Positions 1-64,000 of a stretch of 64,000 nucleotides of DNA are shown piece by piece. This DNA comes from Setoptus koraiensis (Eukaryota > Animalia > Arthropoda): positions 17,856,001-17,920,000 of the forward strand of contig CM106585.1 of the NCBI GenBank assembly GCA_048013815.1, in the 5' to 3' direction. Below the pieces are notes generated by a model. It saw only the letters and a program-made list of their open reading frames with translations, had not been told where the DNA came from and did not search any database. The position numbers and the translations under genes are program-made. Every line of letters starts with the position of its first letter. Position 1 is the stretch's first letter.

Positions 1-216
1 ATCACTGATCGTAATGTTCTGAATGTGATACTAACTCGCGCCAAGCACGGTCTCATTATCATCGGCAACGCGGTGGCTTTGTCCAGCAGCCCCCTGCTAA
101 ATTCGTTCGTAAACTATTGTTCTGATGAGGACCTGCTTTACTCAGAATCGCTATCGAAAAATTCTCGGCCCGTCACATTAGATCAACTCATGGAGTGCAC
201 CATTGTAACTCAGTAA
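1..216 (+). CDS. 3' end of a UPF1-like SF1B helicase, cut by the window edge; intact or pseudogene status unknown
   Basis: Frame is open from base 1: ITDRNVLNVILTRAKHGLIIIGNAVALSSSPLLNSFVNYCSDEDLLYSE. This is motif VI plus the C-terminal tail seen in the paralogues at 1633 and 21750. Confidence 0.8.
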   Translation: MTDRNVLNVILTRAKHGLIIIGNAVALSSSPLLNSFVNYCSDEDLLYSESLSKNSRPVTLDQLMECTIVTQ

Positions 217-429
217 TTGTTGCTTCGCCAAAGAAAACACTTCATAAATAAATTGAACATTCATGAGGCCGTGCCTTGCAGCGTCAGTCAGCTAAGTTGC
301 ATTTTGCGTATATTGTTGTTATCTTTTTCTCAGTTCAATCAAGCTCTGTACACTGCCTTATCATCTCTCGTTGTTGTTTTGCTCGCGATCATCAGATTGT
401 AACATGATGCTCTCAATCCAAATGTATAG

Positions 430-1500
430 GTTATAGTCTTTTTGTTCTCCCGGCGAATTTTGAAAGGGGAGGATTACAGCCGAGGAGAATCATCTTGGCC
501 TCAAATCAGGTAACGACTACCCTGGATTCAAGGGTATATATCAAAGTTGTAAGCAATCTAATCATACCTGTCATGTAGAGAACTGTGTATCATAAGATGA
601 AGTTCAATCGAGTAGAAAATCATCATTCTAAGATGATTGGTTGGCTATTGATTGAGGAACGCCAATCGGAAGTGAAAAGGCTCGAATGCAATCTAGTTGC
701 CGGCACATGTCACAAGCGACGTCACTTCGATCCCAATAAATATTTATATTTGAAGAAGTCAAGTAGTAGTCGAAACTGTGAGACTTTTGTGTTGCTTTAT
801 AACTGACCGTGTCCATTTGTTGACAGCAGCACCATGATTATGTTCATAACGGCTCCGATGATAGGTTATCATTAGATGCAGATGGCAGGCACTTATTTAC
901 GGAAGTAATTCTAGAATCACGTATATTTCGAAAACGAGACGGTTCGGAGTTAGTTCGGCGGAGCAAACTCCAAACCGGTAGCTTCACAATCCGCGAAGCC
1001 ATATTTCACGTGTAAAGGAGCCCGTGAGTTAAGTCTCAGTTCTTCACGAAAAAGACTTTATTCGATGAAGTTCGTTCACGTGAGAATAATGAGCGATTGA
1101 CAAATAAATGTTGATAAGTTGTACTTGTGAGTACATGAACTCCGTGATCCGACTCTGGATTCCAGAGTCTGGAATGCCTGAAACTCAAATGGTACTTGTG
1201 TGATCTCTAGTACACATGTAGGCACACTGCAGAGAGGCGAGGTCTTCTCAAGCACTACTTGCGCCTCGTCGGCGTCAAATTTCGGTCACAATCATCATTT
1301 GTTTCATTCGGATACATGTCCCGTGTTGAGCGGCTCAACTTGAGCCAACAATGTTGCAAGCTGGCCTGTAATGATGAAGCCGTTGTTTTCATGGCGTGCT
1401 TGTGACTTGTTGCATTGAACTTTCATATTGCGCGGACTTGGAAAAAAGAAGCACGCCGAGTTATTGTTCAAAACTTGTGATCCACGGGGACAATGAAGTG
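430..1500 (+). pseudogene. Decayed 5'/middle part of a UPF1-like helicase copy
   Basis: Stop-broken peptides match the intact paralogues in order: VS*DEVQSSRKSSF*DDWLAID (cf. SIEEIRLLDNLSFYDDWFEHD), GSFTIREAIF (cf. GLFTISNATF) and TCASS at ~1258 (cf. ICASS). Confidence 0.6.
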
Positions 1501-1632
1501 AAATTCTCATACCCTTGCATCAAGTCAATATTCCCGTAAATTAAAGTTTAATTATTAAACACATACTGGTATTCCGATTGTGTAATTCTGATTGCAAAAA
1601 TTCTCATTGCGGAATCTCAGTACCCTTAGCAA

Positions 1633-4029
1633 ATGGACCCCATGACAAATGCAGCCCTTGTGTCAGTTCGCCTTAACATTCTAGTGAATCAGTCCGACGA
1701 GGCAATCGAGGAATTACAATTCGACGACTGCGAAGCAAACTCGGTCGACCTCGAAACACTGGAGCTTATTCTCAAGGCAGCACCCAATCTCACGTCACTC
1801 AAATTTACAAATCGAAAAGGACAGAATGTAATCAGGAGAATAGGGCCCGATGCTCACTACATCATAACAGACAATTGTTCGAAATTGATAAGCCTCGACG
1901 TGTCTGGGGTGTCAATCGCTCCAACTGAGCTCTCATCGATTAGGACGAAATGTAATCAAATAACAACACTGAAAGTAACTGAAAGTAAACTGGATGACCC
2001 AGGAGAGCTGCAAATTCTCAGACGTACCGGGTATACAGACAGACGCATACACATTACTTCGACACCAGAAAAAGAAGCTGACGCAGTATCGAGAGAGGAA
2101 ACTCAATTGACGGATGAACTGTCATCCGCTCATGGCTATGATTGGCTTACAAGAGACCTTAGTGACTTTGATCAAACAGTGACAGAAATAGAATGGGGTG
2201 ATGTTTCGAATGGATGTTACAAAGATTGCATCGCGTCAATGAGAATAGATGAATCGTTCCTTCAAGATTTAGACAAATACTCCGAGTTGGAATTGTTCCA
2301 ATGCAATCGAGTTGGCGAGGCGATATGGTCAGAAGGTTGTTGGTTCTATCGTTGCGATCATCCAAGTTCTAGCGGCCATCTCTGCGTTGTATTCAAGAAT
2401 GTACCAGACAACTTCACAACATATTACATGCATAACGTATCGAAGCGACCTGAATGTATATTCAAATTAACTAATCTCAAGCTCCACAAAATACATCGAA
2501 AAAAGAGAGATACTCTGAATGCACTGAAACGAATTTCTTTTGACTATCTGTTGCGTTCAATTATTCTTGCACAAGAAGATAAATACAGTACATTAGGAAG
2601 AAGAAACACGTTGAAATCTGCATCGATAGACAAGGCGAAGTTAGACAATGATTTAAGTCCGCTCAATGGTGATCAGATTCTGGCAATCAACAACTCATTG
2701 TGTAATAGAGTCAGTCTAATCATGGGACCTCCTGGTACAGGCAAGACTTACACTTCGGCCTTGCTGGCTCTCAAATTATTCAAGACGAGAATCTCTAGAA
2801 ACTCAAAGATACTTGTTTGTGCATCAAGTGATGCAGCCATCGATAGCATTGCAGATTTGATCCATGAAAACGGGCAGCTCACACTGGTTAAGTTCGGTGA
2901 TGGGATCAATTCGAAACCCTATTGCCTGCATGTGGCTCTACGAAGCATGGCAGATCACGGCGAACAATGTAGCGAAGAACTGTGGGAAGGTCTCAAGAGG
3001 ATCATCCTAAAGGAGAGGCAGGTGATTTGTTGCACTTGTAATAATATTCCTGATTTGATCTCATACGGTCCCTTCATATTTGATTCTGTGATTCTCGATG
3101 ATTGCAATCAGACCGATCTGACTGAAGGCCTGTTAGTTCTGCAAACATTGCCAAGACGTATTGTGCTTGTGGGTGAAGACCGTCTACTGTACAATAAGCT
3201 CCACAGCAAAGTCATAGGTGCAGGTTTCAAGCCGTCCAAGTTATCTATGCAATACCGAATGCATCCAGAGATAGCAAATCTTCGTAGCGAACACCGCAAT
3301 CAATATTCGTCGACGAAAGACGGCGTCTTATCCATGGACAGGCAATGGACCGGCAGAAAAGGCGAATGTCCATTCCCCAGCACCGACAGGCCCATTTATT
3401 TTCACTGCCACAATTCGGAGGAAAGTTCGAGAGATGGAGGGATGTCATGGATCAATGAAGGAGAAGTCGACGATGTTGTGGCCACAATCCAAGTTCTACT
3501 CTCGAGAGGTGTCAAGAGCAGTGAGATTGGGGTAATAACTTTTTTTGAGGATCAAAGGACTATCATCAGAGACCGAACGATGTCAATAGACTCCAAGGGA
3601 GAGATGAGCAAAAGGGACAGCTCAGCCGATCATATTGATTGTGGGATTGATTTGGATCATAAGATGAGTCCAAATGACAAAATTATTGTAGACGATGTCA
3701 TAGATGTGGACACTGTTGACGCTTTTCGAAATCGCGACAAAAACTACATCATCGTTTCATTTGTTAGGTCAAAAGAGTGCGCTGATCTCATAATTGGTCG
3801 GAGTGTTCGGAATTTGATGCTATCTCGAGCCAAGTACGGTCTCATTTTCATTGGCAACGCGGTGGCTTTGTCCAGCTGTCCCATGCTAATTTCGTTTATA
3901 AACTATTGTTCTGATCGGGGCCTGCTTTACTCAGAATTGTTATCGAAAAATTCTCAGCCTGTCACATGGGACCGGGCCAAGAGAGCCATTGTACCTGTGA
4001 GTGCCTCGCAAACGAAAAAACCTTATTAA
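1633..4029 (+). CDS. LRR-like N-terminus + UPF1-like SF1B helicase with degenerate ATPase motifs (798 aa)
   Basis: Walker A GPPGTGKT (2725-2748); motif II DDCNQ instead of DExxQ; motif III GED with no QLxP; QYRMHPEI; TVDAFRNRD; LSRAKYG. N-terminal CSKLISLDVS and CNQITTLKV resemble FBXL-type LRRs. Single uninterrupted ORF. Confidence 0.9.
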   Translation: MDPMTNAALVSVRLNILVNQSDEAIEELQFDDCEANSVDLETLELILKAAPNLTSLKFTNRKGQNVIRRIGPDAHYIITDNCSKLISLDVSGVSIAPTELSSIRTKCNQITTLKVTESKLDDPGELQILRRTGYTDRRIHITSTPEKEADAVSREETQLTDELSSAHGYDWLTRDLSDFDQTVTEIEWGDVSNGCYKDCIASMRIDESFLQDLDKYSELELFQCNRVGEAIWSEGCWFYRCDHPSSSGHLCVVFKNVPDNFTTYYMHNVSKRPECIFKLTNLKLHKIHRKKRDTLNALKRISFDYLLRSIILAQEDKYSTLGRRNTLKSASIDKAKLDNDLSPLNGDQILAINNSLCNRVSLIMGPPGTGKTYTSALLALKLFKTRISRNSKILVCASSDAAIDSIADLIHENGQLTLVKFGDGINSKPYCLHVALRSMADHGEQCSEELWEGLKRIILKERQVICCTCNNIPDLISYGPFIFDSVILDDCNQTDLTEGLLVLQTLPRRIVLVGEDRLLYNKLHSKVIGAGFKPSKLSMQYRMHPEIANLRSEHRNQYSSTKDGVLSMDRQWTGRKGECPFPSTDRPIYFHCHNSEESSRDGGMSWINEGEVDDVVATIQVLLSRGVKSSEIGVITFFEDQRTIIRDRTMSIDSKGEMSKRDSSADHIDCGIDLDHKMSPNDKIIVDDVIDVDTVDAFRNRDKNYIIVSFVRSKECADLIIGRSVRNLMLSRAKYGLIFIGNAVALSSCPMLISFINYCSDRGLLYSELLSKNSQPVTWDRAKRAIVPVSASQTKKPY

Positions 4030-4050
4030 TAAATCGAACACACATTGAAC

Positions 4051-4366
4051 ACTGCAGTAAAAATTCCATCCGATAGATTTGTGCCGAATAAGCCATCCTC
4101 TTGACATTATAAATGCGAGAAAAAAACATCCGAAGGCGACGAGGCATCCCAAGGGGTCTTTCCCGTTTAGTGTTTAGAGGGGCCCAACTACGTCCGCCGA
4201 TTGCCCAATTGGCGTTTTCACTGCGATCATTGCTGGCTTGTATGATATGATTTTAGCCCAAGCTATTCGTTTGCAGCAGGTGAAAAGAATCACAAAAGCT
4301 GAACGACAAAACAAAGCGGATGCGACATTGCAACTGTTGGGTGAACTACTGCAATGGACGGATTAG
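4051..4366 (+). pseudogene. Truncated serine-protease-homologue pseudogene directly behind the helicase stop codons
   Basis: In the helicase frame after TAA TAA: KIPSDRFVPNKPSS*...EGDEASQGVFP. After a frameshift/deletion: TTSADCPIGVFTAIIAGLYD...QNKADATLQLLGELLQWTD*. This matches SPH1/SPH7 (PASDRWIPNK, RGDEAAGLFPW, LTAAYCPI...DEALDWTD). Confidence 0.8.
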
Positions 4367-4650
4367 CCAAAACGCTCAATGTATTGTGGAAAAATCTTCG
4401 ATCGTTGGTGAGAGCAAGAGTTGATCAAGCTTTTACTTCAAGTTGATCAGTCAACAGTTTCGATAGAAAAAAATATTACAGTTTTGGCCTGGGAGTGCGA
4501 TTGATGCCAACTGAAAAGTATCATATTACCATTGCAGGCATTTATATCAGAGTCTCAGCTCTGAAAACAGGCCGCAGAGAGTGGATCGATTTGTTGATCA
4601 ATAGACCTTTGGATAGATGCACAGACAGAAAGCTTCAGACATCCGAAAAG
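4367..4650 (+). pseudogene. Decayed helicase C-terminus forming the 5' leader of SPH1
   Basis: SVNSFDRKKYYSFGLGVRLMPTEKYHITIAG...DRCTDRKLQTSEK|M aligns with helicase TVDAFRNRDKNYIIVSFVR...TRAKYGLIFIG...CSDRGLLYSE, in frame with the SPH ATG. Confidence 0.7.
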
Positions 4651-5733
4651 ATGGCTCTCTTGCTTTTGCAGAAACTTCTCTTTGTCGCAACGTGTCTCAC
4701 ATTGGCGATTTTAGTTTTGACACCCGATGAACAGTCTGCAAAAGGTGCTGTAGAACATTTAGAGCGAACGCACAGAACGGAATATGGCGATATTGAGTTT
4801 TATAAAGCGAAAAAACATATCAAGTCACCAGCGGCTCGAGGTGTGGGAGACAGAAAAAAACGCATACCGAAAGCTAAGCGAGATAACGATTTTCAGGTCA
4901 AGTGTGGTATAAATGCTAATCCCGCTAGTGATAGATGGATACCGAATAAGCCTCCGCCCTCTACAGGTAAGAAAAGAATTACCAGAGGCCAGGCGACAAA
5001 TGAAGGCGATTTTCCGTGGTTAGTGTATATAGGAACGCTATCTGCCGATGGAATGCCTATTAAATTGGAATGTGGTGGCACAATCATATATGAGCGAATT
5101 GTGTTGACGGCCGCCTACTGCCCAATTTCCGAAAACACTGTAGTCATTGCCGGCATGTGGGATTTAAAGGCGAGCATTCCTAATTCTAGACAACAACACA
5201 GAAAAGTAGCACGATTCGATCGACACAAGAGCCTAGATGTAGCATTGCTACTGTTGGATGAAGCGCTGGACTGGACAGATTATGTTAGACCTGCTTGCTT
5301 GCCACCATGGCCGGGGTCAGACCACACTCTAGAGGAAGGCACAGAGGTCACTATAGCCGGCTGGGGACTTACGGAACCGGGAAAAGATGGCAAAGGACGC
5401 TTTCCAGCTACAGCAAGAGCTGCTATTGTGAAAATCCAACCCGAACAATCATGCCTCCGTTTTCCAGAGCTCAAGAAATTCTACGATCACGCATCTCATT
5501 TTTGTTCACATCCACAGGAATTCCATGATGAAAAATATCCTGCAGGAGTGTGCGATGGTGATAAAGGTGGACCAGCGTTTTATGTCAGAAATGGTGTCTG
5601 GGAGGTTCATGGCGTAATATTCGGCGGAACGTGCCATGGCCTAACCGGTTATTCAAGAGTGACTTTATTACTGGATTGGATCGATACATTTAAAACTCTT
5701 CATGCCGGTACGAAGCCAGAACATAATGATTAA
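4651..5733 (+). CDS. Secreted trypsin-fold serine protease homologue SPH1 (predicted inactive)
   Basis: Signal peptide MALLLLQKLLFVATCLTLAILVL; activation site KKR|ITRG; His57->Y (TAAYC); Asp102 kept (DVALL); Ser195->K (GDKGGP). An upstream in-frame ATG exists at 4504. Confidence 0.9.
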   Translation: MALLLLQKLLFVATCLTLAILVLTPDEQSAKGAVEHLERTHRTEYGDIEFYKAKKHIKSPAARGVGDRKKRIPKAKRDNDFQVKCGINANPASDRWIPNKPPPSTGKKRITRGQATNEGDFPWLVYIGTLSADGMPIKLECGGTIIYERIVLTAAYCPISENTVVIAGMWDLKASIPNSRQQHRKVARFDRHKSLDVALLLLDEALDWTDYVRPACLPPWPGSDHTLEEGTEVTIAGWGLTEPGKDGKGRFPATARAAIVKIQPEQSCLRFPELKKFYDHASHFCSHPQEFHDEKYPAGVCDGDKGGPAFYVRNGVWEVHGVIFGGTCHGLTGYSRVTLLLDWIDTFKTLHAGTKPEHND

Positions 5734-5760
5734 AAGAACTTGATCCACAACCAGACATTT

Positions 5761-6123
5761 GGAGATTTTTTATTTTTATTTAAATCAGCCAGCTGTGGAG
5801 CCATGGTTAAAATCAAATCCGTGGTCTAAATGTTTTTTTTTATTTAAATCATGGTTTCTATGCTTTTTTTTTGCGAACGATTTTAACCGACCATTGTAAT
5901 CAATTGCAATTCGTTAAAATCACACACTGGCCTGCTCAATGGAAAAATCGAATCAAAACCATGTTGATTTTAATCAAACCAATGAAAACCATTAAGACCG
6001 TGATTTAAATCACATATTCTTAATAGCGACCAGATTTTTATTGATTGAAACCATTGATTTAAATCAAATGATTTAAATCGTGATTCAAATCAAATGATTT
6101 ATATCAAAAAAATCTTCACTCTA
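5761..6123. mobile_element. Non-autonomous hAT-like (MITE) remnant
   Basis: AT-rich block with repeated GATTTAAATC/TTTAAATCA motifs, absent after the other SPH copies. Imperfect terminal inverted match: GGAGATTTTTT at 5761 versus reverse complement TAGAGTGAAGATTTTTTT at 6123. No transposase; target-site duplication not identified. Confidence 0.45.
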
Positions 6124-6780
6124 CGAAGATAGCACATCGCAGCGATACGAGTCATACGATGAGCAGTCCTCAACCAAACTGTGACCGATGACCATTATAT
6201 ATCTGGCAGATCTTCGATGCGGAGATCGTCAGTCTACTGAGTAGAATCTACTCTGTTAGTTATCGCAAATAGCAGCGGCGACTGGGCTAGCAATGAGGTA
6301 TTTCCAAGAATGTTACAACTCAGAGGACTGGCAGCCATTTTATAATGACAGTTTCGTATTCATCAGTTTTTCTCTCAGTTTTAACATGAAATGCACCTCG
6401 ATGGTGGCTAATTATATCTATCTATTAATATATCAATCTAATTATAACTATCTAATTGATGCGTCAGTCTGGTTCATCAAGTAGCGATGTTCTAGCCAAG
6501 GAGCTCAATGTATTGTAGGAAAATCTTCGATCGCTGATGTGAGCAAGGGTTGAGTAGGTTTTTACTTGCATTAGATCAGGCAACGGTGTTGGTAAAAAGA
6601 CGTATTGCGGCTTTCAGCCAGAGAGTGCGATAATTGCCAACTGAAAAGTATCTTATTACCATTGCAGGCATTTGGAACAGAGTCTCAGCTCAGAAAACAG
6701 GCCGCAGAGAGTGGATCGATCTGTTGATCAATAGACCTTTGGATAGATTCACAGACAGAAAGCTTAAGACATCCGAAAAG

Positions 6781-7878
6781 ATGGCTCTCTTGCTTTTGCA
6801 GAAAATTCTCGTTGTCGCAACATGTGTCACATTGGCGATTTTAGTTTTGACACCCGATGAACAGTTTGCAACAAGTGCTGTAGAACATTTAGAGCGAACG
6901 CACAGAACGGAATATGGCGACATTGAATTGTACAAAGCGAAAAAACATATCAAGTCATCAGAGGCTCGAGGTATGCAAGATAAAAAATCGCGCAAACCGA
7001 TTGATGCAAAAATTAACAAGTTTGATATCATGTGCGGCGTACCTGAGAATCCCGTTAGTGAAAGATTTATACCGAATAAGGACAAACCAACCTATAAAGG
7101 CAAGCAAAGAATTTCCGGAGACGTAGGAGTGGCACCTCAAGAGGATTTTCCGTGGTTAGTGTTTCTAGGATCGCAAGCTCCAGATCGACCTGGACTTCAA
7201 GTATTATGTGGTGGCACAATCATACATGAGCAAGTTATCTTGACATCTAGCCGAACTTGTCCAATCAGCAAAAACACCGTGGTCGTTGCCGGTGAACATG
7301 ATATATCCGATCCATATCCTAACGAACGGAAACAATACAGAAAGATAAAAAAAGTACAACGACACAAAATCGAAGATGTGGCATTGCTACTGTTAGATAG
7401 ACCACTGAATTGGACAAATTATGTTAGACCTGCTTGCTTGCCACCATGGACAGGAAAAGAAGATCTTGGGCACCTATTGAGCGAAACGGAAGTCACTATA
7501 GCTGGTTGGGGAGCTTCGTATTTTGAAGATGGAAAAGGAAAGTATCCGAGTTTAACGAGAGCTGCCGTTGTGCCAATAAAGGATGAAGCATTTTGCCAGA
7601 GCGAGGTCAACAAAATGAATAACGGAAAATACAATCATTATTCTAATTTTTGTACATACCTTTGGATCCGCTGGGACCCTAATCAGTCAGCCTGCCCTTA
7701 TGATTCAGGTGGACCGGCGTTATATGTCAGAAATCGTCGCTGGGAAGTGTATGGCGTAATATCCTGGGGAAAATGCGAAGGCGTAACCGTTTATACTAGG
7801 GTGACCATATTAATAGACTGGATTGAGAAGTTTAAAGTTACTCATCATGTTGCGAATGCCGGAAACAGACAGCGGTAG
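6781..7878 (+). CDS. Secreted serine protease homologue SPH2 (predicted inactive)
   Basis: Same leader as SPH1; KQR|ISGD; His motif replaced by TSSRTC; Asp kept; Ser195 kept but G193->Y (YDSGGP). Confidence 0.9.
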   Translation: MALLLLQKILVVATCVTLAILVLTPDEQFATSAVEHLERTHRTEYGDIELYKAKKHIKSSEARGMQDKKSRKPIDAKINKFDIMCGVPENPVSERFIPNKDKPTYKGKQRISGDVGVAPQEDFPWLVFLGSQAPDRPGLQVLCGGTIIHEQVILTSSRTCPISKNTVVVAGEHDISDPYPNERKQYRKIKKVQRHKIEDVALLLLDRPLNWTNYVRPACLPPWTGKEDLGHLLSETEVTIAGWGASYFEDGKGKYPSLTRAAVVPIKDEAFCQSEVNKMNNGKYNHYSNFCTYLWIRWDPNQSACPYDSGGPALYVRNRRWEVYGVISWGKCEGVTVYTRVTILIDWIEKFKVTHHVANAGNRQR

Positions 7879-7919
7879 GAGTTATTCAACAGGCGGACTC
7901 TTAACAAATCATGATTGAC

Positions 7920-8590
7920 AATCATTAGTTCTTGTTGGCTATATCTGGCAGATTTTTGACGCGGATGTCGTCAGTCGTCTACTTTGTGAATTATCGCGTA
8001 AAGCGGGCTCGACAGGGTTGGCCATGAGGCATCTCCAAGAATGTTATAACTCAGAGCGATCAATTCGTGCATATATTGTGCTTCTTTCTCTCTACTCACT
8101 TGTGCGCACAGCTTCTCAATCCTTCGTGCTAAATAAATCTTGCTGCAAATAAATTCTTAATGAATTAACAAACTATTCGAGGTTGAGTTTATCTCGGCGA
8201 ACAAAAGTTACAAATCCGTTTTCATTTGGTGAATCTTAAGTAGACTGGGCTGGACAATGCGACGTTCCGGTAATCTGACCGGATGGGTGGTGCTTGTATC
8301 GGGCAGTATTCTATGTGAGTGATTCCGTTCTTCATGGAAATTGATGCATGCTCACAAAAACTATGGAGTTGAACTGGACACTAGACGTCTAGCACTACTT
8401 TATTGTGTCACTAGTTAGATCACGGGGGTATTCATGTTTTTTATCACTGTCCGTAATATATCCAATGTGATGCGTGATCAAGCTCGACACCGCAACAACA
8501 TAATGGCCAGCGCACTTGCTGCTAGGAACAATCGTTCGGCGAATTCGTAGCTCGAATATTGCTCTAGTGGTGGCTTGCGGCACTAACAAC
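7920..8590 (+). pseudogene. Heavily decayed UPF1-like helicase copy
   Basis: IVSLVRSRG at ~8402 and NVMRDQARH...ASALAARNN...YCSSGGL match IVSLVRS...NVTLTRAKYG...GNALALLNN...DCSSRAL. Confidence 0.6.
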
Positions 8591-8607
8591 TTGTCAGTGA
8601 GTGACGA

Positions 8608-9788
8608 TTGCCCGACAAACCGGAAACTTTTGATACGTTCGACCCGCTGACCGAGTTATTGCCCGATTCGAAACCCTACGACCTCGATGTGGCTGAATGG
8701 AGCATGGCGACTAATGACGTCAATGGAATATATGGAGAGGAAGATAGGAAAAGGCAAAGGAAAGAACAGGATGAAAGTCGCAAGAAGTTAATCCTCAAGG
8801 ATATACAGGTAATTTGTTGCACTTACAATGACATTCTTGAACTGATCACATATGGTCCCTTTTTGTTTGATTCTATAATTGCTGATGATTGCAGCCAGAC
8901 CAACCTCGCTGATAGCATATTAGTTCTGCAAACTTTGCCAAGACGTATTGTGCTTGTGGGTGAAGAGGAGCCGATTGAAGAAGATATCCCGACGAAAGAA
9001 CACAGCTGTTCGAAAGGAGTTCTCCTCAGCAAAGTCTTAGGTGCAGGGTTTGAGCCGATAATGCTTGATGTTCAATACCGGATGCATCCAGAGATAGCAA
9101 CTTTTTCCAACAGATACTTTTACCGAGGAAAGATACAAAACGGTATTCAAGCAAGCGACAGACAATGGACAGGCACAATAGGTGGATGTCCATTTCCCAA
9201 GCCTGATGAGCTTATTTATTTTCAGTGCCACGATTCAGAGGGAAGCTCGAGAGATGGAGGGATATCAAGGATCAATGACGGAGAAGTTGACGCTGTTGTG
9301 GCCACAATTCAAGTATTGCTCTCGAGAGGCATAAAGAAGCATGAAATCTGGATGATAACACCATTTGAAGATCAAAGCAATATCATCAGAGAACTATCGT
9401 GGTCTTTATACTCCAAGGGAAAGATATGCAAGAGGGACGATTCCGATATGGAGCCTATAGTGGCAAAATTATTGTAGACCATGTAGATGTGAGCACTGCT
9501 GGCGCCTTACGAAATTGCGAGAAAAACTATATCATCGTGTCACTCGTTAGATCAAAAGAGTGCTCTGATTTCATCATGGACCGAAATGTTTTGAATGAGA
9601 TGCTAACTCGAGCAAAATACGGTCTCATTGTCATCGGCAACGCGGTGGCCTTATGCAGCAGTCCATTGCTGAATCTCTTTATAAACGATCGGTCCAATCG
9701 TGGCCTGCTTTACTCAGAATTGTTATCAGAGAATTCTCGGCCCGTCACATTAGCTGAGCTCAGGAGGGGCACAATTGTAACTCCGTGA
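8608..9788 (+). pseudogene. 5'-deleted, frameshifted UPF1-like helicase (DD-type lineage)
   Basis: No Walker A; DDCSQ, QYRMHPEI and ITPFEDQ in ORF 8608-9477. The frame then shifts into ORF 9399-9788, which carries NYIIVSLVRS and LTRAKYG. Confidence 0.85.
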
Positions 9789-10329
9789 TCGCTGCCTCGA
9801 TAACACACACATAAATCCAACATACATTGAACACTCAGGGACTCGTGCCTCGCGGCGAAATTCAGTTAGCCAAGTCGCATTTTAAGCATCTTGTTGTTTC
9901 CTTTTTCTTACTTCAATCAAGCTTTATACGCTGCGATACCATCTCTTGTAGTCTGACTTGTTCTAAAGGTCAACTTCGAGAACCGAGATTGAAGGGTCAG
10001 GTTCGATAAAAAAAAGCATAGAAGGGAAAAAAGCAAAAGACGGTATTTCGGCTCTAGCTTGAGGGTACAATAGATTTCAACTAAAGTTTATTCTATCATC
10101 AGTGAGTAAGGCTAGTTCTAGCAGGAGTACATAACGCTCGAGAAAATAAGTGTTCACTAGTTGCATCATACAACTTGTGTGATGCGAGTGATCCGGCTGT
10201 TGAATTCTCGAGTGATATCAACAACTCGCGTAATCTCGAGCATACGCAGTATCTGACCAGGTAAACAGGCAAGGCCTCTTCCCGCACGATTCGCGCCTCG
10301 CTAGCTGAAATTCTGTTCAGCATAATAAT

Positions 10330-12250
10330 CGTTAAAATTCATCTACAACGTTGTGATCTTCAATAGAGAAGATCGAGTGGCCATGTAAGCTCGATGTTGT
10401 GCATACAAACAGATCCGGAGCTCTAAGTGCCGTACAAAATCTTCGGGCTGATCGTTGTTCAGAGAACGATCAAGAAGATGATCAGGCAGTAGTTTCGGTA
10501 GAAAAAAAAATATTGCGACTTTCAGCCTGAGAGTGTGATAGTTGCCAACTGAAGAGTATCTTATTACCATCTTATTATTGCTTAGCCCTGAAAACAAGCA
10601 AGTAGAGAAAGGGTTGGTTTGTTGATTTGCAGACTTTTGGATAGATCCGTAGACAGAGGACTTTCGACATCCGAAAAGATGGCTTTCTCGCTTTTGCAGA
10701 AACTTCTATTTGGCGCAACGTGTCTCACATTGGCAATATTAGTTTTGACATCCGATGAACAAATTGCAACAAGTGCTGCAGAGCGTCTCGCGCGAACGCA
10801 CAGGACGAAATATGGCGATACTGGGTTTTATAAAGCGAAAAAACATAGCAATAAAACGGGCGAACTGAGATTGCCTCCCGACCTTCAACCCGGGTGCGGT
10901 AAACATTGGAAACCTGGTCAATTGTTGGAAAGAAATTCTTCTGCCAGAGTTTCAAAAGGCTATCCGTTAGATCACCCATGGGAGTTTCCGTGGTTAGCGT
11001 TTGTAGGAGCCAAAACGCATGATGGTAAAATCCGATTAATATGTGGTGCCACGATCTTATTTAGGCGAGTTGTCCTGACGAGTTCCCGGTGCCAAGTTAG
11101 CGGAAGATCCGTAGTCATTGCCGGCTTGTATGATATAACTGAGAAGTTGGAAACTGGACACCAACAACTGAGATACATCCAATCAGCTGTACAACACAAC
11201 AAAGCAGATGCACAATTGTTCGTGTTAGATAAAAAACTAGACTATACGAAACATGTCAGAGCTGCTTGTTTGCCAAAATTTGAAGGACCTGAAGGAACAA
11301 GTCCGACACCCGAAGAATCAGAAGTAAAAACTCCTGGCTGGGGTTATAAGCCTAATGATGGGATATTCCCAACCAAAATACAATATTTTGTTGCGTATGT
11401 GAAGAGTGAAGAAGACTGCAAGGAATATACTCTCAACAGTGGGAATCCTAAAACCTATGATCATTCAACAGATTTTTGTACATATGATTGGGCTTGGGAT
11501 GTGGATTATGGATTTTTTACATGGAAACCATCTGCATGCTTAGGTGATTATGGGGGACCAGGCTTATCTCTCCGGGGTAAGGGGGAACCAAATGAGCGGT
11601 GGGAAGTCCATGGCATTGCAATTGGGGGCGTTTGTGGCAAATATACCATTTATACGAGGGTTTCTAAACTAATAGATTGGATTCAGAGGTTTATGTCTGA
11701 TCATGGAATTAACGATGACTAAGACTTTAAACAAATCATCACCGGTGATCATTGGTTCTCCTCGGCGATATCTGGCTGATTAGCGACAGGGAGCTCGCCA
11801 GTCTACCTGCGTACTGTTGCGAATTGCTGCACTGATCGGCCCGACAATGGGGCCCCACCAAGAATGTAACAGCTCGATCCAACCAACTGAGGCATACTGC
11901 GATATTATGCGATTTTCTCTCTGCTCGCATTTGGGTACTCACCTTGTGCGGCTTTACCATCTCTCGTGCTAAATAAATCTTGCTGCAAATAATGTGAATT
12001 CTTTAAAATTGAATTAAACTCAGTCGTGACAGAAAGTCACGAATCTATTTTCAGTTTGCAAGTCGTAAGTAGATTGGGCTCGATAGTGTGACATTCCGCT
12101 ACTCTCACCGAATGGGTGGCTTCTGTATCGTTGAACAACAAGCGACACGCTGAGGTTGCCGCGGTCCATGTTCTGAGATCATTCCACAAGAATTGAGGCA
12201 TATTCAGTAAAGTTCATTCGCGCAAGAACACCGAGCGGAAGAGGAACAAA
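10330..12250 (+). repeat. Recent segmental duplication unit (SPH3 with flanks), near-identical to 13418-15340
   Basis: Direct comparison shows near identity across 5' flank, CDS and 3' flank, apart from small indels and two divergent coding patches. Confidence 0.9.
10679..11722 (+). CDS. Secreted serine protease homologue SPH3 (predicted inactive)
   Basis: Signal peptide MAFSLLQKLLFGATCLTLAILVL; SAR|VSKG; His->R (TSSRC); DAQLF; Ser195->Y (GDYGGP). Confidence 0.9.
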   Translation: MAFSLLQKLLFGATCLTLAILVLTSDEQIATSAAERLARTHRTKYGDTGFYKAKKHSNKTGELRLPPDLQPGCGKHWKPGQLLERNSSARVSKGYPLDHPWEFPWLAFVGAKTHDGKIRLICGATILFRRVVLTSSRCQVSGRSVVIAGLYDITEKLETGHQQLRYIQSAVQHNKADAQLFVLDKKLDYTKHVRAACLPKFEGPEGTSPTPEESEVKTPGWGYKPNDGIFPTKIQYFVAYVKSEEDCKEYTLNSGNPKTYDHSTDFCTYDWAWDVDYGFFTWKPSACLGDYGGPGLSLRGKGEPNERWEVHGIAIGGVCGKYTIYTRVSKLIDWIQRFMSDHGINDD

Positions 12251-12257
12251 GGACAAA

Positions 12258-13040
12258 GATAAATATCGGCGGGGGAAGTTCAATCGTGTGGAAAATTATC
12301 ATTCTAAAATGATTCGTTGGCTAATGATCTCGATGAATGCAGGAGGTACGAAACCTATATTAAGTTCGAGTTACTTATTCGCAGTCTAATAATTCTGAAT
12401 ACGTCGACATTTGAAAAACTCCACACCTAGATGACTACTAGTCAGGTTCGATGAAAAAGCTCAGAAAGGACTTATCAACTATTGAGCCTTGCAAGAGGAT
12501 CCGTTTCATGCGGATGCTCGATTAGTCACGCGTGATTCAAATGTCAAATGTTGCATGTCTGATGGCATTCCCGGGTTGATTAGTCATAGTACCGAAGTTT
12601 TGATCCAGAATAGAATAGATCAAGTAGGAATATTAGCCAGCTGTTGTGCAAACACGCCATGATGATGATCGTCATTGGTGGAAAAATCTCCTGACAGATC
12701 GGTGATTTGACGAAGTGCTGATTCGGTTTTTATCAGGGGTTTCGGCGGAAGAAGGTATTTCGGCTCTAGCTTGAGGGTACAATAGATTTCAACTAAAGTT
12801 TATTCTATCATCATTGAGTAAGGCTAGTTCTAGCAGGAGTACATAACGCTCGAGAAAATAAGTGTTCACTAGTTGCATCATACAACTTGTGTGATGTGAG
12901 TGATCCGGCTGTTGAATTCTCGAGTGATACCAACAACTCGCGTAATCTCGAGCATACGCAGTATCTGACCAGGTGAACAGGCAAGGCCTCTTCCCGCACG
13001 ATTCGCGCCTCGCTAGCTGAAATTCTGTTCAGCATAATCG
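12258..13040 (+). repeat. Duplicated spacer block, near-identical to 16287-17070; its last ~285 bp also occur at 10042-10327
   Basis: Shared sequence runs from GATAAATATCGGCGGGGGAAG to GTTCAGCATAATCG. It contains helicase remnants LIRSLIILNTSTFE and CMSDGIPGLISHS. Confidence 0.9.
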
Positions 13041-13115
13041 ACCATCTTAACAATTAAATTGATGGGCCATCGTTTCTACCTGCTGTCCGATCGCCTTTCC
13101 GGTATAGAACATCAG
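13007..13115 (+). pseudogene. F-box remnant (5' end of a dead F-box helicase copy)
   Basis: ASLAEILFSIIDHLNN*ID (frameshift) LLSDRLSGIEHQ versus intact F-box LPTELLLMILRHLEDYSDRYHLSLLSDRLNSVVYQ in the 28106 ORF. Confidence 0.7.
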
Positions 13116-13777
13116 TTTTTGTACAAGGATCTACCCAATGTTGCATTTACAATATTCTCTTCACAAGCAGCAGCATCATGAATGAGCATGCCAGTTTCAA
13201 GTTATGTCGCGACTCGTGACAACAATATTCAAAGCACGAAAATGGACAGCAGAGGAGCAATTACAATGTTAGAATTGGCTGCCATTAGTCAATATTGAGA
13301 TTGATCACACGCAACTTTTCTTTTCTTTCTTCGCTCTGCTTTTTTTTCCGGAACTCGGAATTTCCGATCTATCGTCGAGAGAAGCAGACAAATAAGATTT
13401 ATAGTTTTATTTCGAGCGTTAAAATTCATCTACAACGTTGTGATCTTCAATAGAGAAGATCGAGTGGCCATGTAAGCTCGATGTTGTGCATACAAACAGA
13501 TCCGGAGCTCTAAGTGCCGTACAAAATCTTCGGGCTGATCGTTGTTCAGAGAACGATCAAGAAGTTGATCAGGCAGTAGTTTCGGTAGAAAAAAAAAGTA
13601 TTGCGACTTTCAGTCTGAGAGTGCGATAGTTGCCAACTGAAGAGTATCTTATTACCAATGCAGGCAATTAGAGCAGCATCTTAGCCCCGAAAACAAGCAA
13701 GTAGAGACTGGATTGGTTTGTTGATTTGCAGACTTTTGGATAGATCCGTAGACAGAGGACTTTCGACATCCGAAAAG

Positions 13778-14809
13778 ATGGCTTTCTCGCTTTTGCAGAA
13801 ACTTCTATTTGGCGCAACGTGTCTCACATTGGCAATATTAGTTTTGATACCCGATGAACAAATTGCAACAAGTGCTGCAGAGCGTCTCGGACGAACGCAC
13901 AGGACGAAATATGGCGATACTGGGTTTTATAAAGCGAAAAAACATGGCAATAAAACGGGCGAACTGAGATATTCTCCCGATCCTCAACCCGGGTGCGGTA
14001 AACATTACTTACCTGGTCAATTGTTGGAAAGAAATTCTTCTACCAGAGTTTCAGGTGGCCATCCGTTAGATCACCCATGGGAGTTTCCGTGGTTAGCTTT
14101 TGTAGGAGCCAAAACGCATGATGGTAAATTCCGATTAATATGTGGTGCCACGATCTTATTTAGGCGAGTTGTCCTGACGAGTTCCCGGTGCCAAGTTAGC
14201 AGAAGATCCGTAGTCGTTGCCGGCTTGTATGATATAACTGAGAAGTTGGAAACTGGACACCAACAACTGAGATACATCCAATCAGCTGTACAACACAACA
14301 AAGCAGATGCACAATTGTTCGTGTTAGATAAAAAACTAGACTATACGAAACATGTCAGAGCTGCTTGTTTGCCAAAATTTGAAGGACCTGAAGGAACAAG
14401 TCCGACACCCGAAGAATCAGAAGTAAAAACTCCTGGCTGGGGTTATAAGCCTAATGATGGGATATTCCCAACCAAAATACAATATTTTGTTGCGTATGTG
14501 AAGAGTGAAGAAGACTGCAAGGAATATACTCTCATCAGTGGGAATCCTAAAACCTATGATCATTCAACAGATTTTTGTACACATGATGATGACCCTTTTA
14601 CATTGGACCTGGAACCATCTGCATGCTTAGGTGATTATGGGGGACCAGGCTTATCTCTGCGGGGTAAGGGGGAACCAAATGAGCGGTGGGAAGTCCATGG
14701 CATTGCAATTGGGGGCGTTTGTGGCAAATATACCATTTATACGAGGGTTTCTAAACTAATAGATTGGATTCAGAGGTTTATGTCTGATCATGGAATTAAC
14801 GATGACTAA
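13778..14809 (+). CDS. Secreted serine protease homologue SPH4 (predicted inactive; recent paralogue of SPH3)
   Basis: Same leader; STR|VSGG; TSSRC; GDYGGP; 4 aa shorter than SPH3. Confidence 0.9.
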   Translation: MAFSLLQKLLFGATCLTLAILVLIPDEQIATSAAERLGRTHRTKYGDTGFYKAKKHGNKTGELRYSPDPQPGCGKHYLPGQLLERNSSTRVSGGHPLDHPWEFPWLAFVGAKTHDGKFRLICGATILFRRVVLTSSRCQVSRRSVVVAGLYDITEKLETGHQQLRYIQSAVQHNKADAQLFVLDKKLDYTKHVRAACLPKFEGPEGTSPTPEESEVKTPGWGYKPNDGIFPTKIQYFVAYVKSEEDCKEYTLISGNPKTYDHSTDFCTHDDDPFTLDLEPSACLGDYGGPGLSLRGKGEPNERWEVHGIAIGGVCGKYTIYTRVSKLIDWIQRFMSDHGINDD

Positions 14810-15439
14810 GACTTTAAACAAATCATCACCGGTGATCATTGGTTCTCCTCGGCGATATCTGGCTGATTAGCGACAGGGAGCTCGCCAGTCTACCTGCCTA
14901 GTGATGCGAATTGCTGCACTGATCGGCCCGACAATGGGGCCCCACCCAAAAATGTTACAGCCCGATCCAACCAACTGAGGCATACTGCGATATTATGCGA
15001 TTTTCTCTCTGCTCGCATTTGGGTACTCACCTTGTGCGGCTTTACCATCTCTCGTGCTAAATAAATCTTGCTGCAAATAATGTGAATTCTTTAAAATTGA
15101 ATTAAACTCAGTCGTGACAGAAAGTCACGAATCTATTTTCAGTTTGCAAGTCGTAAGTAGATTGGGCTCGATAGTGTGACATTCCGCTACTCTCACCGAA
15201 TGGGTGGCTTCTGTATCGTTGAACAACAAGCGACAAGCTGAGGTTGCCGCGGTCCATGTTCTGAGCTCATTCCACAAGGATTGAGGCATATTCAGTAAAG
15301 TTCATTCGCGCAAGAACACCGAGCGGAACAGGAACAAAGGAGACACACTGTAAAGAACGAAGACTTTTCAAGAAGGCACTAAAAATATGAGCGTATTGGA
15401 ATCTGTGCGAATGAAGGAATTGATATTTGATGATAATTC

Positions 15440-16150
15440 TAGTCAGCTCAATGAGAATCAGACAAAGTCAGTCTAATCATGGGACGTCCTGGCACAGGCA
15501 GGGCGTACACTTCGGCCTTGATGGCTCTTCAATAGTTTAAAACGAGAATCTCTAGCAGCCCTAAGATACTTGTTTGTGCATCAAGTGATACGGTCATCCA
15601 TGGGATTCCAGATGAGATCCTTTAACTGGGCCAGCTCACAATTGTTAAGTTCAGTGATAAGTACAAGGGAAAGCAAATAACTGGATGGAAGTCCCAAGAA
15701 GATAATCCTCAATGACCTATTGTGCTAGTGGGTGAAGAGGAGCCGATTGAAGAAGATATTCCGATAAAGAAACACAGCTGTTCGAATGGACTTCTCCTCG
15801 GCAAGGTCTTAGGTGCAGGGTTCGAGCCGATTGTGCTTGATTTTCAATATCGAATGCATCCAGAGATAGCAACTTTTTGCAACGCAAAGAAGGAGTTCTT
15901 TTACGGACTAAAGATATTGAACGGTATTCTAGCAAGCGACAGACAATGGACAGCAACAATAGGTGAATGTCCGTTTGCCAAGCCTGATGAGCCTATTTGC
16001 AGAGGAAAGCTCGAGAGATGGAGGGATATCAAGGATCAATGACGGAAAAGTTGACGCTGTTGTGGCCACAATTCAAGTATCGCTCTCGAGAGGTATAAAA
16101 AAGCATGAGATCCGGGTGATAACACTCTTTGAGGATCAAAGGGCGTCGCA
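15440..16150 (+). pseudogene. Fragmented UPF1-like helicase
   Basis: QLNENQT, SLIMGRPGTGRAYTSA (broken Walker A), VLVGEEE, QYRMHPEI and VITLFEDQ, with stops, deletions and frameshifts. Confidence 0.85.
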
Positions 16151-17527
16151 TTTCGGGCATCTTGTTGTTACCTTTTTCTTAATTCTATCAAGATTTGTAT
16201 GCTCCGTTATCATCTCTCGGCGTAGTCTGACTCGCTTGCAATCAGCAAATCGTTATGAATAATCAACTCTTCCTTTTTCTATAGCGGATAAATATCGGCG
16301 GGGGAAGTTCAATCGTGTGGAAAATTATCATTCTAAAATGATTCGTTGGCTAATGATCTCGATGAATGCAGGAGGTACGAAACCTATATTAAGTTCGAGT
16401 TACTTATTCGCAGTCTAATAATTCTGAATACGTCGACATTTGAAAAAACTCCACACCTAGATGACCACTAGTCAGGTTCGATGAAAAAGCTCAGAAAGGA
16501 CTTATCAACTATTGAGCTTTGCAAGAGGATCCGTTTCATGCGGATGCTCGATTAGTCACGCGTGTTCCAAATGTCAAATGTTGCATGTCTGATGGCATTC
16601 CCGGGTTGATTAGTCATAGTACCGAAGTTTTGATCCAGAATAGAATAGATCAAGCAGAAATATCAGCCAGTTGTTGTGCAAACACGCCATGATGATGATC
16701 GTCATTGGTGGAAAAATCTCCTGACAGATCGGTGATTTGAGGAAGTGCTGATTCGGTTTTTATCAGGGGTTTCGGCGGAAGAAGGTATTTCGGCTCTAGC
16801 TTGAGGGTACAATAGATTTCAACTAAAGTTTATTCTATCATCATTGAGTAAGGCTAGTTCTAGCAGGAGTACATAACGCTCGAGAAAATAAATGTTCACT
16901 AGTTGCATCATACAACTTGTGTGATGCGAGTGATCCGGCTGTTGAATTCTCGAGTGATATCAACAACTCGCGTAATCTCGAGCATACGCAGTATCTGACC
17001 AGGTGAACAGGCAAGGCCTCTTCCCGCACGATTCGCGCCTCGCTAGCTGAAATTCTGTTCAGCATAATCGTCTTTCTTTCTTCGCTCTGCTTTTTTTTCC
17101 GGAACTCGGAATTTCCGATCTATCGTCGAGAGAAGCAGACAAATAAGATTTATAGTTTTATTTCGAGCGTTAAAATTCATCTACAACGTTGTCATCTTCA
17201 ATAGAGAAGATCGAGTGGCCATGTAAGCTCGATGTTGTGCATACAAACAGATCCGGAGCTCTGAGTGCCGTGCAAAATCTTCGGGCTGATCGTTGTTCAG
17301 AGAACGATCAAGAAGATGATCAGGCAGTAGTTTCGGTAGAAAAAAAAATATTGCGACTTTCAGTCTGAGAGTGTGATAGTTGCCAACTGAAGAGTATCTT
17401 ATTACCAATGCAGGCAATTAGAGCAGCATCTTAGCCCTGAAAACAAGCAAGTAGACAGTGGATTGGTTTGTTGATTTGCAGACTTTTGGATAGATCCGTA
17501 GACAGAGGACTTTCGACATCCGAAAAG

Positions 17528-18490
17528 ATGGCCTTCTCGCTTTTGCAGAGACTTCTATTTGGCGCAACGTGTCTCACATTGGCAATATTAGTTTTGATAC
17601 CCGATGAACAAATTGCAACAAGTGCTGCAGAGCGTCTCGGACGAACGCACAGGACGAAATATGGCGATACTGGGTTTCATAAAGCGAAAAAACCGAATCC
17701 TCGCATCCAGTGTGGTAAAATGATATTGCCTCCTGACCAGGAAGTCGAACCTAGAATTGTCGAAGGGGAAGAGGTACAAGGGCCAGAGTATTTTCCGTGG
17801 TTAGCGTTTGTAGGCAAACTTACGAATGATAAGTTCGAATTAGAATGTGGTGCCACGATCATACATGAGCGAGTTGTCATGACATGGGCCGGTTGCAAAA
17901 TTGGCTCAGATTCTAGAGTTGTTGGTGGCATGTATAATATTTCTGAGCGGTTGGGTGCTGTACCAAGACAACAAGTGAGAAAAATTAAAGCACATGATCA
18001 ATACACCCCACAGAGTGCAGGATTGCTCCTGTTGGATGAACGACTGAGTTGGAAGAAATATGTCAGACCTGCTTGTTTGCCACCATCTTACGAACCCGAG
18101 CTAGCTGCAGGGGTATATGTCCAGGTACCTGGCTGGGGAGTTTACATACCCGGAACTAAAGGGGTGGATGATCAATACCCGGAAATACCAAGATATATGT
18201 TTGTGCCAATCGAGACAGAAAGTGTTTGTAATACTAAACTCTTTAATAGTCATACACGCTATGATCATTTATTACATTTTTGTACGTATCTCAGAGACAG
18301 TACTCAAGAAGAGCCTGCGGCATGCACCGGGGATATTGGCGGACCAGCCTTATTTAACAGGGATGGTAATTGGGAAGTAAATGGCATAATAATTTATGGA
18401 GAGTGCCCGGGCGCAACCGCTTATCTGAGGGTTTCTCAAATATTAGGTTGGATTGAGAAGTTCAAGACTGATCATAAACTCGATGACTAA
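17528..18490 (+). CDS. Secreted serine protease homologue SPH5 (all three catalytic residues lost)
   Basis: Same leader; EPR|IVEG; His->G (TWAGC); Asp102 lost (SAGLLLL); Ser195->I (GDIGGP). Confidence 0.9.
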   Translation: MAFSLLQRLLFGATCLTLAILVLIPDEQIATSAAERLGRTHRTKYGDTGFHKAKKPNPRIQCGKMILPPDQEVEPRIVEGEEVQGPEYFPWLAFVGKLTNDKFELECGATIIHERVVMTWAGCKIGSDSRVVGGMYNISERLGAVPRQQVRKIKAHDQYTPQSAGLLLLDERLSWKKYVRPACLPPSYEPELAAGVYVQVPGWGVYIPGTKGVDDQYPEIPRYMFVPIETESVCNTKLFNSHTRYDHLLHFCTYLRDSTQEEPAACTGDIGGPALFNRDGNWEVNGIIIYGECPGATAYLRVSQILGWIEKFKTDHKLDD

Positions 18491-18519
18491 GACTTTAAAC
18501 AAATCATCACCGGTGATCA

Positions 18520-19826
18520 TTGGTTCTCCTCGGCGATATCTGGCTGATTAGCGACAGGGAGCTCGCCAGTCTGCCTGCGTACTGTTGCGAATTGCTGCAG
18601 TGATCGGCCCGACACTGGGGCCCCACCAAAAATGTTACAGCCCGATCCAACCAACTGAGGCATACTGCGATATTATGCGATTTTCTCTCTGCTCGCATTT
18701 GGGTACTCACCTTGTGCGGCTTTACCATCTCTCGTGCTAAATAAATCTTGCTGCAAATAATGTGAATTCTTTAAAATTGAATTAAACTCAGTCGTGACAG
18801 AAAGTCACGAATCTGTTTTCAGTTTGCAAGTCGTAAGTAGATTGGGCTCGATAGTGTGACATTCCGCTACTCTCACCGAATGGGTGGCTTCTGTATCGTT
18901 GAACAACAAGCGACACGCTGAGGTTGCCGCGGTCTATGTTCTGAGATCATTCCACAAGAATTGAGGCATATTCAGTAAAGTTCATTCGCGCAAGAACACC
19001 GAGCGGAAGAGGAACAAAGGAGACACACTATCAGACGCCCTAGAGAACAAAGGCCTTTCGAGTACGATCTCGATCTCGATTCGCTTCGCCAAATTCACGT
19101 TGCAACCATCATAATGATGGCATCATTTTGTTTTCATTCGGCTGCTTGTTCCATGCTGAGCGAGCAAGATTACAAGCTCGCCTGCCATGATAAAAGCGTT
19201 TTTTTCCTGGTGTGCTCGTCACCTGTTGAATTGAATTTGCGTATTGAGCGGACTTAGGAATGAGTTCAATAAGTGCAGTTAGTCTTGTAGAAGGAAATAA
19301 ATACAAGAAACTTAAAACTCTGGGTTTCCGATCTATCATCAAAAGAAGCAGGCAAAGAAGATTTATATTTTGTTTCGAGGGGCGTTAAAATTATCAAACA
19401 CCCTTTATATCCGGTGTGATAGCACTGTTTATCACTCACGAACGGAAGATTTCCAGAGCACAGTGATAACTCGTCTACAACGGTGTGATTTTCGTTAGAG
19501 GAGACCATGTAAGCTTGTTGTCGTGCATACTAACCAACCTGAAGCCCAACGTACCGCAATAAATCTTCGGGCTGATCGTTGTTGCGAGCAAGGGTTGATC
19601 AAGCTTTTACTTGCAGTTGATCGGGCAACAGTTTCGATAGAAAAAAATATAACAATTTTCAGTCTGAGAGTGCGATAGTTGCCAACTGAAAAGTATCTTA
19701 TTACCATTGCAGGCATTTAGAACAGCGTCTCAGCCCTGAAAACAAGCAAGTAGAGAGTGGATTGGTTTGTTGTTGAGCAGACTTTTGGATAGATCCGTAG
19801 ACAGAAGACTTTCGACATCCGAAAAG
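18520..19826 (+). pseudogene. Collinear decayed helicase filling the SPH5-SPH6 spacer
   Basis: In order: DIWLISDRE, GFTISRAK, PSGRGTKET (Walker A relic), YKKLKTLGFRSII (cf. YNKLKGVGFKPVM), PEAQRTAI (cf. FEDQRTII), AVDRATVSIEKNITIFSLRVR (cf. TVDAYQGRDKNYIIVSLVR), LPTEKYLITIAG, VDRRLSTSEK|M. Confidence 0.75.
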
Positions 19827-20846
19827 ATGGCTTTCTCACTTTTGCAGAAACTTCTATTTGGCGCAACGTGTCTAACATTGGCAATATTAGTTTTGACACC
19901 CGATGAACAAATTGCAACAAGTGCTGCAGAGCATCTCGGGCGAACGCACAGGACGAAATATGGCGATATTGTGTTTGACAAGGCGAAAAAACATATCAAA
20001 TCACCAGTTGCTCAGGAATTGGACCCATGTTATTGGTATGGTAAGTTATGTAATCTTGATCCCAGGTGTGGTGTAAACCCGAATCCAGTTGAGATAGAAA
20101 ATAGAGTTATCGGAGGGAAGCAGCCACGGGCGCCAGGGGAGTTTCCGTGGTTAGCGTTTTTAGGAACACCTACGGTGCCTGATAACTATGATGGAAACTA
20201 CGAAATTAAATGTGGTGCCACGCTCATATATGATAATGTTGTCCTGACAAATAAAGGGTGCCAAGTTAACAAAAAATACCGAGTCATTTTCGGCATGTAT
20301 GATATATCTGATCAGGAGAATACTTGGTGGAAACAAGTGAGAAGCATCATAGAGAATGTAGAACACCCGGATGTAGATGCACGATTGCTCAGGCTGAATG
20401 CACCCGTGGAATTTAATAGTTATATTATACCTGCTTGTTTGCCACCATATATAGGACGAGCAAATAGTAGTGAGTTATCCGAGGACACACAAGTCCATGT
20501 TCCTGGCTGGGGAGCTTACCAAATCGACGAAAACGGTGATGTAAAATATCCGAAAAAATTAAGATATGCCGTGATGACAATCAAGGGAGAGCAATTCTGT
20601 AATGATCTCAACCCTGAGATCTACGACTATAATCATGAAGGATATTTTTGCACACATACCCCTTCACCTTCGCAAGGTAATAAATCAGCATGCGATCGTG
20701 ATTTTGGCGGACCAGCCTTAGTTTTCAGAAATAATCGGTGGGAAGTAAATGGCATAGTAAGTAGGGGAGAGTGCAATTATGCAACTGTTTTTGTGAGGGT
20801 GGCGAGATTATTAGAATGGATTGAGCAGTTTACGTACTCATCATGA
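19827..20846 (+). CDS. Secreted serine protease homologue SPH6 (predicted inactive)
   Basis: Same leader; ENR|VIGG; His->G (TNKGC); DARLL; Ser195->F (RDFGGP). Confidence 0.9.
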   Translation: MAFSLLQKLLFGATCLTLAILVLTPDEQIATSAAEHLGRTHRTKYGDIVFDKAKKHIKSPVAQELDPCYWYGKLCNLDPRCGVNPNPVEIENRVIGGKQPRAPGEFPWLAFLGTPTVPDNYDGNYEIKCGATLIYDNVVLTNKGCQVNKKYRVIFGMYDISDQENTWWKQVRSIIENVEHPDVDARLLRLNAPVEFNSYIIPACLPPYIGRANSSELSEDTQVHVPGWGAYQIDENGDVKYPKKLRYAVMTIKGEQFCNDLNPEIYDYNHEGYFCTHTPSPSQGNKSACDRDFGGPALVFRNNRWEVNGIVSRGECNYATVFVRVARLLEWIEQFTYSS

Positions 20847-20857
20847 TATACATACGT

Positions 20858-21540
20858 GATCATTGGTCCTCCCCGGCGATATCTGGCTGATTAGCGACAG
20901 GGAGCTCGCCAGTCTGCCTGCGTACTGTTGCGAATTGCTGCACTGATCGGCCCGACAATGGGGCCCCACCAAGAATGTAACAGCTCGATCCAACCAACTG
21001 AGGCATACTGCGATATTATGCGATTTTCTCTCTGCTCGCATTTGGGTACTCACCTTGTGTGGCTTTACCATCTCTCGTGCTAAATAAATCTTGCTGCAAA
21101 TAATGTGAATTCTTTAAAATTGAATTAAACTCAGTCGTGACAGAAAGTCACGAATCTGTTTTCAGTTTGCAAGTCGTAAGTAGATTGGGCTCGATAGTGG
21201 GACATTCCGCTACTCTCACCGAATGGGTGGCTTCTGTATCGTTGAACAACAAGCGACAAGCTGAGGTTGCCGTGGTCCATGTTCTGAGATCGTTCCACAA
21301 GGATTGAGGCCCATTGACACACTGAGCGATTAAAAAACAAGTAGGCACACTATCGGACGCCGTAGAGAACGAAGGCCTTTCGAGTAAGATTTGCGCCTCG
21401 CCGGCGCCAAACTTAGGTTGCAACCGTCATTTTCTTTTTCATTCGGCTACTTGTCCCGCATTGAGCTGATAATGTCACAAGCTGGCCTGCAAGGATGAGG
21501 CGTCGTGCTTGTGACCTTTTGCATTGCACTTCCATATTGG
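20858..21540 (+). pseudogene. Decayed helicase copy forming the shared SPH 3' flank (also 11748-12250, 14834-15340, 18516-19030)
   Basis: The same ~450-500 bp follows SPH3, 4, 5 and 6. It translates to DIWLISDRE...GFTISRAK and continues here to SSKICAS and ACDLLHCTS. Confidence 0.65.
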
Positions 21541-21749
21541 GCGGACAAAAGAATGATAAACATGCTGAATAAGTGCTTCAGCAGGGTAGCGAAATAAAAT
21601 TGTCATTCTCTCCTAGCGTTCCTCAAACAAGCACCAAGTCAATATTCCAGTAAATTGAACATGCAAGTATTGATCTTCTGATTGTGTTACTCTGATAGCG
21701 AAAATTATAATTTTGCAATCTTACAAGATCTTGTTAGCACAACTACCAA

Positions 21750-24104
21750 ATGGATCCCACAACAAATGCAATTCTTCTGTCATTTCGGCCAAACATTCTG
21801 ATCAATCAATCCAACGGGGAAATAGAGCAATTGCAATTCGATGACTGCGAAGCGAACTCAATCGACCTCGAGACACTGGAGCCCATTCTCAAGTCAGCCC
21901 CGAATCTCAGATTACTCAAACTTACAAATCGGAATGGAGAGAACCTTGTCAAAAGAATAGGGCCCGATGCTCACTACATCATCACAGACAATTGTCCGAA
22001 ATTGACCAGTCTCGACGTGTCTGGTGTCTCGATCGCTCCAACTGAGCTCTCTTCGATTATAAAGAAATGTAATCAAATAAAAACACTGAAAGTATCTGAA
22101 ACTAAATTGGATGATCCGGAAGATCTGAAAGTTCTCAGACGTGCCGGCTATACAGACAGACGTATACAAATCACTTTGGCAGCAGAAAGTGGAGCCGAAA
22201 CATCGAAAGAGGAAACTCAATTGACGGATGAACTGTCATCCCTTCATGGCTGTGATTGGCTTAAAAGAGACCTTAGTGACTTTGATCAAACAGTGACAGA
22301 AATAGAATGGGGTGATGTTTCGAATGGATGTTACAAAGATTGCATCGCGTCAATGAAAATAGATGAATCGTTCCTTCAAGATTTAGACAAACACTCCGAG
22401 TTGGAATTGCTTCAATGCAATCGAGTTGGCGAGGCAATATGGTCAGAAGTTTGTTGGTTCTATCGTTGCGATCATCCAAGTTCTAGCGGCCATCTCTGCG
22501 TTGTATTCAAGAATGTACCAGACAACTTCACAACATATTACATGCATAACGTATCGAAGCGACCTGAATGTATATTCAAATTAACTAATCTCAAGCTTCA
22601 CAGAATACATCTAAAAAAGAGAGATACTCTGAATGCACTTGAACGAATTTCTTTTGACTATCTGTTGCGTTCAATTATTCTTGCAAAAGGAGATAAATTC
22701 AATACGTTAGGAAGAAGAAACACATTGATATCTGCATCGATAGACAAGGCGATGTTAGACAATGATCTTAGTCCGCTCAATGGTGATCAGATTAAGGCAA
22801 TCAGAAACTCATTGTGCAGTAGAATCAGTCTAATCATGGGACCTCCTGGTACAGGCAAGACTTACACTTCAGCCTTGTTGGCTCTCAAATTATTCAAGAC
22901 GAGAATCTCTAGAAACTCTAAGATACTTATTTGTGCATCAAGTGATGCAGCCATCGATAGCATCGCAGATTTGATCCATGAAAACGGGCAGCTCACACTG
23001 GTTAAGTTCGGTGATGGGATCAATTCGAAACCCTATTGCCTGCATGTGGCTCTACGAAGCATGGCAGATCACGGCGAACAATGTAGCGAAGAACTGTGGG
23101 AGGGTCTCAAGAGGATCATTCTGAAGGAGAGGCAGGTGATTTGTTGCACTTGTAATAATATTCCTGATTTGATCTCATACGGTCCCTTCATATTTGATTC
23201 TGTGATTCTCGATGATTGCTATCAGACCGATCTGACTGAAGGCCTGCTAGTTCTGCAAACATTGCCAAGACGTATTGTGCTTGTGGGTGAAGACTATCGA
23301 CCGATTGAAGGAACTCTCCACAGCAAAGTCATAGGTGCAGGTTTCAAGCCGTCCAAGTTATATAAGCAATACCGAATGCATCCAGATATGGCATTTTTTC
23401 GTACAGAATTATTTCTTGATCAAGGTGTGATGACAGACGGCATCTACTCAAGCGACAGGCAATGGACAGGCAGAAAAGGCGAATCTCCATTCCCCAGCAC
23501 CGACAGGCCCATTTATTTTCACTGCCACAATTCGGAGGAAAGCTCGAGAGATGGAGGGATGTCATGGATCAATGAAGGAGAAGTTGTCCATGTTGTGGCC
23601 ACAATCCAAGTTTTACTCTCGAGAGGTGTCAAGAGCAGTGAGATTGGGGTAATAACTTTTTTTGAGGATCAAAGGAATATCATCAGAGACCGAACGATGT
23701 CAATAGACTCCAAGGGAGAGATGAGCAAAAGGGACAGCTCAGCCGATCATATTGATTGTGGGATTGATTTGGATCAAAAGATGAGTCCAAATGACAAAAT
23801 TATTATAGACGATGTCATAGATGTGGACACTGTTGACGCTTTCCGAAATCGCGACAAAAACTACATCATCGTGTCATTTGTTAGATCAAAAGAGTGCTCT
23901 GATTTCATCACTAAGCTGAATGTTCGGAATGTGGTGCTAACTCGAGCCAAGTACGGTCTCATTTTCATTGGCAACGCGGTCGCTTTATCCAGCAGTCCCC
24001 TGCTAAAATCGTTTATAAAAACTTGTTCCGATTGGGGCCTGCTTTACTCAGAATTGTTATCGAAAAAGTCTCAGCCTGTCAAATTAGCTAAACTCATGAA
24101 GTGA
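21750..24104 (+). CDS. LRR-like N-terminus + UPF1-like helicase with degenerate ATPase motifs (784 aa); close paralogue of 1633-4029
   Basis: GPPGTGKT, DDCYQ (23211-23225), VGED, QYRMHPDM, TFFEDQ, TVDAFRNRD and LTRAKYG in one ORF. Confidence 0.9.
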   Translation: MDPTTNAILLSFRPNILINQSNGEIEQLQFDDCEANSIDLETLEPILKSAPNLRLLKLTNRNGENLVKRIGPDAHYIITDNCPKLTSLDVSGVSIAPTELSSIIKKCNQIKTLKVSETKLDDPEDLKVLRRAGYTDRRIQITLAAESGAETSKEETQLTDELSSLHGCDWLKRDLSDFDQTVTEIEWGDVSNGCYKDCIASMKIDESFLQDLDKHSELELLQCNRVGEAIWSEVCWFYRCDHPSSSGHLCVVFKNVPDNFTTYYMHNVSKRPECIFKLTNLKLHRIHLKKRDTLNALERISFDYLLRSIILAKGDKFNTLGRRNTLISASIDKAMLDNDLSPLNGDQIKAIRNSLCSRISLIMGPPGTGKTYTSALLALKLFKTRISRNSKILICASSDAAIDSIADLIHENGQLTLVKFGDGINSKPYCLHVALRSMADHGEQCSEELWEGLKRIILKERQVICCTCNNIPDLISYGPFIFDSVILDDCYQTDLTEGLLVLQTLPRRIVLVGEDYRPIEGTLHSKVIGAGFKPSKLYKQYRMHPDMAFFRTELFLDQGVMTDGIYSSDRQWTGRKGESPFPSTDRPIYFHCHNSEESSRDGGMSWINEGEVVHVVATIQVLLSRGVKSSEIGVITFFEDQRNIIRDRTMSIDSKGEMSKRDSSADHIDCGIDLDQKMSPNDKIIIDDVIDVDTVDAFRNRDKNYIIVSFVRSKECSDFITKLNVRNVVLTRAKYGLIFIGNAVALSSSPLLKSFIKTCSDWGLLYSELLSKKSQPVKLAKLMK

Positions 24105-24316
24105 ATCATTTTTATTCGGTGATAGCTGTTTCGTTAACGAAAACACTTAAATAAATCAGACATACATCGGACACTCATTCGAGTCATACCTCGCGACTAA
24201 ATTCAGTCGAGTCGCATTCGGTCCTTATTGTTGTTACCTTTTTCCTAATTCAATCGAGCTTTGTACGTTGCGTTGCCATCTCTTGTAGTTTAACTCGCTT
24301 GTAGTCAGTTCGTGAC

Positions 24317-25719
24317 GTGTGCGTTGATTCAAATATAATCATCTTGTTGTTCTTTCGGCTAACTTCGGACCCATATTATAGCCGAGTTGAGAATCATCTT
24401 GACTTCAGACTAGATGATGACTACTGTGGCTTCAGGGCGAAATATCATCGTTATGTCGAATCCACTCGTCTCTGTCTTGTTGAAAACCAAATATCAGAGG
24501 GGGAAGTTCAGTTGAGTTCTAAATTATCATTCCAAAATGGTTGCCTGACCCTTGATTGAGGAACGCCAATGGGAAGAGAAAGAGCTAGAATGCAATCGTG
24601 CTGCCGCCACATGTCATAATCGAATGTATGCCAACTATTGGGCTGAAATCAACAAATATGAACTCGGCTACTAATAATTAGTGACTAATTTACTCATGAT
24701 AATTAAAAAATTTCGCCCAGTTGGAGTCGTTTGAAAAAGATTGGCATGTCGAAACTATGTGGTGATGTGTATCGCCAGACCATGTTGCAGTCAATGTTGT
24801 GGGCTAAAGCTCCTTCAAAAGGAAGCAGCCAACAAAATTCTCAATGCAATCGAACAAGTATGATTATGGGACAATCAGGCACAGGTAAAACCTTCACATC
24901 GGCTACATTGGCATAACAAATATTTCGAACACGACAATCAAAAAACGCAAACATGCTCATTTGTCCAACAGGTAAATAAAGCTGTAGATAATGTTGCTGA
25001 CAAGATCAGAGGGCAGGGGCAATTGAGTGTGGTCAGAAAAAGTTCTGAGTGCGACATACGCATTCGAAAACTCCTCTTGATGGATATGGTCGGGATCGAT
25101 GAAAACGCTTAGACAGGACATATTAACTATTGAGTTTGGCAAGTTAAACCGTTCAGTGCGGATGCTCGATTAGTTACAAGGAAATAGAAGGAGGCTCAGA
25201 TGGAGTTTCGAAGAGCGCTTGCAAAAAAGAAATCAACGAAATAATTCAAATGTCATTTGTTGCCCATGTGGTGGCATTTCTAGATTGATTAGCAACGGAG
25301 CATATTTACTGGACTCTAGAGTACGTCATCGTGGTGCATTTATGAATGAAAGACTCCAATAGTAGAGTGATAGCTCGTCTACGACGTTGTGATCTTGAAT
25401 AGAATAGATCAAGTAGACGTTTTACACTGTTGACGCGCATGCAAACCAACCTGAAGCCCAACGTACCGTAATAAATCTTTGGGCTGATCGTTGTTGAGAG
25501 CAAGAGTTGATTGGGTTTTTACTAACAGTTGATCACGCAACGTTTTTCAGTAGAAAAAAAAAATATTGCCGCTTTCAGCCTGAGAGTGCGATAGTTGCCA
25601 ATTGAAAAATATCTTATTACCATCAGCCCTGAAAACAAGCAAGTAGAGAGTGGATTGGTTTGTTGTTGAGCAGACTTTTGGATAGATCCGTAGACAGAAG
25701 ACTTTCGACATCCGAAAAG
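24317..25719 (+). pseudogene. Decayed helicase copy leading into SPH7
   Basis: SEGEVQLSSKLSFQNG; MIMGQSGTGKTFTSATLA at ~24860; then the same C-terminal relic and leader as the other SPHs. Confidence 0.75.
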
Positions 25720-26802
25720 ATGGCTTTCTCGCTTTTGCAGAAACTTCTATTTGGCGCAACGTGTCTCTCATTGGCAGTATTAGTTTTGACACCTGATGAA
25801 CAAATTGCAACAAGTGCCGCAGAACATTTCGGACGAACGCACAGGACGGAATATGGCGATATTGAGTTTGACAAGGCGAAAAAACATATCAAATCACCAG
25901 TGGCTCGAGGGGTGCGAGGCAAAAAAAAGGGCGCGTCACATTGGCTTTCTGATGACGGTGATGCTGTCACTTGTGGTGTAAATCCGAATGCCGTTCCTGA
26001 TTTATTTGTTCCGAGTAATCCCCACACCAATATAGGCAACGAAAGAATTATGCGAGGCGACGAGGCAGCAGGGCTATTTCCTTGGCTAGTGTTTATTGGA
26101 AGTCGAATCTTTGATGGATCCTTTCGAATAAAGTGTGGTGGCACAATCATATTTAAGCAAATTGTTCTGACGGCCGCCAATTGTCTAACGAGCGATGGCA
26201 TTGTAGTCGTTGCCAACATGTTTGATATAACTAAACCATTGCAACCTTACGAACAGTTGAGAAGAATCAAAAAAGCTGTACGACACGACAAAGCGGGTGT
26301 AGCATTGCTCCTGTTGGAGGCACCATTACACTGGACGGATAATGTCAGACCCGCTTGCCTGCCGCCACGGTCAGGGGAGGGAAGCCATTTTGATCCATTC
26401 GACCTAGGAACGCAAGTCACTGTAGCAGGCTGGGGAGCTGTCGATCGCAACGCGGACGACGGACCATCCTACCCAATTACACTGAGGGCCACTGTTGTGT
26501 CAATCATGGATGAACAATTTTGCCTTGATAATCTCAACAATGGCACTATAAAATTGTATGATCATTCAGTAAATTTTTGTTCACATCAATCGTCCAAGCA
26601 TCCGGTGAATGCACCGGTTTTTGCCTGCGAGGGTGATTTAGGAGGACCGGCGTTATTTGTCAGGAACGGTCGGTGGGAAATTAAGGGCATAATCACTGCG
26701 GCGCGGTGCAAAGGCCCAATCGTTTATGCGAGGGTGAATATTTTATTGGACTGGATACAAGATTTTGTCGTATCCCTGGATCGACAGACAGTCTCTCAGT
26801 AG
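25720..26802 (+). CDS. Secreted serine protease homologue SPH7 (all three catalytic residues lost)
   Basis: Same leader; NER|IMRG; His->N (TAANC); Asp->G (AGVALL); Ser195->L (GDLGGP). Confidence 0.9.
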   Translation: MAFSLLQKLLFGATCLSLAVLVLTPDEQIATSAAEHFGRTHRTEYGDIEFDKAKKHIKSPVARGVRGKKKGASHWLSDDGDAVTCGVNPNAVPDLFVPSNPHTNIGNERIMRGDEAAGLFPWLVFIGSRIFDGSFRIKCGGTIIFKQIVLTAANCLTSDGIVVVANMFDITKPLQPYEQLRRIKKAVRHDKAGVALLLLEAPLHWTDNVRPACLPPRSGEGSHFDPFDLGTQVTVAGWGAVDRNADDGPSYPITLRATVVSIMDEQFCLDNLNNGTIKLYDHSVNFCSHQSSKHPVNAPVFACEGDLGGPALFVRNGRWEIKGIITAARCKGPIVYARVNILLDWIQDFVVSLDRQTVSQ

Positions 26803-26839
26803 AGCCATAGTTTTCGGTTGTATATTTTATGAGGAGAAG

Positions 26840-27700
26840 AATCATCGTCGATCGATTCTCTATAGAAAAACAGTTGGAATCGTTGCCCGATGCCACCCTG
26901 TGATGCAACTTCAACTCTTATATCGAGCCCGATCGTTGATGCCATAGATGAGACCACATGTATAACTAAAATTAGCAAGCTATATACTCTAAATCAAAGT
27001 TATACAACTGTTGCGGGAATTCTAAACATTTCACACACCATTTTGTTGTGAAGGGGCTGTCCCACCAAACTACTTCCCGGATCAAGAGATTAAGCTCTTG
27101 CATCTAGTTTTATTGGCGATAGAAAATGATCAAATAAGACGCTGACCTCACGAAGATTGGAAACGCATTTGCCCTACTTAACTGTCCGTTGGAGAATTTG
27201 TTCTGTTCAAAGACTGTTCCACAAGAGGAACAGTTATTCACACACAACTGTTGTCAGAGAATGTCATACGAAATGTTTCGGTTAGCTCTAGCTTAACTAC
27301 TGTCGACGAAATGAATCATTCGGATTGCATCCACCTCAGCTCTTTGGGTACGGTATCCCGATAGAGATGCTTCTGTCGATGTGCCCACAATTGATACTCA
27401 CTACAGGGTCGTGAGAGAAACTATGTTGTTTTTCATCTGTTGGTTCAAGAGATTGTCCTGCTTGTAACTGTTTCGATTGGAGTATGTTGATTGGAGCGCT
27501 CAATCGAGCTAAATACGGTCTCAATAGAGATCGACGCTCGTAATTTCCCTGCGTTATAACATATTCGGAAAGGCATTGGCTTTATCGAGCGATCTATTTG
27601 TTGAACATGCTGATCGTAAACTGTTCCAATAGAGGCCTGTTGTACTAGAAATTGTAGTCATAAGAATCTTGATTAGTAACTTTAGATGAGTTATTGCTAG
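26840..27700 (+). pseudogene. Two consecutive decayed helicase C-terminal fragments
   Basis: ILYRKTVGIVARCHPVMQLQLLYR and IGNAFALLNCP (~27150); then QGRERNYVVF, LNRAKYGL and GKALALSS (~27360-27600). Confidence 0.7.
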
Positions 27701-28105
27701 AGGCTAATGTATTTTATCTTTTCAATCTGTGAGTCACTGATAAATAAATTCCAGTGATCATATTCATAAACGCGTCCCACTAAACTATCCGATTCTAGTT
27801 GTATTACATAACATACATTCAACAATAACCACGGATCAAATGATGACATTCACGCTTGCTCATTCTGAAGCGATTGACGAGCAAATTATCTCTCATCGAT
27901 TACATGATGTTTACAAAAGTGCGACTCCATTGTTGTCGTTTATCCTTCTGCAGGCCGCTCTTTTTAAACGTGACAGTAATACGAATCGACTCACGCTTAG
28001 ATGACTTGAGTCTTTCGGATTAAGTTTTTTGAGTGGGATAACTACGCATCCGTTCTGACTATAGCGGCAGCCACTTAGTGACGACGATTGTCTATTCCTT
28101 AGCTC

Positions 28106-30835
28106 ATGTTTTGTTTCAGTTCCATCAGACAGAATTTACACTTATTGTCATTGCATAGGCTATATTTCAACTCTTATCGAAATATCATTAGTATAATGGT
28201 GTTCGAAAAAAGGACTTGTTGGCTAGACCTGCTGCCCACAGAACTTCTGCTAATGATTTTGCGACACCTCGAAGACTATAGCGATCGTTATCATTTATCC
28301 TTGTTGTCAGACCGTCTCAATAGCGTAGTATATCAGTCTTATACAGTAGAACTATACTGTAGAACAGTGGAGAATTTGTCATTCGAAGGCTTCAAAGCAA
28401 ACTCTATGGACCTAGAAACACTGGAGCCGATCCTGAAAAGTGCCTCAAGACTCAGGTCTCTTAAACTAACCAATAGAGATGGACGCAATGTTATCAGAAG
28501 AATTGGACCAGATGGTCATTTTATTATTGCAGACAATTGTTCACAATTAACAAGTTTGGACGTGTCTGAGGTATCGATAGCTCCGTCCGAGCTCGCTTCA
28601 ATAATGAAAAAGTGTGACAAATTAAGAGTGTTAAAAATGATTAATACTCGACTGGATGATCAGCAAGAGATAATTGAGCGTCGGCCGTCAATACAAATTC
28701 AAAGATATGATTCTCTCCATGTTATTGATCAGAGACGTTGGCGTGACTTTTCCCGTTCTCATGTTGGACGATATACAATTTCTAGCTCTGAAAACTACCC
28801 AAAATCGATAGAGGAGATTCGTTTGCTGGATAATCTCTCATTTTATGACGATTGGTTCGAACACGATCGCATGGAATTGTATCAAAATTTTACGGAAATC
28901 AAATGGTCCAGATCCTTTGAAGGAAGTTACGAATGTTACACAGCGATGATAAAATTAGATCAGATCGATCAATCGTTCCTTCAAAATATCAATAGATACA
29001 CTGAGTTCGAATTGTCTGAACAGGATAAATTTTGTGCAAAAGTATGGTCAGCACGGGGGTGGCTTAATCATAACTTTTATTCCGGCCCTTGTAATAATAT
29101 AGATCGCAGGTATCATCGATTCCTGCACGTCGTCTTCAAAAATAGAGGTGGTATAAACGAAACTTGGAGTTACGTTAGATCCATGCCAACTGAGGGTTTA
29201 TTCACTATATCCAATGCCACTTTCCGAAACTTACATCAAATGAAGCATGACATATGGAGAAATGGACTCAAGCGAATTGCGGATGACTATCTACTTCGTT
29301 CGATTATTCTGGCTACTGAAAATGAATTCTCGACTTTCGAACACAGAAACATCCTCAAATCTGTTTCAGTCGACGATGCATTGTTGGAGGAAGAAGATCA
29401 GCTCAATGAGAGTCAGACAGATGCAATCAAATACTCCTTGTGCCATAGGGTCAGTTTGATCATGGGCCCGCCGGGAACAGGCAAGACATTTACTTCAGCA
29501 TCTGTGGCCTTGAAAATGTTTGAAACGAGGGCCAGTGAAAATTCAAAGATACTGATTTGTGCATCGAGTAATATCGCAGTCGACATTATAGCAGACAAGA
29601 TCTATGAGCTGAACCAACTTACAAGAATGGTTGAAATGGTTAGAATCAGTTCTGAGTACAACACGAAAAAACAGGACGGATATCTCAAGCCATACTATTT
29701 GGATAGTCTTTTATCTGGACAAATCCAATTCACCGATGACAACTATGACTACGGTGATGAAAATCATAGTTGGCGTGATGAGAAGCAAACGAAGAGGGAA
29801 CGCGTAAAAGAAATAATCGATGGATCAGATATGATTTTTTGCACTTGCAATAGTATCCCGAAGTTGATGAGCTATGGGTCCTATTTATTTGATTCCGTTA
29901 TTGTTGACGAATGCAGTCAAATCAGTGTCCCAGACGGTCTGTTACTACTGCAGTTTCTGCCAAGAAGAATTGTGCTTGTGGGCGACGACAACCAGTTAGG
30001 GCCTGTGATAAAGGACGCCCTGAAGAAGAAATACAACCCCTCAAATGCTGTTCTATACAACAAACTCAAAGATGTCGGTTTCACGCCAGTCATGTTGAAT
30101 ATTCAGTACCGAATGCATCCAGAAATAGCGCAATTTCCTAACAAGCATTTCTACGGAGGAAAGATAAAGAATGGCATTCAAGCAAGCGATAGGCGATGGA
30201 CAGGCACACAAAATAAGTGTCCATTCCCCAATCCTGATAAGCCAATTTATTTTCATTGTCACTACTCAGAGGAGTGCCAACGACATGGCTCTACATCATT
30301 GAGCAATGAGGGGGAAGCCGATATTGTTCTGGCCACACTTGAAGTTCTGCTCTCTAGAGGGACACAAAGGAGTGAGATTGGAGTGATAACGCCTTACAAA
30401 GATCAGAGTAGTCTAATTGCAAAAAAGATGAATTCTAGAGATTACAAGGAAAAGTTAACTATAAAAAAGTCTCCTGACGACATCATAGAGGTGGACACTG
30501 TTGACGCCTACCAAGGTCGTGACAAAAACTACATCATTGTCTCACTGGTCAGATCAAGAAACTGTTCTGGTTTCATTGCCGATAGGAAACGACTAAATGT
30601 GACGCTAACTCGAGCCAAATACGGTCTCATAATCATTGGAAACGCATTGGCCCTATTGAACAATCCATTAATGAATGCGCTGATTATGGACTGCTCCAGT
30701 AGGGCACTGCTGTATTCGGAAATTTTATCGGAAAAGTCTCGGCCTGTCACTCTAGATGTGCTGTTGTTGAGAGACCACGATATCTCACTTGCTGTGAGCT
30801 CGCTGCTCAGAGATCTTATGAATAAGTTGACTTAG
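28106..30835 (+). CDS. F-box + LRR + UPF1-like SF1B helicase with intact motifs (909 aa; alternative ATG at 28196)
   Basis: F-box LDLLPTELLLMILRHLEDYSDRYHLSLLSDRLNSVV; LRR-like CSQLTSLDVS and CDKLRVLKM; GPPGTGKT, DECSQ, GDDNQLGP, QYRMHPEI, ITPYKDQ, TVDAYQGRD, RLNVTLTRAKYG. Confidence 0.92.
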   Translation: MFCFSSIRQNLHLLSLHRLYFNSYRNIISIMVFEKRTCWLDLLPTELLLMILRHLEDYSDRYHLSLLSDRLNSVVYQSYTVELYCRTVENLSFEGFKANSMDLETLEPILKSASRLRSLKLTNRDGRNVIRRIGPDGHFIIADNCSQLTSLDVSEVSIAPSELASIMKKCDKLRVLKMINTRLDDQQEIIERRPSIQIQRYDSLHVIDQRRWRDFSRSHVGRYTISSSENYPKSIEEIRLLDNLSFYDDWFEHDRMELYQNFTEIKWSRSFEGSYECYTAMIKLDQIDQSFLQNINRYTEFELSEQDKFCAKVWSARGWLNHNFYSGPCNNIDRRYHRFLHVVFKNRGGINETWSYVRSMPTEGLFTISNATFRNLHQMKHDIWRNGLKRIADDYLLRSIILATENEFSTFEHRNILKSVSVDDALLEEEDQLNESQTDAIKYSLCHRVSLIMGPPGTGKTFTSASVALKMFETRASENSKILICASSNIAVDIIADKIYELNQLTRMVEMVRISSEYNTKKQDGYLKPYYLDSLLSGQIQFTDDNYDYGDENHSWRDEKQTKRERVKEIIDGSDMIFCTCNSIPKLMSYGSYLFDSVIVDECSQISVPDGLLLLQFLPRRIVLVGDDNQLGPVIKDALKKKYNPSNAVLYNKLKDVGFTPVMLNIQYRMHPEIAQFPNKHFYGGKIKNGIQASDRRWTGTQNKCPFPNPDKPIYFHCHYSEECQRHGSTSLSNEGEADIVLATLEVLLSRGTQRSEIGVITPYKDQSSLIAKKMNSRDYKEKLTIKKSPDDIIEVDTVDAYQGRDKNYIIVSLVRSRNCSGFIADRKRLNVTLTRAKYGLIIIGNALALLNNPLMNALIMDCSSRALLYSEILSEKSRPVTLDVLLLRDHDISLAVSSLLRDLMNKLT

Positions 30836-31462
30836 AAACAAATGGTACGCTTGTCAGAAGGTCCGAAAAACAGTCTTGCTTGCAACGGCAGATTCTTGTG
30901 TTTTTTCCTGTTTCATTTTCTGGTCGACACTTGCATCTCCAATAACTATTCAGTTGATTCGCTGTCACATTTTTGTTGCTCTCGTTTTTGTTCGACTCTT
31001 TGTTTTGACAACTTTCATCAATACTTGTATTACCATTGTATTTTTCGTGCAGATTATTTCGACTTTCTGTGCAATTCTTACCGAGGACAACCGAAGACAA
31101 GGCGACACAATGTCTGCACAGTGAGCGCCGTCAGATGAAAAACTATTTGCGACCACCCTTTAGATCAATGTGCGAAAGATGATCATTGATACTCGTTGAT
31201 AATGACATCGTAAGCACACATCGCAACCTTACATGATTGTGTGTCACCAAGCGACTCCCGCAAAGACGATCTTGATCTACTGTAGCTAACTACAACGGAG
31301 TACTAACTATTTATTTGACCTTGTCACGATGATATTGATCGATTCAAGCTAATTTTGAAATATTTTCGCGTTTGGAGCTCGTTCCATAATTGCATCACCT
31401 TTGCACAAAAGCAGAGATTGGTTAGAGTTACTAGTGAAAACGACATCATCAAGCTCATCAGC

Positions 31463-33988
31463 ATGTTGGAGGTGCCAGTAATTGTTGGCATCGCGCTGTT
31501 GCTTTGGGCTGTGTATTACTTGTGTCGTCGCGACACTGAATCACTCGAAAAAGAGGACCCTGTATCAAATCGATCCAGCACACATGAGTACGATGACAGC
31601 AAACAGGCTAACATTGAGGTGAGCGACGATTTATTATTCGAACATTGTGAGGCGAACTCGCTCGATCTTGAAACACTTGAACCGATACTCAGACAGAGGC
31701 CAAACCTCGGGACACTTAAACTAACAAATAAATATGGTCACAATGTGATCGGAAGAATCGGACCCGATGCCCATTTTATCATAACAGACCACTGTCCAAA
31801 CTTGACCAGTCTCGACGTATCTGGAGTCTCTGTCGCTCCGTCCGAGCTCATTTCGATATTGAAAAAATGTGAAAAAATAAAAAAATTAATAATTGTTGCC
31901 ACTCAGTTTGATGATCCGGAGGAGTTGTCGCTCATCAAACGCCGGCCGTTCATACAAATCCAGCGGAATGCCGATGCTAAAACATATAGGATGCTCAAAT
32001 ATATCGTGGATAACACAAAGTCTATAGAAGAAAATCAATTGTTTGCTGAATTGTCCTTCTATGATAATTGGCTAGCAGAGGAACTTAGTAGTTCGGATCA
32101 GAAGATCTCGGAAATCCAATGGACTAAGACCTCAAGAGGGGACACTGGTGGCCACATTGCAGAATTAAAATTGAACGAAATCAATAGATCGTTCTTCAGC
32201 GATATGGACAACGATAGCGAGCTAGAATTGTCTGAATACGATAAATTGGGCGAGACAATTTGGTCAGCACGAGCTTTGCTCCATAAATCCAATCGCCAGT
32301 CTAGCGGATGCATTCATGTTATAGTCAAAAATGTCCTTAAACGAGATAAAAATTGGTATTTTGTTGAGGGAATGCCTATTGGAGGCTCTTTTAAGTTGAC
32401 CAATGCCAAACTTCGATTTTGGCAGCAAAAAAAGCATAACACAATACGAAATGGACTCAAACGCATTTCTTGGGACTATCTGCTTCGTTCGGTCATTCTG
32501 GCCAAAGGAAATGAATTTTCCACGCTTAAACGATGGAACACCCTGAGATCTGTATCAGTAGGCAAAATTAAATTAGATGACGATTCTGGTCTCAATGAGA
32601 GTCAAATGAATGCAATTAAAAATGCATTGTGCAATAGGATAAGCTTGATTATGGGACCGCCAGGCACAGGCAAGACATTTACCTCAGCATCGTTGGCTTT
32701 CCAACTATTCAAAACGAGATCCTCTAGTAACTCTAAGATACTTGTTTGCGCATCAAGTAACGCAGCGGTCGATATTATAGCGGACAGAATCGAGGAATTG
32801 GGTAAACTCAAAGTTGCGAGAATTAGTTCTTACTATAACATAAAAAAACAGAAAGGAAATTGCAGGTCATTTTATTTGAATAGTCTTTTAGACGAACGAC
32901 TCACCTCAGATGATTTGTCTGGACCCTTCAGGAAATATCGTGATCTGCTATCGCGACAATCTGTTGCCGGGCGCAAAGTAAACAATTCTAAGAAAGAGTG
33001 CGAGAAAAAAATACTCGAAGAGATCCAAGTCATTTGTTGCACTTGTGCTAGCGTTCCTAGATTGATAGGCCATGGCATAAATTTATTTGATTCCATAATA
33101 GTTGACGAGTGCAGCCAGATGACTGTCCCTGACGGTCTGTTACTATTGCAGTTTCTGCCAAGAAGAATTGTGTTTGTGGGCGACGACAATCAATTGGGGC
33201 CTGTGATAAAAGATAACCTGAGAAAGAAATACAATTTCTCCAATACTGTTCTATATAACAAACTCAAAGGTGTTGGTTTCAAGCCAGTCATGTTGAACGT
33301 TCAATACCGAATGCATCCGCAAATAGCGAAATTTCCCAGCCAGCATTTCTACCGAGGAAAAATAAAAAATGGTATAGAGCCTAACGACAGACAATGGACG
33401 GGCGAAAGAAAAAAATGTCCATTTCCCTTCCATAACAAGCCCATTTATTTCCACTGTCACACTTTCCAAGAAGACCATCTACCTTCTTCAACGTCCTGTT
33501 TCAATCTAGGAGAAATCGACATTGTCGTGAAAACCATTGAAGTTTTGCTGTCGAGAGGTTTGCAGGAGAATGACATTGGAGTAATAACTCCGTATAAAGA
33601 TCAAAGCAATTATATTACCGATCGATTATATTCAAGCGATTCATCTGGTGAGATGAAGAAAACGAAGTCTTTGGATGACATAATAGAAATCGACACTGTT
33701 GACGCTTACCAAGGCAGAGACAAGGATTACATCATCGTGTCATTGGTCAGATCAGTCATTGGAGACTATCATAGTTTTATTGCCGATCCAAAAAGACTCA
33801 ATGTGACTCTTACACGAGCTAAATACGGCCTAATTATCATTGGTAATGCATTAAATTTATTGAACAATCCCTTCATGAGTGCGTTGATTGCTGACTGTTC
33901 CAGCAGAGACCTTTTATACTCAGAAATTCTATCAGAAAAATCTCGACCGGTTACTTTAGACGAGCTCAAGTCTGGCCTGAAATGTTGA
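31463..33988 (+). CDS. N-terminal membrane anchor + LRR + UPF1-like SF1B helicase with intact motifs
   Basis: First ATG at 31463 (the track start at 31355 is TTG): MLEVPVIVGIALLLWAVYYLCRRD, then the LRR-like segment and all SF1 motifs (GPPGTGKT, DECSQ, GDDNQLGP, QYRMHPQI, TVDAYQGRD, RLNVTLTRAK). Confidence 0.9.
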   Translation: MLEVPVIVGIALLLWAVYYLCRRDTESLEKEDPVSNRSSTHEYDDSKQANIEVSDDLLFEHCEANSLDLETLEPILRQRPNLGTLKLTNKYGHNVIGRIGPDAHFIITDHCPNLTSLDVSGVSVAPSELISILKKCEKIKKLIIVATQFDDPEELSLIKRRPFIQIQRNADAKTYRMLKYIVDNTKSIEENQLFAELSFYDNWLAEELSSSDQKISEIQWTKTSRGDTGGHIAELKLNEINRSFFSDMDNDSELELSEYDKLGETIWSARALLHKSNRQSSGCIHVIVKNVLKRDKNWYFVEGMPIGGSFKLTNAKLRFWQQKKHNTIRNGLKRISWDYLLRSVILAKGNEFSTLKRWNTLRSVSVGKIKLDDDSGLNESQMNAIKNALCNRISLIMGPPGTGKTFTSASLAFQLFKTRSSSNSKILVCASSNAAVDIIADRIEELGKLKVARISSYYNIKKQKGNCRSFYLNSLLDERLTSDDLSGPFRKYRDLLSRQSVAGRKVNNSKKECEKKILEEIQVICCTCASVPRLIGHGINLFDSIIVDECSQMTVPDGLLLLQFLPRRIVFVGDDNQLGPVIKDNLRKKYNFSNTVLYNKLKGVGFKPVMLNVQYRMHPQIAKFPSQHFYRGKIKNGIEPNDRQWTGERKKCPFPFHNKPIYFHCHTFQEDHLPSSTSCFNLGEIDIVVKTIEVLLSRGLQENDIGVITPYKDQSNYITDRLYSSDSSGEMKKTKSLDDIIEIDTVDAYQGRDKDYIIVSLVRSVIGDYHSFIADPKRLNVTLTRAKYGLIIIGNALNLLNNPFMSALIADCSSRDLLYSEILSEKSRPVTLDELKSGLKC

Positions 33989-34643
33989 TTAATCGTCGTC
34001 CAATCACAGTTTAAGCTCATCGTTAGGAGATTATATGACCTAGATTGTCCCATTAAATCTTGCCTGGATTTTATGAATCTCCGAAACCTTCAATCGGCAA
34101 ACAAAAGTTCAAATTATCATTTTGGTCTCCTTTGTGGTTGCGTATAAAATAATGATTGACAAGTCAATCGCTCGTAGTGAAATCAAACTATTCGAATACC
34201 CACGAACCAAGTTGATCTTCATTAATCCGGTCCTAGAAAAGTTCACCCCCCACCCCGCCTCAGTAGCGCCTAATAGTACTGGGATGTGCTGCAATTTTTC
34301 TCATAGGATTCATGTGAATCAGATAGATTCAATCAATTGTTCGTCTACACAGGTAGGCACACACCAATGTGCAGAAAATGATTATTGATTCGTTGCGGTT
34401 TGTGATCAACGCGTGATAATTGCATCGCAAAATCAAGGTCGACTCTGTCATAACTGACTGCTGATTTGTCGGTTAATCTCATTTATTACATAACTATTAT
34501 GTCCCATTAGTTCGAGTTATTTCAAAGAATCAATATGTATTTTTTTGTGGAAGAGAAAATTATCTACTTTATATGTATTATTCAAGTGACGTAGCCTCTA
34601 CTTACTATATGTACTGTCTATCTTCCAGGCATGAACGATCAGA

Positions 34644-34650
34644 TATAAAA
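34644..34650 (+). promoter_or_regulatory. Candidate TATA box for the Gln-rich gene
   Basis: TATAAAA 37 bp upstream of the first ATG (34687) and ~170 bp upstream of the signal-peptide ATG. Confidence 0.4.
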
Positions 34651-34821
34651 GACATTCAAAGCATTGATGGGACCCATTGAAAAAGAATGAGCTCGCAAAG
34701 AAATACTATCGAACAGCAACAAACTCAAGATTTCAAATCAAAACTCGAAAGAAGATTCGATTATCAATATACCACCAGTATTATTCGAAAGCAGATTAGC
34801 TATATCAGATATAAGTTGACA

Positions 34822-35346
34822 ATGACTTATCCGTCGAGAATCACGTTTGCCTCTTGTGCCATATTGCTGTTGTTTGCCAACTTCCTAGTTGAAACTGATG
34901 CTTGTCTCGAGATGTTAAGCAGACAAATAGCGAGAGCGCAGCTTCAAAGTATCATGAGAAGGTATCCTGATCTCATGAACGAAATGATGAATCAAAATCA
35001 GAATCGTCAGCAACAATACGGAAACCAGCAACAATACGGGAACCAGCAACAGCCATTCAACAACCTGAATCGACTCCCGAGCAACCAACAGCAGACGCTT
35101 CCGGGTCAACAGGGTTTCCAGAATCAGCAGACCACTCCAGGTCAGCAAGGTCTTCAGAATCAGCAAAATAGACTGCCAAATAACCAGCAGCAGACTATTC
35201 CAAACCAACAAAGTATTCCGAATCAACAGACTATTCCGAATCAACAAACTCTCCCGAATAACCAAGGACAATTGGGCCAACAAACTCAACCGGCTAATGG
35301 GCAAGCCTCAGGTAACCAACAAGTGCCCCAGCAAGTCAGTTCGTGA
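34822..35346 (+). CDS. Secreted Gln/Asn-rich low-complexity protein of unknown function
   Basis: MTYPSRITFASCAILLLFANFLVETDA|C is a typical signal peptide. It is followed by a short helical segment and NQQQYG / NQQTIP / GQQG repeats. An upstream in-frame ATG exists at 34687. Confidence 0.75.
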   Translation: MTYPSRITFASCAILLLFANFLVETDACLEMLSRQIARAQLQSIMRRYPDLMNEMMNQNQNRQQQYGNQQQYGNQQQPFNNLNRLPSNQQQTLPGQQGFQNQQTTPGQQGLQNQQNRLPNNQQQTIPNQQSIPNQQTIPNQQTLPNNQGQLGQQTQPANGQASGNQQVPQQVSS

Positions 35347-38300
35347 ACAGTGTAAACACGTTCGATGGAGCCAATTCGTTCTTGATTGGGCACTACTTGC
35401 GCTCTACAAGATATCCATTTGCCATTCCAAGAAGAATTCAGGAACATAAACTTTTCATGATGTTTCCCATCGAGACCTCTCGCACTGTTTGTCTCGTTCC
35501 AATAAATTCAACAGCAATCACAAGTGATGAAAGTGCGTTTTATTCGCCCAACGCTATATCTTTTTCATTCTGAATTCTCATGTTTTCCCTCGAAACATAC
35601 ATAGTGATACGGTCCGAAATTCTTATTCTTGAGTTAAATGCTCTCAGAGTTGTCCGAAATATTTAGCGAGAAATACGCTCCAACTTCAAACTTGGAAAAT
35701 AAACCCATCGCGCTATCATTCATAAAATCTGCGATCGCGTTGGTTGATGAACTGCCGTCTTGGTGTACTGAGGAGCTTCGAATGCATACTATTGCGCAAT
35801 AAAGGTCGAGGTGCTATTTTGTTGAAGAGAATCTGCAAGTTCTGGCATCTGATAGAGCCGTCTCAACATAACAGACGTCCAAATCATTGGACTAACACTC
35901 TAATGTGTGACCTCTGACCTAATAACAGTGACAATTAGCTAACTGGCATCGTGGTGACATCGCATAACAGAATGAAAACTCGCCAGTGTATTGCTCAATC
36001 ATGTCGAATATCGTTAGTCATGTCGAATGATCGCCGACACATTGTTACGAATGACAATACTTATTTCAGAGGTGATCTTCGACAATTAAATAGGAGAGAT
36101 GGCGTAAGCAATCATGTTCAGATGGCGAACGGTCCAGCATCGTTGAAGCTTCATCTTATTTGCATGCCACCACTGACTTGACCATGTTTCCATCATTCTG
36201 GCAAAATATGGGACTGGATGATTCAAATCCAAACTTACGACAATCAGGTTTGCTAACCAATACATCCGCGATGCCATTCTGAACAACTTCGAAGCCCAAT
36301 CTGGGCCCAGTAGTCGTGCTTAGAACTAACATAACGAGAACTCAGAGGAGACCTCCTGCAGTTCGGACCATGGATTCTTAGTAGATCCGTGAGCTTCGCC
36401 ATCTACATACAATACGAAATTATCCTGCTTCCTCTGGTGGGATCAGCCGAACAAGTTCGCTATTAACTCATGGCTCTCAATCTGCTGGCCCCCGTTGGAG
36501 GCAAAAAATCTCGTCCGGAACGAAAAAACCCCGCTCGAAACGAGCGATCGCCCCGCAACACTAGTCTTTGGGGCTTTTCGCGATCCAGCAGATTTTGAAC
36601 ACATGCATCCGAGGTGTGTGAGACGTCGGTTACACTCGGTATTATTTTTTGGTTTTTTCCGATTGATAGAATACTTCCAACAAAAGATAATGTAATGGAA
36701 GAACAAAGAAATACAAATATTGCATGACTGCAATATTTGTAAATGGCATGGTTCTCCATAGCGCGCGGCGCCCTCTACAACACCGGAAAAACCAGAGATA
36801 TCACTCAAACTAGGCGAATACAGTTTTCTGAGCTTAGGTTGACAATAATTAACAATTATAAAATTCTCATTCAAATTTCTAATTTAAAATCCATTTAGAT
36901 GCTCTGCAGTGTGTGACATAATTGTTGCGAAGGTGCAGAAGTCATCAAAAGGGCAGACATGTTTCTGTAATGATGTTGTTGAATGATAGATGAAGTTCAT
37001 CTGATGAACTCAACTGGGCCGAACGAGTTCATGCAAGCTAAAGTGTGTTGGCATAGCGGGGATGCTCGCTTCTAGCTTCATTTTAACCGATTTATCACAA
37101 GAATAGCTCCCAGTTCGGCCCCATCCATAGCTGGGGCCCATGAGACGAGTCGGTGCGGGATTCAACCGAGCTCTTTTTCTGCAGCCAACAACCGATGGCT
37201 CGGTCTGTGATGAGGTACCTGTGCGTGGCCAAACAAGGATGGGCACGCAGGTAGATTATAGAAGGCGCCATCTATGCATGTTGAGCAGCACCCCACCGGT
37301 GTGTGGGTGTAAATCAGATCAGTGGGGGGCTTTGAGAGATAAAAATCGCCCCTCGTGGGGCAAATGACAGAAGAAATAGAGTGCGTTCTGATTGTCCGTT
37401 TAAGCGCTGAGAATGATTTGGGATTGTCACATCTAAAGTGATACTTTGGATGTGTTTGCACCAGGAAGTGAGAGTGCCAAATTCAAAAATAGACACACAG
37501 AGAGCGAGAGATTTGTGCGACGATAGCCGCTCGCTTACGTAATACGCTCGCTAATACTTAAATATACGTCAAACGCTAAGTAAAAATGGTCGTAAATCGC
37601 TGATCGCGCGTCAATGGGTACAACTGGCGCCGGTCATGTCGACGGGAAGTAGTTTGATGATGGTAGCCATTACACTGTGGCAGTGCGTGCAGCGGCAGCG
37701 ACAGAGTGGGAGTAACGGTACAGCAAAAAGACTGTTTGACACGAGCAACAACTGAGCAACAACCCAACAACCCAACAACTCAACAACAACAACCGAACAA
37801 CAACCGAGCAACAACCCGACAACGGCCACCGAAAATCGAGCTGCAGTTGCAGTTGGATGTGGCTGTTATGTAACTGGCAGCATAACTGGCAATCTATTGT
37901 GAGTTTGGCCGCCAAAATTAGTCTTGTCATTGGGTCGGCAACACGGGAAACAACGGCGACGTTGTGGCACTTGAATAGTCAGCAGTTTTTAGCTGGCACG
38001 CATAGGTTCGTTGCGCGTATCTGCACTTAAAATCTCTTCTCTCTCTCTCTCTCTCTCTTTCTCTCGTTATACAACCAAAACACTGTCTATAGAGGCGCCG
38101 TGTGGATGGTAGCGTGTGTCGTGCATTGTGCTAACGGTCCCACAAACAACATTTCTGCGCGCCACTTCTAATGCCGATATAATTGGAGCAGGCACACGAG
38201 CAGTTCGGGATTATGTAAAAGAGCGATAGATGAATTTTGGCCCCTAAACTCCAGCCAGTTATCTAATTCTGCCACCAGGAGCAGTGCTACTAATAGCTGG

Positions 38301-39690
38301 CGCAGTGAATGAAGTTGCCACTATTGCAGCGCCCATCCGCCGGCCAACAATCATTTGCACGTGCCGCGGGCACGTGCTTCCCTGCAGCTCGTTGCAACAA
38401 CGTGCTGCTCGTCGTCGTCGCTGTCGTCGGCGTAGTTGTCGCTGTTTTTGTTGGTGTTGGAGTTGTTGTTGGCGTTGTTGTTGTTGCTGCTGCTGCTGTT
38501 GTTGTCGCTGTTGTCGAGGAGAGCGAGGTCGCCATCGATGCGAGGCCGCCTAACGACGACGCCGAATTATGTAACTGCCGGCTGGCGAAACAGCCAGAGA
38601 TTACGCTGGTGCAAAAGGAGAGTCGTCATTTTTTTCATCATCATTCTCGACCCGTGCTCATTTCGTGTTTTCTTCGTCGCCCGTGAGGCCTATAAAGCGC
38701 GCTAATCAATTTTGACACGGCCCGCTGGATTTGCAATATTTGTCTGAGTGAGTGTGTGTGTTGGTTTATCACTTAACAATTTGCCAGACAAATACTACGA
38801 AATAAACGAAGCCAAGTGCTGCAAATGTCAGATCCTCCATAGGGTCGGCATGGCAGCGTAGACGGCGCGCCGAGCAGCATATTTTAGCAATGGCTGCCTC
38901 GCAAGATACTGCTGGCCACTAATTAGTGTTCGGCTGTTGTGCTGCAAACAAGCTTCTGGCCACTTTTATCACATACATATCTATACATATATAAGAGCCA
39001 ACACACACTGATCAAATGGGACACTTGTCAGATTGACGATGGAGCCCAATCCAGTTGAACGCTCATCCGGGCCGAAGATGCAATTTGAGCAAATCGAGCA
39101 AATCGAGGTACTGCAAACAGAGCACATTCGTTGACCAGCAGCAAATCAGCTCGCTATGCGCCAGCACCAAATATCTAATATATATTTATAATATACACAC
39201 ATATATAGATATATTATAAATATATATTGGATATTTTGTGTAATCCGTTTAGTTGGACATGGCAACACTCTGAGAGCCAATCGCATACATATGCAAATTT
39301 GAAGTATTCTCTTGGTGGCGACACACTTCACTTCCGCCGCTCGGTCCATTGTTTTAGCGGGCCGTCGCATCGTAAGCAGTTGCTGTAAACAACATTTGCG
39401 AGTCGCCTCACTAACCCAAAACCGGCCCGTCTCTTTTCAAAACATCACCGTGCAAACAATCACCGAGCCCAAAATCAAGCTCGCCAGATGTCGCCAAACG
39501 AGCTATCCACTGGCAGCGGCCACAGGCTAGACTGATGGGCCGCTGGCACGCATACTAACATGCTGTCAGAAGTAACGGAATTGTCTGACAAGTTGGTTAT
39601 GGCACAATTGCTCTGACAGCGCCACACTAGCACCGCCAACCTGTCCATATGGAGACAGGCTTGCCAATGACTTGTTGTTGTTATTATCGC

Positions 39691-39784
<94 letters not shown>

Positions 39785-39785
39785 G
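39691..39785. repeat. (GTT)n microsatellite
   Basis: About 31 perfect GTT units. Confidence 0.97.
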
Positions 39786-42700
39786 CGCAGACAAGATAGG
39801 ACGGCGAAAAGAGTGGCCGTGGCGGGCAAACATCGCGCTTGTTTGTGTCTGTCGGCTCGATGCAGCCATGCGAGCGCGCCGACCATCAAGAATTCTGTCT
39901 AGCTTGGCCTTGCCAGTTATTCGATTATAACGAGAAAATATAAGCTCGTTACGGTCGACAACAATGGCCATTCTGCCCTTCATTGTTGACTCTTGTTTGG
40001 GGCCAGCAGAGCGCGGGGCCCCGGCGCGAGGCTCCAATGAAAAGAGTTCGCGCACAAAGTCATTTACGAGGGGCCAGACACACAAATTGTGTGTGTGTGT
40101 GTGCGTGTTTTGGTTTGAGCTGAACGACGACGACGAATAGAGTCCGTCCGGGACGGGCCCCGAAAATGCAAATAAATATCCCCTGTGGTGGACATTCATA
40201 CAGCGCGTATCATTCATTCATATATTCATTTATTTATTTTCTCACATCCGTCTACGTGTGTATTATGCAACCAATGTGCGGCTTTGCTGTGTATCACTGT
40301 GCGGCTATCATCGGGGGGCTGGCTCGAATCGGGGGCCCCAAATTGGAATGGTTGCCGCAGATGATCACAGATGATTATTTCGAGAGAAGATTTATCTATT
40401 TTTTACACAAATTCTCGCTGCGAAATAAGTCATCATAAGTGATTTTGTTTAGGGGGGCCCCGCTAAAAAGCGATTCAAACTTGTGAGAACACATTGTGCC
40501 AGTGGCACTGGCATCGCGAGCGGGCGATGATTACTGCCGCCGTCGCCGCCGCTGCTGATGCGTTCGGCACGGGGGAGCCCGGTTGGCCGGTTGTTGTGGC
40601 TGGCGCGCAGGCAAGAAATGAGATAATAAGTAACATGCCACAAAAAACGACAAAGAGAGAAAGATACACAGCGCACAGGGAATAATGAGAAGGGGCTCCT
40701 TGAAACGGAGCCACGTGGCCGTGTTTGCTCTTCTCTTCGCCCGTGTGTGTGTGTGTATTTATATATTTTGCTAGACCGACGGCGCGGATATTTGCTCTGC
40801 TGCGGCGCCTCACTTATAGGGCCTCCGGGCGGCGGGCTCGGCGCGGACCGCCGGCGTGAAGCCGCACATGCCGTGGGCCCGCCGGCAGCCCCATATCCGA
40901 TTTGGCCGATTGCTTTGGCGGATGGCCATTTCCGAGTGGCGCTAGCGGTCCGAGTGGGAGCGGTCCAAGTTAGCGCGGACCAAGTTAGCGCGGTCCAAGT
41001 GCGGGGCCCGAGCGGCAGCCGCAGCGACTAGACGGCGCGCCTAGAACAACAAAACAAGCAACAAAACCGCCAGCAACTGGGGCCCGTCATCTCAATCATC
41101 TGATATCATCACGGTTGACTCGGCTCACAAGGGCTCTGTGTGTGTGTGTTTTTTGTTATTTGCGGCCCCAGTGGCGCAATCGCCGGCAATGGTTGCCCAG
41201 TGGATTGAACGCCGGCACGAGTAATAGTCACGCTCGTCAGCAGTGTGTGTGTGCCCCAGTGTGCGCCAGTATATGCAAATGACAGCGTGCTGCGTTGTTT
41301 GTCGGCCGTCATGTCAAAATGGCCGTCATTGTCCTCGACGCGCTCCATTATACACGCCGGGCTCCGTTGCAAGTTGGGGCCCCACACAAACCAGCGGTAC
41401 GCGCGGGCCCCAGCACAAACCAGTGAACAGAAAATCTGCCGCTCGGCAACCCGCTGCAAGCGCCCGTGAATGAGCGCCGGAGCCGCTTGATGGGGCCCGC
41501 CTGCGCGTGCCGATATATCGCTGGAATATCGCTGGAATATTGCTGGTGTATCGCCGGAATATTGCTGGTGTATTGCTGATATATTGCTGATATATCAGCG
41601 CTGCTGCATGTCGCTGTATCGCTCCGGTGCTGTGTCGCTATATTTGCGAGCTGGTGGCCCGTTAAGTTTGGCAATAAATATCGTCGGTGCGTCGTCGCGC
41701 TTGTCGCCACACACTCGCCACTGTGGGGCGCCATAACTAGCTAAAACTGTGCAACTATGGAAATAGTTATTATATCCATCTCAAGTGATGACATCAATTA
41801 TATTCGCCCGACTTAACCGATAATCACTGCCGTCGCTGCGACAACAACAACAACGGCCACTGCACAACACTGAGCGCCCCATTATTTGTTGTCTGGCCAT
41901 ATAATTAAATTATTTCCAGCGCTCTAGTCGGCGTAGCCGCCGTCGGGGCTGTCGGTGCCGTAGCCGGTGTCGGTGGTGCGGCTGGCCCGGCCCAATCCGT
42001 CGGCTTGGATTACGTAACTTGTGACTGCGACCCGTCGGGCCGAAACAATGCCAGCCACTGTTTATTCAATTACTCATCCTCTCGACGGGCTGTGCTCGAG
42101 AGCCGCGCCGCTGCTGACTTGTTGATGCGCCGGCCCGTCTCTTACGACGCGCATTTGGCATGTGTTGCGGGCGTCGGGCCGGTGCGCCGCTGACCATCCC
42201 GTATCGAGTATATTCGTGCCATATTATGTAACATTGTCTCACAGCGCACAAAACGTTATGCGTGTGTTATGAGTGGTCGCTTACCATTTGAGGGTAGGGG
42301 GGCCATTTGAGCCCGGCGATAATATCAAACAAGAGAGTTTCAGGAATGGTAATTTGGGCTCACGTCGGCCGCTCCAACTGGCAATGGAGTTGGCGCAGTT
42401 CGAGAGGTCGAGCCGTTTTAAAAGTGCCCCCGTCGGAGTTGCAATAGTTGCATTTTAATTAGTTCATTACGGTGCGTCCGTTACGTGGCCACCAATTGCG
42501 ATGAGAGCGAGCGAGAGAGAGAGGGAAAATTCATTATTTGCGTTTAACCAAAGCAAACAATGGCTCTGTTTCATTGCCATGACGTGTACTTTAATGTTGC
42601 GCAATAACGACCACCACTCACCGACGCGGCTAATAAAGGCGAGTTTCGCCTCTGGCCTAATTGACACTCGCAACAACAACAACAGCAACAGCAACGACAA

Positions 42701-44940
42701 CAACAGCAGCACCAACAACATCAACAACACCAACAACAACAGCAACAGCAGCAGCAACGACAGCAGCAGCAACAACAACAACAACTTTGTCGCTTCTGTC
42801 AGCTTAGCTCTGTGTCTGGCATGACAAGAGGCCAACGTGACGGGCCTCGTTCGGGTTGTGAGTGGGGTCGCGAGCGGAGTTGCCAGTAGGGGCGCTCGAG
42901 TGGGTCGACTTGGCGTACAATAGTTGCGCCAGTTGCGACTGGCTGCCGTTAATTTCGACCGGGCACGCTTAATTTCGGCTGGGCGCCGTCAAAATCGACT
43001 AGCCACCGTTAGGTGGCAAGCTGATACGACAAGCTCACGTGCCAGCGAGAGAGCGAGAGAGAGCGAGGTATGGATCGGACAAAGGGGCGAGGGGCCCCAA
43101 CAAACGAACGCTTTGGGCAAACTGTGTCCAAAGTGTCGCCGTCTGACAAGTCGACACACTGGCCGACAGATCGACACAAAATATTGCGCCTATATGTCGA
43201 AGAAGAATGAGCGGCCGAGACGAGTTTGTTGCGTTGCCACGATACGCGAGAGATAGATGAATGATAGATAAGCCACTGCATCTATTCACAGACAGACAGA
43301 CTGGCTGGCTGGCACACAATGACCATTGTTATCTGGTTATCTGTTATTCTTATCCCCATGCCCGACCGATATACCGTTATATATCCGTTATGTGTCTCAT
43401 ATATATTATCTAATGTGTATTATATATTATATGCTCGTGCTATGGCTGGCGCTGTGCCGATGGCATCCCGCACAATAGTATGCTGGCGATGATTATATAA
43501 TAGATGGGAACGGGGGGCCCAATGAATCAGATATCGGCACAATTGTCGCAATTGACTGCTACTCATTTGCAGTGCGGGCCAGTCGGGCAAGCAGCAATTG
43601 TTGTATTATTAGGCAACAAAGTCCCAAGTAACTGCGTGAGTTTAGTTGTGCTTTTGTCCACTCCACCGCCACCTACCGGCCCGTTGGCCCTTGTGCGACG
43701 GCCCCGAAGTGGCTGTGAGGCCCTGTGAGCAAATGGCCCAACAATCCGAATGGGGCCCACAACACAGAGAACAGAGAAAAACAAACTGCAGCCCATGTGA
43801 TGATGTTTGGAGAGGGTGTCCATTACAAATTGAGTCCGCCATTAAATTAATGTCGTCGTGTGCTGCTCGTGCACTGCAACAGAAACAGTGGTGCACCATT
43901 TCTATTTGGGCACCACTGTACTAGCAAGCGTCTTACGTAAGTCTTACGTAATGCAGTGGCCGTGCACGGTCCGTCGATGTCAGTTTGCGGGCCAATCAGA
44001 CATGACGCAACAGCAACAGCAACAACAACAGCAACTGCAACTGTGAGTACGGTGTGTCGTTAGTGGCTAATAGATGGTCGTGTCATATATACCGCTACTA
44101 ACAACATGAATATGTTACAGAAATGTTACACGTTTACACGTCATCGTCATCGTTATGTTGCTCGCCCTTGCTTACGTTGTTTGCCGGTGCGCTGTTTGCG
44201 CGTGCTTGCGCGTGCTCGCCCAAGCCTCAACAAACGGCCATCAACGGGCAACAACAATCGGCATCCACTAATGATGTACACAATACCCGCTGACCGTTAC
44301 TCTCGCGTAATACATTGCGCGCGGTGCGCAAGCTGATTAACGGTCACGCTTACCACGGGCTGATCAGTTAATCTTGACCATCTCAAGTCGCGTAACTAGT
44401 AATCTCGGCCTCGTCCGCCAGTCGGCCGGCCGGATAACTGGCCCCGCTGGCACCGCTACAGCCAGTGGCACCGCTACAACCAGTGGCACCGCTACAACTA
44501 GTGGCCGGTCGCGACACTACAACTAGCGGCGATTCTACAACTAGCGGCGACTCTACAACTAGCGGCGACAACTAGCGGCGACAACTAGCCGCGACAATCG
44601 CATCGGCGTAGCGGCGCGTTATGTAACTGTGCCAACCGTGTTTCATTTGGTGCCCCGGCGACTGGATTACCCGTGTGTCATTCATTTATCATCATCGCAC
44701 AATGAGCCCAATTGCGACACACACACGAGTATAGGTTGGGGCCAATTGGCTGGCACCAGAAGAGCCTATAAAGAATATTGATTTAGACATGTGGGCCCGG
44801 TGTGGAGGATGTGCGACACCGAGCCGCTGTTTGTGTTTGGGTTGGTGCGCTCGAATTAGACGCGATTGATTTGGCAGTTTGAGTCGCAAATGCATTTGTT
44901 GCGTTCATTTGTTACACCGGCTTGTCGGCACGGGTCTGTC

Positions 44941-45017
44941 TCACAGAGGGCGCACTAACTCACAGAGGGCGCACTAACTCACGGAGGGCGCACTAACTCA
45001 TAGGGGGCGCACTAACG
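44941..45017. repeat. 19-bp tandem minisatellite (CACAGAGGGCGCACTAACT) x4
   Basis: Four consecutive near-identical units. Confidence 0.9.
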
Positions 45018-48000
45018 AGTTGCAGCAACGCGCCGAGCTGGCCCAAATGCGGATTAAACGCCAAATTGGACGCATAACGGACCAAACGCACACCGAGACT
45101 GTCGCCCGTTCGCGTGCCGAGTTCGTGCGCTCCCAATCATCTGGCGGATAATTGTCGTCGTCGCTGTTGTCGTTGTTGCTGTCGTTGTTGCTGTTGTTGT
45201 TGTTGTTGTCGTTGTCGTTGCTGTTGTTGTTGTCGCTGTTGTTGCTGTTGTTTTGCGCCGTGATTTGACGTGCCAACTGGCACAGCGAGCGCCTCACAAG
45301 TCAGTGGAGCGAGCGCAGCCAGCGATGTTTTATCGCTGTGAGCCATCAGCTAGCTCGACGGCGCTCGCTTGCCAGCAGCTGGCTCGCTCGCCGATAATAG
45401 ACCGTGTGTCATACTGTTGCGTCGCAGCTTGTTTGTCTGTCTATTTGTTTGTCTCTCTATTTGTGTGTCCGTCCGTCTGTCTATTTGTGTGTGTCTGTTT
45501 GCCCGTTTGTTTGTTTGTTTGCGTGGGTGAGTCATCGGCCAATGTCATTGGATGTCGACGCCAACGGATACATGAGCCCCCCTCTCGCATAGCTACTCGC
45601 ATACTCACGTGCAAAGCGAGCCTCGTCGCCTTTCCCGAGGCATACGACACACACACTCTATGAGAGAGTACACACACACACACACACACACACCCGAGGT
45701 TGGCTCGTTACACTATTAATTATCGAGGCATCATTAATGAATGGGCGGCTCGCAGTCGCACAATTTGCCCGCTATCACACACACACACACACACAAATGA
45801 CAATCTAGATTTTGCGGTGGTTGCCATATCGACGCTTTTTGCTCTCGTTTTGGCTAGACTCTTTTGGCGAGCTCAACTTTTTGCGAGCCCGACTTTTTGC
45901 GGGCGCAACCTTTTGCGGGCGCACTTTTTGCGGGCGCACACACGTTTAAAAATAGCCCCACATTGTGCATAATTCATGCTGGTAGACGCACGGTTATTTT
46001 TGGGCCTCTGTCTCCATTGTGGCCCGGTCTGTTTTAGACATTTGGCACACTTGCGCCCGCTTGTTTCGATACAATGCTGCGCTCATAGAGTCTACGCCGT
46101 GGAGTCTACGCCGTGGAGTCTATGCCTCGGAGTCTATGCCACGGAGTCTATACCGTAGAGTCTGTATCATAGAGGCTGCTTCAGACAGACAAAACTGGAT
46201 CGATAATAATTACACACTCGCGCGGGCACCTGTACTGTTACGTAACAGTACACCGTTCAACAGCCGGCCGGCCTGTCTCGGCAACCTGTGTCGGCCGCCT
46301 GTCAAACTGACAGCTCGCTGGGCGCCATATGGGTGCGCGGGCAGCCTGCACAAAGTTGCCACCAAGCGGCCCAGTTGATAAAGCTGCAATAAAGAGTTAT
46401 ATAAAGCCCGCCACTGGGGGCACTCGCAACTCACAACTCGCGACAGCCACACACAGCAATACGACAGCAATTGCAATGCAGGCCAATGCCAAAAAACAGC
46501 CGAGCCCATTAGTGATAATCAAATAAGTGAGTTACGCAATGCGCGCAACCTGCCAACCTGCTCGACCGACAGCCGTTTGTCCGTTGCGCGATTTAATTTA
46601 AATAACGCCAAAAGTCAGCATTCATTTGCACATGGGGCCCCGCCAGATATCGCCCATATGAATAGACGGAATTATGTACTATTATGTTGTGTATTATGTC
46701 TGTTTGAAGGCCGCCGGAATTGCAATCTATCTACCTGCTACATCGATTTGCTGTGCCTATTTGCTGTGCCTGTTAGTTGCTGTGCCCGTTCGCTGCATTG
46801 AGCTTATTTGTAAAGCAGCTTATTTGTAAGGTGCAGCCAGTGCAGCAATTTAGCGTCAAGTTGAATATCGGCCAGCGATCTAGTTGTGCCGCGCGATCTG
46901 ACAATGAGCAGCAGTGATAATAAATTACAGCCAGGCCCACATATTGGCGCCAAAACAAACCGCACTGGCAACGTGCTTACACGTGTTTGTTATGTGTTGT
47001 GCTTAGGTGCAATATTACATAACATAAGCACGTAGTTTAGCACGAGCGTCATGGCACAATGGCTCACAAGCGCACACAAAGGTAAGCGCCGGGGACAGAC
47101 CCAACAACGACAAACATCCATTTGCACTTATGAGTGCACATTGATGATTCCCAGATCCGCCGATTGAAACCAGCGACCCGCCGTGATTGTCCATGAATAA
47201 TGATGACTTGATTCCTGATTTGAGGCCCGCAGCGCCTCACCGTGCCGCGCACAAACAAACCTCGCCGCCGCAGCCGACGCCGCCGCCGCCGCTGAGTCTC
47301 TAGCGGCCCCCTAATACGCCTAATGCCCCAGCACGCCTAGTACCCCAATGCACTAGTGCCCCACTCGGGCAGTTATAATGTAATTACGGCGGCGCGTGAG
47401 ATATGCTCGCCGCGTCGCTAGTCGCCAGACGATCGACCGCCCGGCGGCCACGGGCGCTCACTCGCGGGCCGCTCACTCGCAGGCTCACTGGCTCCCGAGT
47501 CGCGCGCCCCCTTGCTCGGGTGTCGGCCATTTCGTCGCTCGCAATTCCGCAGCCGTTCGTGGTGGCGACTCGTCCGCGGCGCCCGTCGTCAGCAAATAGC
47601 CGCGCGGTCAATGGCCGCGCCGGCACAGGTGAACGCGAACTGTTTGCTGGGACTGTTTGCACTGTTCGCACTGTTCGGCACAACATTGTCTGAAGGCTAT
47701 TATTATGTTGCATAATATTGTCTATGTTTAGCATGACACGATCAGCATGGTGCGATAATTGTCTGGCGTGTTGGGCTCGCCAAAACGCCAGACGCTCTCT
47801 GCATCGAGTGTGCAAAATGTGCATTCAGTCACTGTATTACAGTGTGTAGTAAATTGGTGCGCGTGCTGTGCGATGGGTGCGCACTGTGCCGACGCTGGAT
47901 CGGTGGGCCCCGTCGCTGGCTGTTACTGGCTGCCTCGGGACGCTGCGGGCCGCCGCGGGCTGTTGCCGGCATCGGCGGGCCGACAGACCCGCAGACAGTC

Positions 48001-48445
48001 CCGTAGAGAACATAGAGCACAGCCAATTGATGGGCAGCACAAACAACAAAGTGCAAACAACAAAAGAGGCGAAATAAGTGGAGTAAAAGTCACGTCTAAC
48101 TCAATTAGACTGCTCGTTATGCTGCGCAAATGCGCCGCCACTTGTTTGTGTTGGCACAGCCATGAGTCAGCCCACACCTTGTCCCGACGACGCTTCCAAA
48201 TATCCGCATTTGTATATTTGTATCTGTATATTTGTGAACTGCGAGGGGCCGAGATTGTTTGCGATGACTTAGTGCCGTCGCTGTGGCTATTTTGAGAGTT
48301 GGCGTCGACTGGCGCACGCTTCACACCATATGCTGACCCGAAAAGTAGTTAGCGTGTTCGCTTGGCTTCACTCTGTTGTTGTCGTTGCAACGTTTCACTT
48401 TGCGACGCATCGCAATTCCAAATTCGCCGCTCGCCGCATCGCTTC

Positions 48446-48516
48446 GAATTGGCCGCTCGCCTCGAATTGGCCGCTCGCCTCGAATTGGCCGCTCGCCTCG
48501 AATTGGCCGCTCGCCG
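48446..48516. repeat. 18-bp tandem repeat (CGAATTGGCCGCTCGCCT) x4
   Basis: Four consecutive units, no spacers. Confidence 0.9.
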
Positions 48517-51500
48517 CTTCGCAATTCGAAATTCGCCGCTGACTTGGGTCGGCGTTGTTGTCTCGCAAACAAACACAACAGCGACAGACAACACACAATC
48601 CGCGAACGACGCATCACGCAACACACAACGAAGCCAAATATCAAAGTTCAACAACCTCGGCGCCGTCTGTGCCAAGACTGTTTTGTGTGCCGGCAGTGTG
48701 CTCGACTGTGGGCCCCGCCGCGGTTTTCGCCGTGCCCAGAGTCTATGCACCCCGGCGTGGACTCTGTAGACTCTGTGGACTCTGTGGCACAGACCGCATG
48801 CCACACAAAGTGATGAGAGACGCCAAATGGAGTGGTCGCCTTTTGTGTCGACGCTCGCTCGCTGACTCACGGAGGCCAGCGCCGTCAGTTGTAGGCGGAC
48901 AAACCGCAAATTGAGCATGCGAGCACCGCGACCAGCCTCAAGCTGTTGCAACTGGCGAGTGATAACGACTCGCCAGCAATCAGTGGCTCGGTGGCGCCAC
49001 CAGCGCGCATACTAATACATGCAAGCATACTAATACACATGTAAGCATACTTATACACATGTGAGCAGGGCGCCTAGCGATTTTCGCGCTCTTCCTTGGC
49101 GCAGCGAGCTTCGCGGTGAGCACTTGTCGTCTGTGCGCTCTGTGCCTGTCATCTAACTGGCTCGCGAGCAGTGTGCGTGATACGTTTCATACTGTTGTTG
49201 TTGTTGTTGCTGCTGTTGTTGTCGGCCGTTGTTGCTGTTGTTGTTGTTGCTGTTGTTGCTGGCTGTTGCTGTTGTTGGCCGTTGGCCCGGCTGGCTGTTG
49301 GCTTTGTCGCGGCTGCTGGCAGCGCCGTCGTGGGCCGTGGCTGTCGCGAGCCGCCAGCCGCGAGCCGTGAGCAACAACCACCGGCCAACTACATGTAACG
49401 ATGACTCATCGGGTGCTGTGTCATTCGCCATTGTAAATGTTGCGTAGCGCTATTAACTGCTGCTGCTGCTGTCGTTGTTGTTGCTGTCGTTGGCGTTGTT
49501 GTTGTTGTCGCTGTTGTTGGCGTTGCCGCTGTCGTCGTTGTTGTCGCTGTTGGCGCTGTTGCAGCCCGTAGCTAGTGCGCGCAGTTGCGTAACAGCACAG
49601 CTGAACATGACACATATGCTATCATGCAATATGAGCAACAATATCAACGGCCAATATCACCCGATAACTACAGATATAACTGCAGATATAACTGCAGAAA
49701 CAACAACAACGACAACAACAACAACAGCAACGAGCAAGAGAGCAACACATTATAGTAATAATATTATACTTATACTTACTTTGTGAGAGTTGCCACTACA
49801 AATAGAGAAGAAATTAGCAAAATTTGCGACTCACAATAGCGCCATAGTCGCACTGCAGCGCAGCCAGCGCGATGATGATGAACAGCGCCACCGTGCAGTG
49901 CCCATTCATCAGGCCGGTCCATTATCAGGGCAACAGGAAGTGGGTGGCACACAAGTTGTTTAAAAACGGCAAGAGTATTATATTGTGCTCAGCGTAATAT
50001 TGTGCCCGGCGCAATATTGTGCTCAGTTATCGCATCGCGTTGTGTTGCGCGACTCCATTACTCTCGGCCGTATGTTGCCGTTTGTTTCCAATCGAAGTGT
50101 GGCCGCCATTGTGTTGGCACAATGCGACCCGAGCTTACGTAACTGCCGCTGACTCACGACGCGAAACTCGGGACAAACTCGGTGCGAACCGGGCGCGATC
50201 CCGGCGCGAACCCGGCGCAAACCGCGCGCACGGGCACACAAAGCGCACGGGCACGCAAAACGCGCGGGCACACAAGGCGCCACATGTTTGGGGCGCTTTG
50301 TGAACAAGTGGCCGCTGAAATGACTCGCTGTGCCACGGGTGACAGGGGTGACGGGCGCCCACCGCGGTCGACAGCGGCCCGTCTCGCGCAAACAATCAAT
50401 CAGTCCGGCGCTAATGAATTGGATTAGATTTGGAGAGATGTGACGAGGGGTTAACAGTCACATCTGGCAGCGTTGCTGTGACACTTCCGTCGTTGGCTGT
50501 GCCGGTTGCGCGCCGGACAGTGATGCAACGATGGGGCCCGGAACGCGGAACAGCCAGCGACAGCCAGCGAACAGCAAACTCGATCGCTCTGCGCCATGCT
50601 GCAATATATACTAGTCATCAACATTGTACAATGATGGCAGTATTATATACGCCATCAAGCGGCGCATAAGCAACGTATCTGGGCTTATCTCAGCAGCTGA
50701 TACTAATGCCAGCCGACGATAAATTGCGTCAACTGCGAGCCTCTTATCTTGTGGGGCCCGGTCGCAATTTACAGACAGCAGCGGCGGGGGAGCGAGAGTT
50801 TAGCGATGATGAAGCTCTCTATCTGTGGATAATTGAATCAAATCAAGCGTACAAAAATGAATATAAACAAACAAACAACGACGGAGCGGCTAGAAAATGT
50901 CGCCGCTCCGTTGCCCGCTGCCCGCCGCCACCGGGCTTACATATAGCGGCTCAAAATGCCTCTGGCCATTTGATCGGGCCACAGTGGATCGGCGCGATGG
51001 CCGGGCCGGCACACAATGTGCGCCGCTTGCTGGCAATTGTTTCGAGAGATTCTTGCGACTTTGGCACCCTCACTTGAGGCCCCCGGTTTTGCTAACAAGA
51101 TTAGATTAGCGCCAGACGAGTTTCAGTGGGGCGCACACACACGTCAGCCGTGGCCATATAGAAATTCTCGATATAGAAATGCCAGGTTATATATAAATTG
51201 GCGGCGCTGTCGTTGTTGTTGTTAGTGATATTTATACAGACGGCTCAATAGATGGACTGGCGCCGATCAAACAAACACTCGGCTGCAAGTGACAGTGATG
51301 CATTGCCTGCGTTGTTTGCCGGCCACCACCAAACAAACAGCGCGCGCCACTTACGGCCGACTTGACGATCGCAATTCGTAATTGGGCCCCTCTGTCGCTG
51401 CGTCGGCCGGCCCCACAATCAAGCCTCGCGCCCGATCATGTCCGGCCCGGCCCGACGTCCGTCCTGACGTCTGGCCCGGCGTCTGGCCCGGCGTCTGGCC

Positions 51501-53266
51501 CGACGTCTGGCGCTTTTGTGGGCCAATCAGCAAACAAGGGCCGCACCAGTTGTCTGGTGTTTTTCAGTGGCCCAGTTCGGCGGGCCCGCACCAGCCGCGA
51601 GCGGCCCGAAAGCCAAGTGGCTCCGCTCATCTTGTGGCGCGGCCTATATATTTTTGATATTTGTATTTGTGTTTGTTGTTGTGTTCGGTTTTGGTGTCGC
51701 GGCGCACAAAAATGACGCGCCACTCGATGAGATTGGACGCTCAGCCGCTGATTAATTATCTGTGAGTGTGTGTGTGTCACTGCTATGCTATCTCGCTAAT
51801 CTTGGGTGAGATATTCCCCTCGCTGTCATGACTCAAATATCCGCGATAGTGAGACAACTCACTATCAGATAGCATCACCAATTGCGCTGAATGGAAGCGC
51901 ACATATATAGACGAAACAAAATGAGATAACCACTCTAGCAGCAACAAATTAGAGCAAACAATTTCGCCCGCGCCGCATCGTTATTATTAATGGCCAATAG
52001 TGGGCCATATATCACCGGGGCCGCAACACAAAGAGATCGATTGAAATAATTGACAGACCGGCCACTCGCCACTCTCAATCAACTCGAAACACTCGAGCGA
52101 GCCGTGACTCGACCGGGCCCGACGAGGCCCATCGATTGTCGATTGCCGGTTGCGCCCGCTCAGCGGCTGCCCGGCGGCTGCTCGGCGGCTGCGGGACTCA
52201 GTGGCGGGCTCGATCGCGGGCCGCACTTATGCGGGCGCCCGGTCGGGCTGACTCATCGGCCCCAGTGCATGACAATGGCTGGCAATTGGCGCCAATTATA
52301 TTTTACGAGCGCCATAACTAAAATTACTCTTGCGCTAAATGTTTTGCGATCGACACTTTGCACTGATGGCGTCGATCGCTGCCAGCCGGCGCACCCGCAC
52401 TCGCACCAATCGCTATTTCCGGCGACAACTGGCAGCAATTTCGTGCAGCTCGCTGCTGGCGATCACGTCCATCTCGCTGCCAGCCGTATCACACGCGCAC
52501 AGCTTGCCAGTGTCTAGCCGTCTGGCTGGTTTTTGTCGTCGTCTGGCCGTTTTTGTCGCGTCGTGGGAACTATTACGGTTGTCCTGTGGCAAGCTCGCGG
52601 CACTGAGGCCTTCGATTTGTGGATGGGGCCCACTGTCTGACTTCACCTCGCCGTGGCTGTCTGAGCTAGACGCCTCGCGCTGCAACGGTATTATTATCAG
52701 ACTGTCTGCTGGCAATATCTGTCTGTCTGCCTGAGAGGCAGACAGACAGATATTGCGAGCCGTGCCCAGACATGAATATATGGATGAGACAATTGAAAAT
52801 TGTGCGCGTCGCGAAACGAGCGCCGACGCGAAACGGGCGCCCCGAACAAGTGCGCCATCGCTCAACTTGCGCAACCCGCTCCGCTCAAATAATTGGCACG
52901 ACTCATAAACGATTCACAGGGCCGGGCCCATTCTCGCAACGGGCCCAACTCTGGCGACGGGCCCAACTCTGGCGACGGGCGTCCAATTGGCGCCCCTCGC
53001 ATAATCGCGCCACGCCGATATTGTAACCGGACGCACGGCGCCAGTCGCCCGGCGGGACCGGCTTAAGTGGGCCCCAACGAGCCGCTGCAGCTAATGATAT
53101 GTGCGCCCTAATTGGGGCCCCGCTCCTCCAAGACCCCCGAGTGTGTGCGTGTGCGTGTGTTTGGGTGTGTGCGTGTGTGTGTGTGTGCGAGCGAGCGTGT
53201 GAGCGGCTTAAAATTAGGTGAGCGACGTGATTATTTTAATCCTTTTATTCCCCCTACGCGAGCACT

Positions 53267-53270
53267 ACAC

Positions 53271-53327
<57 letters not shown>

Positions 53328-53336
53328 CACACGCAC
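53267..53336. repeat. (CA)n microsatellite
   Basis: Long CA run with a few CG interruptions. Confidence 0.95.
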
Positions 53337-54811
53337 GCGTTCAATATACTTGTAATAAACTCTGGCATGCGTTCCAGTTAAGTGTTCAGTGTGCAAGTGC
53401 GCCCGTCTCCATTTCAATTTGCGCTGCGGATTGCATAATTGTTGCCCTGTTGCCGCTAACCGTTTCGGGCAGCGCTAACTCGTCGTTTCGTTTGCCTCAT
53501 CGTCTCAACTTGAGACTCTCAACTTCACAGTGAGTGTGACTCACGCGCCGCGTACATCCAGTGCATATCATAGCACACACATATCCATATATCGCACATC
53601 GAGTGTTTGCATATTCACCGCGAATTGGCCGCTCACACAGCGAGCTTGCGCAATCAATCGCGAGGCCCATTTAGGGGGCGCCCAACGGGACTGCGAGCGG
53701 TCGTCTGACTCAGACGGTCTGGGGGGCATCCGCTGGCCACAATGGCCACAATCGGCGCATCGGGTGCGTCACCGCAACCGTGATTGGGCTGCATCATGCA
53801 ACGGTACATATACAAGTTATTAGCGTGTGTTACGTCTATGTGCGCACCGGGGTTTTGTAATGAGTCACCCACACCGACGGTGGCATATTCACCCGCGGTA
53901 TTTACCCGTAGTATTCCCCTGTTATATTCACCCGTTGTATTCCCCTGTTATATTTCCCTGTTATATTCACCCGTTGTATTCACTCGCGGCATTCACTCGC
54001 GGCATTCACTTGCGCTATGCGAACCGGCGCGCACCATGTTCACCAGTGGACACTGTTGGCGCACTATTCACACGGGGCATATCCACGCACACACACATGA
54101 TTCATCCCACATGATTCATCCCCGTTTTGGTGAAACACCCAGCAGAACATTGCGAGCGCGCCCCAGAATTCTGGTTCACTCAGTGTGTGTGTGTGTGTGT
54201 GTGCGCGCGCGCCAGTGCCAAAGTGGAACAGCACTAGCTCTGACAGCCGATGACGAACTTGCGCCTTCCCCCGGCGGCGCGTTTAAACGCGCACGACGCA
54301 CACACACGCCGACGATGAGTCACGCACAGTCACATGTACATGTGTGACTCTCGAAAATATGATGCGTGCGCAACAATTTTACAACGCACTCTCTATCTCT
54401 GACAGCAGTGCATTACTGTACACAACTGTACACACTAAATGCACACGGTGCGCTGTAGATTGCAGCAGCGACAGCGGCAACACTGCTCACAAGTTACGCT
54501 CGCAGAGTGTGAGTAAGAATTGTGCGCAGCGAGCTTGTCGCGCGGCGCAGTTACTCACTTACACACAAGTTGCCGTAAGTTGCAGCACAACCGTGCTATT
54601 TAAACAAGAACAACAACAACGACGGCCAATTTAAACTACTGGCAAGCTACACACCTCTTTACGGGGTACGACAGCAACTAACTCACTCTAGTCTAAACCC
54701 TCTCTCCAATTGAGCCAAGCAACAAAACATACTGAACATACTGAATACAAACTAATTTTTGGAATAGTTACATTATTATTATTTTTAGCCATTACCCATT
54801 ATTTATCGAGG

Positions 54812-55615
54812 ATGCCCTGCACTAGGCCTAACCAGCTCAAGCTGCAGCAGACTGGCCGACACAGGAGGGCCGCTTTTGATCTCATTTCGCCACATCAACA
54901 ACAACCATTACTATTGACACCTACAAACAACAATAGTGCTAACACACCACCTAATACCAGCGCCAATTACCACCAGCATCTCATGATGACCAACACTTGT
55001 GGCAGCCATAACAACAATAGCAATAATAACTTACTTAGGCCCTCACTAATAATACCCTATTTATATGTCGGAGATCACGAGCATACTAAATTAGAGACAT
55101 TACGATTGCACAAGATAACCTACATACTCAGCTTGCAAGCATTGCCATTGTTTTTAGGCGACAACAACACCACTACTACCACAACTACTACTAGTAATAC
55201 TACTACTACAACTACTACTACCACTACTAAATTAAACAATACAATCGATGACACTATTAGAGTTAAATATATTAATGTTGATGATACACATGATCAATTA
55301 TTGGATAGTTATTTTGATGAAACACACGAGTTTATTGATGAAGCCAGACAAAACAAGTGCAATGTTCTAGTCCATTGCAAGGCCGGCATATCTAGATCAC
55401 CGGCCATTACCATATCCTACCTGATGAAAACGTTAGACTTGTCATTAAAAGAGGCATACAATCTAGTCAAAGGATGTAGACCTCAGATATCTCCTAATCT
55501 TAACTTTATGGGTCAATTAGTTGTATATGAACAAAAGTTACAAGCCCTAAGGAAAGACAAAAAATCAACAACGCCATCATCAATTAGTCCCAATGCGTCT
55601 ATACTAAAAATTTGA
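54812..55615 (+). CDS. puc: Dual-specificity MAPK phosphatase, puckered/DUSP10-like (JNK phosphatase); upstream exons possible
   Basis: Catalytic loop VHCKAGISRS and C-terminal ISPNLNFMGQL (shared by Puckered and DUSP10); no rhodanese domain in the ORF. A possible splice acceptor TTTTTAG lies at ~54782-54788. Orthology to puc is my judgement, not a phylogeny. Confidence 0.85.
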   Translation: MPCTRPNQLKLQQTGRHRRAAFDLISPHQQQPLLLTPTNNNSANTPPNTSANYHQHLMMTNTCGSHNNNSNNNLLRPSLIIPYLYVGDHEHTKLETLRLHKITYILSLQALPLFLGDNNTTTTTTTTSNTTTTTTTTTTKLNNTIDDTIRVKYINVDDTHDQLLDSYFDETHEFIDEARQNKCNVLVHCKAGISRSPAITISYLMKTLDLSLKEAYNLVKGCRPQISPNLNFMGQLVVYEQKLQALRKDKKSTTPSSISPNASILKI

Positions 55616-55752
55616 TGATGACAATAGAAATCAAGAGAAAAAAACACACCCTGAACCATCCTTCTTATATATATATAACATTACATTATTAATAAAAAAT
55701 AATTCTATCTAAAGTTATTATTTCATCATCGTCATCATAAATTTCATTTCAT

Positions 55753-58700
55753 TCATTTCTTTCTAGCATACTTTGCTTTCTTTATATATGCATCAACCAT
55801 AGACCTTATCTTCACGGCATTGATTTCACCATTCTTAGAATGACATATCTTTGGTACTGCACGACGAAGGATGTCCTTATATTCATCTTTAGTTACAGCT
55901 CTCTTCTGGTAGTGTGGTTTTAAAGCTAGTTTGACTTCTTCAATAACTCTCTCTTGTCTATTTAACTTTTGAATGTATTTCTCTTTGTTGTTGAGATCGA
56001 CAGCAGACGAAGGAACACCATCATCCGGCCTTGATAATTCCCCTTCCTCGTTATGTTGTCTCGGAGGTGTTGACGGGGATTGCGGTTTGGCAATTCCAGG
56101 ACGCTGAGAACTAGATGATTGATTCGTCAATTGCCCACATAATTTGTTCAATAGTGTATTTGTACCTTTTCTTGAGCTACTCTCTTCTTTACCTTGCACA
56201 TTTCCGGTCAATTTCTTTATTGTCTCCATGAAATTTGGATTTGTTTCGGCAAACGAGTTCAACAAGTTAGTCATCGAATCAAACATCGACACGTTCCCTG
56301 TGACATCTCCATCTTGTCTACCCTGAATCTTTCTCAGTTGTTCTAATAGAGAAGCGGCTTCTGAGGGAGCAAGATTTGAGGGCTGATCAGGGGGAGATTG
56401 TACAGGGCTATCTGAGGGACTAATTGGACCTAGAGGTTCCTCAGGATCATAAATATCACTGTTTGATCTAAATGATGAATCAGAATGCTGAGTGTCAATA
56501 CTTTGATAGCCACGTTGTCCAACTGCATTCAATTCATCTTGTATTGGTGTGGGTAAAGATTGGATACTGTCAACCCCTCGGCACTTTTCAACAATATCTG
56601 GATATAATGACATGGAATTATTTTTAGATTCGGGTTGCTTGGCTGAATTGAATTTTTCGTGCTGATTAACAATGATAGTCTTGTTTCGCGGCAGATCTAT
56701 TTCAGCACTAGAGCTTTCGACAAATTTAGGTAGGAATCTAGGCAAATAGTCTTGGGATTTTTTGATTTTTCTATGTTTCTCGAACATTTCCTCCTCATCG
56801 TAATATTCACTGACCCTATGATTGGACTCTTTCCTGGGTCTCCTATCGATGTCGGCCTCTCTATGCCCATCTCGACTGTTAGATCTGGATTTTCGCTTAT
56901 GTTTTCCAGATCTGGAGCGTGGACTTCTACTGCGACTTCTTGTTCTGTGATGACTCTTCCTCAGATGGGATCTACTTCTTTGACGACTAGTTCCAGGGCT
57001 TCTATTCCTATTTTTACTTCTGCCTCTTCCATCGCTAATTGTTTTATCTCTTTCTCTTTCTCGTTCCCTGTCTCTGTCTCGATCCCGATCTCTATCTCTA
57101 ATTCGACTGCGGCTGTGACTACGACTGCGACTTCGACGATGGTGCTTTTTCTTCTTCTCCTTCTCCCTCTCCTTGTCTCTATCCTTATCCTTATCTTTCT
57201 CTTTTTCCCTGTCTCTGTCTCTTTCCCTATCTCTATCCCTGAAACCATCTTTATCCTTCTCTTTATCTTTCTTCAAAGCTTTAGAATTGTGTTCTGAGTT
57301 CGAATCATTCACGGCAGAATTATTGGCGTCTTTCTTCTTAGATTTGTCTTTGTTGACAACAATGATTCTCCCATGCCTACATCTTTTTACTTTAACATCG
57401 GAATCTTTAGGATTAGCATCGGCTTTAGAACAATTCACTTGACCATTGGGGGTGGAAGATACGCCGGCTGTGCTCAGCTCGGAGCTTGCTCTCACGTCAG
57501 ACTTTTCACTATGATTGTTGACATTTGAGGTAGGGTTATCAACAGTTTGAGGGGGTTCATTGGACGCACTTTCGTTCGACTCTTTTTTTTCTGTGTTATC
57601 GACCTGTTGGTTATCACTGTGGGTTCTGACTAGATTGGAAACTGATGTATCATTTAAAGCCAAACTAGAGTCAGAGGTTGGCTGTGAGAGGACGCGTAGC
57701 TCCCCGTCTCTAGAGATCGATTGATCTGCAGTTAGAAGTACTGTCTGTGAACTAAGAATGGATCCTAATAAATCGTAGTTTCCAGTTTGTTCGCTCACAG
57801 TTTCACATCTTTGATCGGGCCTACTGTGGGGTATGCGGTTAGACACGGGTGCGTTGGAAGAAAGTGCTTTCTTGGCCAGAATTCTCGCGGCACATGCCAC
57901 TGTCATTCTTCTACGTGTGATCGATGCAATAGCGGCGGCTTCACTTCCAACGTCATGTTCGTATTCGATTTCGTCATTTTGATTGGTATGCACACTAACA
58001 TATAATTCTGGATCCGAAACTGGCTGATTGTGAGTAAGTTCGGTTCCACACAGAGAAATTCTAGCGATTCCTGCGTTATCCCTCTGAGTCGCAAGATCTT
58101 TGTTGGTATTGGCAAGACAACCAGGCTGTTTTTGGTCCTTCCTAAATACTGGCAACCCGAACGGTGTTTTTCGTATATTTCTAATACCCAGCTTTCGTGC
58201 GATTCTATTTCGTATGCTATCAGAAACATCCACTTTTGAACTCTTGGACAGTTTTCTTTTCCTGCTTTTCACAAGTCGAGATCCTTTCTTTCGAGTTGTT
58301 CTTTTCCTTCTTTTCGTGGTTCTTTTCTTAGTAGATTTTCTTTTTGTTGCACGTTTTGTTGTCTTTTTTGTCTTACTTTTAGACTGTGTAGTTCTTCTGG
58401 AACCTACAGTATTGGCCGCACTGTCAGAGTACGCCGAGTATACAACTCTACTGGTGCTTGAATTGGACGTACCTGAACTAGATAAATCATTCGTCTGCCT
58501 AGTTCTTCTTCTTTCGTTTATTCGCGTTCGTACCATTTCTGATATTCCTTCTGGATTCATACGCCTTCTTCGGTAACGTTGTATCAATGAATATTCTGAG
58601 GGAATACCGTGGGCTATCACATTCAATAGATTGGTATTCATGTATGTGGGATTCACACTAACTCGATTGCAGTCAGGACAATACCAATCCTCAATGGGTA

Positions 58701-59514
58701 CATGCTCTAAAGGAGGGTTTAGGCATTCTAAATGAAAACCAAAATCGCAGCCGTCACATAGTAGAAGGCGGTCTTCACGATCACACCTTCCACATACTTC
58801 ACAGTATGTAACATCGTCAGGTGCAACGTCATCGTATGCTGGTTTTAATTGATTGTCCGCTGATACATTAATACGTTGGATTACTGGACCATCTATTTCT
58901 CTTTTCGCTAATATAGTGCTATATATTTTTCTATCAACAGGGCATGCACTGACCTGTCGTGACCACTCTTCGATGCATTCAAGGCAAAAATTATGATTGC
59001 ATACTTCTGGCGTTCCTATTGTCTGCCCTAAAAATCTGTTGAGACATATAACACATTTTTCCGATTCGTCATCAGTGGACTGATAACCTTTGTTGACGGA
59101 GGGTTTGACATCAATATCTTGTTCATCTTCGACATCATCATATTGATCATCGTCGTCCTCGTCGTCGTCATTAGTTGATTCTTCATCAGTATGGATGCTA
59201 TTTATATCACTGTCTGAGCCATCACTGATTTCATCACTCATATTGCTGTTTTCTTTTTGCAGATTCACTTTATTCTTGTAGTTGCTTGTGCTGGGCAATA
59301 GATTTACGAGTGGCTTAGAGTCTTGTTGTAAAATTGGTTTATCGGTGACTCTTGAGTGATCGATTGCAGTCGACGTAGAGGGTTGCAAATTTTGATTGCT
59401 ATCATTAGCGTTGGTATTGTTATTTTGCACAACGACATGGTCATCTTGGCGCTCCTTCTTGATAGTTACACCATGTTTAATGTCTTGTTGTTGACTTTCC
59501 TCCTCCGAATTCAT
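55753..59514 (-). CDS. PHRF1: PHD and RING finger domain-containing protein 1 (1253 aa, intronless)
   Basis: RING (CVIC...CNHNFCLEC...CPVDR), PHD (CEVC...CDGC...HLEC...WYCPDC), RS-rich region, and C-terminal Pol II CTD-binding domain (ERVIEEVKLALKPHYQKRAVTKDEYKDILRRAVPKIC). Confidence 0.95.
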   Translation of the reverse strand: MNSEEESQQQDIKHGVTIKKERQDDHVVVQNNNTNANDSNQNLQPSTSTAIDHSRVTDKPILQQDSKPLVNLLPSTSNYKNKVNLQKENSNMSDEISDGSDSDINSIHTDEESTNDDDEDDDDQYDDVEDEQDIDVKPSVNKGYQSTDDESEKCVICLNRFLGQTIGTPEVCNHNFCLECIEEWSRQVSACPVDRKIYSTILAKREIDGPVIQRINVSADNQLKPAYDDVAPDDVTYCEVCGRCDREDRLLLCDGCDFGFHLECLNPPLEHVPIEDWYCPDCNRVSVNPTYMNTNLLNVIAHGIPSEYSLIQRYRRRRMNPEGISEMVRTRINERRRTRQTNDLSSSGTSNSSTSRVVYSAYSDSAANTVGSRRTTQSKSKTKKTTKRATKRKSTKKRTTKRRKRTTRKKGSRLVKSRKRKLSKSSKVDVSDSIRNRIARKLGIRNIRKTPFGLPVFRKDQKQPGCLANTNKDLATQRDNAGIARISLCGTELTHNQPVSDPELYVSVHTNQNDEIEYEHDVGSEAAAIASITRRRMTVACAARILAKKALSSNAPVSNRIPHSRPDQRCETVSEQTGNYDLLGSILSSQTVLLTADQSISRDGELRVLSQPTSDSSLALNDTSVSNLVRTHSDNQQVDNTEKKESNESASNEPPQTVDNPTSNVNNHSEKSDVRASSELSTAGVSSTPNGQVNCSKADANPKDSDVKVKRCRHGRIIVVNKDKSKKKDANNSAVNDSNSEHNSKALKKDKEKDKDGFRDRDRERDRDREKEKDKDKDRDKEREKEKKKKHHRRSRSRSHSRSRIRDRDRDRDRDRERERERDKTISDGRGRSKNRNRSPGTSRQRSRSHLRKSHHRTRSRSRSPRSRSGKHKRKSRSNSRDGHREADIDRRPRKESNHRVSEYYDEEEMFEKHRKIKKSQDYLPRFLPKFVESSSAEIDLPRNKTIIVNQHEKFNSAKQPESKNNSMSLYPDIVEKCRGVDSIQSLPTPIQDELNAVGQRGYQSIDTQHSDSSFRSNSDIYDPEEPLGPISPSDSPVQSPPDQPSNLAPSEAASLLEQLRKIQGRQDGDVTGNVSMFDSMTNLLNSFAETNPNFMETIKKLTGNVQGKEESSSRKGTNTLLNKLCGQLTNQSSSSQRPGIAKPQSPSTPPRQHNEEGELSRPDDGVPSSAVDLNNKEKYIQKLNRQERVIEEVKLALKPHYQKRAVTKDEYKDILRRAVPKICHSKNGEINAVKIRSMVDAYIKKAKYARKK

Positions 59515-61161
59515 TATACTGGCTCTTAGAATGGTAATTTGTATGGGACGCTTTCAAACAAAACCCAGAGTTTTATATTCAACCAATAATATATTATCCT
59601 GTGTATCGATATGAAGTAAATGCAATTGCAGCGTCCTTAGATAAATATCTGTGTTGTTGTCAGTTGTTAAAAGTGTGTTGTGAATGCATCACATAATATG
59701 ATAAAATTTAACAATTAACTATCCAATAAAAGTTTATGTGGTAACATCAATTCATCATAAGAGAGCGGCAGAATTTCTCCGGTTTAAAACCATCTTGTAC
59801 ATATTTAATTGGTATGATATGATTGTTAAAGCTCGTGCAGTGTGATGTTGATTATTGTTGTTTATTCCTGTCCAAAGTGTCTATTGTTGTTACGGTGTGT
59901 ATAGTTGTTACATGTATAGTATGTGATATACATAGATTATAAAAAATAATAAAAATAGGTCGAGTCGGTGCAATAATATAAATGCGATAAAAGTAAAGAG
60001 AGAATTGGTGGTGATGATGATGATGGTTTTGTTAAAGGCTCGTGCAGTCATCTTGGCTGGCTATAAAACACACTGTGCCGCATAAACGATGCTATCTGCT
60101 GTGCAAAAAATGCATTGCAGAAGCCACGTAGCACAATCAGTGGGATTCTATGGACATGATTGCTCCACTCTGCCACTGCATAGGAGATGACCACAAACAA
60201 AGACCAAAATGACAGCGCATACCACTTTTGTGTAACTTTTCAAGTTTGTGTGTCCTTGTTTGTCGGGCGTAGAAAAGGCGCAGCGAAAGCTGGCCACAAT
60301 ACACAGCAGACGGCAACTGTGTGCGCATGCGTCAGGCAACAATTCAAGCTATTCAACACACTGTGCACAATCCACAGTGCATTCCCTGTGCAGAAAAAGG
60401 CACCATTCAAAGCTTGGTACATGAAGTAGGTGCAAGTTGCCATTTTGATGGGCGCACCCCGCATGGTGGAATTCGTACACAAAATCATTTGCGTACACAA
60501 GCACCCAAACATTGATGCCAGTAAACACTGGCTGCTGCCATCAATGTTGCCGCTAGTGCTGCTGTTGCACCACTGTTGTGGCGGCAGGCGTCGGTAGTAC
60601 GGTTAAGTTGTGCCGTTTACGCAATTCCACCACCAACCATGGCCTTCTCTGCAGTTTGCGCTCGAATCACAAGAGGCGCCACCATCGCACAGAAACAGCA
60701 CCACCGAGCCTACAAGTGTCTCGATAAATGTTCCAACCTTTTCTGTCTTGTTCCAACAACACGCTCTGGCCCATTCGACGATACACACCAGGCACCCAAA
60801 CGCCCGTGGCTAGGCGCTTGTACGAAGGCATCTTTTGCCCCATCATACTCACTGTCACGCTGCCATGTACGCAATGCTAACTTCACTACTATGCAACATA
60901 ACGATAGCAAATTTGGCCCCCAGACGGAATTTTATGGAACTTCGCGGAAGAAACGTGTGCTAAATGCCCAGGCATGTACCGTTCTACATTTTTATTATTA
61001 TTTATTTTTGTTGTAGCGAGCCGCAAAACACGTTTTTTATCATCTCATTTCAAATGCACCGGCCTGTCACCAACATCATTAAGTGCATGAAACTTTGTCA
61101 TCCACATCCACAAACATTAAACATCGGCCATTAGCAGTATACCCACCTACAACCTTTCACA

Positions 61162-63138
61162 ATGCCGAAACACTTTGAGAACAAACTATTATTGGCCAGT
61201 CCACCGCCGCCGCCTCCGCCATCGCCGATATTTCGTCAGACTTACAATTTAATTACCGGCAAATTAGAATGGCTACCCAAACCTATAGACTATGACTTCC
61301 ATCAAGAGATTGCTAGAAGCGGCTATGCCGACATGTTGCACGATGTCGATAGGAACATTCTCTATCAAGAGGCCATCAGAGAGGCTGTCAAGGGTCTTGT
61401 GAATGATGAAACCAACAATCCAAACAAGGATAAGCATTTTCATTGTCTTGACATCGGCACCGGTTCAGGACTGTTGTCCATGATGGTAGTTGAGGCCTTC
61501 AGGCAACTAAACTATAACAATTTCAATGTTACCGCATGCGAATGCTTCCAACCTATGGGCTGTTGCGCAAAAAAAATTATTGCCCGCAACAATATGGACG
61601 ATAAGATTAATGTTATTTTAAAGCGATCTACAGATATTGATTTGAACGAAGATCTCAAGAGTACCAAAGCCGACCTGTTAGTTGCTGAACTATTGGATAC
61701 AGAACTCATAGGAGAAGGTTGCTTGCACGTTTACCGGCACGCTTTGGAGAATTTATGTCAACCCAATTGCATTATCATTCCTCAAAAAGCCAGGATCTAT
61801 ATATATCCAGTGCAGTCTTCTTGGTTATATGATAGACATCAATTAAATAACCCCATGACCTATTGTAGGAAGAATGTAAAAGTTGAGGCTAATAATAGCC
61901 AAAATGGTGATGATCAACAATACGCTCAGATTGTGCTACCCAAGGATATTTCGGATTGTTCAGGTATTCATTCGCTATACGACGTACAACTTAGCGAATT
62001 ATTACAAGACTTTGAATTTGATCAATTAAGTGAGCCACAGGTTGCATTTGAGTTCGATTTTTCCGATATCAGTACTTTGAAACTATTTGAAACAAAAGCA
62101 CTTGATTTCAAGGTGGAAAAGGATGTTATTGAGCCAATGATGGCCTTCATGTGGTGGGATATTACCCTAATCACTGAGAAAAATGCTTATTCTAAGCAGG
62201 ACATATTATTGAGTTGTGCTCCCACTTGGGCTCTTCCAGAAGGTCCCCTCAACAAAGGAATGCCTACAGAATTCCCGGTATGGAGAGACCATTGGATGCA
62301 GGCTATCTACTACTTTTCTTCTACAGTCACTTTAAGGTCCACGATAATCCAAGCCAATGATAAAGTCACTATATATTGCAACCATGATGACTATTCCTTA
62401 TGGTTTGACCTGAACCCTCATCTCAGCTCTGTAAAACAACCAATATCCTGTTCTTGCGGTCTTCATCTCAGACTCAGTAGAGATAGATTATCTATGTTGA
62501 ATGATAATCAACGATTGAGTCTATTTTCCGATGCACTAGAAGAATGCATGTTGAGATTCATAGTCGAAGATAGGCAAGAAATAAGAGTATTGTTCATTGG
62601 CCATATTAGTTATCTTCCCATAATCATAGCCAAATATCCTCAAGTGAGTCAAGTTTTTTTCTATGATAATAGTAGTGACGCTAACTATACAGAAAATTTA
62701 TACAGAACATTAACGAGTGAGAACAACTGTAATGCCGATATAAAACGTATCGCTTTTGATTATGATGAAGATTCAAGTCATTTATCAGAGTCAATAGATT
62801 TGATAGTAACCGAGCCATATTTCCAAGTTGTTGGTCTACCTTGGAATTTACTACATTATTGGAAGATTTTGGATGATTCTGGAATAGCTACTGAAGGTAA
62901 ACTACTCGTAACCAACGCCTCCATAAAATGTATACTTATGGACTTTGATTATTTAGGCAGGATTAGAGCAGACGTCGGGAGTTGCCAAGGCTTCGATTTA
63001 AAAGATTTCGATACTATGATGAATAGCTCTAGGGAATACTCAGATCAATCTATTGAACCTCAACCACTATGGGAATACTCTGGTAGATCACTACAACCTG
63101 AAGCTACAACGTTATTTGAGTTTGATTTCAACAAGGTG
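61162..63138 (+). CDS. PRMT7: Protein arginine N-methyltransferase 7; 3' end unreadable
   Basis: DYDFHQEIARSGYADMLHD, LDIGTGSGLLSMM, double-E loop AELLDTELIGEG, RDHWMQAIY, and a second degenerate module. The sequence collapses to G/T-rich noise after ~63138. Confidence 0.93.
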
Positions 63139-64000
63139 TGGTATATATATATTAATAATTTTGTAATATATATTTGTGGTGGTGGGGGGGGGGGGGGGGG
63201 GGGGGGGGTGTGTGTTTTTGTGGGGGTGGTGTGGTTTGGGTGTTTTTGTTTTTTTGTTGGGGTGGTGTGTGGGGGGTTGAGAGGGATTATGGATTGGTGG
63301 TATTGTTTTTAGTATTGTGTTTTGGAATATTATTTTTTGGGTGGTTGTTTTTTATTGTGGGTAGTATTGGAAGGTATGAATTTTAGGTGTTGTTATAAGA
63401 TAATTGGATTGAAGTTTGGGGAAATAATAATTATTTAGTTTGATGTGATACATAGAAGCGAAGGGATGTGTTAGGGTTGATGAGGGTGGAGTTTAGAGAA
63501 TATTGCCTGGTTAATTTATTAGTAGGTATAATAGAAAATTACGTATAATTGGAAAAAGAAAATCAGGAAATTGATTTATCGAGATATAGTGAAGGGGGGG
63601 GGCGTTTACTGGAGGTTAAGAGGTGTGTTGACTTATTAGTGTTGGGTGGGGGTAAGGAAGGGTTGGTAGGAGTTGGGTTTAAAAATTGGAGAGTGGTAAT
63701 GGTATGGAGATTAAATTTAATAAAAGATATGCCGGATAAGTTAGGGAGATGCCGATATTCTTAGATGTGTCGTTGTCTGGGCGGAGTGAGAGTTGGGGAT
63801 TAAATTTATGGATCAAGGGTGAAGGCAGTGTGGAGGGGTGGAGAATACTATGGTTAAAGGAATAAAACTTGGTGATAGAGATGGAGATAGGTTTGGGGTG
63901 CGGGGGGGAGGATAAGTGGACGGTGGAAGGGATGAGTGTGGTGGATGTGTTGAGAATGTGGATTATGTTGGGTAATAGGGGGGTGAGGGGTGTGTGCATC
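63139..64000. other. Probable low-quality or unpolished assembly sequence
   Basis: Abrupt near-absence of C, long G runs, and loss of the PRMT7 reading frame. Confidence 0.8.

Follow-up and report, generated by a model that had tools for sequence, protein, structure and literature searches.

A tandem cluster of UPF1-like helicases lacking the CH domain in the mite Setoptus koraiensis

Introduction

UPF1 (RENT1/NAM7) is the core NMD helicase, and it is normally single-copy and highly constrained. Other Upf1-like helicases, namely MOV10, MOV10L1/Armitage, ZNFX1 and SDE3, function in RNA silencing and antiviral defence. A 2025 review names FBH1 as the only known F-box helicase (PMC13200063).

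Here we analyze a window of 64,000 nt from the genome of Setoptus koraiensis (GCA_048013815.1 CM106585.1:17856001-17920000), which a sequence-only reading had interpreted as a 34-kb birth-and-death array of intronless UPF1 derivatives. Our best explanation of the locus as a whole, which we consider probable, is a tandem, cassette-built cluster of UPF1-like, CH-less helicases with an LRR module and three types of N-terminal head.

Results

Composition and extent of the cluster

Four long open reading frames, helicases A to D, lie on the plus strand of the window, and the four that had been placed at positions 1633, 21750, 28106 and 31463 are all real. They belong to a tandem cluster of approximately 39 kb (G000 C1:17850552-17889988) whose start lies about 5.4 kb ahead of the first position of the window. 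The proposed 34-kb array is indeed a clustered helicase family, but its span had been cut short. With the upstream genes U1 and U2, the cluster includes six intact helicase genes, all six with uninterrupted frames of 784-909 codons. The features are as follows:

1..195, plus strand: 3' end of helicase U2 (tblastn; ORF in L013; motif table); the intact gene (815 aa) begins at G000 C1:17853769, before the first base of the window; its head consists of the LRR alone, and motifs II and V are degenerate
1633..4029, plus strand: helicase A, 798 aa; an LRR head is followed by stalk/1B and a UPF1-like core (AAA_11 and AAA_12)
4069..4363, plus strand: short trypsin-like relic directly 3' of helicase A (tblastn with trypsin ORFs)
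4651..5733 (ORF 4495-5733), plus strand: T1, putative secreted pseudo-protease of trypsin fold (PF00089, E 1.2e-24); His57 site TAAYC, Ser195 site GDKGGP
6781..7878 (ORF 6634-7878), plus strand: T2, secreted trypsin-fold homologue (Pfam, sequence); His57 gone, serine retained (YDSGGP)
8393..9776, plus strand: helicase relic 1 (tblastn matches in frames 1 and 3; Pfam on 8608-9477); C-terminal half only (about residues 426-787 of A), with one frameshift near 9450-9465
10679..11722 (ORF 10619-11722), plus strand: T3, putative pseudo-protease (Pfam, sequence)
13778..14809 (ORF 13718-14809), plus strand: T4, putative pseudo-protease (Pfam; 95.7% DNA identity to the T3 unit)
15461..16145, plus strand: helicase relic 2 (tblastn; 84% DNA identity to relic 1); consists of three short pieces and shows both a frameshift and an internal deletion
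17528..18490 (ORF 17468-18490), plus strand: T5, putative pseudo-protease (Pfam, sequence)
19827..20846 (ORF 19767-20846), plus strand: T6, putative pseudo-protease (Pfam, sequence)
21750..24104, plus strand: helicase B, 784 aa (AAA_11 and AAA_12)
24833..25323, plus strand: helicase relic 3 (tblastn); a piece of about 44 aa at the Walker A motif and a weak piece
25720..26802 (ORF 25660-26802), plus strand: T7, putative pseudo-protease (Pfam, sequence)
27103-27699: weak helicase trace (tblastn)
28106..30835, plus strand: helicase C, ORF of 909 aa (AAA_11 and AAA_12; AF2 model)
31463..33988 (841 aa, first ATG) or 31355-33988 (877 aa), plus strand: helicase D (AAA_11 and AAA_12)

The sequence-only reading had counted at least ten decayed helicase copies. 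With tblastn we recover three clear relics and one weak trace in the window; the count was too high because an unrelated, interleaved gene family had been taken for decayed copies. That is, seven plus-strand ORFs between the helicases match the trypsin family (PF00089, E 1e-19 to 1e-28), which rules them out as helicase remnants. All seven combine a trypsin fold with a signal peptide. The histidine of the TAAHC motif is replaced in every one of them, and the serine of GDSGGP in six of the seven; judged by these residues the His57, Asp102, Ser195 triad is incomplete, and the proteins are not active S1 proteases. The subfamily is confined to the cluster, its leaders near-identical and its mature parts diverged.

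Young duplicates (A and B, dS 0.16), old duplicates (C and D, dS 1.5) and a few relics coexist in the cluster, and gene birth and death is therefore real, although at a lower copy number than had been claimed. B is a recent duplicate of A, with 85% amino acid identity and 86.8% DNA identity that includes about 370 bp upstream. We propose that the cluster arose through successive unequal duplications of a cassette, in which a helicase gene would be joined by one or two genes encoding secreted trypsin-fold proteins without catalytic activity.

It is extremely unlikely that the helicases are instead the cargo of a transposable element or endogenous virus, or that the array is an assembly artefact. 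Family copies are many genome-wide, nidovirus and alphavirus-like helicases have their fold in common with the family, and DNA segments inside the array are 95-98% identical. However, these segments form a pattern of segmental duplication, in which the duplicated blocks take in neighboring host-type genes and their flanks rather than element ends, and the genome-wide copies lie in tandem clusters rather than dispersed. The closest relatives, moreover, are cellular UPF1s with the same layout of stalk, 1B and core. Lastly, C and D were recovered at about 100% identity and with even depth in contigs from two independent studies; this support covers the C-D stretch, the 95-98% identical segments lying in the 10-21 kb part. 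These contigs are not a readout of transcription, and a search of RNA sequencing runs gave no match to the locus.

The absence of introns had also been emphasized. The genes are indeed single open frames, but this is normal for eriophyoid mites and is no clue by itself, since the canonical UPF1 of this mite is likewise one open frame and 83.7% of the genes of the eriophyoid Aculops lycopersici are intronless (PMC7738191).

A complete UPF1-type helicase region and its relation to UPF1

All four window ORFs match AAA_11 and AAA_12 above the Pfam cut-offs. The motifs that had suggested a likeness to UPF1, namely QYRMHP..FP..FY.G..NG, PDKPIYF and TRAKYGLIIIGN, occur in the family ORFs and can be aligned with UPF1 of the same mite (37% identity across 440 aa). 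The 1B-barrel-like segment is likewise borne out. Residues 236-890 of the AF2 model of C align to residues 295-914 of human UPF1 (Z 28.9, 585 of 613 residues), and the region ahead of the core aligns with the UPF1 1B region in hhalign (probability 79%, E 1.6e-5), even though the Pfam 1B model PF18141 matches none of the four window ORFs or of three other family members (E <= 0.001-0.01). By fold, a 1B barrel thus sits on a helical stalk before RecA1, a feature that is common to Upf1-like helicases and is not diagnostic. The models indicate that the family holds the entire UPF1 helicase region, i.e., stalk, 1B barrel, RecA1 with its insert, and RecA2.

What the family lacks are the two ends of UPF1. 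A scan of the genome with the CH profile PF09416 matches only the canonical UPF1, and no family member is found when the mite CH domain is used as a phmmer query. There is also no SQ/TQ tail; the proteins stop about 40-70 residues past motif VI, in a conserved short tail without an SQ cluster. On both points the sequence-only reading was correct. Because the CH domain is replaced by an LRR module and the SQ tail is absent, the family is in all likelihood uncoupled from NMD driven by UPF2 and SMG1. The search for a separate, canonical CH-domain UPF1 found one at C1:21934120, about 4 Mb from the cluster, with both CH and 1B regions.

Among solved structures, the best relative of the window ORFs is UPF1 (E 9.5e-69 for C and 4.6e-41 for A). 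In a search of 1.84 billion representatives, a CH domain is present in 95 of the 150 best matches, and the only close relatives found outside this genome are P0121 and P0122, which come from a single public run. The known range of the family is hence this mite genome plus one other public run, within a search that took in no other mite or animal genome assemblies directly. In maximum-likelihood trees the family members cluster together as a single clade, with a support of 100/100. Taken together, these data support the view that the family is closest to UPF1, lacks the CH domain and the SQ tail, and exists beside a separate canonical UPF1.

Descent from UPF1 proper, by comparison, is weakly supported by the trees. 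It would be somewhat surprising, in our estimate, if the family stemmed from another Upf1-like SF1B lineage, either MOV10-like or an old independent paralogue, its likeness to UPF1 reflecting slow-evolving core motifs shared by all. The branch uniting family and UPF1 has a support of 71/90.7, i.e., a bootstrap of just 71%; a grouping with MOV10 is not rejected (p-AU 0.224); the family never adjoins the mite's own UPF1; and the barrel-bearing fold is shared by IGHMBP2 (Z 27.1) and SETX (Z 24.8). Yet UPF1 by far outscores the other helicases in all sequence comparisons (E about 1e-68, versus 2.5e-42 for Sen1 and 1e-25 for IGHMBP2), the best maximum-likelihood tree is the one that joins the family to UPF1, the pre-core region matches the UPF1 1B profile specifically, and the CH-bearing proteins among the best matches point the same way. 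The mite also has its own MOV10-like gene (L010), with the MOV10 beta-barrel and helical domains, which the family is without. The identification as UPF1 relatives thus holds for nearest relative and best tree, and less firmly for descent from UPF1 proper.

Three N-terminal heads

The place of the CH domain is taken by a short, cysteine-type LRR module, whose Pfam matches are all below the cut-offs. Before this LRR-1B-helicase body, three head states are found: an F-box (C), a putative membrane anchor (D and U1), or none (A, B and U2). In helicase C, the F-box (aa 41-77) is followed by the LRR (about 90-180), the stalk and 1B barrel (about 236-392), and a complete UPF1-like core; comparison with paralogues indicates that its start is likely the ATG at 28196. 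In D, an N-terminal hydrophobic anchor and a following RR precede the LRR, stalk/1B and complete core. The anchor call for D and U1 is based only on a hydrophobic stretch and the basic residues after it. The sequence-only reading had mentioned neither the LRR, F-box and anchor heads nor the motif loss in A and B described below.

The F-box of C matches PF12937 with a marginal score (24.7 bits versus a cut-off of 24.3). Paralogues in L003, L005 and L006 match the same profile at the same place below the cut-off, and Pfam finds no F-box in A, B or D. This part of the C model has low pLDDT; the best matches of the N-terminal model are the F-box/LRR proteins D3, SKP2, TIR1, FBXL2 and FBXL17, all weak (E 8.5e-4 to 0.03). 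The F-box is predicted to dock on the mite Skp1, with an ipSAE of 0.73 versus 0.32 for the best control, a score that could reflect model memory of solved Skp1-F-box complexes; the ipSAE mark is reached in 51 of 78 solved complexes and in 2 of 108 mismatched pairs. The predicted interface is the canonical one, between the F-box and the C-terminal helices of Skp1; the runs share at least 60% of contacts, with a partner pLDDT of at least 68.

Loss of catalytic motifs under purifying selection

Within the cluster, only C and D retain every ATPase/helicase motif (Q, I, Ia, II, III, IV, V and VI), and the other four of the six intact genes are degenerate. In A and B, DD replaces DE in motif II, RN replaces QG in motif V, and motif III is deleted. 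The A/B/U2 lineage as a whole has lost the catalytic glutamate and motif V, the loss of motif III being that of A and B; in U1, which keeps DE, the degenerate motifs are I, III, IV, V and VI. A is thus predicted to be ATPase-deficient, and A and B are probably Upf1-like SF1B members by descent, not active enzymes.

It is highly unlikely that the long ORFs are a functionless graveyard of recently dead or neutrally drifting duplicates. Relics do occur in the cluster, and A and B combine motif loss with a raised dN/dS of 0.51 (p 1e-5), or 0.66 in the core. However, beyond the intact frames of all six genes, every pair within the cluster has a dN/dS significantly below 1 (0.23-0.51, Fisher p <=1e-5 against neutrality), and cross-species orthologous pairs remain open at a dS of about 1-1.5, with a dN/dS of 0.24-0.28 (Fisher p <=1e-5). 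The long ORFs are not decaying. Because the motif-degenerate genes are still under purifying selection, A, B, U2 and U1 are most likely pseudo-helicases that bind nucleic acids or serve as scaffolds.

In windowed comparisons there is no clear dN/dS above 1 outside the decaying motif region, and an arms-race signature is thus absent. This result bears on the function first proposed for the locus, in which some 14 fast-turning-over UPF1 derivatives constitute an NMD-independent antiviral or anti-retroelement RNA surveillance system. The missing CH domain and SQ tail are consistent with that proposal, as are the clustering of young and old duplicates with relics, the variable heads, a presence in this genome and one other run that points to a narrow range, and the general knowledge that the relatives MOV10 and ZNFX1 restrict viruses. 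On the other side are the modest inventory of six intact genes and 3-4 relics, the remaining ORFs being pseudo-proteases, the purifying selection over the full length, and the degenerate catalytic motifs of most intact genes. We consider the proposal unlikely.

Discussion

A mechanism can be outlined for the cassette-built cluster of UPF1-like helicases. C would serve an SCF ubiquitin ligase as its substrate receptor and deliver RNA or RNP-bound targets to Skp1-Cullin, and the anchor of D and U1 would tether the helicase at the cytosolic face of a membrane. Gene structures, domain layout, motif states, selection, clustering and the predicted Skp1 docking are results of the analysis, whereas we infer the RNA ligand, the SCF activity, the topology at the membrane and any role in surveillance or antiviral defence. 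A broader, speculative reading, which we think has a rather slim chance of being right, is that a UPF1-derived motor has become a modular, NMD-independent RNA-sensing family, in which one LRR-1B-helicase body is coupled to different outputs (SCF ubiquitination, a membrane tether, or an ATPase-dead clamp or decoy) and which expands and decays in clusters, like innate-immune genes. If this is true, F-box helicases would exist in a second, independent form, and animals would have an RNA-directed ubiquitin ligase of a new type. More narrowly, should C function within an SCF complex, F-box helicases would for the first time extend beyond the UvrD-type FBH1, and RNA recognition would lead directly to ubiquitination. 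In any case, an animal lineage holds both a canonical UPF1 and a clustered offshoot family in which the full motor is kept and the CH domain is swapped for LRR, F-box or anchor heads. Its conserved degenerate paralogues may serve as natural 'locked' UPF1-like proteins for studying such motors without turnover.

The closest described system is UPF1 itself, which shares with the family the helicase region, the stalk, the 1B barrel and the fold; C and D hold all SF1B motifs. The family differs from UPF1 in having LRR, F-box or membrane-anchor heads and neither CH zinc domain nor SQ tail, in being multi-copy and clustered, several members having lost catalytic residues, and in not falling robustly inside the UPF1 clade. 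MOV10, MOV10L1/Armitage, ZNFX1 and SDE3 resemble it in combining an Upf1-like SF1B core and a 1B-type barrel with lineage-specific N-terminal modules, but their sequence similarity is far lower. FBH1 (FBXO18), like C, has an F-box ahead of an SF1 helicase, and the F-box of C is predicted to dock on Skp1; FBH1, however, is a UvrD-type SF1A 3'-5' DNA helicase with no LRR, whereas C has an Upf1-like SF1B motor, to which UvrD structures align in the RecA core only (Z 18.6-19), an LRR between F-box and helicase, and an F-box that is found in some paralogues only. The FBXL-type receptors SKP2, FBXL2, FBXL17, TIR1 and D3 share with C an F-box followed by cysteine-type LRRs; the head of C has only about three or four repeats, and a helicase, not a long LRR solenoid, makes up the main part of the protein. 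Lastly, the arthropod clip-less serine protease homologues are, like T1-T7, catalytically dead members of the S1 fold, from which the interleaved genes differ as a subfamily limited to this cluster.

Gene content of the cluster

The genome under study (G000) comprises 48.8 Mb in two contigs, C1 and C2, and all features of the array region lie on its + strand. Four long ORFs, here termed helicases A to D, are found where the sequence-only reading had placed them, each with the Pfam domains AAA_11 and AAA_12. Besides these, a tblastn search of the window with all four proteins yielded the tail end of one intact gene, three clear relics and a single trace, and no other helicase-like DNA. The gaps between the helicases are occupied by seven other ORFs of 340-414 codons, which belong to the trypsin family (PF00089, E 1e-19 to 1e-28).

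Features in the window and just upstream
G000 C1:17850552-17852957, U1, intact family gene, 801 aa, upstream of the window
G000 C1:17853769-17856216, U2, intact family gene, 815 aa, starting upstream of the window
1-195, +, tail of U2 (gene intact)
1633-4029, +, helicase A, long ORF
4495-26802, +, seven trypsin-fold ORFs, likely ATGs at 4651, 6781, 10679, 13778, 17528, 19827 and 25720
8393-9776, +, helicase relic 1, C-terminal half, frameshifted
15461-16145, +, helicase relic 2, three short pieces
21750-24104, +, helicase B, long ORF
24833-25323, +, helicase relic 3, ~44 aa plus a weak piece
27103-27699, +, helicase trace (E 3e-4)
28106-30835, +, helicase C, long ORF
31355-33988, +, helicase D, long ORF, first ATG at 31463
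54710-55615, +, dual-specificity phosphatase, ordinary-looking single-frame gene
55753-59514, -, RING + PHD + SCAF11-like C-terminal protein, 1253 aa, ordinary-looking single-frame gene
61162-63312, +, PRMT-type arginine methyltransferase, ordinary-looking single-frame gene

The genes are thus real, but their copy number had been overstated: the proposed ten or more decayed copies are not confirmed, because the seven gap-filling ORFs are trypsin-family genes and tblastn recovers few relics. Since U1 and U2 are intact and lie just before the window, the cluster spans ~39 kb and contains six intact helicase genes. Farther upstream lie a gene for a DHHC palmitoyltransferase and a secreted ORF that has no annotation. 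At 40000-54000, the G+C content rises from ~42% to 51-57% over ~14 kb, with abundant short tandem repeats (CAA/TTG runs and 11-39-bp units); this stretch has no ORF of more than 200 codons and no Rfam match.

Relation to UPF1 in sequence and fold

Among solved structures, the best relative of both A and C is UPF1 (2xzo; E 9.5e-69 for C and 4.6e-41 for A), with Sen1, DNA2, IGHMBP2, Aquarius and ZNFX1 far behind. The separate canonical UPF1 for which a genome search had been proposed exists as one gene, at C1:21.93 Mb; it is a single frame of 999 codons with CH (PF09416, E 1.4e-69), 1B (PF18141), AAA_11 and AAA_12 domains. Between this protein and C, identity is 37% in an alignment of 440 residues that spans every helicase motif as well as the segments originally quoted as UPF1-like. 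The family is indeed devoid of the CH domain, which neither a PF09416 search of the genome nor phmmer detects in any member, and of an SQ tail.

An AlphaFold2 model of C was built from 13 family sequences (mean pLDDT 65.8, core mostly 70-90). Its residues 236-890 align onto residues 295-914 of human UPF1 with a Z-score of 28.9 (585 of 613 residues); thus, the predicted match takes in the stalk helices as well as the 1B barrel. At the profile level, the pre-core region of the family likewise aligns with the UPF1 1B region (probability 79%, E 1.6e-5). This likeness is detected only by profile-profile and fold comparison, BLASTP of the two regions giving no match. The suggested 1B-like segment is therefore supported; the 1B barrel is, however, common to all Upf1-like helicases, and the same model also aligns with IGHMBP2 (Z 27.1) and SETX (Z 24.8).

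The tiny genome and its single-frame genes agree with the eriophyoid pattern, as in Aculops lycopersici, in which 83.7% of genes have no introns (PMC7738191); that genome paper does not mention UPF1, helicase or F-box. How the NMD co-factors fare in this mite, with its few introns, is perhaps worth a look. UPF3 is present, with one in-frame TGA in its domain match (C2:14199867-14200298), and the UPF2 C-terminal Pfam model (PF04050) has no match genome-wide, a null that does not demonstrate absence.

Relatives and phylogenetic position of the family

An exhaustive HMMER search of 1.84 billion representatives returned only two close relatives, P0121 and P0122 (44% identity), which are both encoded on contigs of a single public (Logan) run. 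Among the best 150 hits of this search, 95 carry a CH domain by phmmer and are canonical UPF1s, at 33-39% identity. A word-indexed protein search with C retrieved no family member, only distant UPF1-like or other SF1B proteins at no more than 34% identity. In the literature, full-text searches turned up neither this family, nor an array of CH-less UPF1 paralogues, nor a fusion of an F-box with a UPF1-like protein.

Maximum-likelihood trees of the helicase core were computed under LG+C20+F+G4. The careful one has 32 rows, reduced from 61 by thinning the UPF1 hits (every second or third one removed) and omitting B, U2, L003_b, L004_b, P0121, the 'noCH' hits and some outgroups; the family locus L006 is in none of the trees because its assembled sequence contains a stretch of N and poly-T. 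The core trees unite the family in one clade (support 100/100). Within it, P0121 is paired with the anchor-bearing U1, and P0122 with those contig-2 copies that have no head. The subfamilies therefore predate the split from the organism from which P0121 and P0122 derive.

The proposed descent from UPF1 is weakly supported by the trees. UPF1 is the nearest relative by sequence, but the clade of family and UPF1 in the best careful tree receives only 71% ultrafast bootstrap and 90.7% SH-aLRT, and a tree constrained to unite the family with MOV10 loses 9.4 log-likelihood units without being rejected (p-AU 0.224). The family never adjoins the mite's own UPF1. Given its long stem (0.8), it may be either a fast-evolving UPF1 offshoot or an older Upf1-like paralogue, two origins that are indistinguishable here.

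Head modules of the helicases

In every cluster member but U1, the stalk is preceded by a well-conserved module of ~90 residues. This module consists of cysteine-type leucine-rich repeats (LRRs) with the consensus ANS.DLETLEPILK...LKLTN...ITDNC..LTSLDVSGVSIAP.EL..I..KC, and its models alternate strands and helices (pLDDT ~80-88); Pfam LRR matches are all under the cut-off. The best matches of the head model are the F-box/LRR receptors D3, SKP2, TIR1, COI1, FBXL2 and FBXL17, at weak E-values of 8.5e-4 to 0.03. Its look-alikes in the Protein Atlas are F-box/LRR clusters with a score of only 0.77, which we take as a lead only.

What precedes the LRRs differs between copies. In C it is an F-box, which scores 24.7 bits with PF12937 (cut-off 24.3); three paralogues elsewhere match the F-box model at the same place, and comparison with them suggests that C starts at the ATG at 28196. 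In D it is a hydrophobic stretch of ~19 residues followed by RR, resembling the anchor seen in U1 and P0121. Both F-box and anchor are missing from A, B and U2. Two further F-box/LRR-helicase genes of the family are interrupted: L006 (C1:1305501-1311000) by a poly-T/N stretch, and L005 (C1:1235001-1240500) by an in-frame TGA between codons ~620 and 640.

When residues 31-200 of C were co-folded with the mite's own Skp1, the ipSAE was 0.73, compared with 0.32 for the best control; this mark was attained by 51 of the 78 solved complexes and by 2 of the 108 mismatched pairs. Contact agreement between runs was at least 60%, with a partner pLDDT of at least 68. The predicted interface places C residues 36-71 on Skp1 helices 97-145 in canonical geometry. 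These models support docking of C on Skp1 rather than demonstrating it, because the predictor may remember solved Skp1-F-box complexes.

Catalytic motifs and selection

C and D retain the motifs GPPGTGKT, DECSQ, GDDNQLGPV, QYRMHP, TVDAYQGRDK and LTRAKYG, as do the copies at 7.85 Mb and those on contig 2. In A, B and U2, DD replaces DE and RN replaces QG in motif V; A and B have moreover lost motif III plus ~30 residues after it. U1 and P0121 are degenerate in other ways, the Walker lysine being gone in P0121. From these losses, only two of the six intact cluster genes are predicted to encode active helicases.

Pairwise dN/dS and dS (Nei-Gojobori)
C-D: 0.23; 1.46
C-L003b (another family locus): 0.15; 1.82
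A-U2: 0.40; 0.54
A-B: 0.51; 0.16
U1-P0121 (cross-species): 0.28; 1.04
L004a-P0122 (cross-species): 0.24; 1.51
L004b-P0122 (cross-species): 0.28; 1.22

Fisher tests against neutrality gave p-values of 1e-5 to 1e-56 for C-D, A-B, A-U2 and the cross-species pairs. A dN/dS near 1 in the long ORFs, named beforehand as evidence against a maintained family, was not seen (C-D 0.23, A-B 0.51, p ≤ 1e-5); the degenerate copies are therefore maintained, under relaxed constraint. We rejected the notion of a pseudogene graveyard on the same grounds, together with the uninterrupted frames. Sliding windows revealed no convincing stretch with dN/dS above 1, the peaks falling in linkers and, for A and B, where the motifs have decayed.

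Assembly of the array by duplication

Self-comparison of the cluster shows that segmental duplications of several ages built it. A and B are 86.8% identical in DNA over 2.7 kb, a stretch that includes ~370 bp upstream; blocks shared by the protease units are 95-98% identical, e.g., 10330-12253 with 13417-15341; relics 1 and 2 are 84% identical; and U2, relic 1 and B have homologous 3' flanks. From these likenesses we conclude that the repeat unit is a cassette of one helicase gene and one or two protease-like genes, copied by unequal exchange. A transposable-element or viral origin of the helicases was rejected, as the duplicated blocks carry neighbouring host-type genes and flanks, not element ends. 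Along the A-B alignment, synonymous divergence varies strongly: pS is ~0.4 for the first 100 codons and 0.02-0.10 from codon 150 to codon 450. Such a pattern suggests gene conversion over a tract shared by the two copies, which lie 20 kb from each other.

Contigs of three public runs, i.e., two independent data sets (X2 being the same data as X3), tile 28001-33990 at ~100% identity and even depth; thus, C and D are no assembly artefact. The contig sets of these runs resemble genomic DNA, none is on record as RNA, and the search of sequencing runs gave no RNA run containing this stretch. Within the C-D spacer, 31001-31200 looks like a short dispersed repeat: contig depth in run X1 triples (306 vs ~100), and several contigs stop there with unrelated loose ends.

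Each of the seven trypsin-fold proteins has a signal peptide; the catalytic His is missing from all of them and the Ser from six. Their DNA identity is 80-98% in the leaders (MAFSLLQKLLFGATCLTLAILVL...) and flanks but only 68-78% in the mature domains. These proteins may be pseudo-proteases that are secreted, perhaps in saliva, and whose mature part is diversifying. The seven-gene subfamily has no member elsewhere in the genome, and the other helicase loci of the family have no protease-like neighbour; the pairing is therefore read as co-duplication rather than a functional, operon-like link.

Discussion

The sequence-only interpretation is partly supported, an antiviral or RNA-surveillance role being a candidate function. 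The best-supported explanation is that the family, seen so far only in this genome and in one other run, keeps the UPF1 motor, cut off from UPF2 and SMG1 control. An LRR module and one of several heads would have been added to this motor, and the cluster shows these heads next to one another, along with live and degenerate copies. In C, an RNA or DNA helicase would serve as the "substrate-binding domain" of an SCF substrate receptor; D and U1 would be tethered to a membrane, the helicase being on the cytosolic side by the positive-inside rule; and A, B and U2 would act as pseudo-helicases that only bind. UPF1's own CH domain is RING-related, and E3 activity has been reported for it. One idea is therefore that an F-box in place of CH would preserve the link between helicase and ubiquitination by other means.

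Follow-up and report, generated by a model that had tools for sequence, protein, structure and literature searches.

F-box proteins select the targets of destruction by the SCF ubiquitin ligase, and UPF1 (RENT1, Nam7) is the SF1B helicase of nonsense-mediated decay, whose CH domain binds UPF2. A gene in the window (the whole stretch of 64,000 nucleotides that was analysed, from the genome of a plant-feeding eriophyoid mite) appears to combine parts of both, which raises the question of whether an F-box and leucine-rich repeats (LRRs) are truly joined to a UPF1-type motor in this mite and, if they are, what such a protein might do. The preliminary description of the locus proposed an intronless fusion of the three modules that would serve as an RNA-sensing subunit of an SCF ligase. 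The features of the gene are as follows.

28106-30835, forward strand: whole open reading frame, 909 codons plus stop, with no internal stop; an in-frame TAG lies immediately 5' at 28100-28102
28196-28198, forward strand: second in-frame ATG (Met31), read from the sequence
28226-28336, forward strand: F-box, aa 41-77 (LPTELLLMILRHL... then ...LLSDRLNSVV), from Pfam and the language-model atlas
28367-28720, forward strand: short LRR block, aa 88-205, about 3-4 repeats with a C..L..L.L pattern, from Pfam, alignment and phmmer
28802-30766, forward strand: UPF1-type helicase core, aa 233-887, with stalk helices, 1B beta-barrel, RecA1 with 1C insertion, and RecA2, from AF2, Foldseek and Pfam
29465-29488, forward strand: motif I (Walker A), GPPGTGKT, aa 454-461, from the alignment to UPF1
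29897-29920, forward strand: motif II (Walker B), VIVDECSQ, aa 598-605, aligned to LIDESTQ of UPF1
30596-30616, forward strand: motif VI, NVTLTRA, aa 831-837, with the arginine finger, from the alignment to UPF1

The reading frame is uninterrupted, as first described, and the three-part architecture of F-box, LRRs and helicase is real; a single frame is also compatible with an intronless gene. Met31 is a likelier start than Met1, the bases at -3 and +4 being A and G there but C and T at Met1, and the F-box is retained with either. The gene's own product was absent from protein records queried with both starts, and an Rfam scan of the whole window gave no match. The mite's SKP1 gene lies outside the window. 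Sequencing runs of unknown or DNA kind match 26600-32500 (5901 letters) and, since their depth is flat across intergenic DNA, they are genomic.

The helicase part is UPF1-like and carries all the catalytic motifs that had been claimed for it. Pfam recognizes both AAA_11 (E 2.6e-35) and AAA_12 (E 3.4e-54), and motifs Q, I, Ia, II (DECSQ), III (GDDNQLGP), IV (QYRMH), V, Va and VI are all intact. Among sequences of solved structures the best match is human UPF1 (236 bits), compared with 150 bits for SEN1, 94 for IGHMBP2 and 79 for ZNFX1. The AF2 model has a pLDDT of 70-98 across this part; its residues 203-857 superimpose on residues 295-914 of human UPF1, the top match by fold (Z 31.3, 570 residues aligned), and the helicase match in Foldseek has an E of 3e-45. 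The motor is not of the UvrD type, again as proposed: UvrD ranks 50th by fold (Z 19.2 vs 31.3 for UPF1), and the Pfam UvrD match (27.5 bits) is confined to aa 433-502, the Walker A stretch.

The F-box occupies the canonical position, N-terminal and immediately ahead of the LRRs. In a scan of the whole protein it stays just below the cut-offs (F-box-like PF12937, 22.3 bits, E 1.1e-4, cut-off 24.3; F-box PF00646, 16.8 bits, cut-off 20.5), but it passes both when the N-terminal 90 residues are scanned alone (27.5 and 22.8 bits, respectively). In the fragment scan these two independent models match the same 36 residues, 36 of 47 profile positions, with E values of 2.6e-6 and 8.1e-5. The assignment of an F-box to this region is thus upheld for the isolated N-terminus and falls slightly short in the context of the full protein. 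The likeness could in principle be due to chance, a leucine-rich N-terminal helix having been mistaken for an F-box in a head that is only LRR. The scores below gathering cut-offs in the whole-protein scan would be compatible with this, and so would a phmmer search with aa 31-215 against PDB sequences, in which LRR regions, including a weak TIR1 LRR match, were the only matches. The AF2 head has no confident fold either: helices are found at the places expected for an F-box, yet both predictions give a pLDDT below 50 for the N-terminal 200 residues, and in the one made for aa 31-430 without an alignment it is 32. Against such a coincidence stand the E values and above-cut-off scores of the fragment, the position directly before the LRRs, and the neighbours of aa 31-215 in the language-model atlas, where the nearest clusters are F-box, TIR1/COI1 F-box and FBXL15-LRR, at 0.92. 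We therefore regard chance likeness as very unlikely.

Most of the atlas clusters closest to the head are F-box/LRR families of plants, TIR1/COI1 included. Bacterial F-box/LRR effectors are known to hijack the host SCF, and the mite protein might likewise be delivered into plant cells, mimic plant F-box/LRR proteins and take over the host ligase. The mite does feed on plants, and secreted, non-catalytic homologues of trypsin are interspersed through the tandem array in which the gene lies. The plant-leaning neighbours weigh little, however, because plant families dominate all F-box collections; a signal peptide is absent from the product of either candidate start, and a helicase of 880 residues would be unlikely cargo for saliva. 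A role as an effector seems to us highly improbable.

The array holds four paralogues, the F-box gene and three others:

1633-4029, forward strand: paralogue of the same kind as that at 21750, to which it is 87% identical
21750-24104, forward strand: paralogue starting in register with F-box aa 58, with the LRRs kept and motifs II, III and Va degenerate
31463-33988, forward strand: sister paralogue, with an N-terminal hydrophobic anchor (MLEVPVIVGIALLLWAVYYLC) instead of the F-box, the LRRs kept and the helicase intact

The LRR block is strongly conserved across all four. LRR models fall below their cut-offs in the F-box copy (LRR_NXF1-5, 21.2 bits; LRR_At5g56370, 19.9 bits), whereas the homologous block of the 21750 paralogue is above (32.8 vs 30.5), so that the repeats are likely of the FBXL type, as described, but short of proof in this copy. 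Since the sister has an anchor and two other paralogues begin midway through the F-box, the LRRs plus helicase are the conserved unit and the F-box is one of several interchangeable heads. To judge from these sequences, the F-box is dispensable for keeping a gene in the array, a complication that the preliminary description left out of account.

The second half of the F-box is found in register at the start of the 1633 paralogue (p 0.0015) and of the 21750 paralogue (p 0.025; permutation test); having been kept in register there, the F-box is older than their split and is no chance string in one copy. A BLASTP comparison of the F-box region with the N-termini of the paralogues gave no match. 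A MAFFT alignment hinted at an F-box remnant 5' of the anchored paralogue; this candidate was rejected (in-register permutation p about 0.8).

The LRR block and the helicase are under purifying selection: compared with the sister paralogue, dN/dS is 0.22 overall, 0.19 for the LRRs and 0.11 for RecA2, values within which recent relaxation may be hidden because dS between the paralogues is saturated (about 1.4). For the 1633/21750 pair, dN/dS in the middle domain and RecA2 is 0.88-0.93. In a rival explanation, the family turns over fast, the F-box is a relic in decay and the gene works as a helicase only, or else the gene is a young untranscribed duplicate heading for the condition of its neighbours. 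It would fit such decay that those two neighbours have these high ratios, carry degenerate motifs and lack the N-terminal half of the F-box, that helicase fragments also lie within the array, and that the F-box scores are marginal in the whole-protein scan. Yet the frame of the F-box copy has stayed open for 909 codons at a genomic G+C content of about 40%, its motor motifs are all intact, its dN/dS against the sister is low, and two independent Pfam models still match its F-box. We consider decay unlikely, and the gene is a real, selectively maintained member of a lineage-specific mite family.

An exhaustive HMMER search of representatives returned only two further proteins resembling this family, P0121 and P0122, from a single Logan sample (SRR33593474), and neither has an F-box. 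Both share the middle domain, the helicase and the C-terminal motif with the array paralogues; P0121 carries a membrane anchor as its head and P0122 none, and the first half of the F-box is absent from both, as it is from the other array paralogues. Taking the other array paralogues, P0121 and P0122 together, three have degenerate motor motifs. In a quick tree, the array paralogues and these two proteins form a clade of their own with 99% support, while their placement relative to true UPF1 has a backbone support of only 46.

The head has no counterpart in the collections that we searched. The F-box models PF00646 and PF12937 matched none of the 120 listed relatives, and a simple F-box pattern was absent from the 270 helicases retrieved by the searches. 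A protein search restricted to aa 25-430 found no homologue of the head, and one with aa 31-215 alone gave no match even at E up to 10. No cluster of the language-model atlas joins F-box/LRR with UPF1-type helicase domains, literature searches turned up no description of the combination, and the eriophyoid genome papers do not mention the family. We found an F-box/LRR head on a UPF1-type motor described nowhere, and the earlier failure to recognise the architecture from any characterised protein holds for the databases, atlas and literature searched.

What would a protein of this kind do? The reading that we prefer, and whose chances we put at about even, is that of an SCF adaptor riding on RNA. 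The F-box would dock the protein onto SKP1-CUL1-RBX1, the helicase core would bind single-stranded RNA (or DNA) and move 5'-3', and the conserved LRR block would contact a common partner or control the motor, much as UPF1 is regulated by its CH domain. An E2 would then be brought together with proteins encountered along the nucleic acid, or with the helicase, and these would be ubiquitinated. An adaptor of this sort is plausible on RNA by analogy with a precedent on DNA: FBH1, which is also an F-box helicase, acts as an SCF ligase for track-bound RAD51 (PMC12946210, PMC4148199), and the mite protein would be the RNA-side counterpart of SCF-FBH1. Given that the CH domain of UPF1 is RING-like, with reported E3 activity (PMC8392595), one head related to ubiquitin ligases has been swapped for another. 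In the sister copies, exchange of the head for a membrane anchor, or its loss, would redirect the LRR-helicase unit. It counts against the SCF reading that three of the four array paralogues dispense with the F-box.

F-box proteins also have roles outside SCF, and the F-box of the mite protein might bind SKP1 and nonetheless regulate the helicase itself instead of directing ubiquitination to substrates, either with auto-ubiquitination within SCF setting the protein's level or in a cullin-free SKP1 complex, the protein being in essence an LRR-guided RNA helicase. The conservation of LRRs plus helicase across paralogues with interchangeable heads would agree with this, and FBH1 is itself ubiquitylated, with a change in its activity (PMC3616717). 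The sequence offers nothing to separate such self-regulation from the SCF reading; we think it doubtful. A broader version of the SCF adaptor would see the array as a modular surveillance family, with exchangeable heads (an F-box for ubiquitination by SCF, an anchor for tethering, or none as a decoy) set on a common LRR and motor unit, in which the F-box copy, a ubiquitin-ligase receptor translocating on nucleic acid, tags viral or transposon RNPs. A search for AGO2 and R2D2 in one eriophyoid gave no clear homologue of either (PMC7738191). We hold this version to be quite unlikely.

FBH1 illustrates how ubiquitination can be directed by a DNA motor to a protein on its track. If the SCF adaptor reading is true, an F-box on an intact UPF1-type motor would extend this logic to RNA, in a family of helicases that already monitors RNA quality and viral RNA. 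Neighbouring genes of the array also provide natural controls, the core occurring with the F-box, with the membrane anchor, or without a head and with its motor dead, so that what each module does can be tested directly. Should the gene be unexpressed, or its F-box unable to bind SKP1, it would be merely one more lineage-specific domain shuffle.

The comparison with known systems places each part of the protein. FBXL proteins (the class of SKP2, FBXL3 and TIR1/COI1) have an N-terminal F-box directly followed by cysteine-containing LRRs, as the mite protein probably does, but the latter has only about 3-4 repeats and its C-terminal 680 residues are a helicase; we know of no FBXL protein with a helicase. 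With ZNFX1, a UPF1-like helicase in antiviral signalling, it shares the UPF1-like SF1B core (Z 23.9) and the character of a lineage-expanded helicase with a head unrelated to nonsense-mediated decay and a proposed immune role. The sequence match to ZNFX1 is much weaker (79 bits, as given above), and NFX1-type zinc fingers are absent (no Pfam match); by its sequence, the mite protein is not a ZNFX1 member, and the functional parallel drawn in the preliminary description is an analogy only. With UPF1, the whole core is common to both, including stalk, 1B barrel, RecA1 with 1C, RecA2 and all motifs; the CH zinc domain of UPF1 is absent (no PF09416 match at E up to 1), with the F-box/LRR head in its stead, and so is the SQ-rich tail, the mite protein ending 22 residues past the core. 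FBH1 (FBXO18) is, to our knowledge, the only characterised F-box helicase. Its motor is of the UvrD type (SF1A), with 3'-5' polarity, and it is without LRRs, whereas the mite motor is UPF1-type SF1B; the two are alike in uniting an F-box and an SF1 helicase in one polypeptide.

The gene at 28106-30835 of the window (hereafter 28106) lies within a same-strand tandem array, in which we found four paralogous helicases and fragments of the same helicase family that have no full ORF:

1633-4029, + strand, paralogous helicase (1633)
21750-24104, + strand, paralogous helicase (21750)
28106-30835, + strand, focal helicase (28106)
31463-33988, + strand, paralogous helicase, sister of 28106 (31463)
about 8608-9814, helicase fragment
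about 15419-15883, helicase fragment

The fragments, which match RecA1/RecA2 segments of the intact copies, are left over from other duplications within the array. Eriophyoid mites have tiny, intron-poor genomes (PMC7738191). The ORF of 28106 spans 909 uninterrupted codons and is preceded, three codons before its start, by a stop in the same frame. The preliminary description, a single ORF joining an F-box, LRRs and a UPF1-like helicase, is confirmed.

The C-terminal half of 28106 matches the Pfam families AAA_11 (2.6e-35) and AAA_12 (3.4e-54), and a one-to-one alignment with human UPF1 shows all SF1B motifs intact (GPPGTGKT, CASSN, DECSQ, GDDNQLGP, QYRMH, TPYKDQ, DAYQGR and NVTLTRA). By sequence, its best solved relative is UPF1 (236 bits), followed by SEN1 (150) and IGHMBP2 (94). 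AlphaFold2, given a 97-row alignment, yields a model (numbered from Met31) that is confident from residue 200 on (mean pLDDT 76, pTM 0.76), the head having no confident model. Model residues 203-857 (ORF aa 233-887) superpose on residues 295-914 of human UPF1, which make up the whole core (stalk, 1B barrel, RecA1/1C and RecA2), with a Z of 31.3 (Foldseek E 3e-45). The alignment, the bit score and the superposition thus bear out the UPF1-like helicase with all its motifs; from the superposition it also follows that aa 233-430, running from the LRRs to the motor, are UPF1's own stalk and 1B barrel. In a quick tree the mite proteins form their own clade (99% support), whose joining point among UPF1-like helicases is not placed, so that the protein is established as UPF1-like but only possibly derived from UPF1 proper.

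The F-box match lies at aa 41-77. Scanned within the whole protein it reaches 22.3 bits for F-box-like (E 1.1e-4; cut-off 24.3) and 16.8 bits for F-box (cut-off 20.5), just below both cut-offs, whereas the isolated 90-residue N-terminus exceeds the curated cut-offs of both Pfam families, with 27.5 bits (E 2.6e-6) and 22.8 bits (E 8.1e-5), respectively. A rival reading takes this match for a chance motif. The F-box is retained from either candidate start, Met1 or Met31, the latter appearing to have the better initiation context. The LRR matches of the whole-protein scan (aa 88-189) are weak. In a language-model atlas the neighbours of aa 31-215 are F-box, TIR1/COI1 F-box and FBXL15-LRR clusters (0.92); phmmer of the same residues against PDB sequences returned nothing beyond weak LRR matches. 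The LRRs, originally described as FBXL-type, therefore find support in these neighbours and in paralogue 21750, whose homologous block is above cut-off (LRR_NXF1-5, 32.8 vs 30.5), but the block of 28106 itself stays below the cut-offs (21.2 and 19.9 bits).

The LRR block, the 1B region, the motor and a C-terminal motif recur in every one of the four helicases. They diverge at the N-terminus, where only 28106 carries a whole F-box. Its sister 31463 has a hydrophobic anchor at that position and no trace of an F-box. Both 1633 and 21750 start exactly in register with F-box aa 58, their starts matching the second half of the F-box better than shuffles do (p 0.0015 and 0.025, respectively); upstream of these starts the first half has left no trace. 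Taken with the tree, the N-terminal comparison suggests that the F-box is older than the four copies and was truncated or replaced afterwards. According to another rival explanation, the F-box of 28106 is a relic in a fast-decaying family. Between the two intact copies, 28106 and 31463, dN/dS is 0.22 (LRR 0.19, 1B region 0.26, RecA1 0.31, RecA2 0.11), at a saturated dS of about 1.4. The pair 1633/21750 lacks motif III, carries DDCxQ and FRNR substitutions, and reaches dN/dS values of 0.88-0.93 for its 1B and RecA2 parts.

A full-length search with 28106 retrieved only generic UPF1-like helicases, aligned over the motor half, with an F-box family in 0 of 120 relatives among the matches listed; database searches with the F-box/LRR head as query gave no match. 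An exhaustive search of representatives yielded 30,956 helicase matches, only two of them family-like and both from one Logan sample (SRR33593474): P0121, with a membrane anchor and a degenerate motor, and P0122, with an intact motor and no head. The family-specific motif that follows the helicase core, LLYSE-I/L-LSEKSRPV-T/K-L (aa 868-883 of 28106, window 30707-30754), is kept in P0121, P0122 and all four window copies, a retention for which it may be a docking motif. The combination of F-box/LRR and UPF1-type domains is absent from atlas clusters of 50 or more members, and the literature searched holds no description of it; the architecture is apparently undescribed there, and the databases searched do not contain it. 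Parts of the helicase show a 2-6 fold increase in contig depth, so the genome holds several additional copies that are 80% or more alike. The sequencing runs that contain the locus are genomic.

The window also contains the following genes:

4495-5733, 6634-7878, 10619-11722, 13718-14809, 17468-18490, 19767-20846 and 25660-26802, tandem trypsin-family genes
54710-55615, + strand, dual-specificity phosphatase, intronless downstream neighbour
55753-59514, - strand, RING/PHD SCAF11-like protein, intronless downstream neighbour
61162-63312, + strand, PRMT-family arginine methyltransferase, intronless downstream neighbour

Seven of the eight trypsin-like ORFs examined are trypsin homologues, the eighth (8608-9477) being a helicase fragment. 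The signal-peptide leader is almost the same in five of the seven, occurs as a variant in 6634 and is missing from 4495; wherever recognisable the catalytic motifs are altered (the Ser of GDxGGP to Y, L, I or K; TAAHC to TAAYC or TAANC). They resemble secreted, non-catalytic homologues of serine proteases and are interspersed among the helicases. In the gap that separates the two intact helicases, contig depth at 30934-31130 is roughly six-fold that of single-copy sequence and several contigs break at 31034; this short stretch is probably a dispersed repeat. A 16-kb block at 38000-54000 is richer in G+C (0.48-0.57) than other parts of the window (about 0.40-0.44). It contains numerous CAA/TTG runs as well as short tandem repeats (11-39 nt), lacks ORFs longer than 200 aa and matches nothing in Rfam.

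As to function, the likeliest reading makes 28106 a putative SCF substrate receptor with a nucleic-acid motor as its body. It would attach to SKP1 through the F-box and to single-stranded RNA (or DNA) through the UPF1-type core; its LRRs might contact a shared partner or control the motor. Alternatively, the F-box could serve self-regulation or, less probably, the product could be a secreted effector directed at the plant. The proposal of an RNA-sensing SCF subunit, with which the SCF-receptor reading agrees, is plausible, and 28106 represents a clean, testable module swap whose natural controls adjoin it in the array. Compared with UPF1, 28106 lacks the SQ tail and the CH zinc domain, whose place is occupied by the F-box/LRR head. 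The CH domain is RING-like with reported E3 activity (PMC8392595), and the lost head was therefore itself tied to ubiquitination. The precedent for 28106 as an F-box helicase is FBH1, the one characterised, an SCF ligase that targets RAD51 on the DNA along which FBH1 moves (PMC12946210, PMC4148199). This precedent and the RING-like CH domain make the SCF-receptor reading coherent, and the architecture of 28106 is a variant on known kinds, F-box proteins and UPF1-like helicases.
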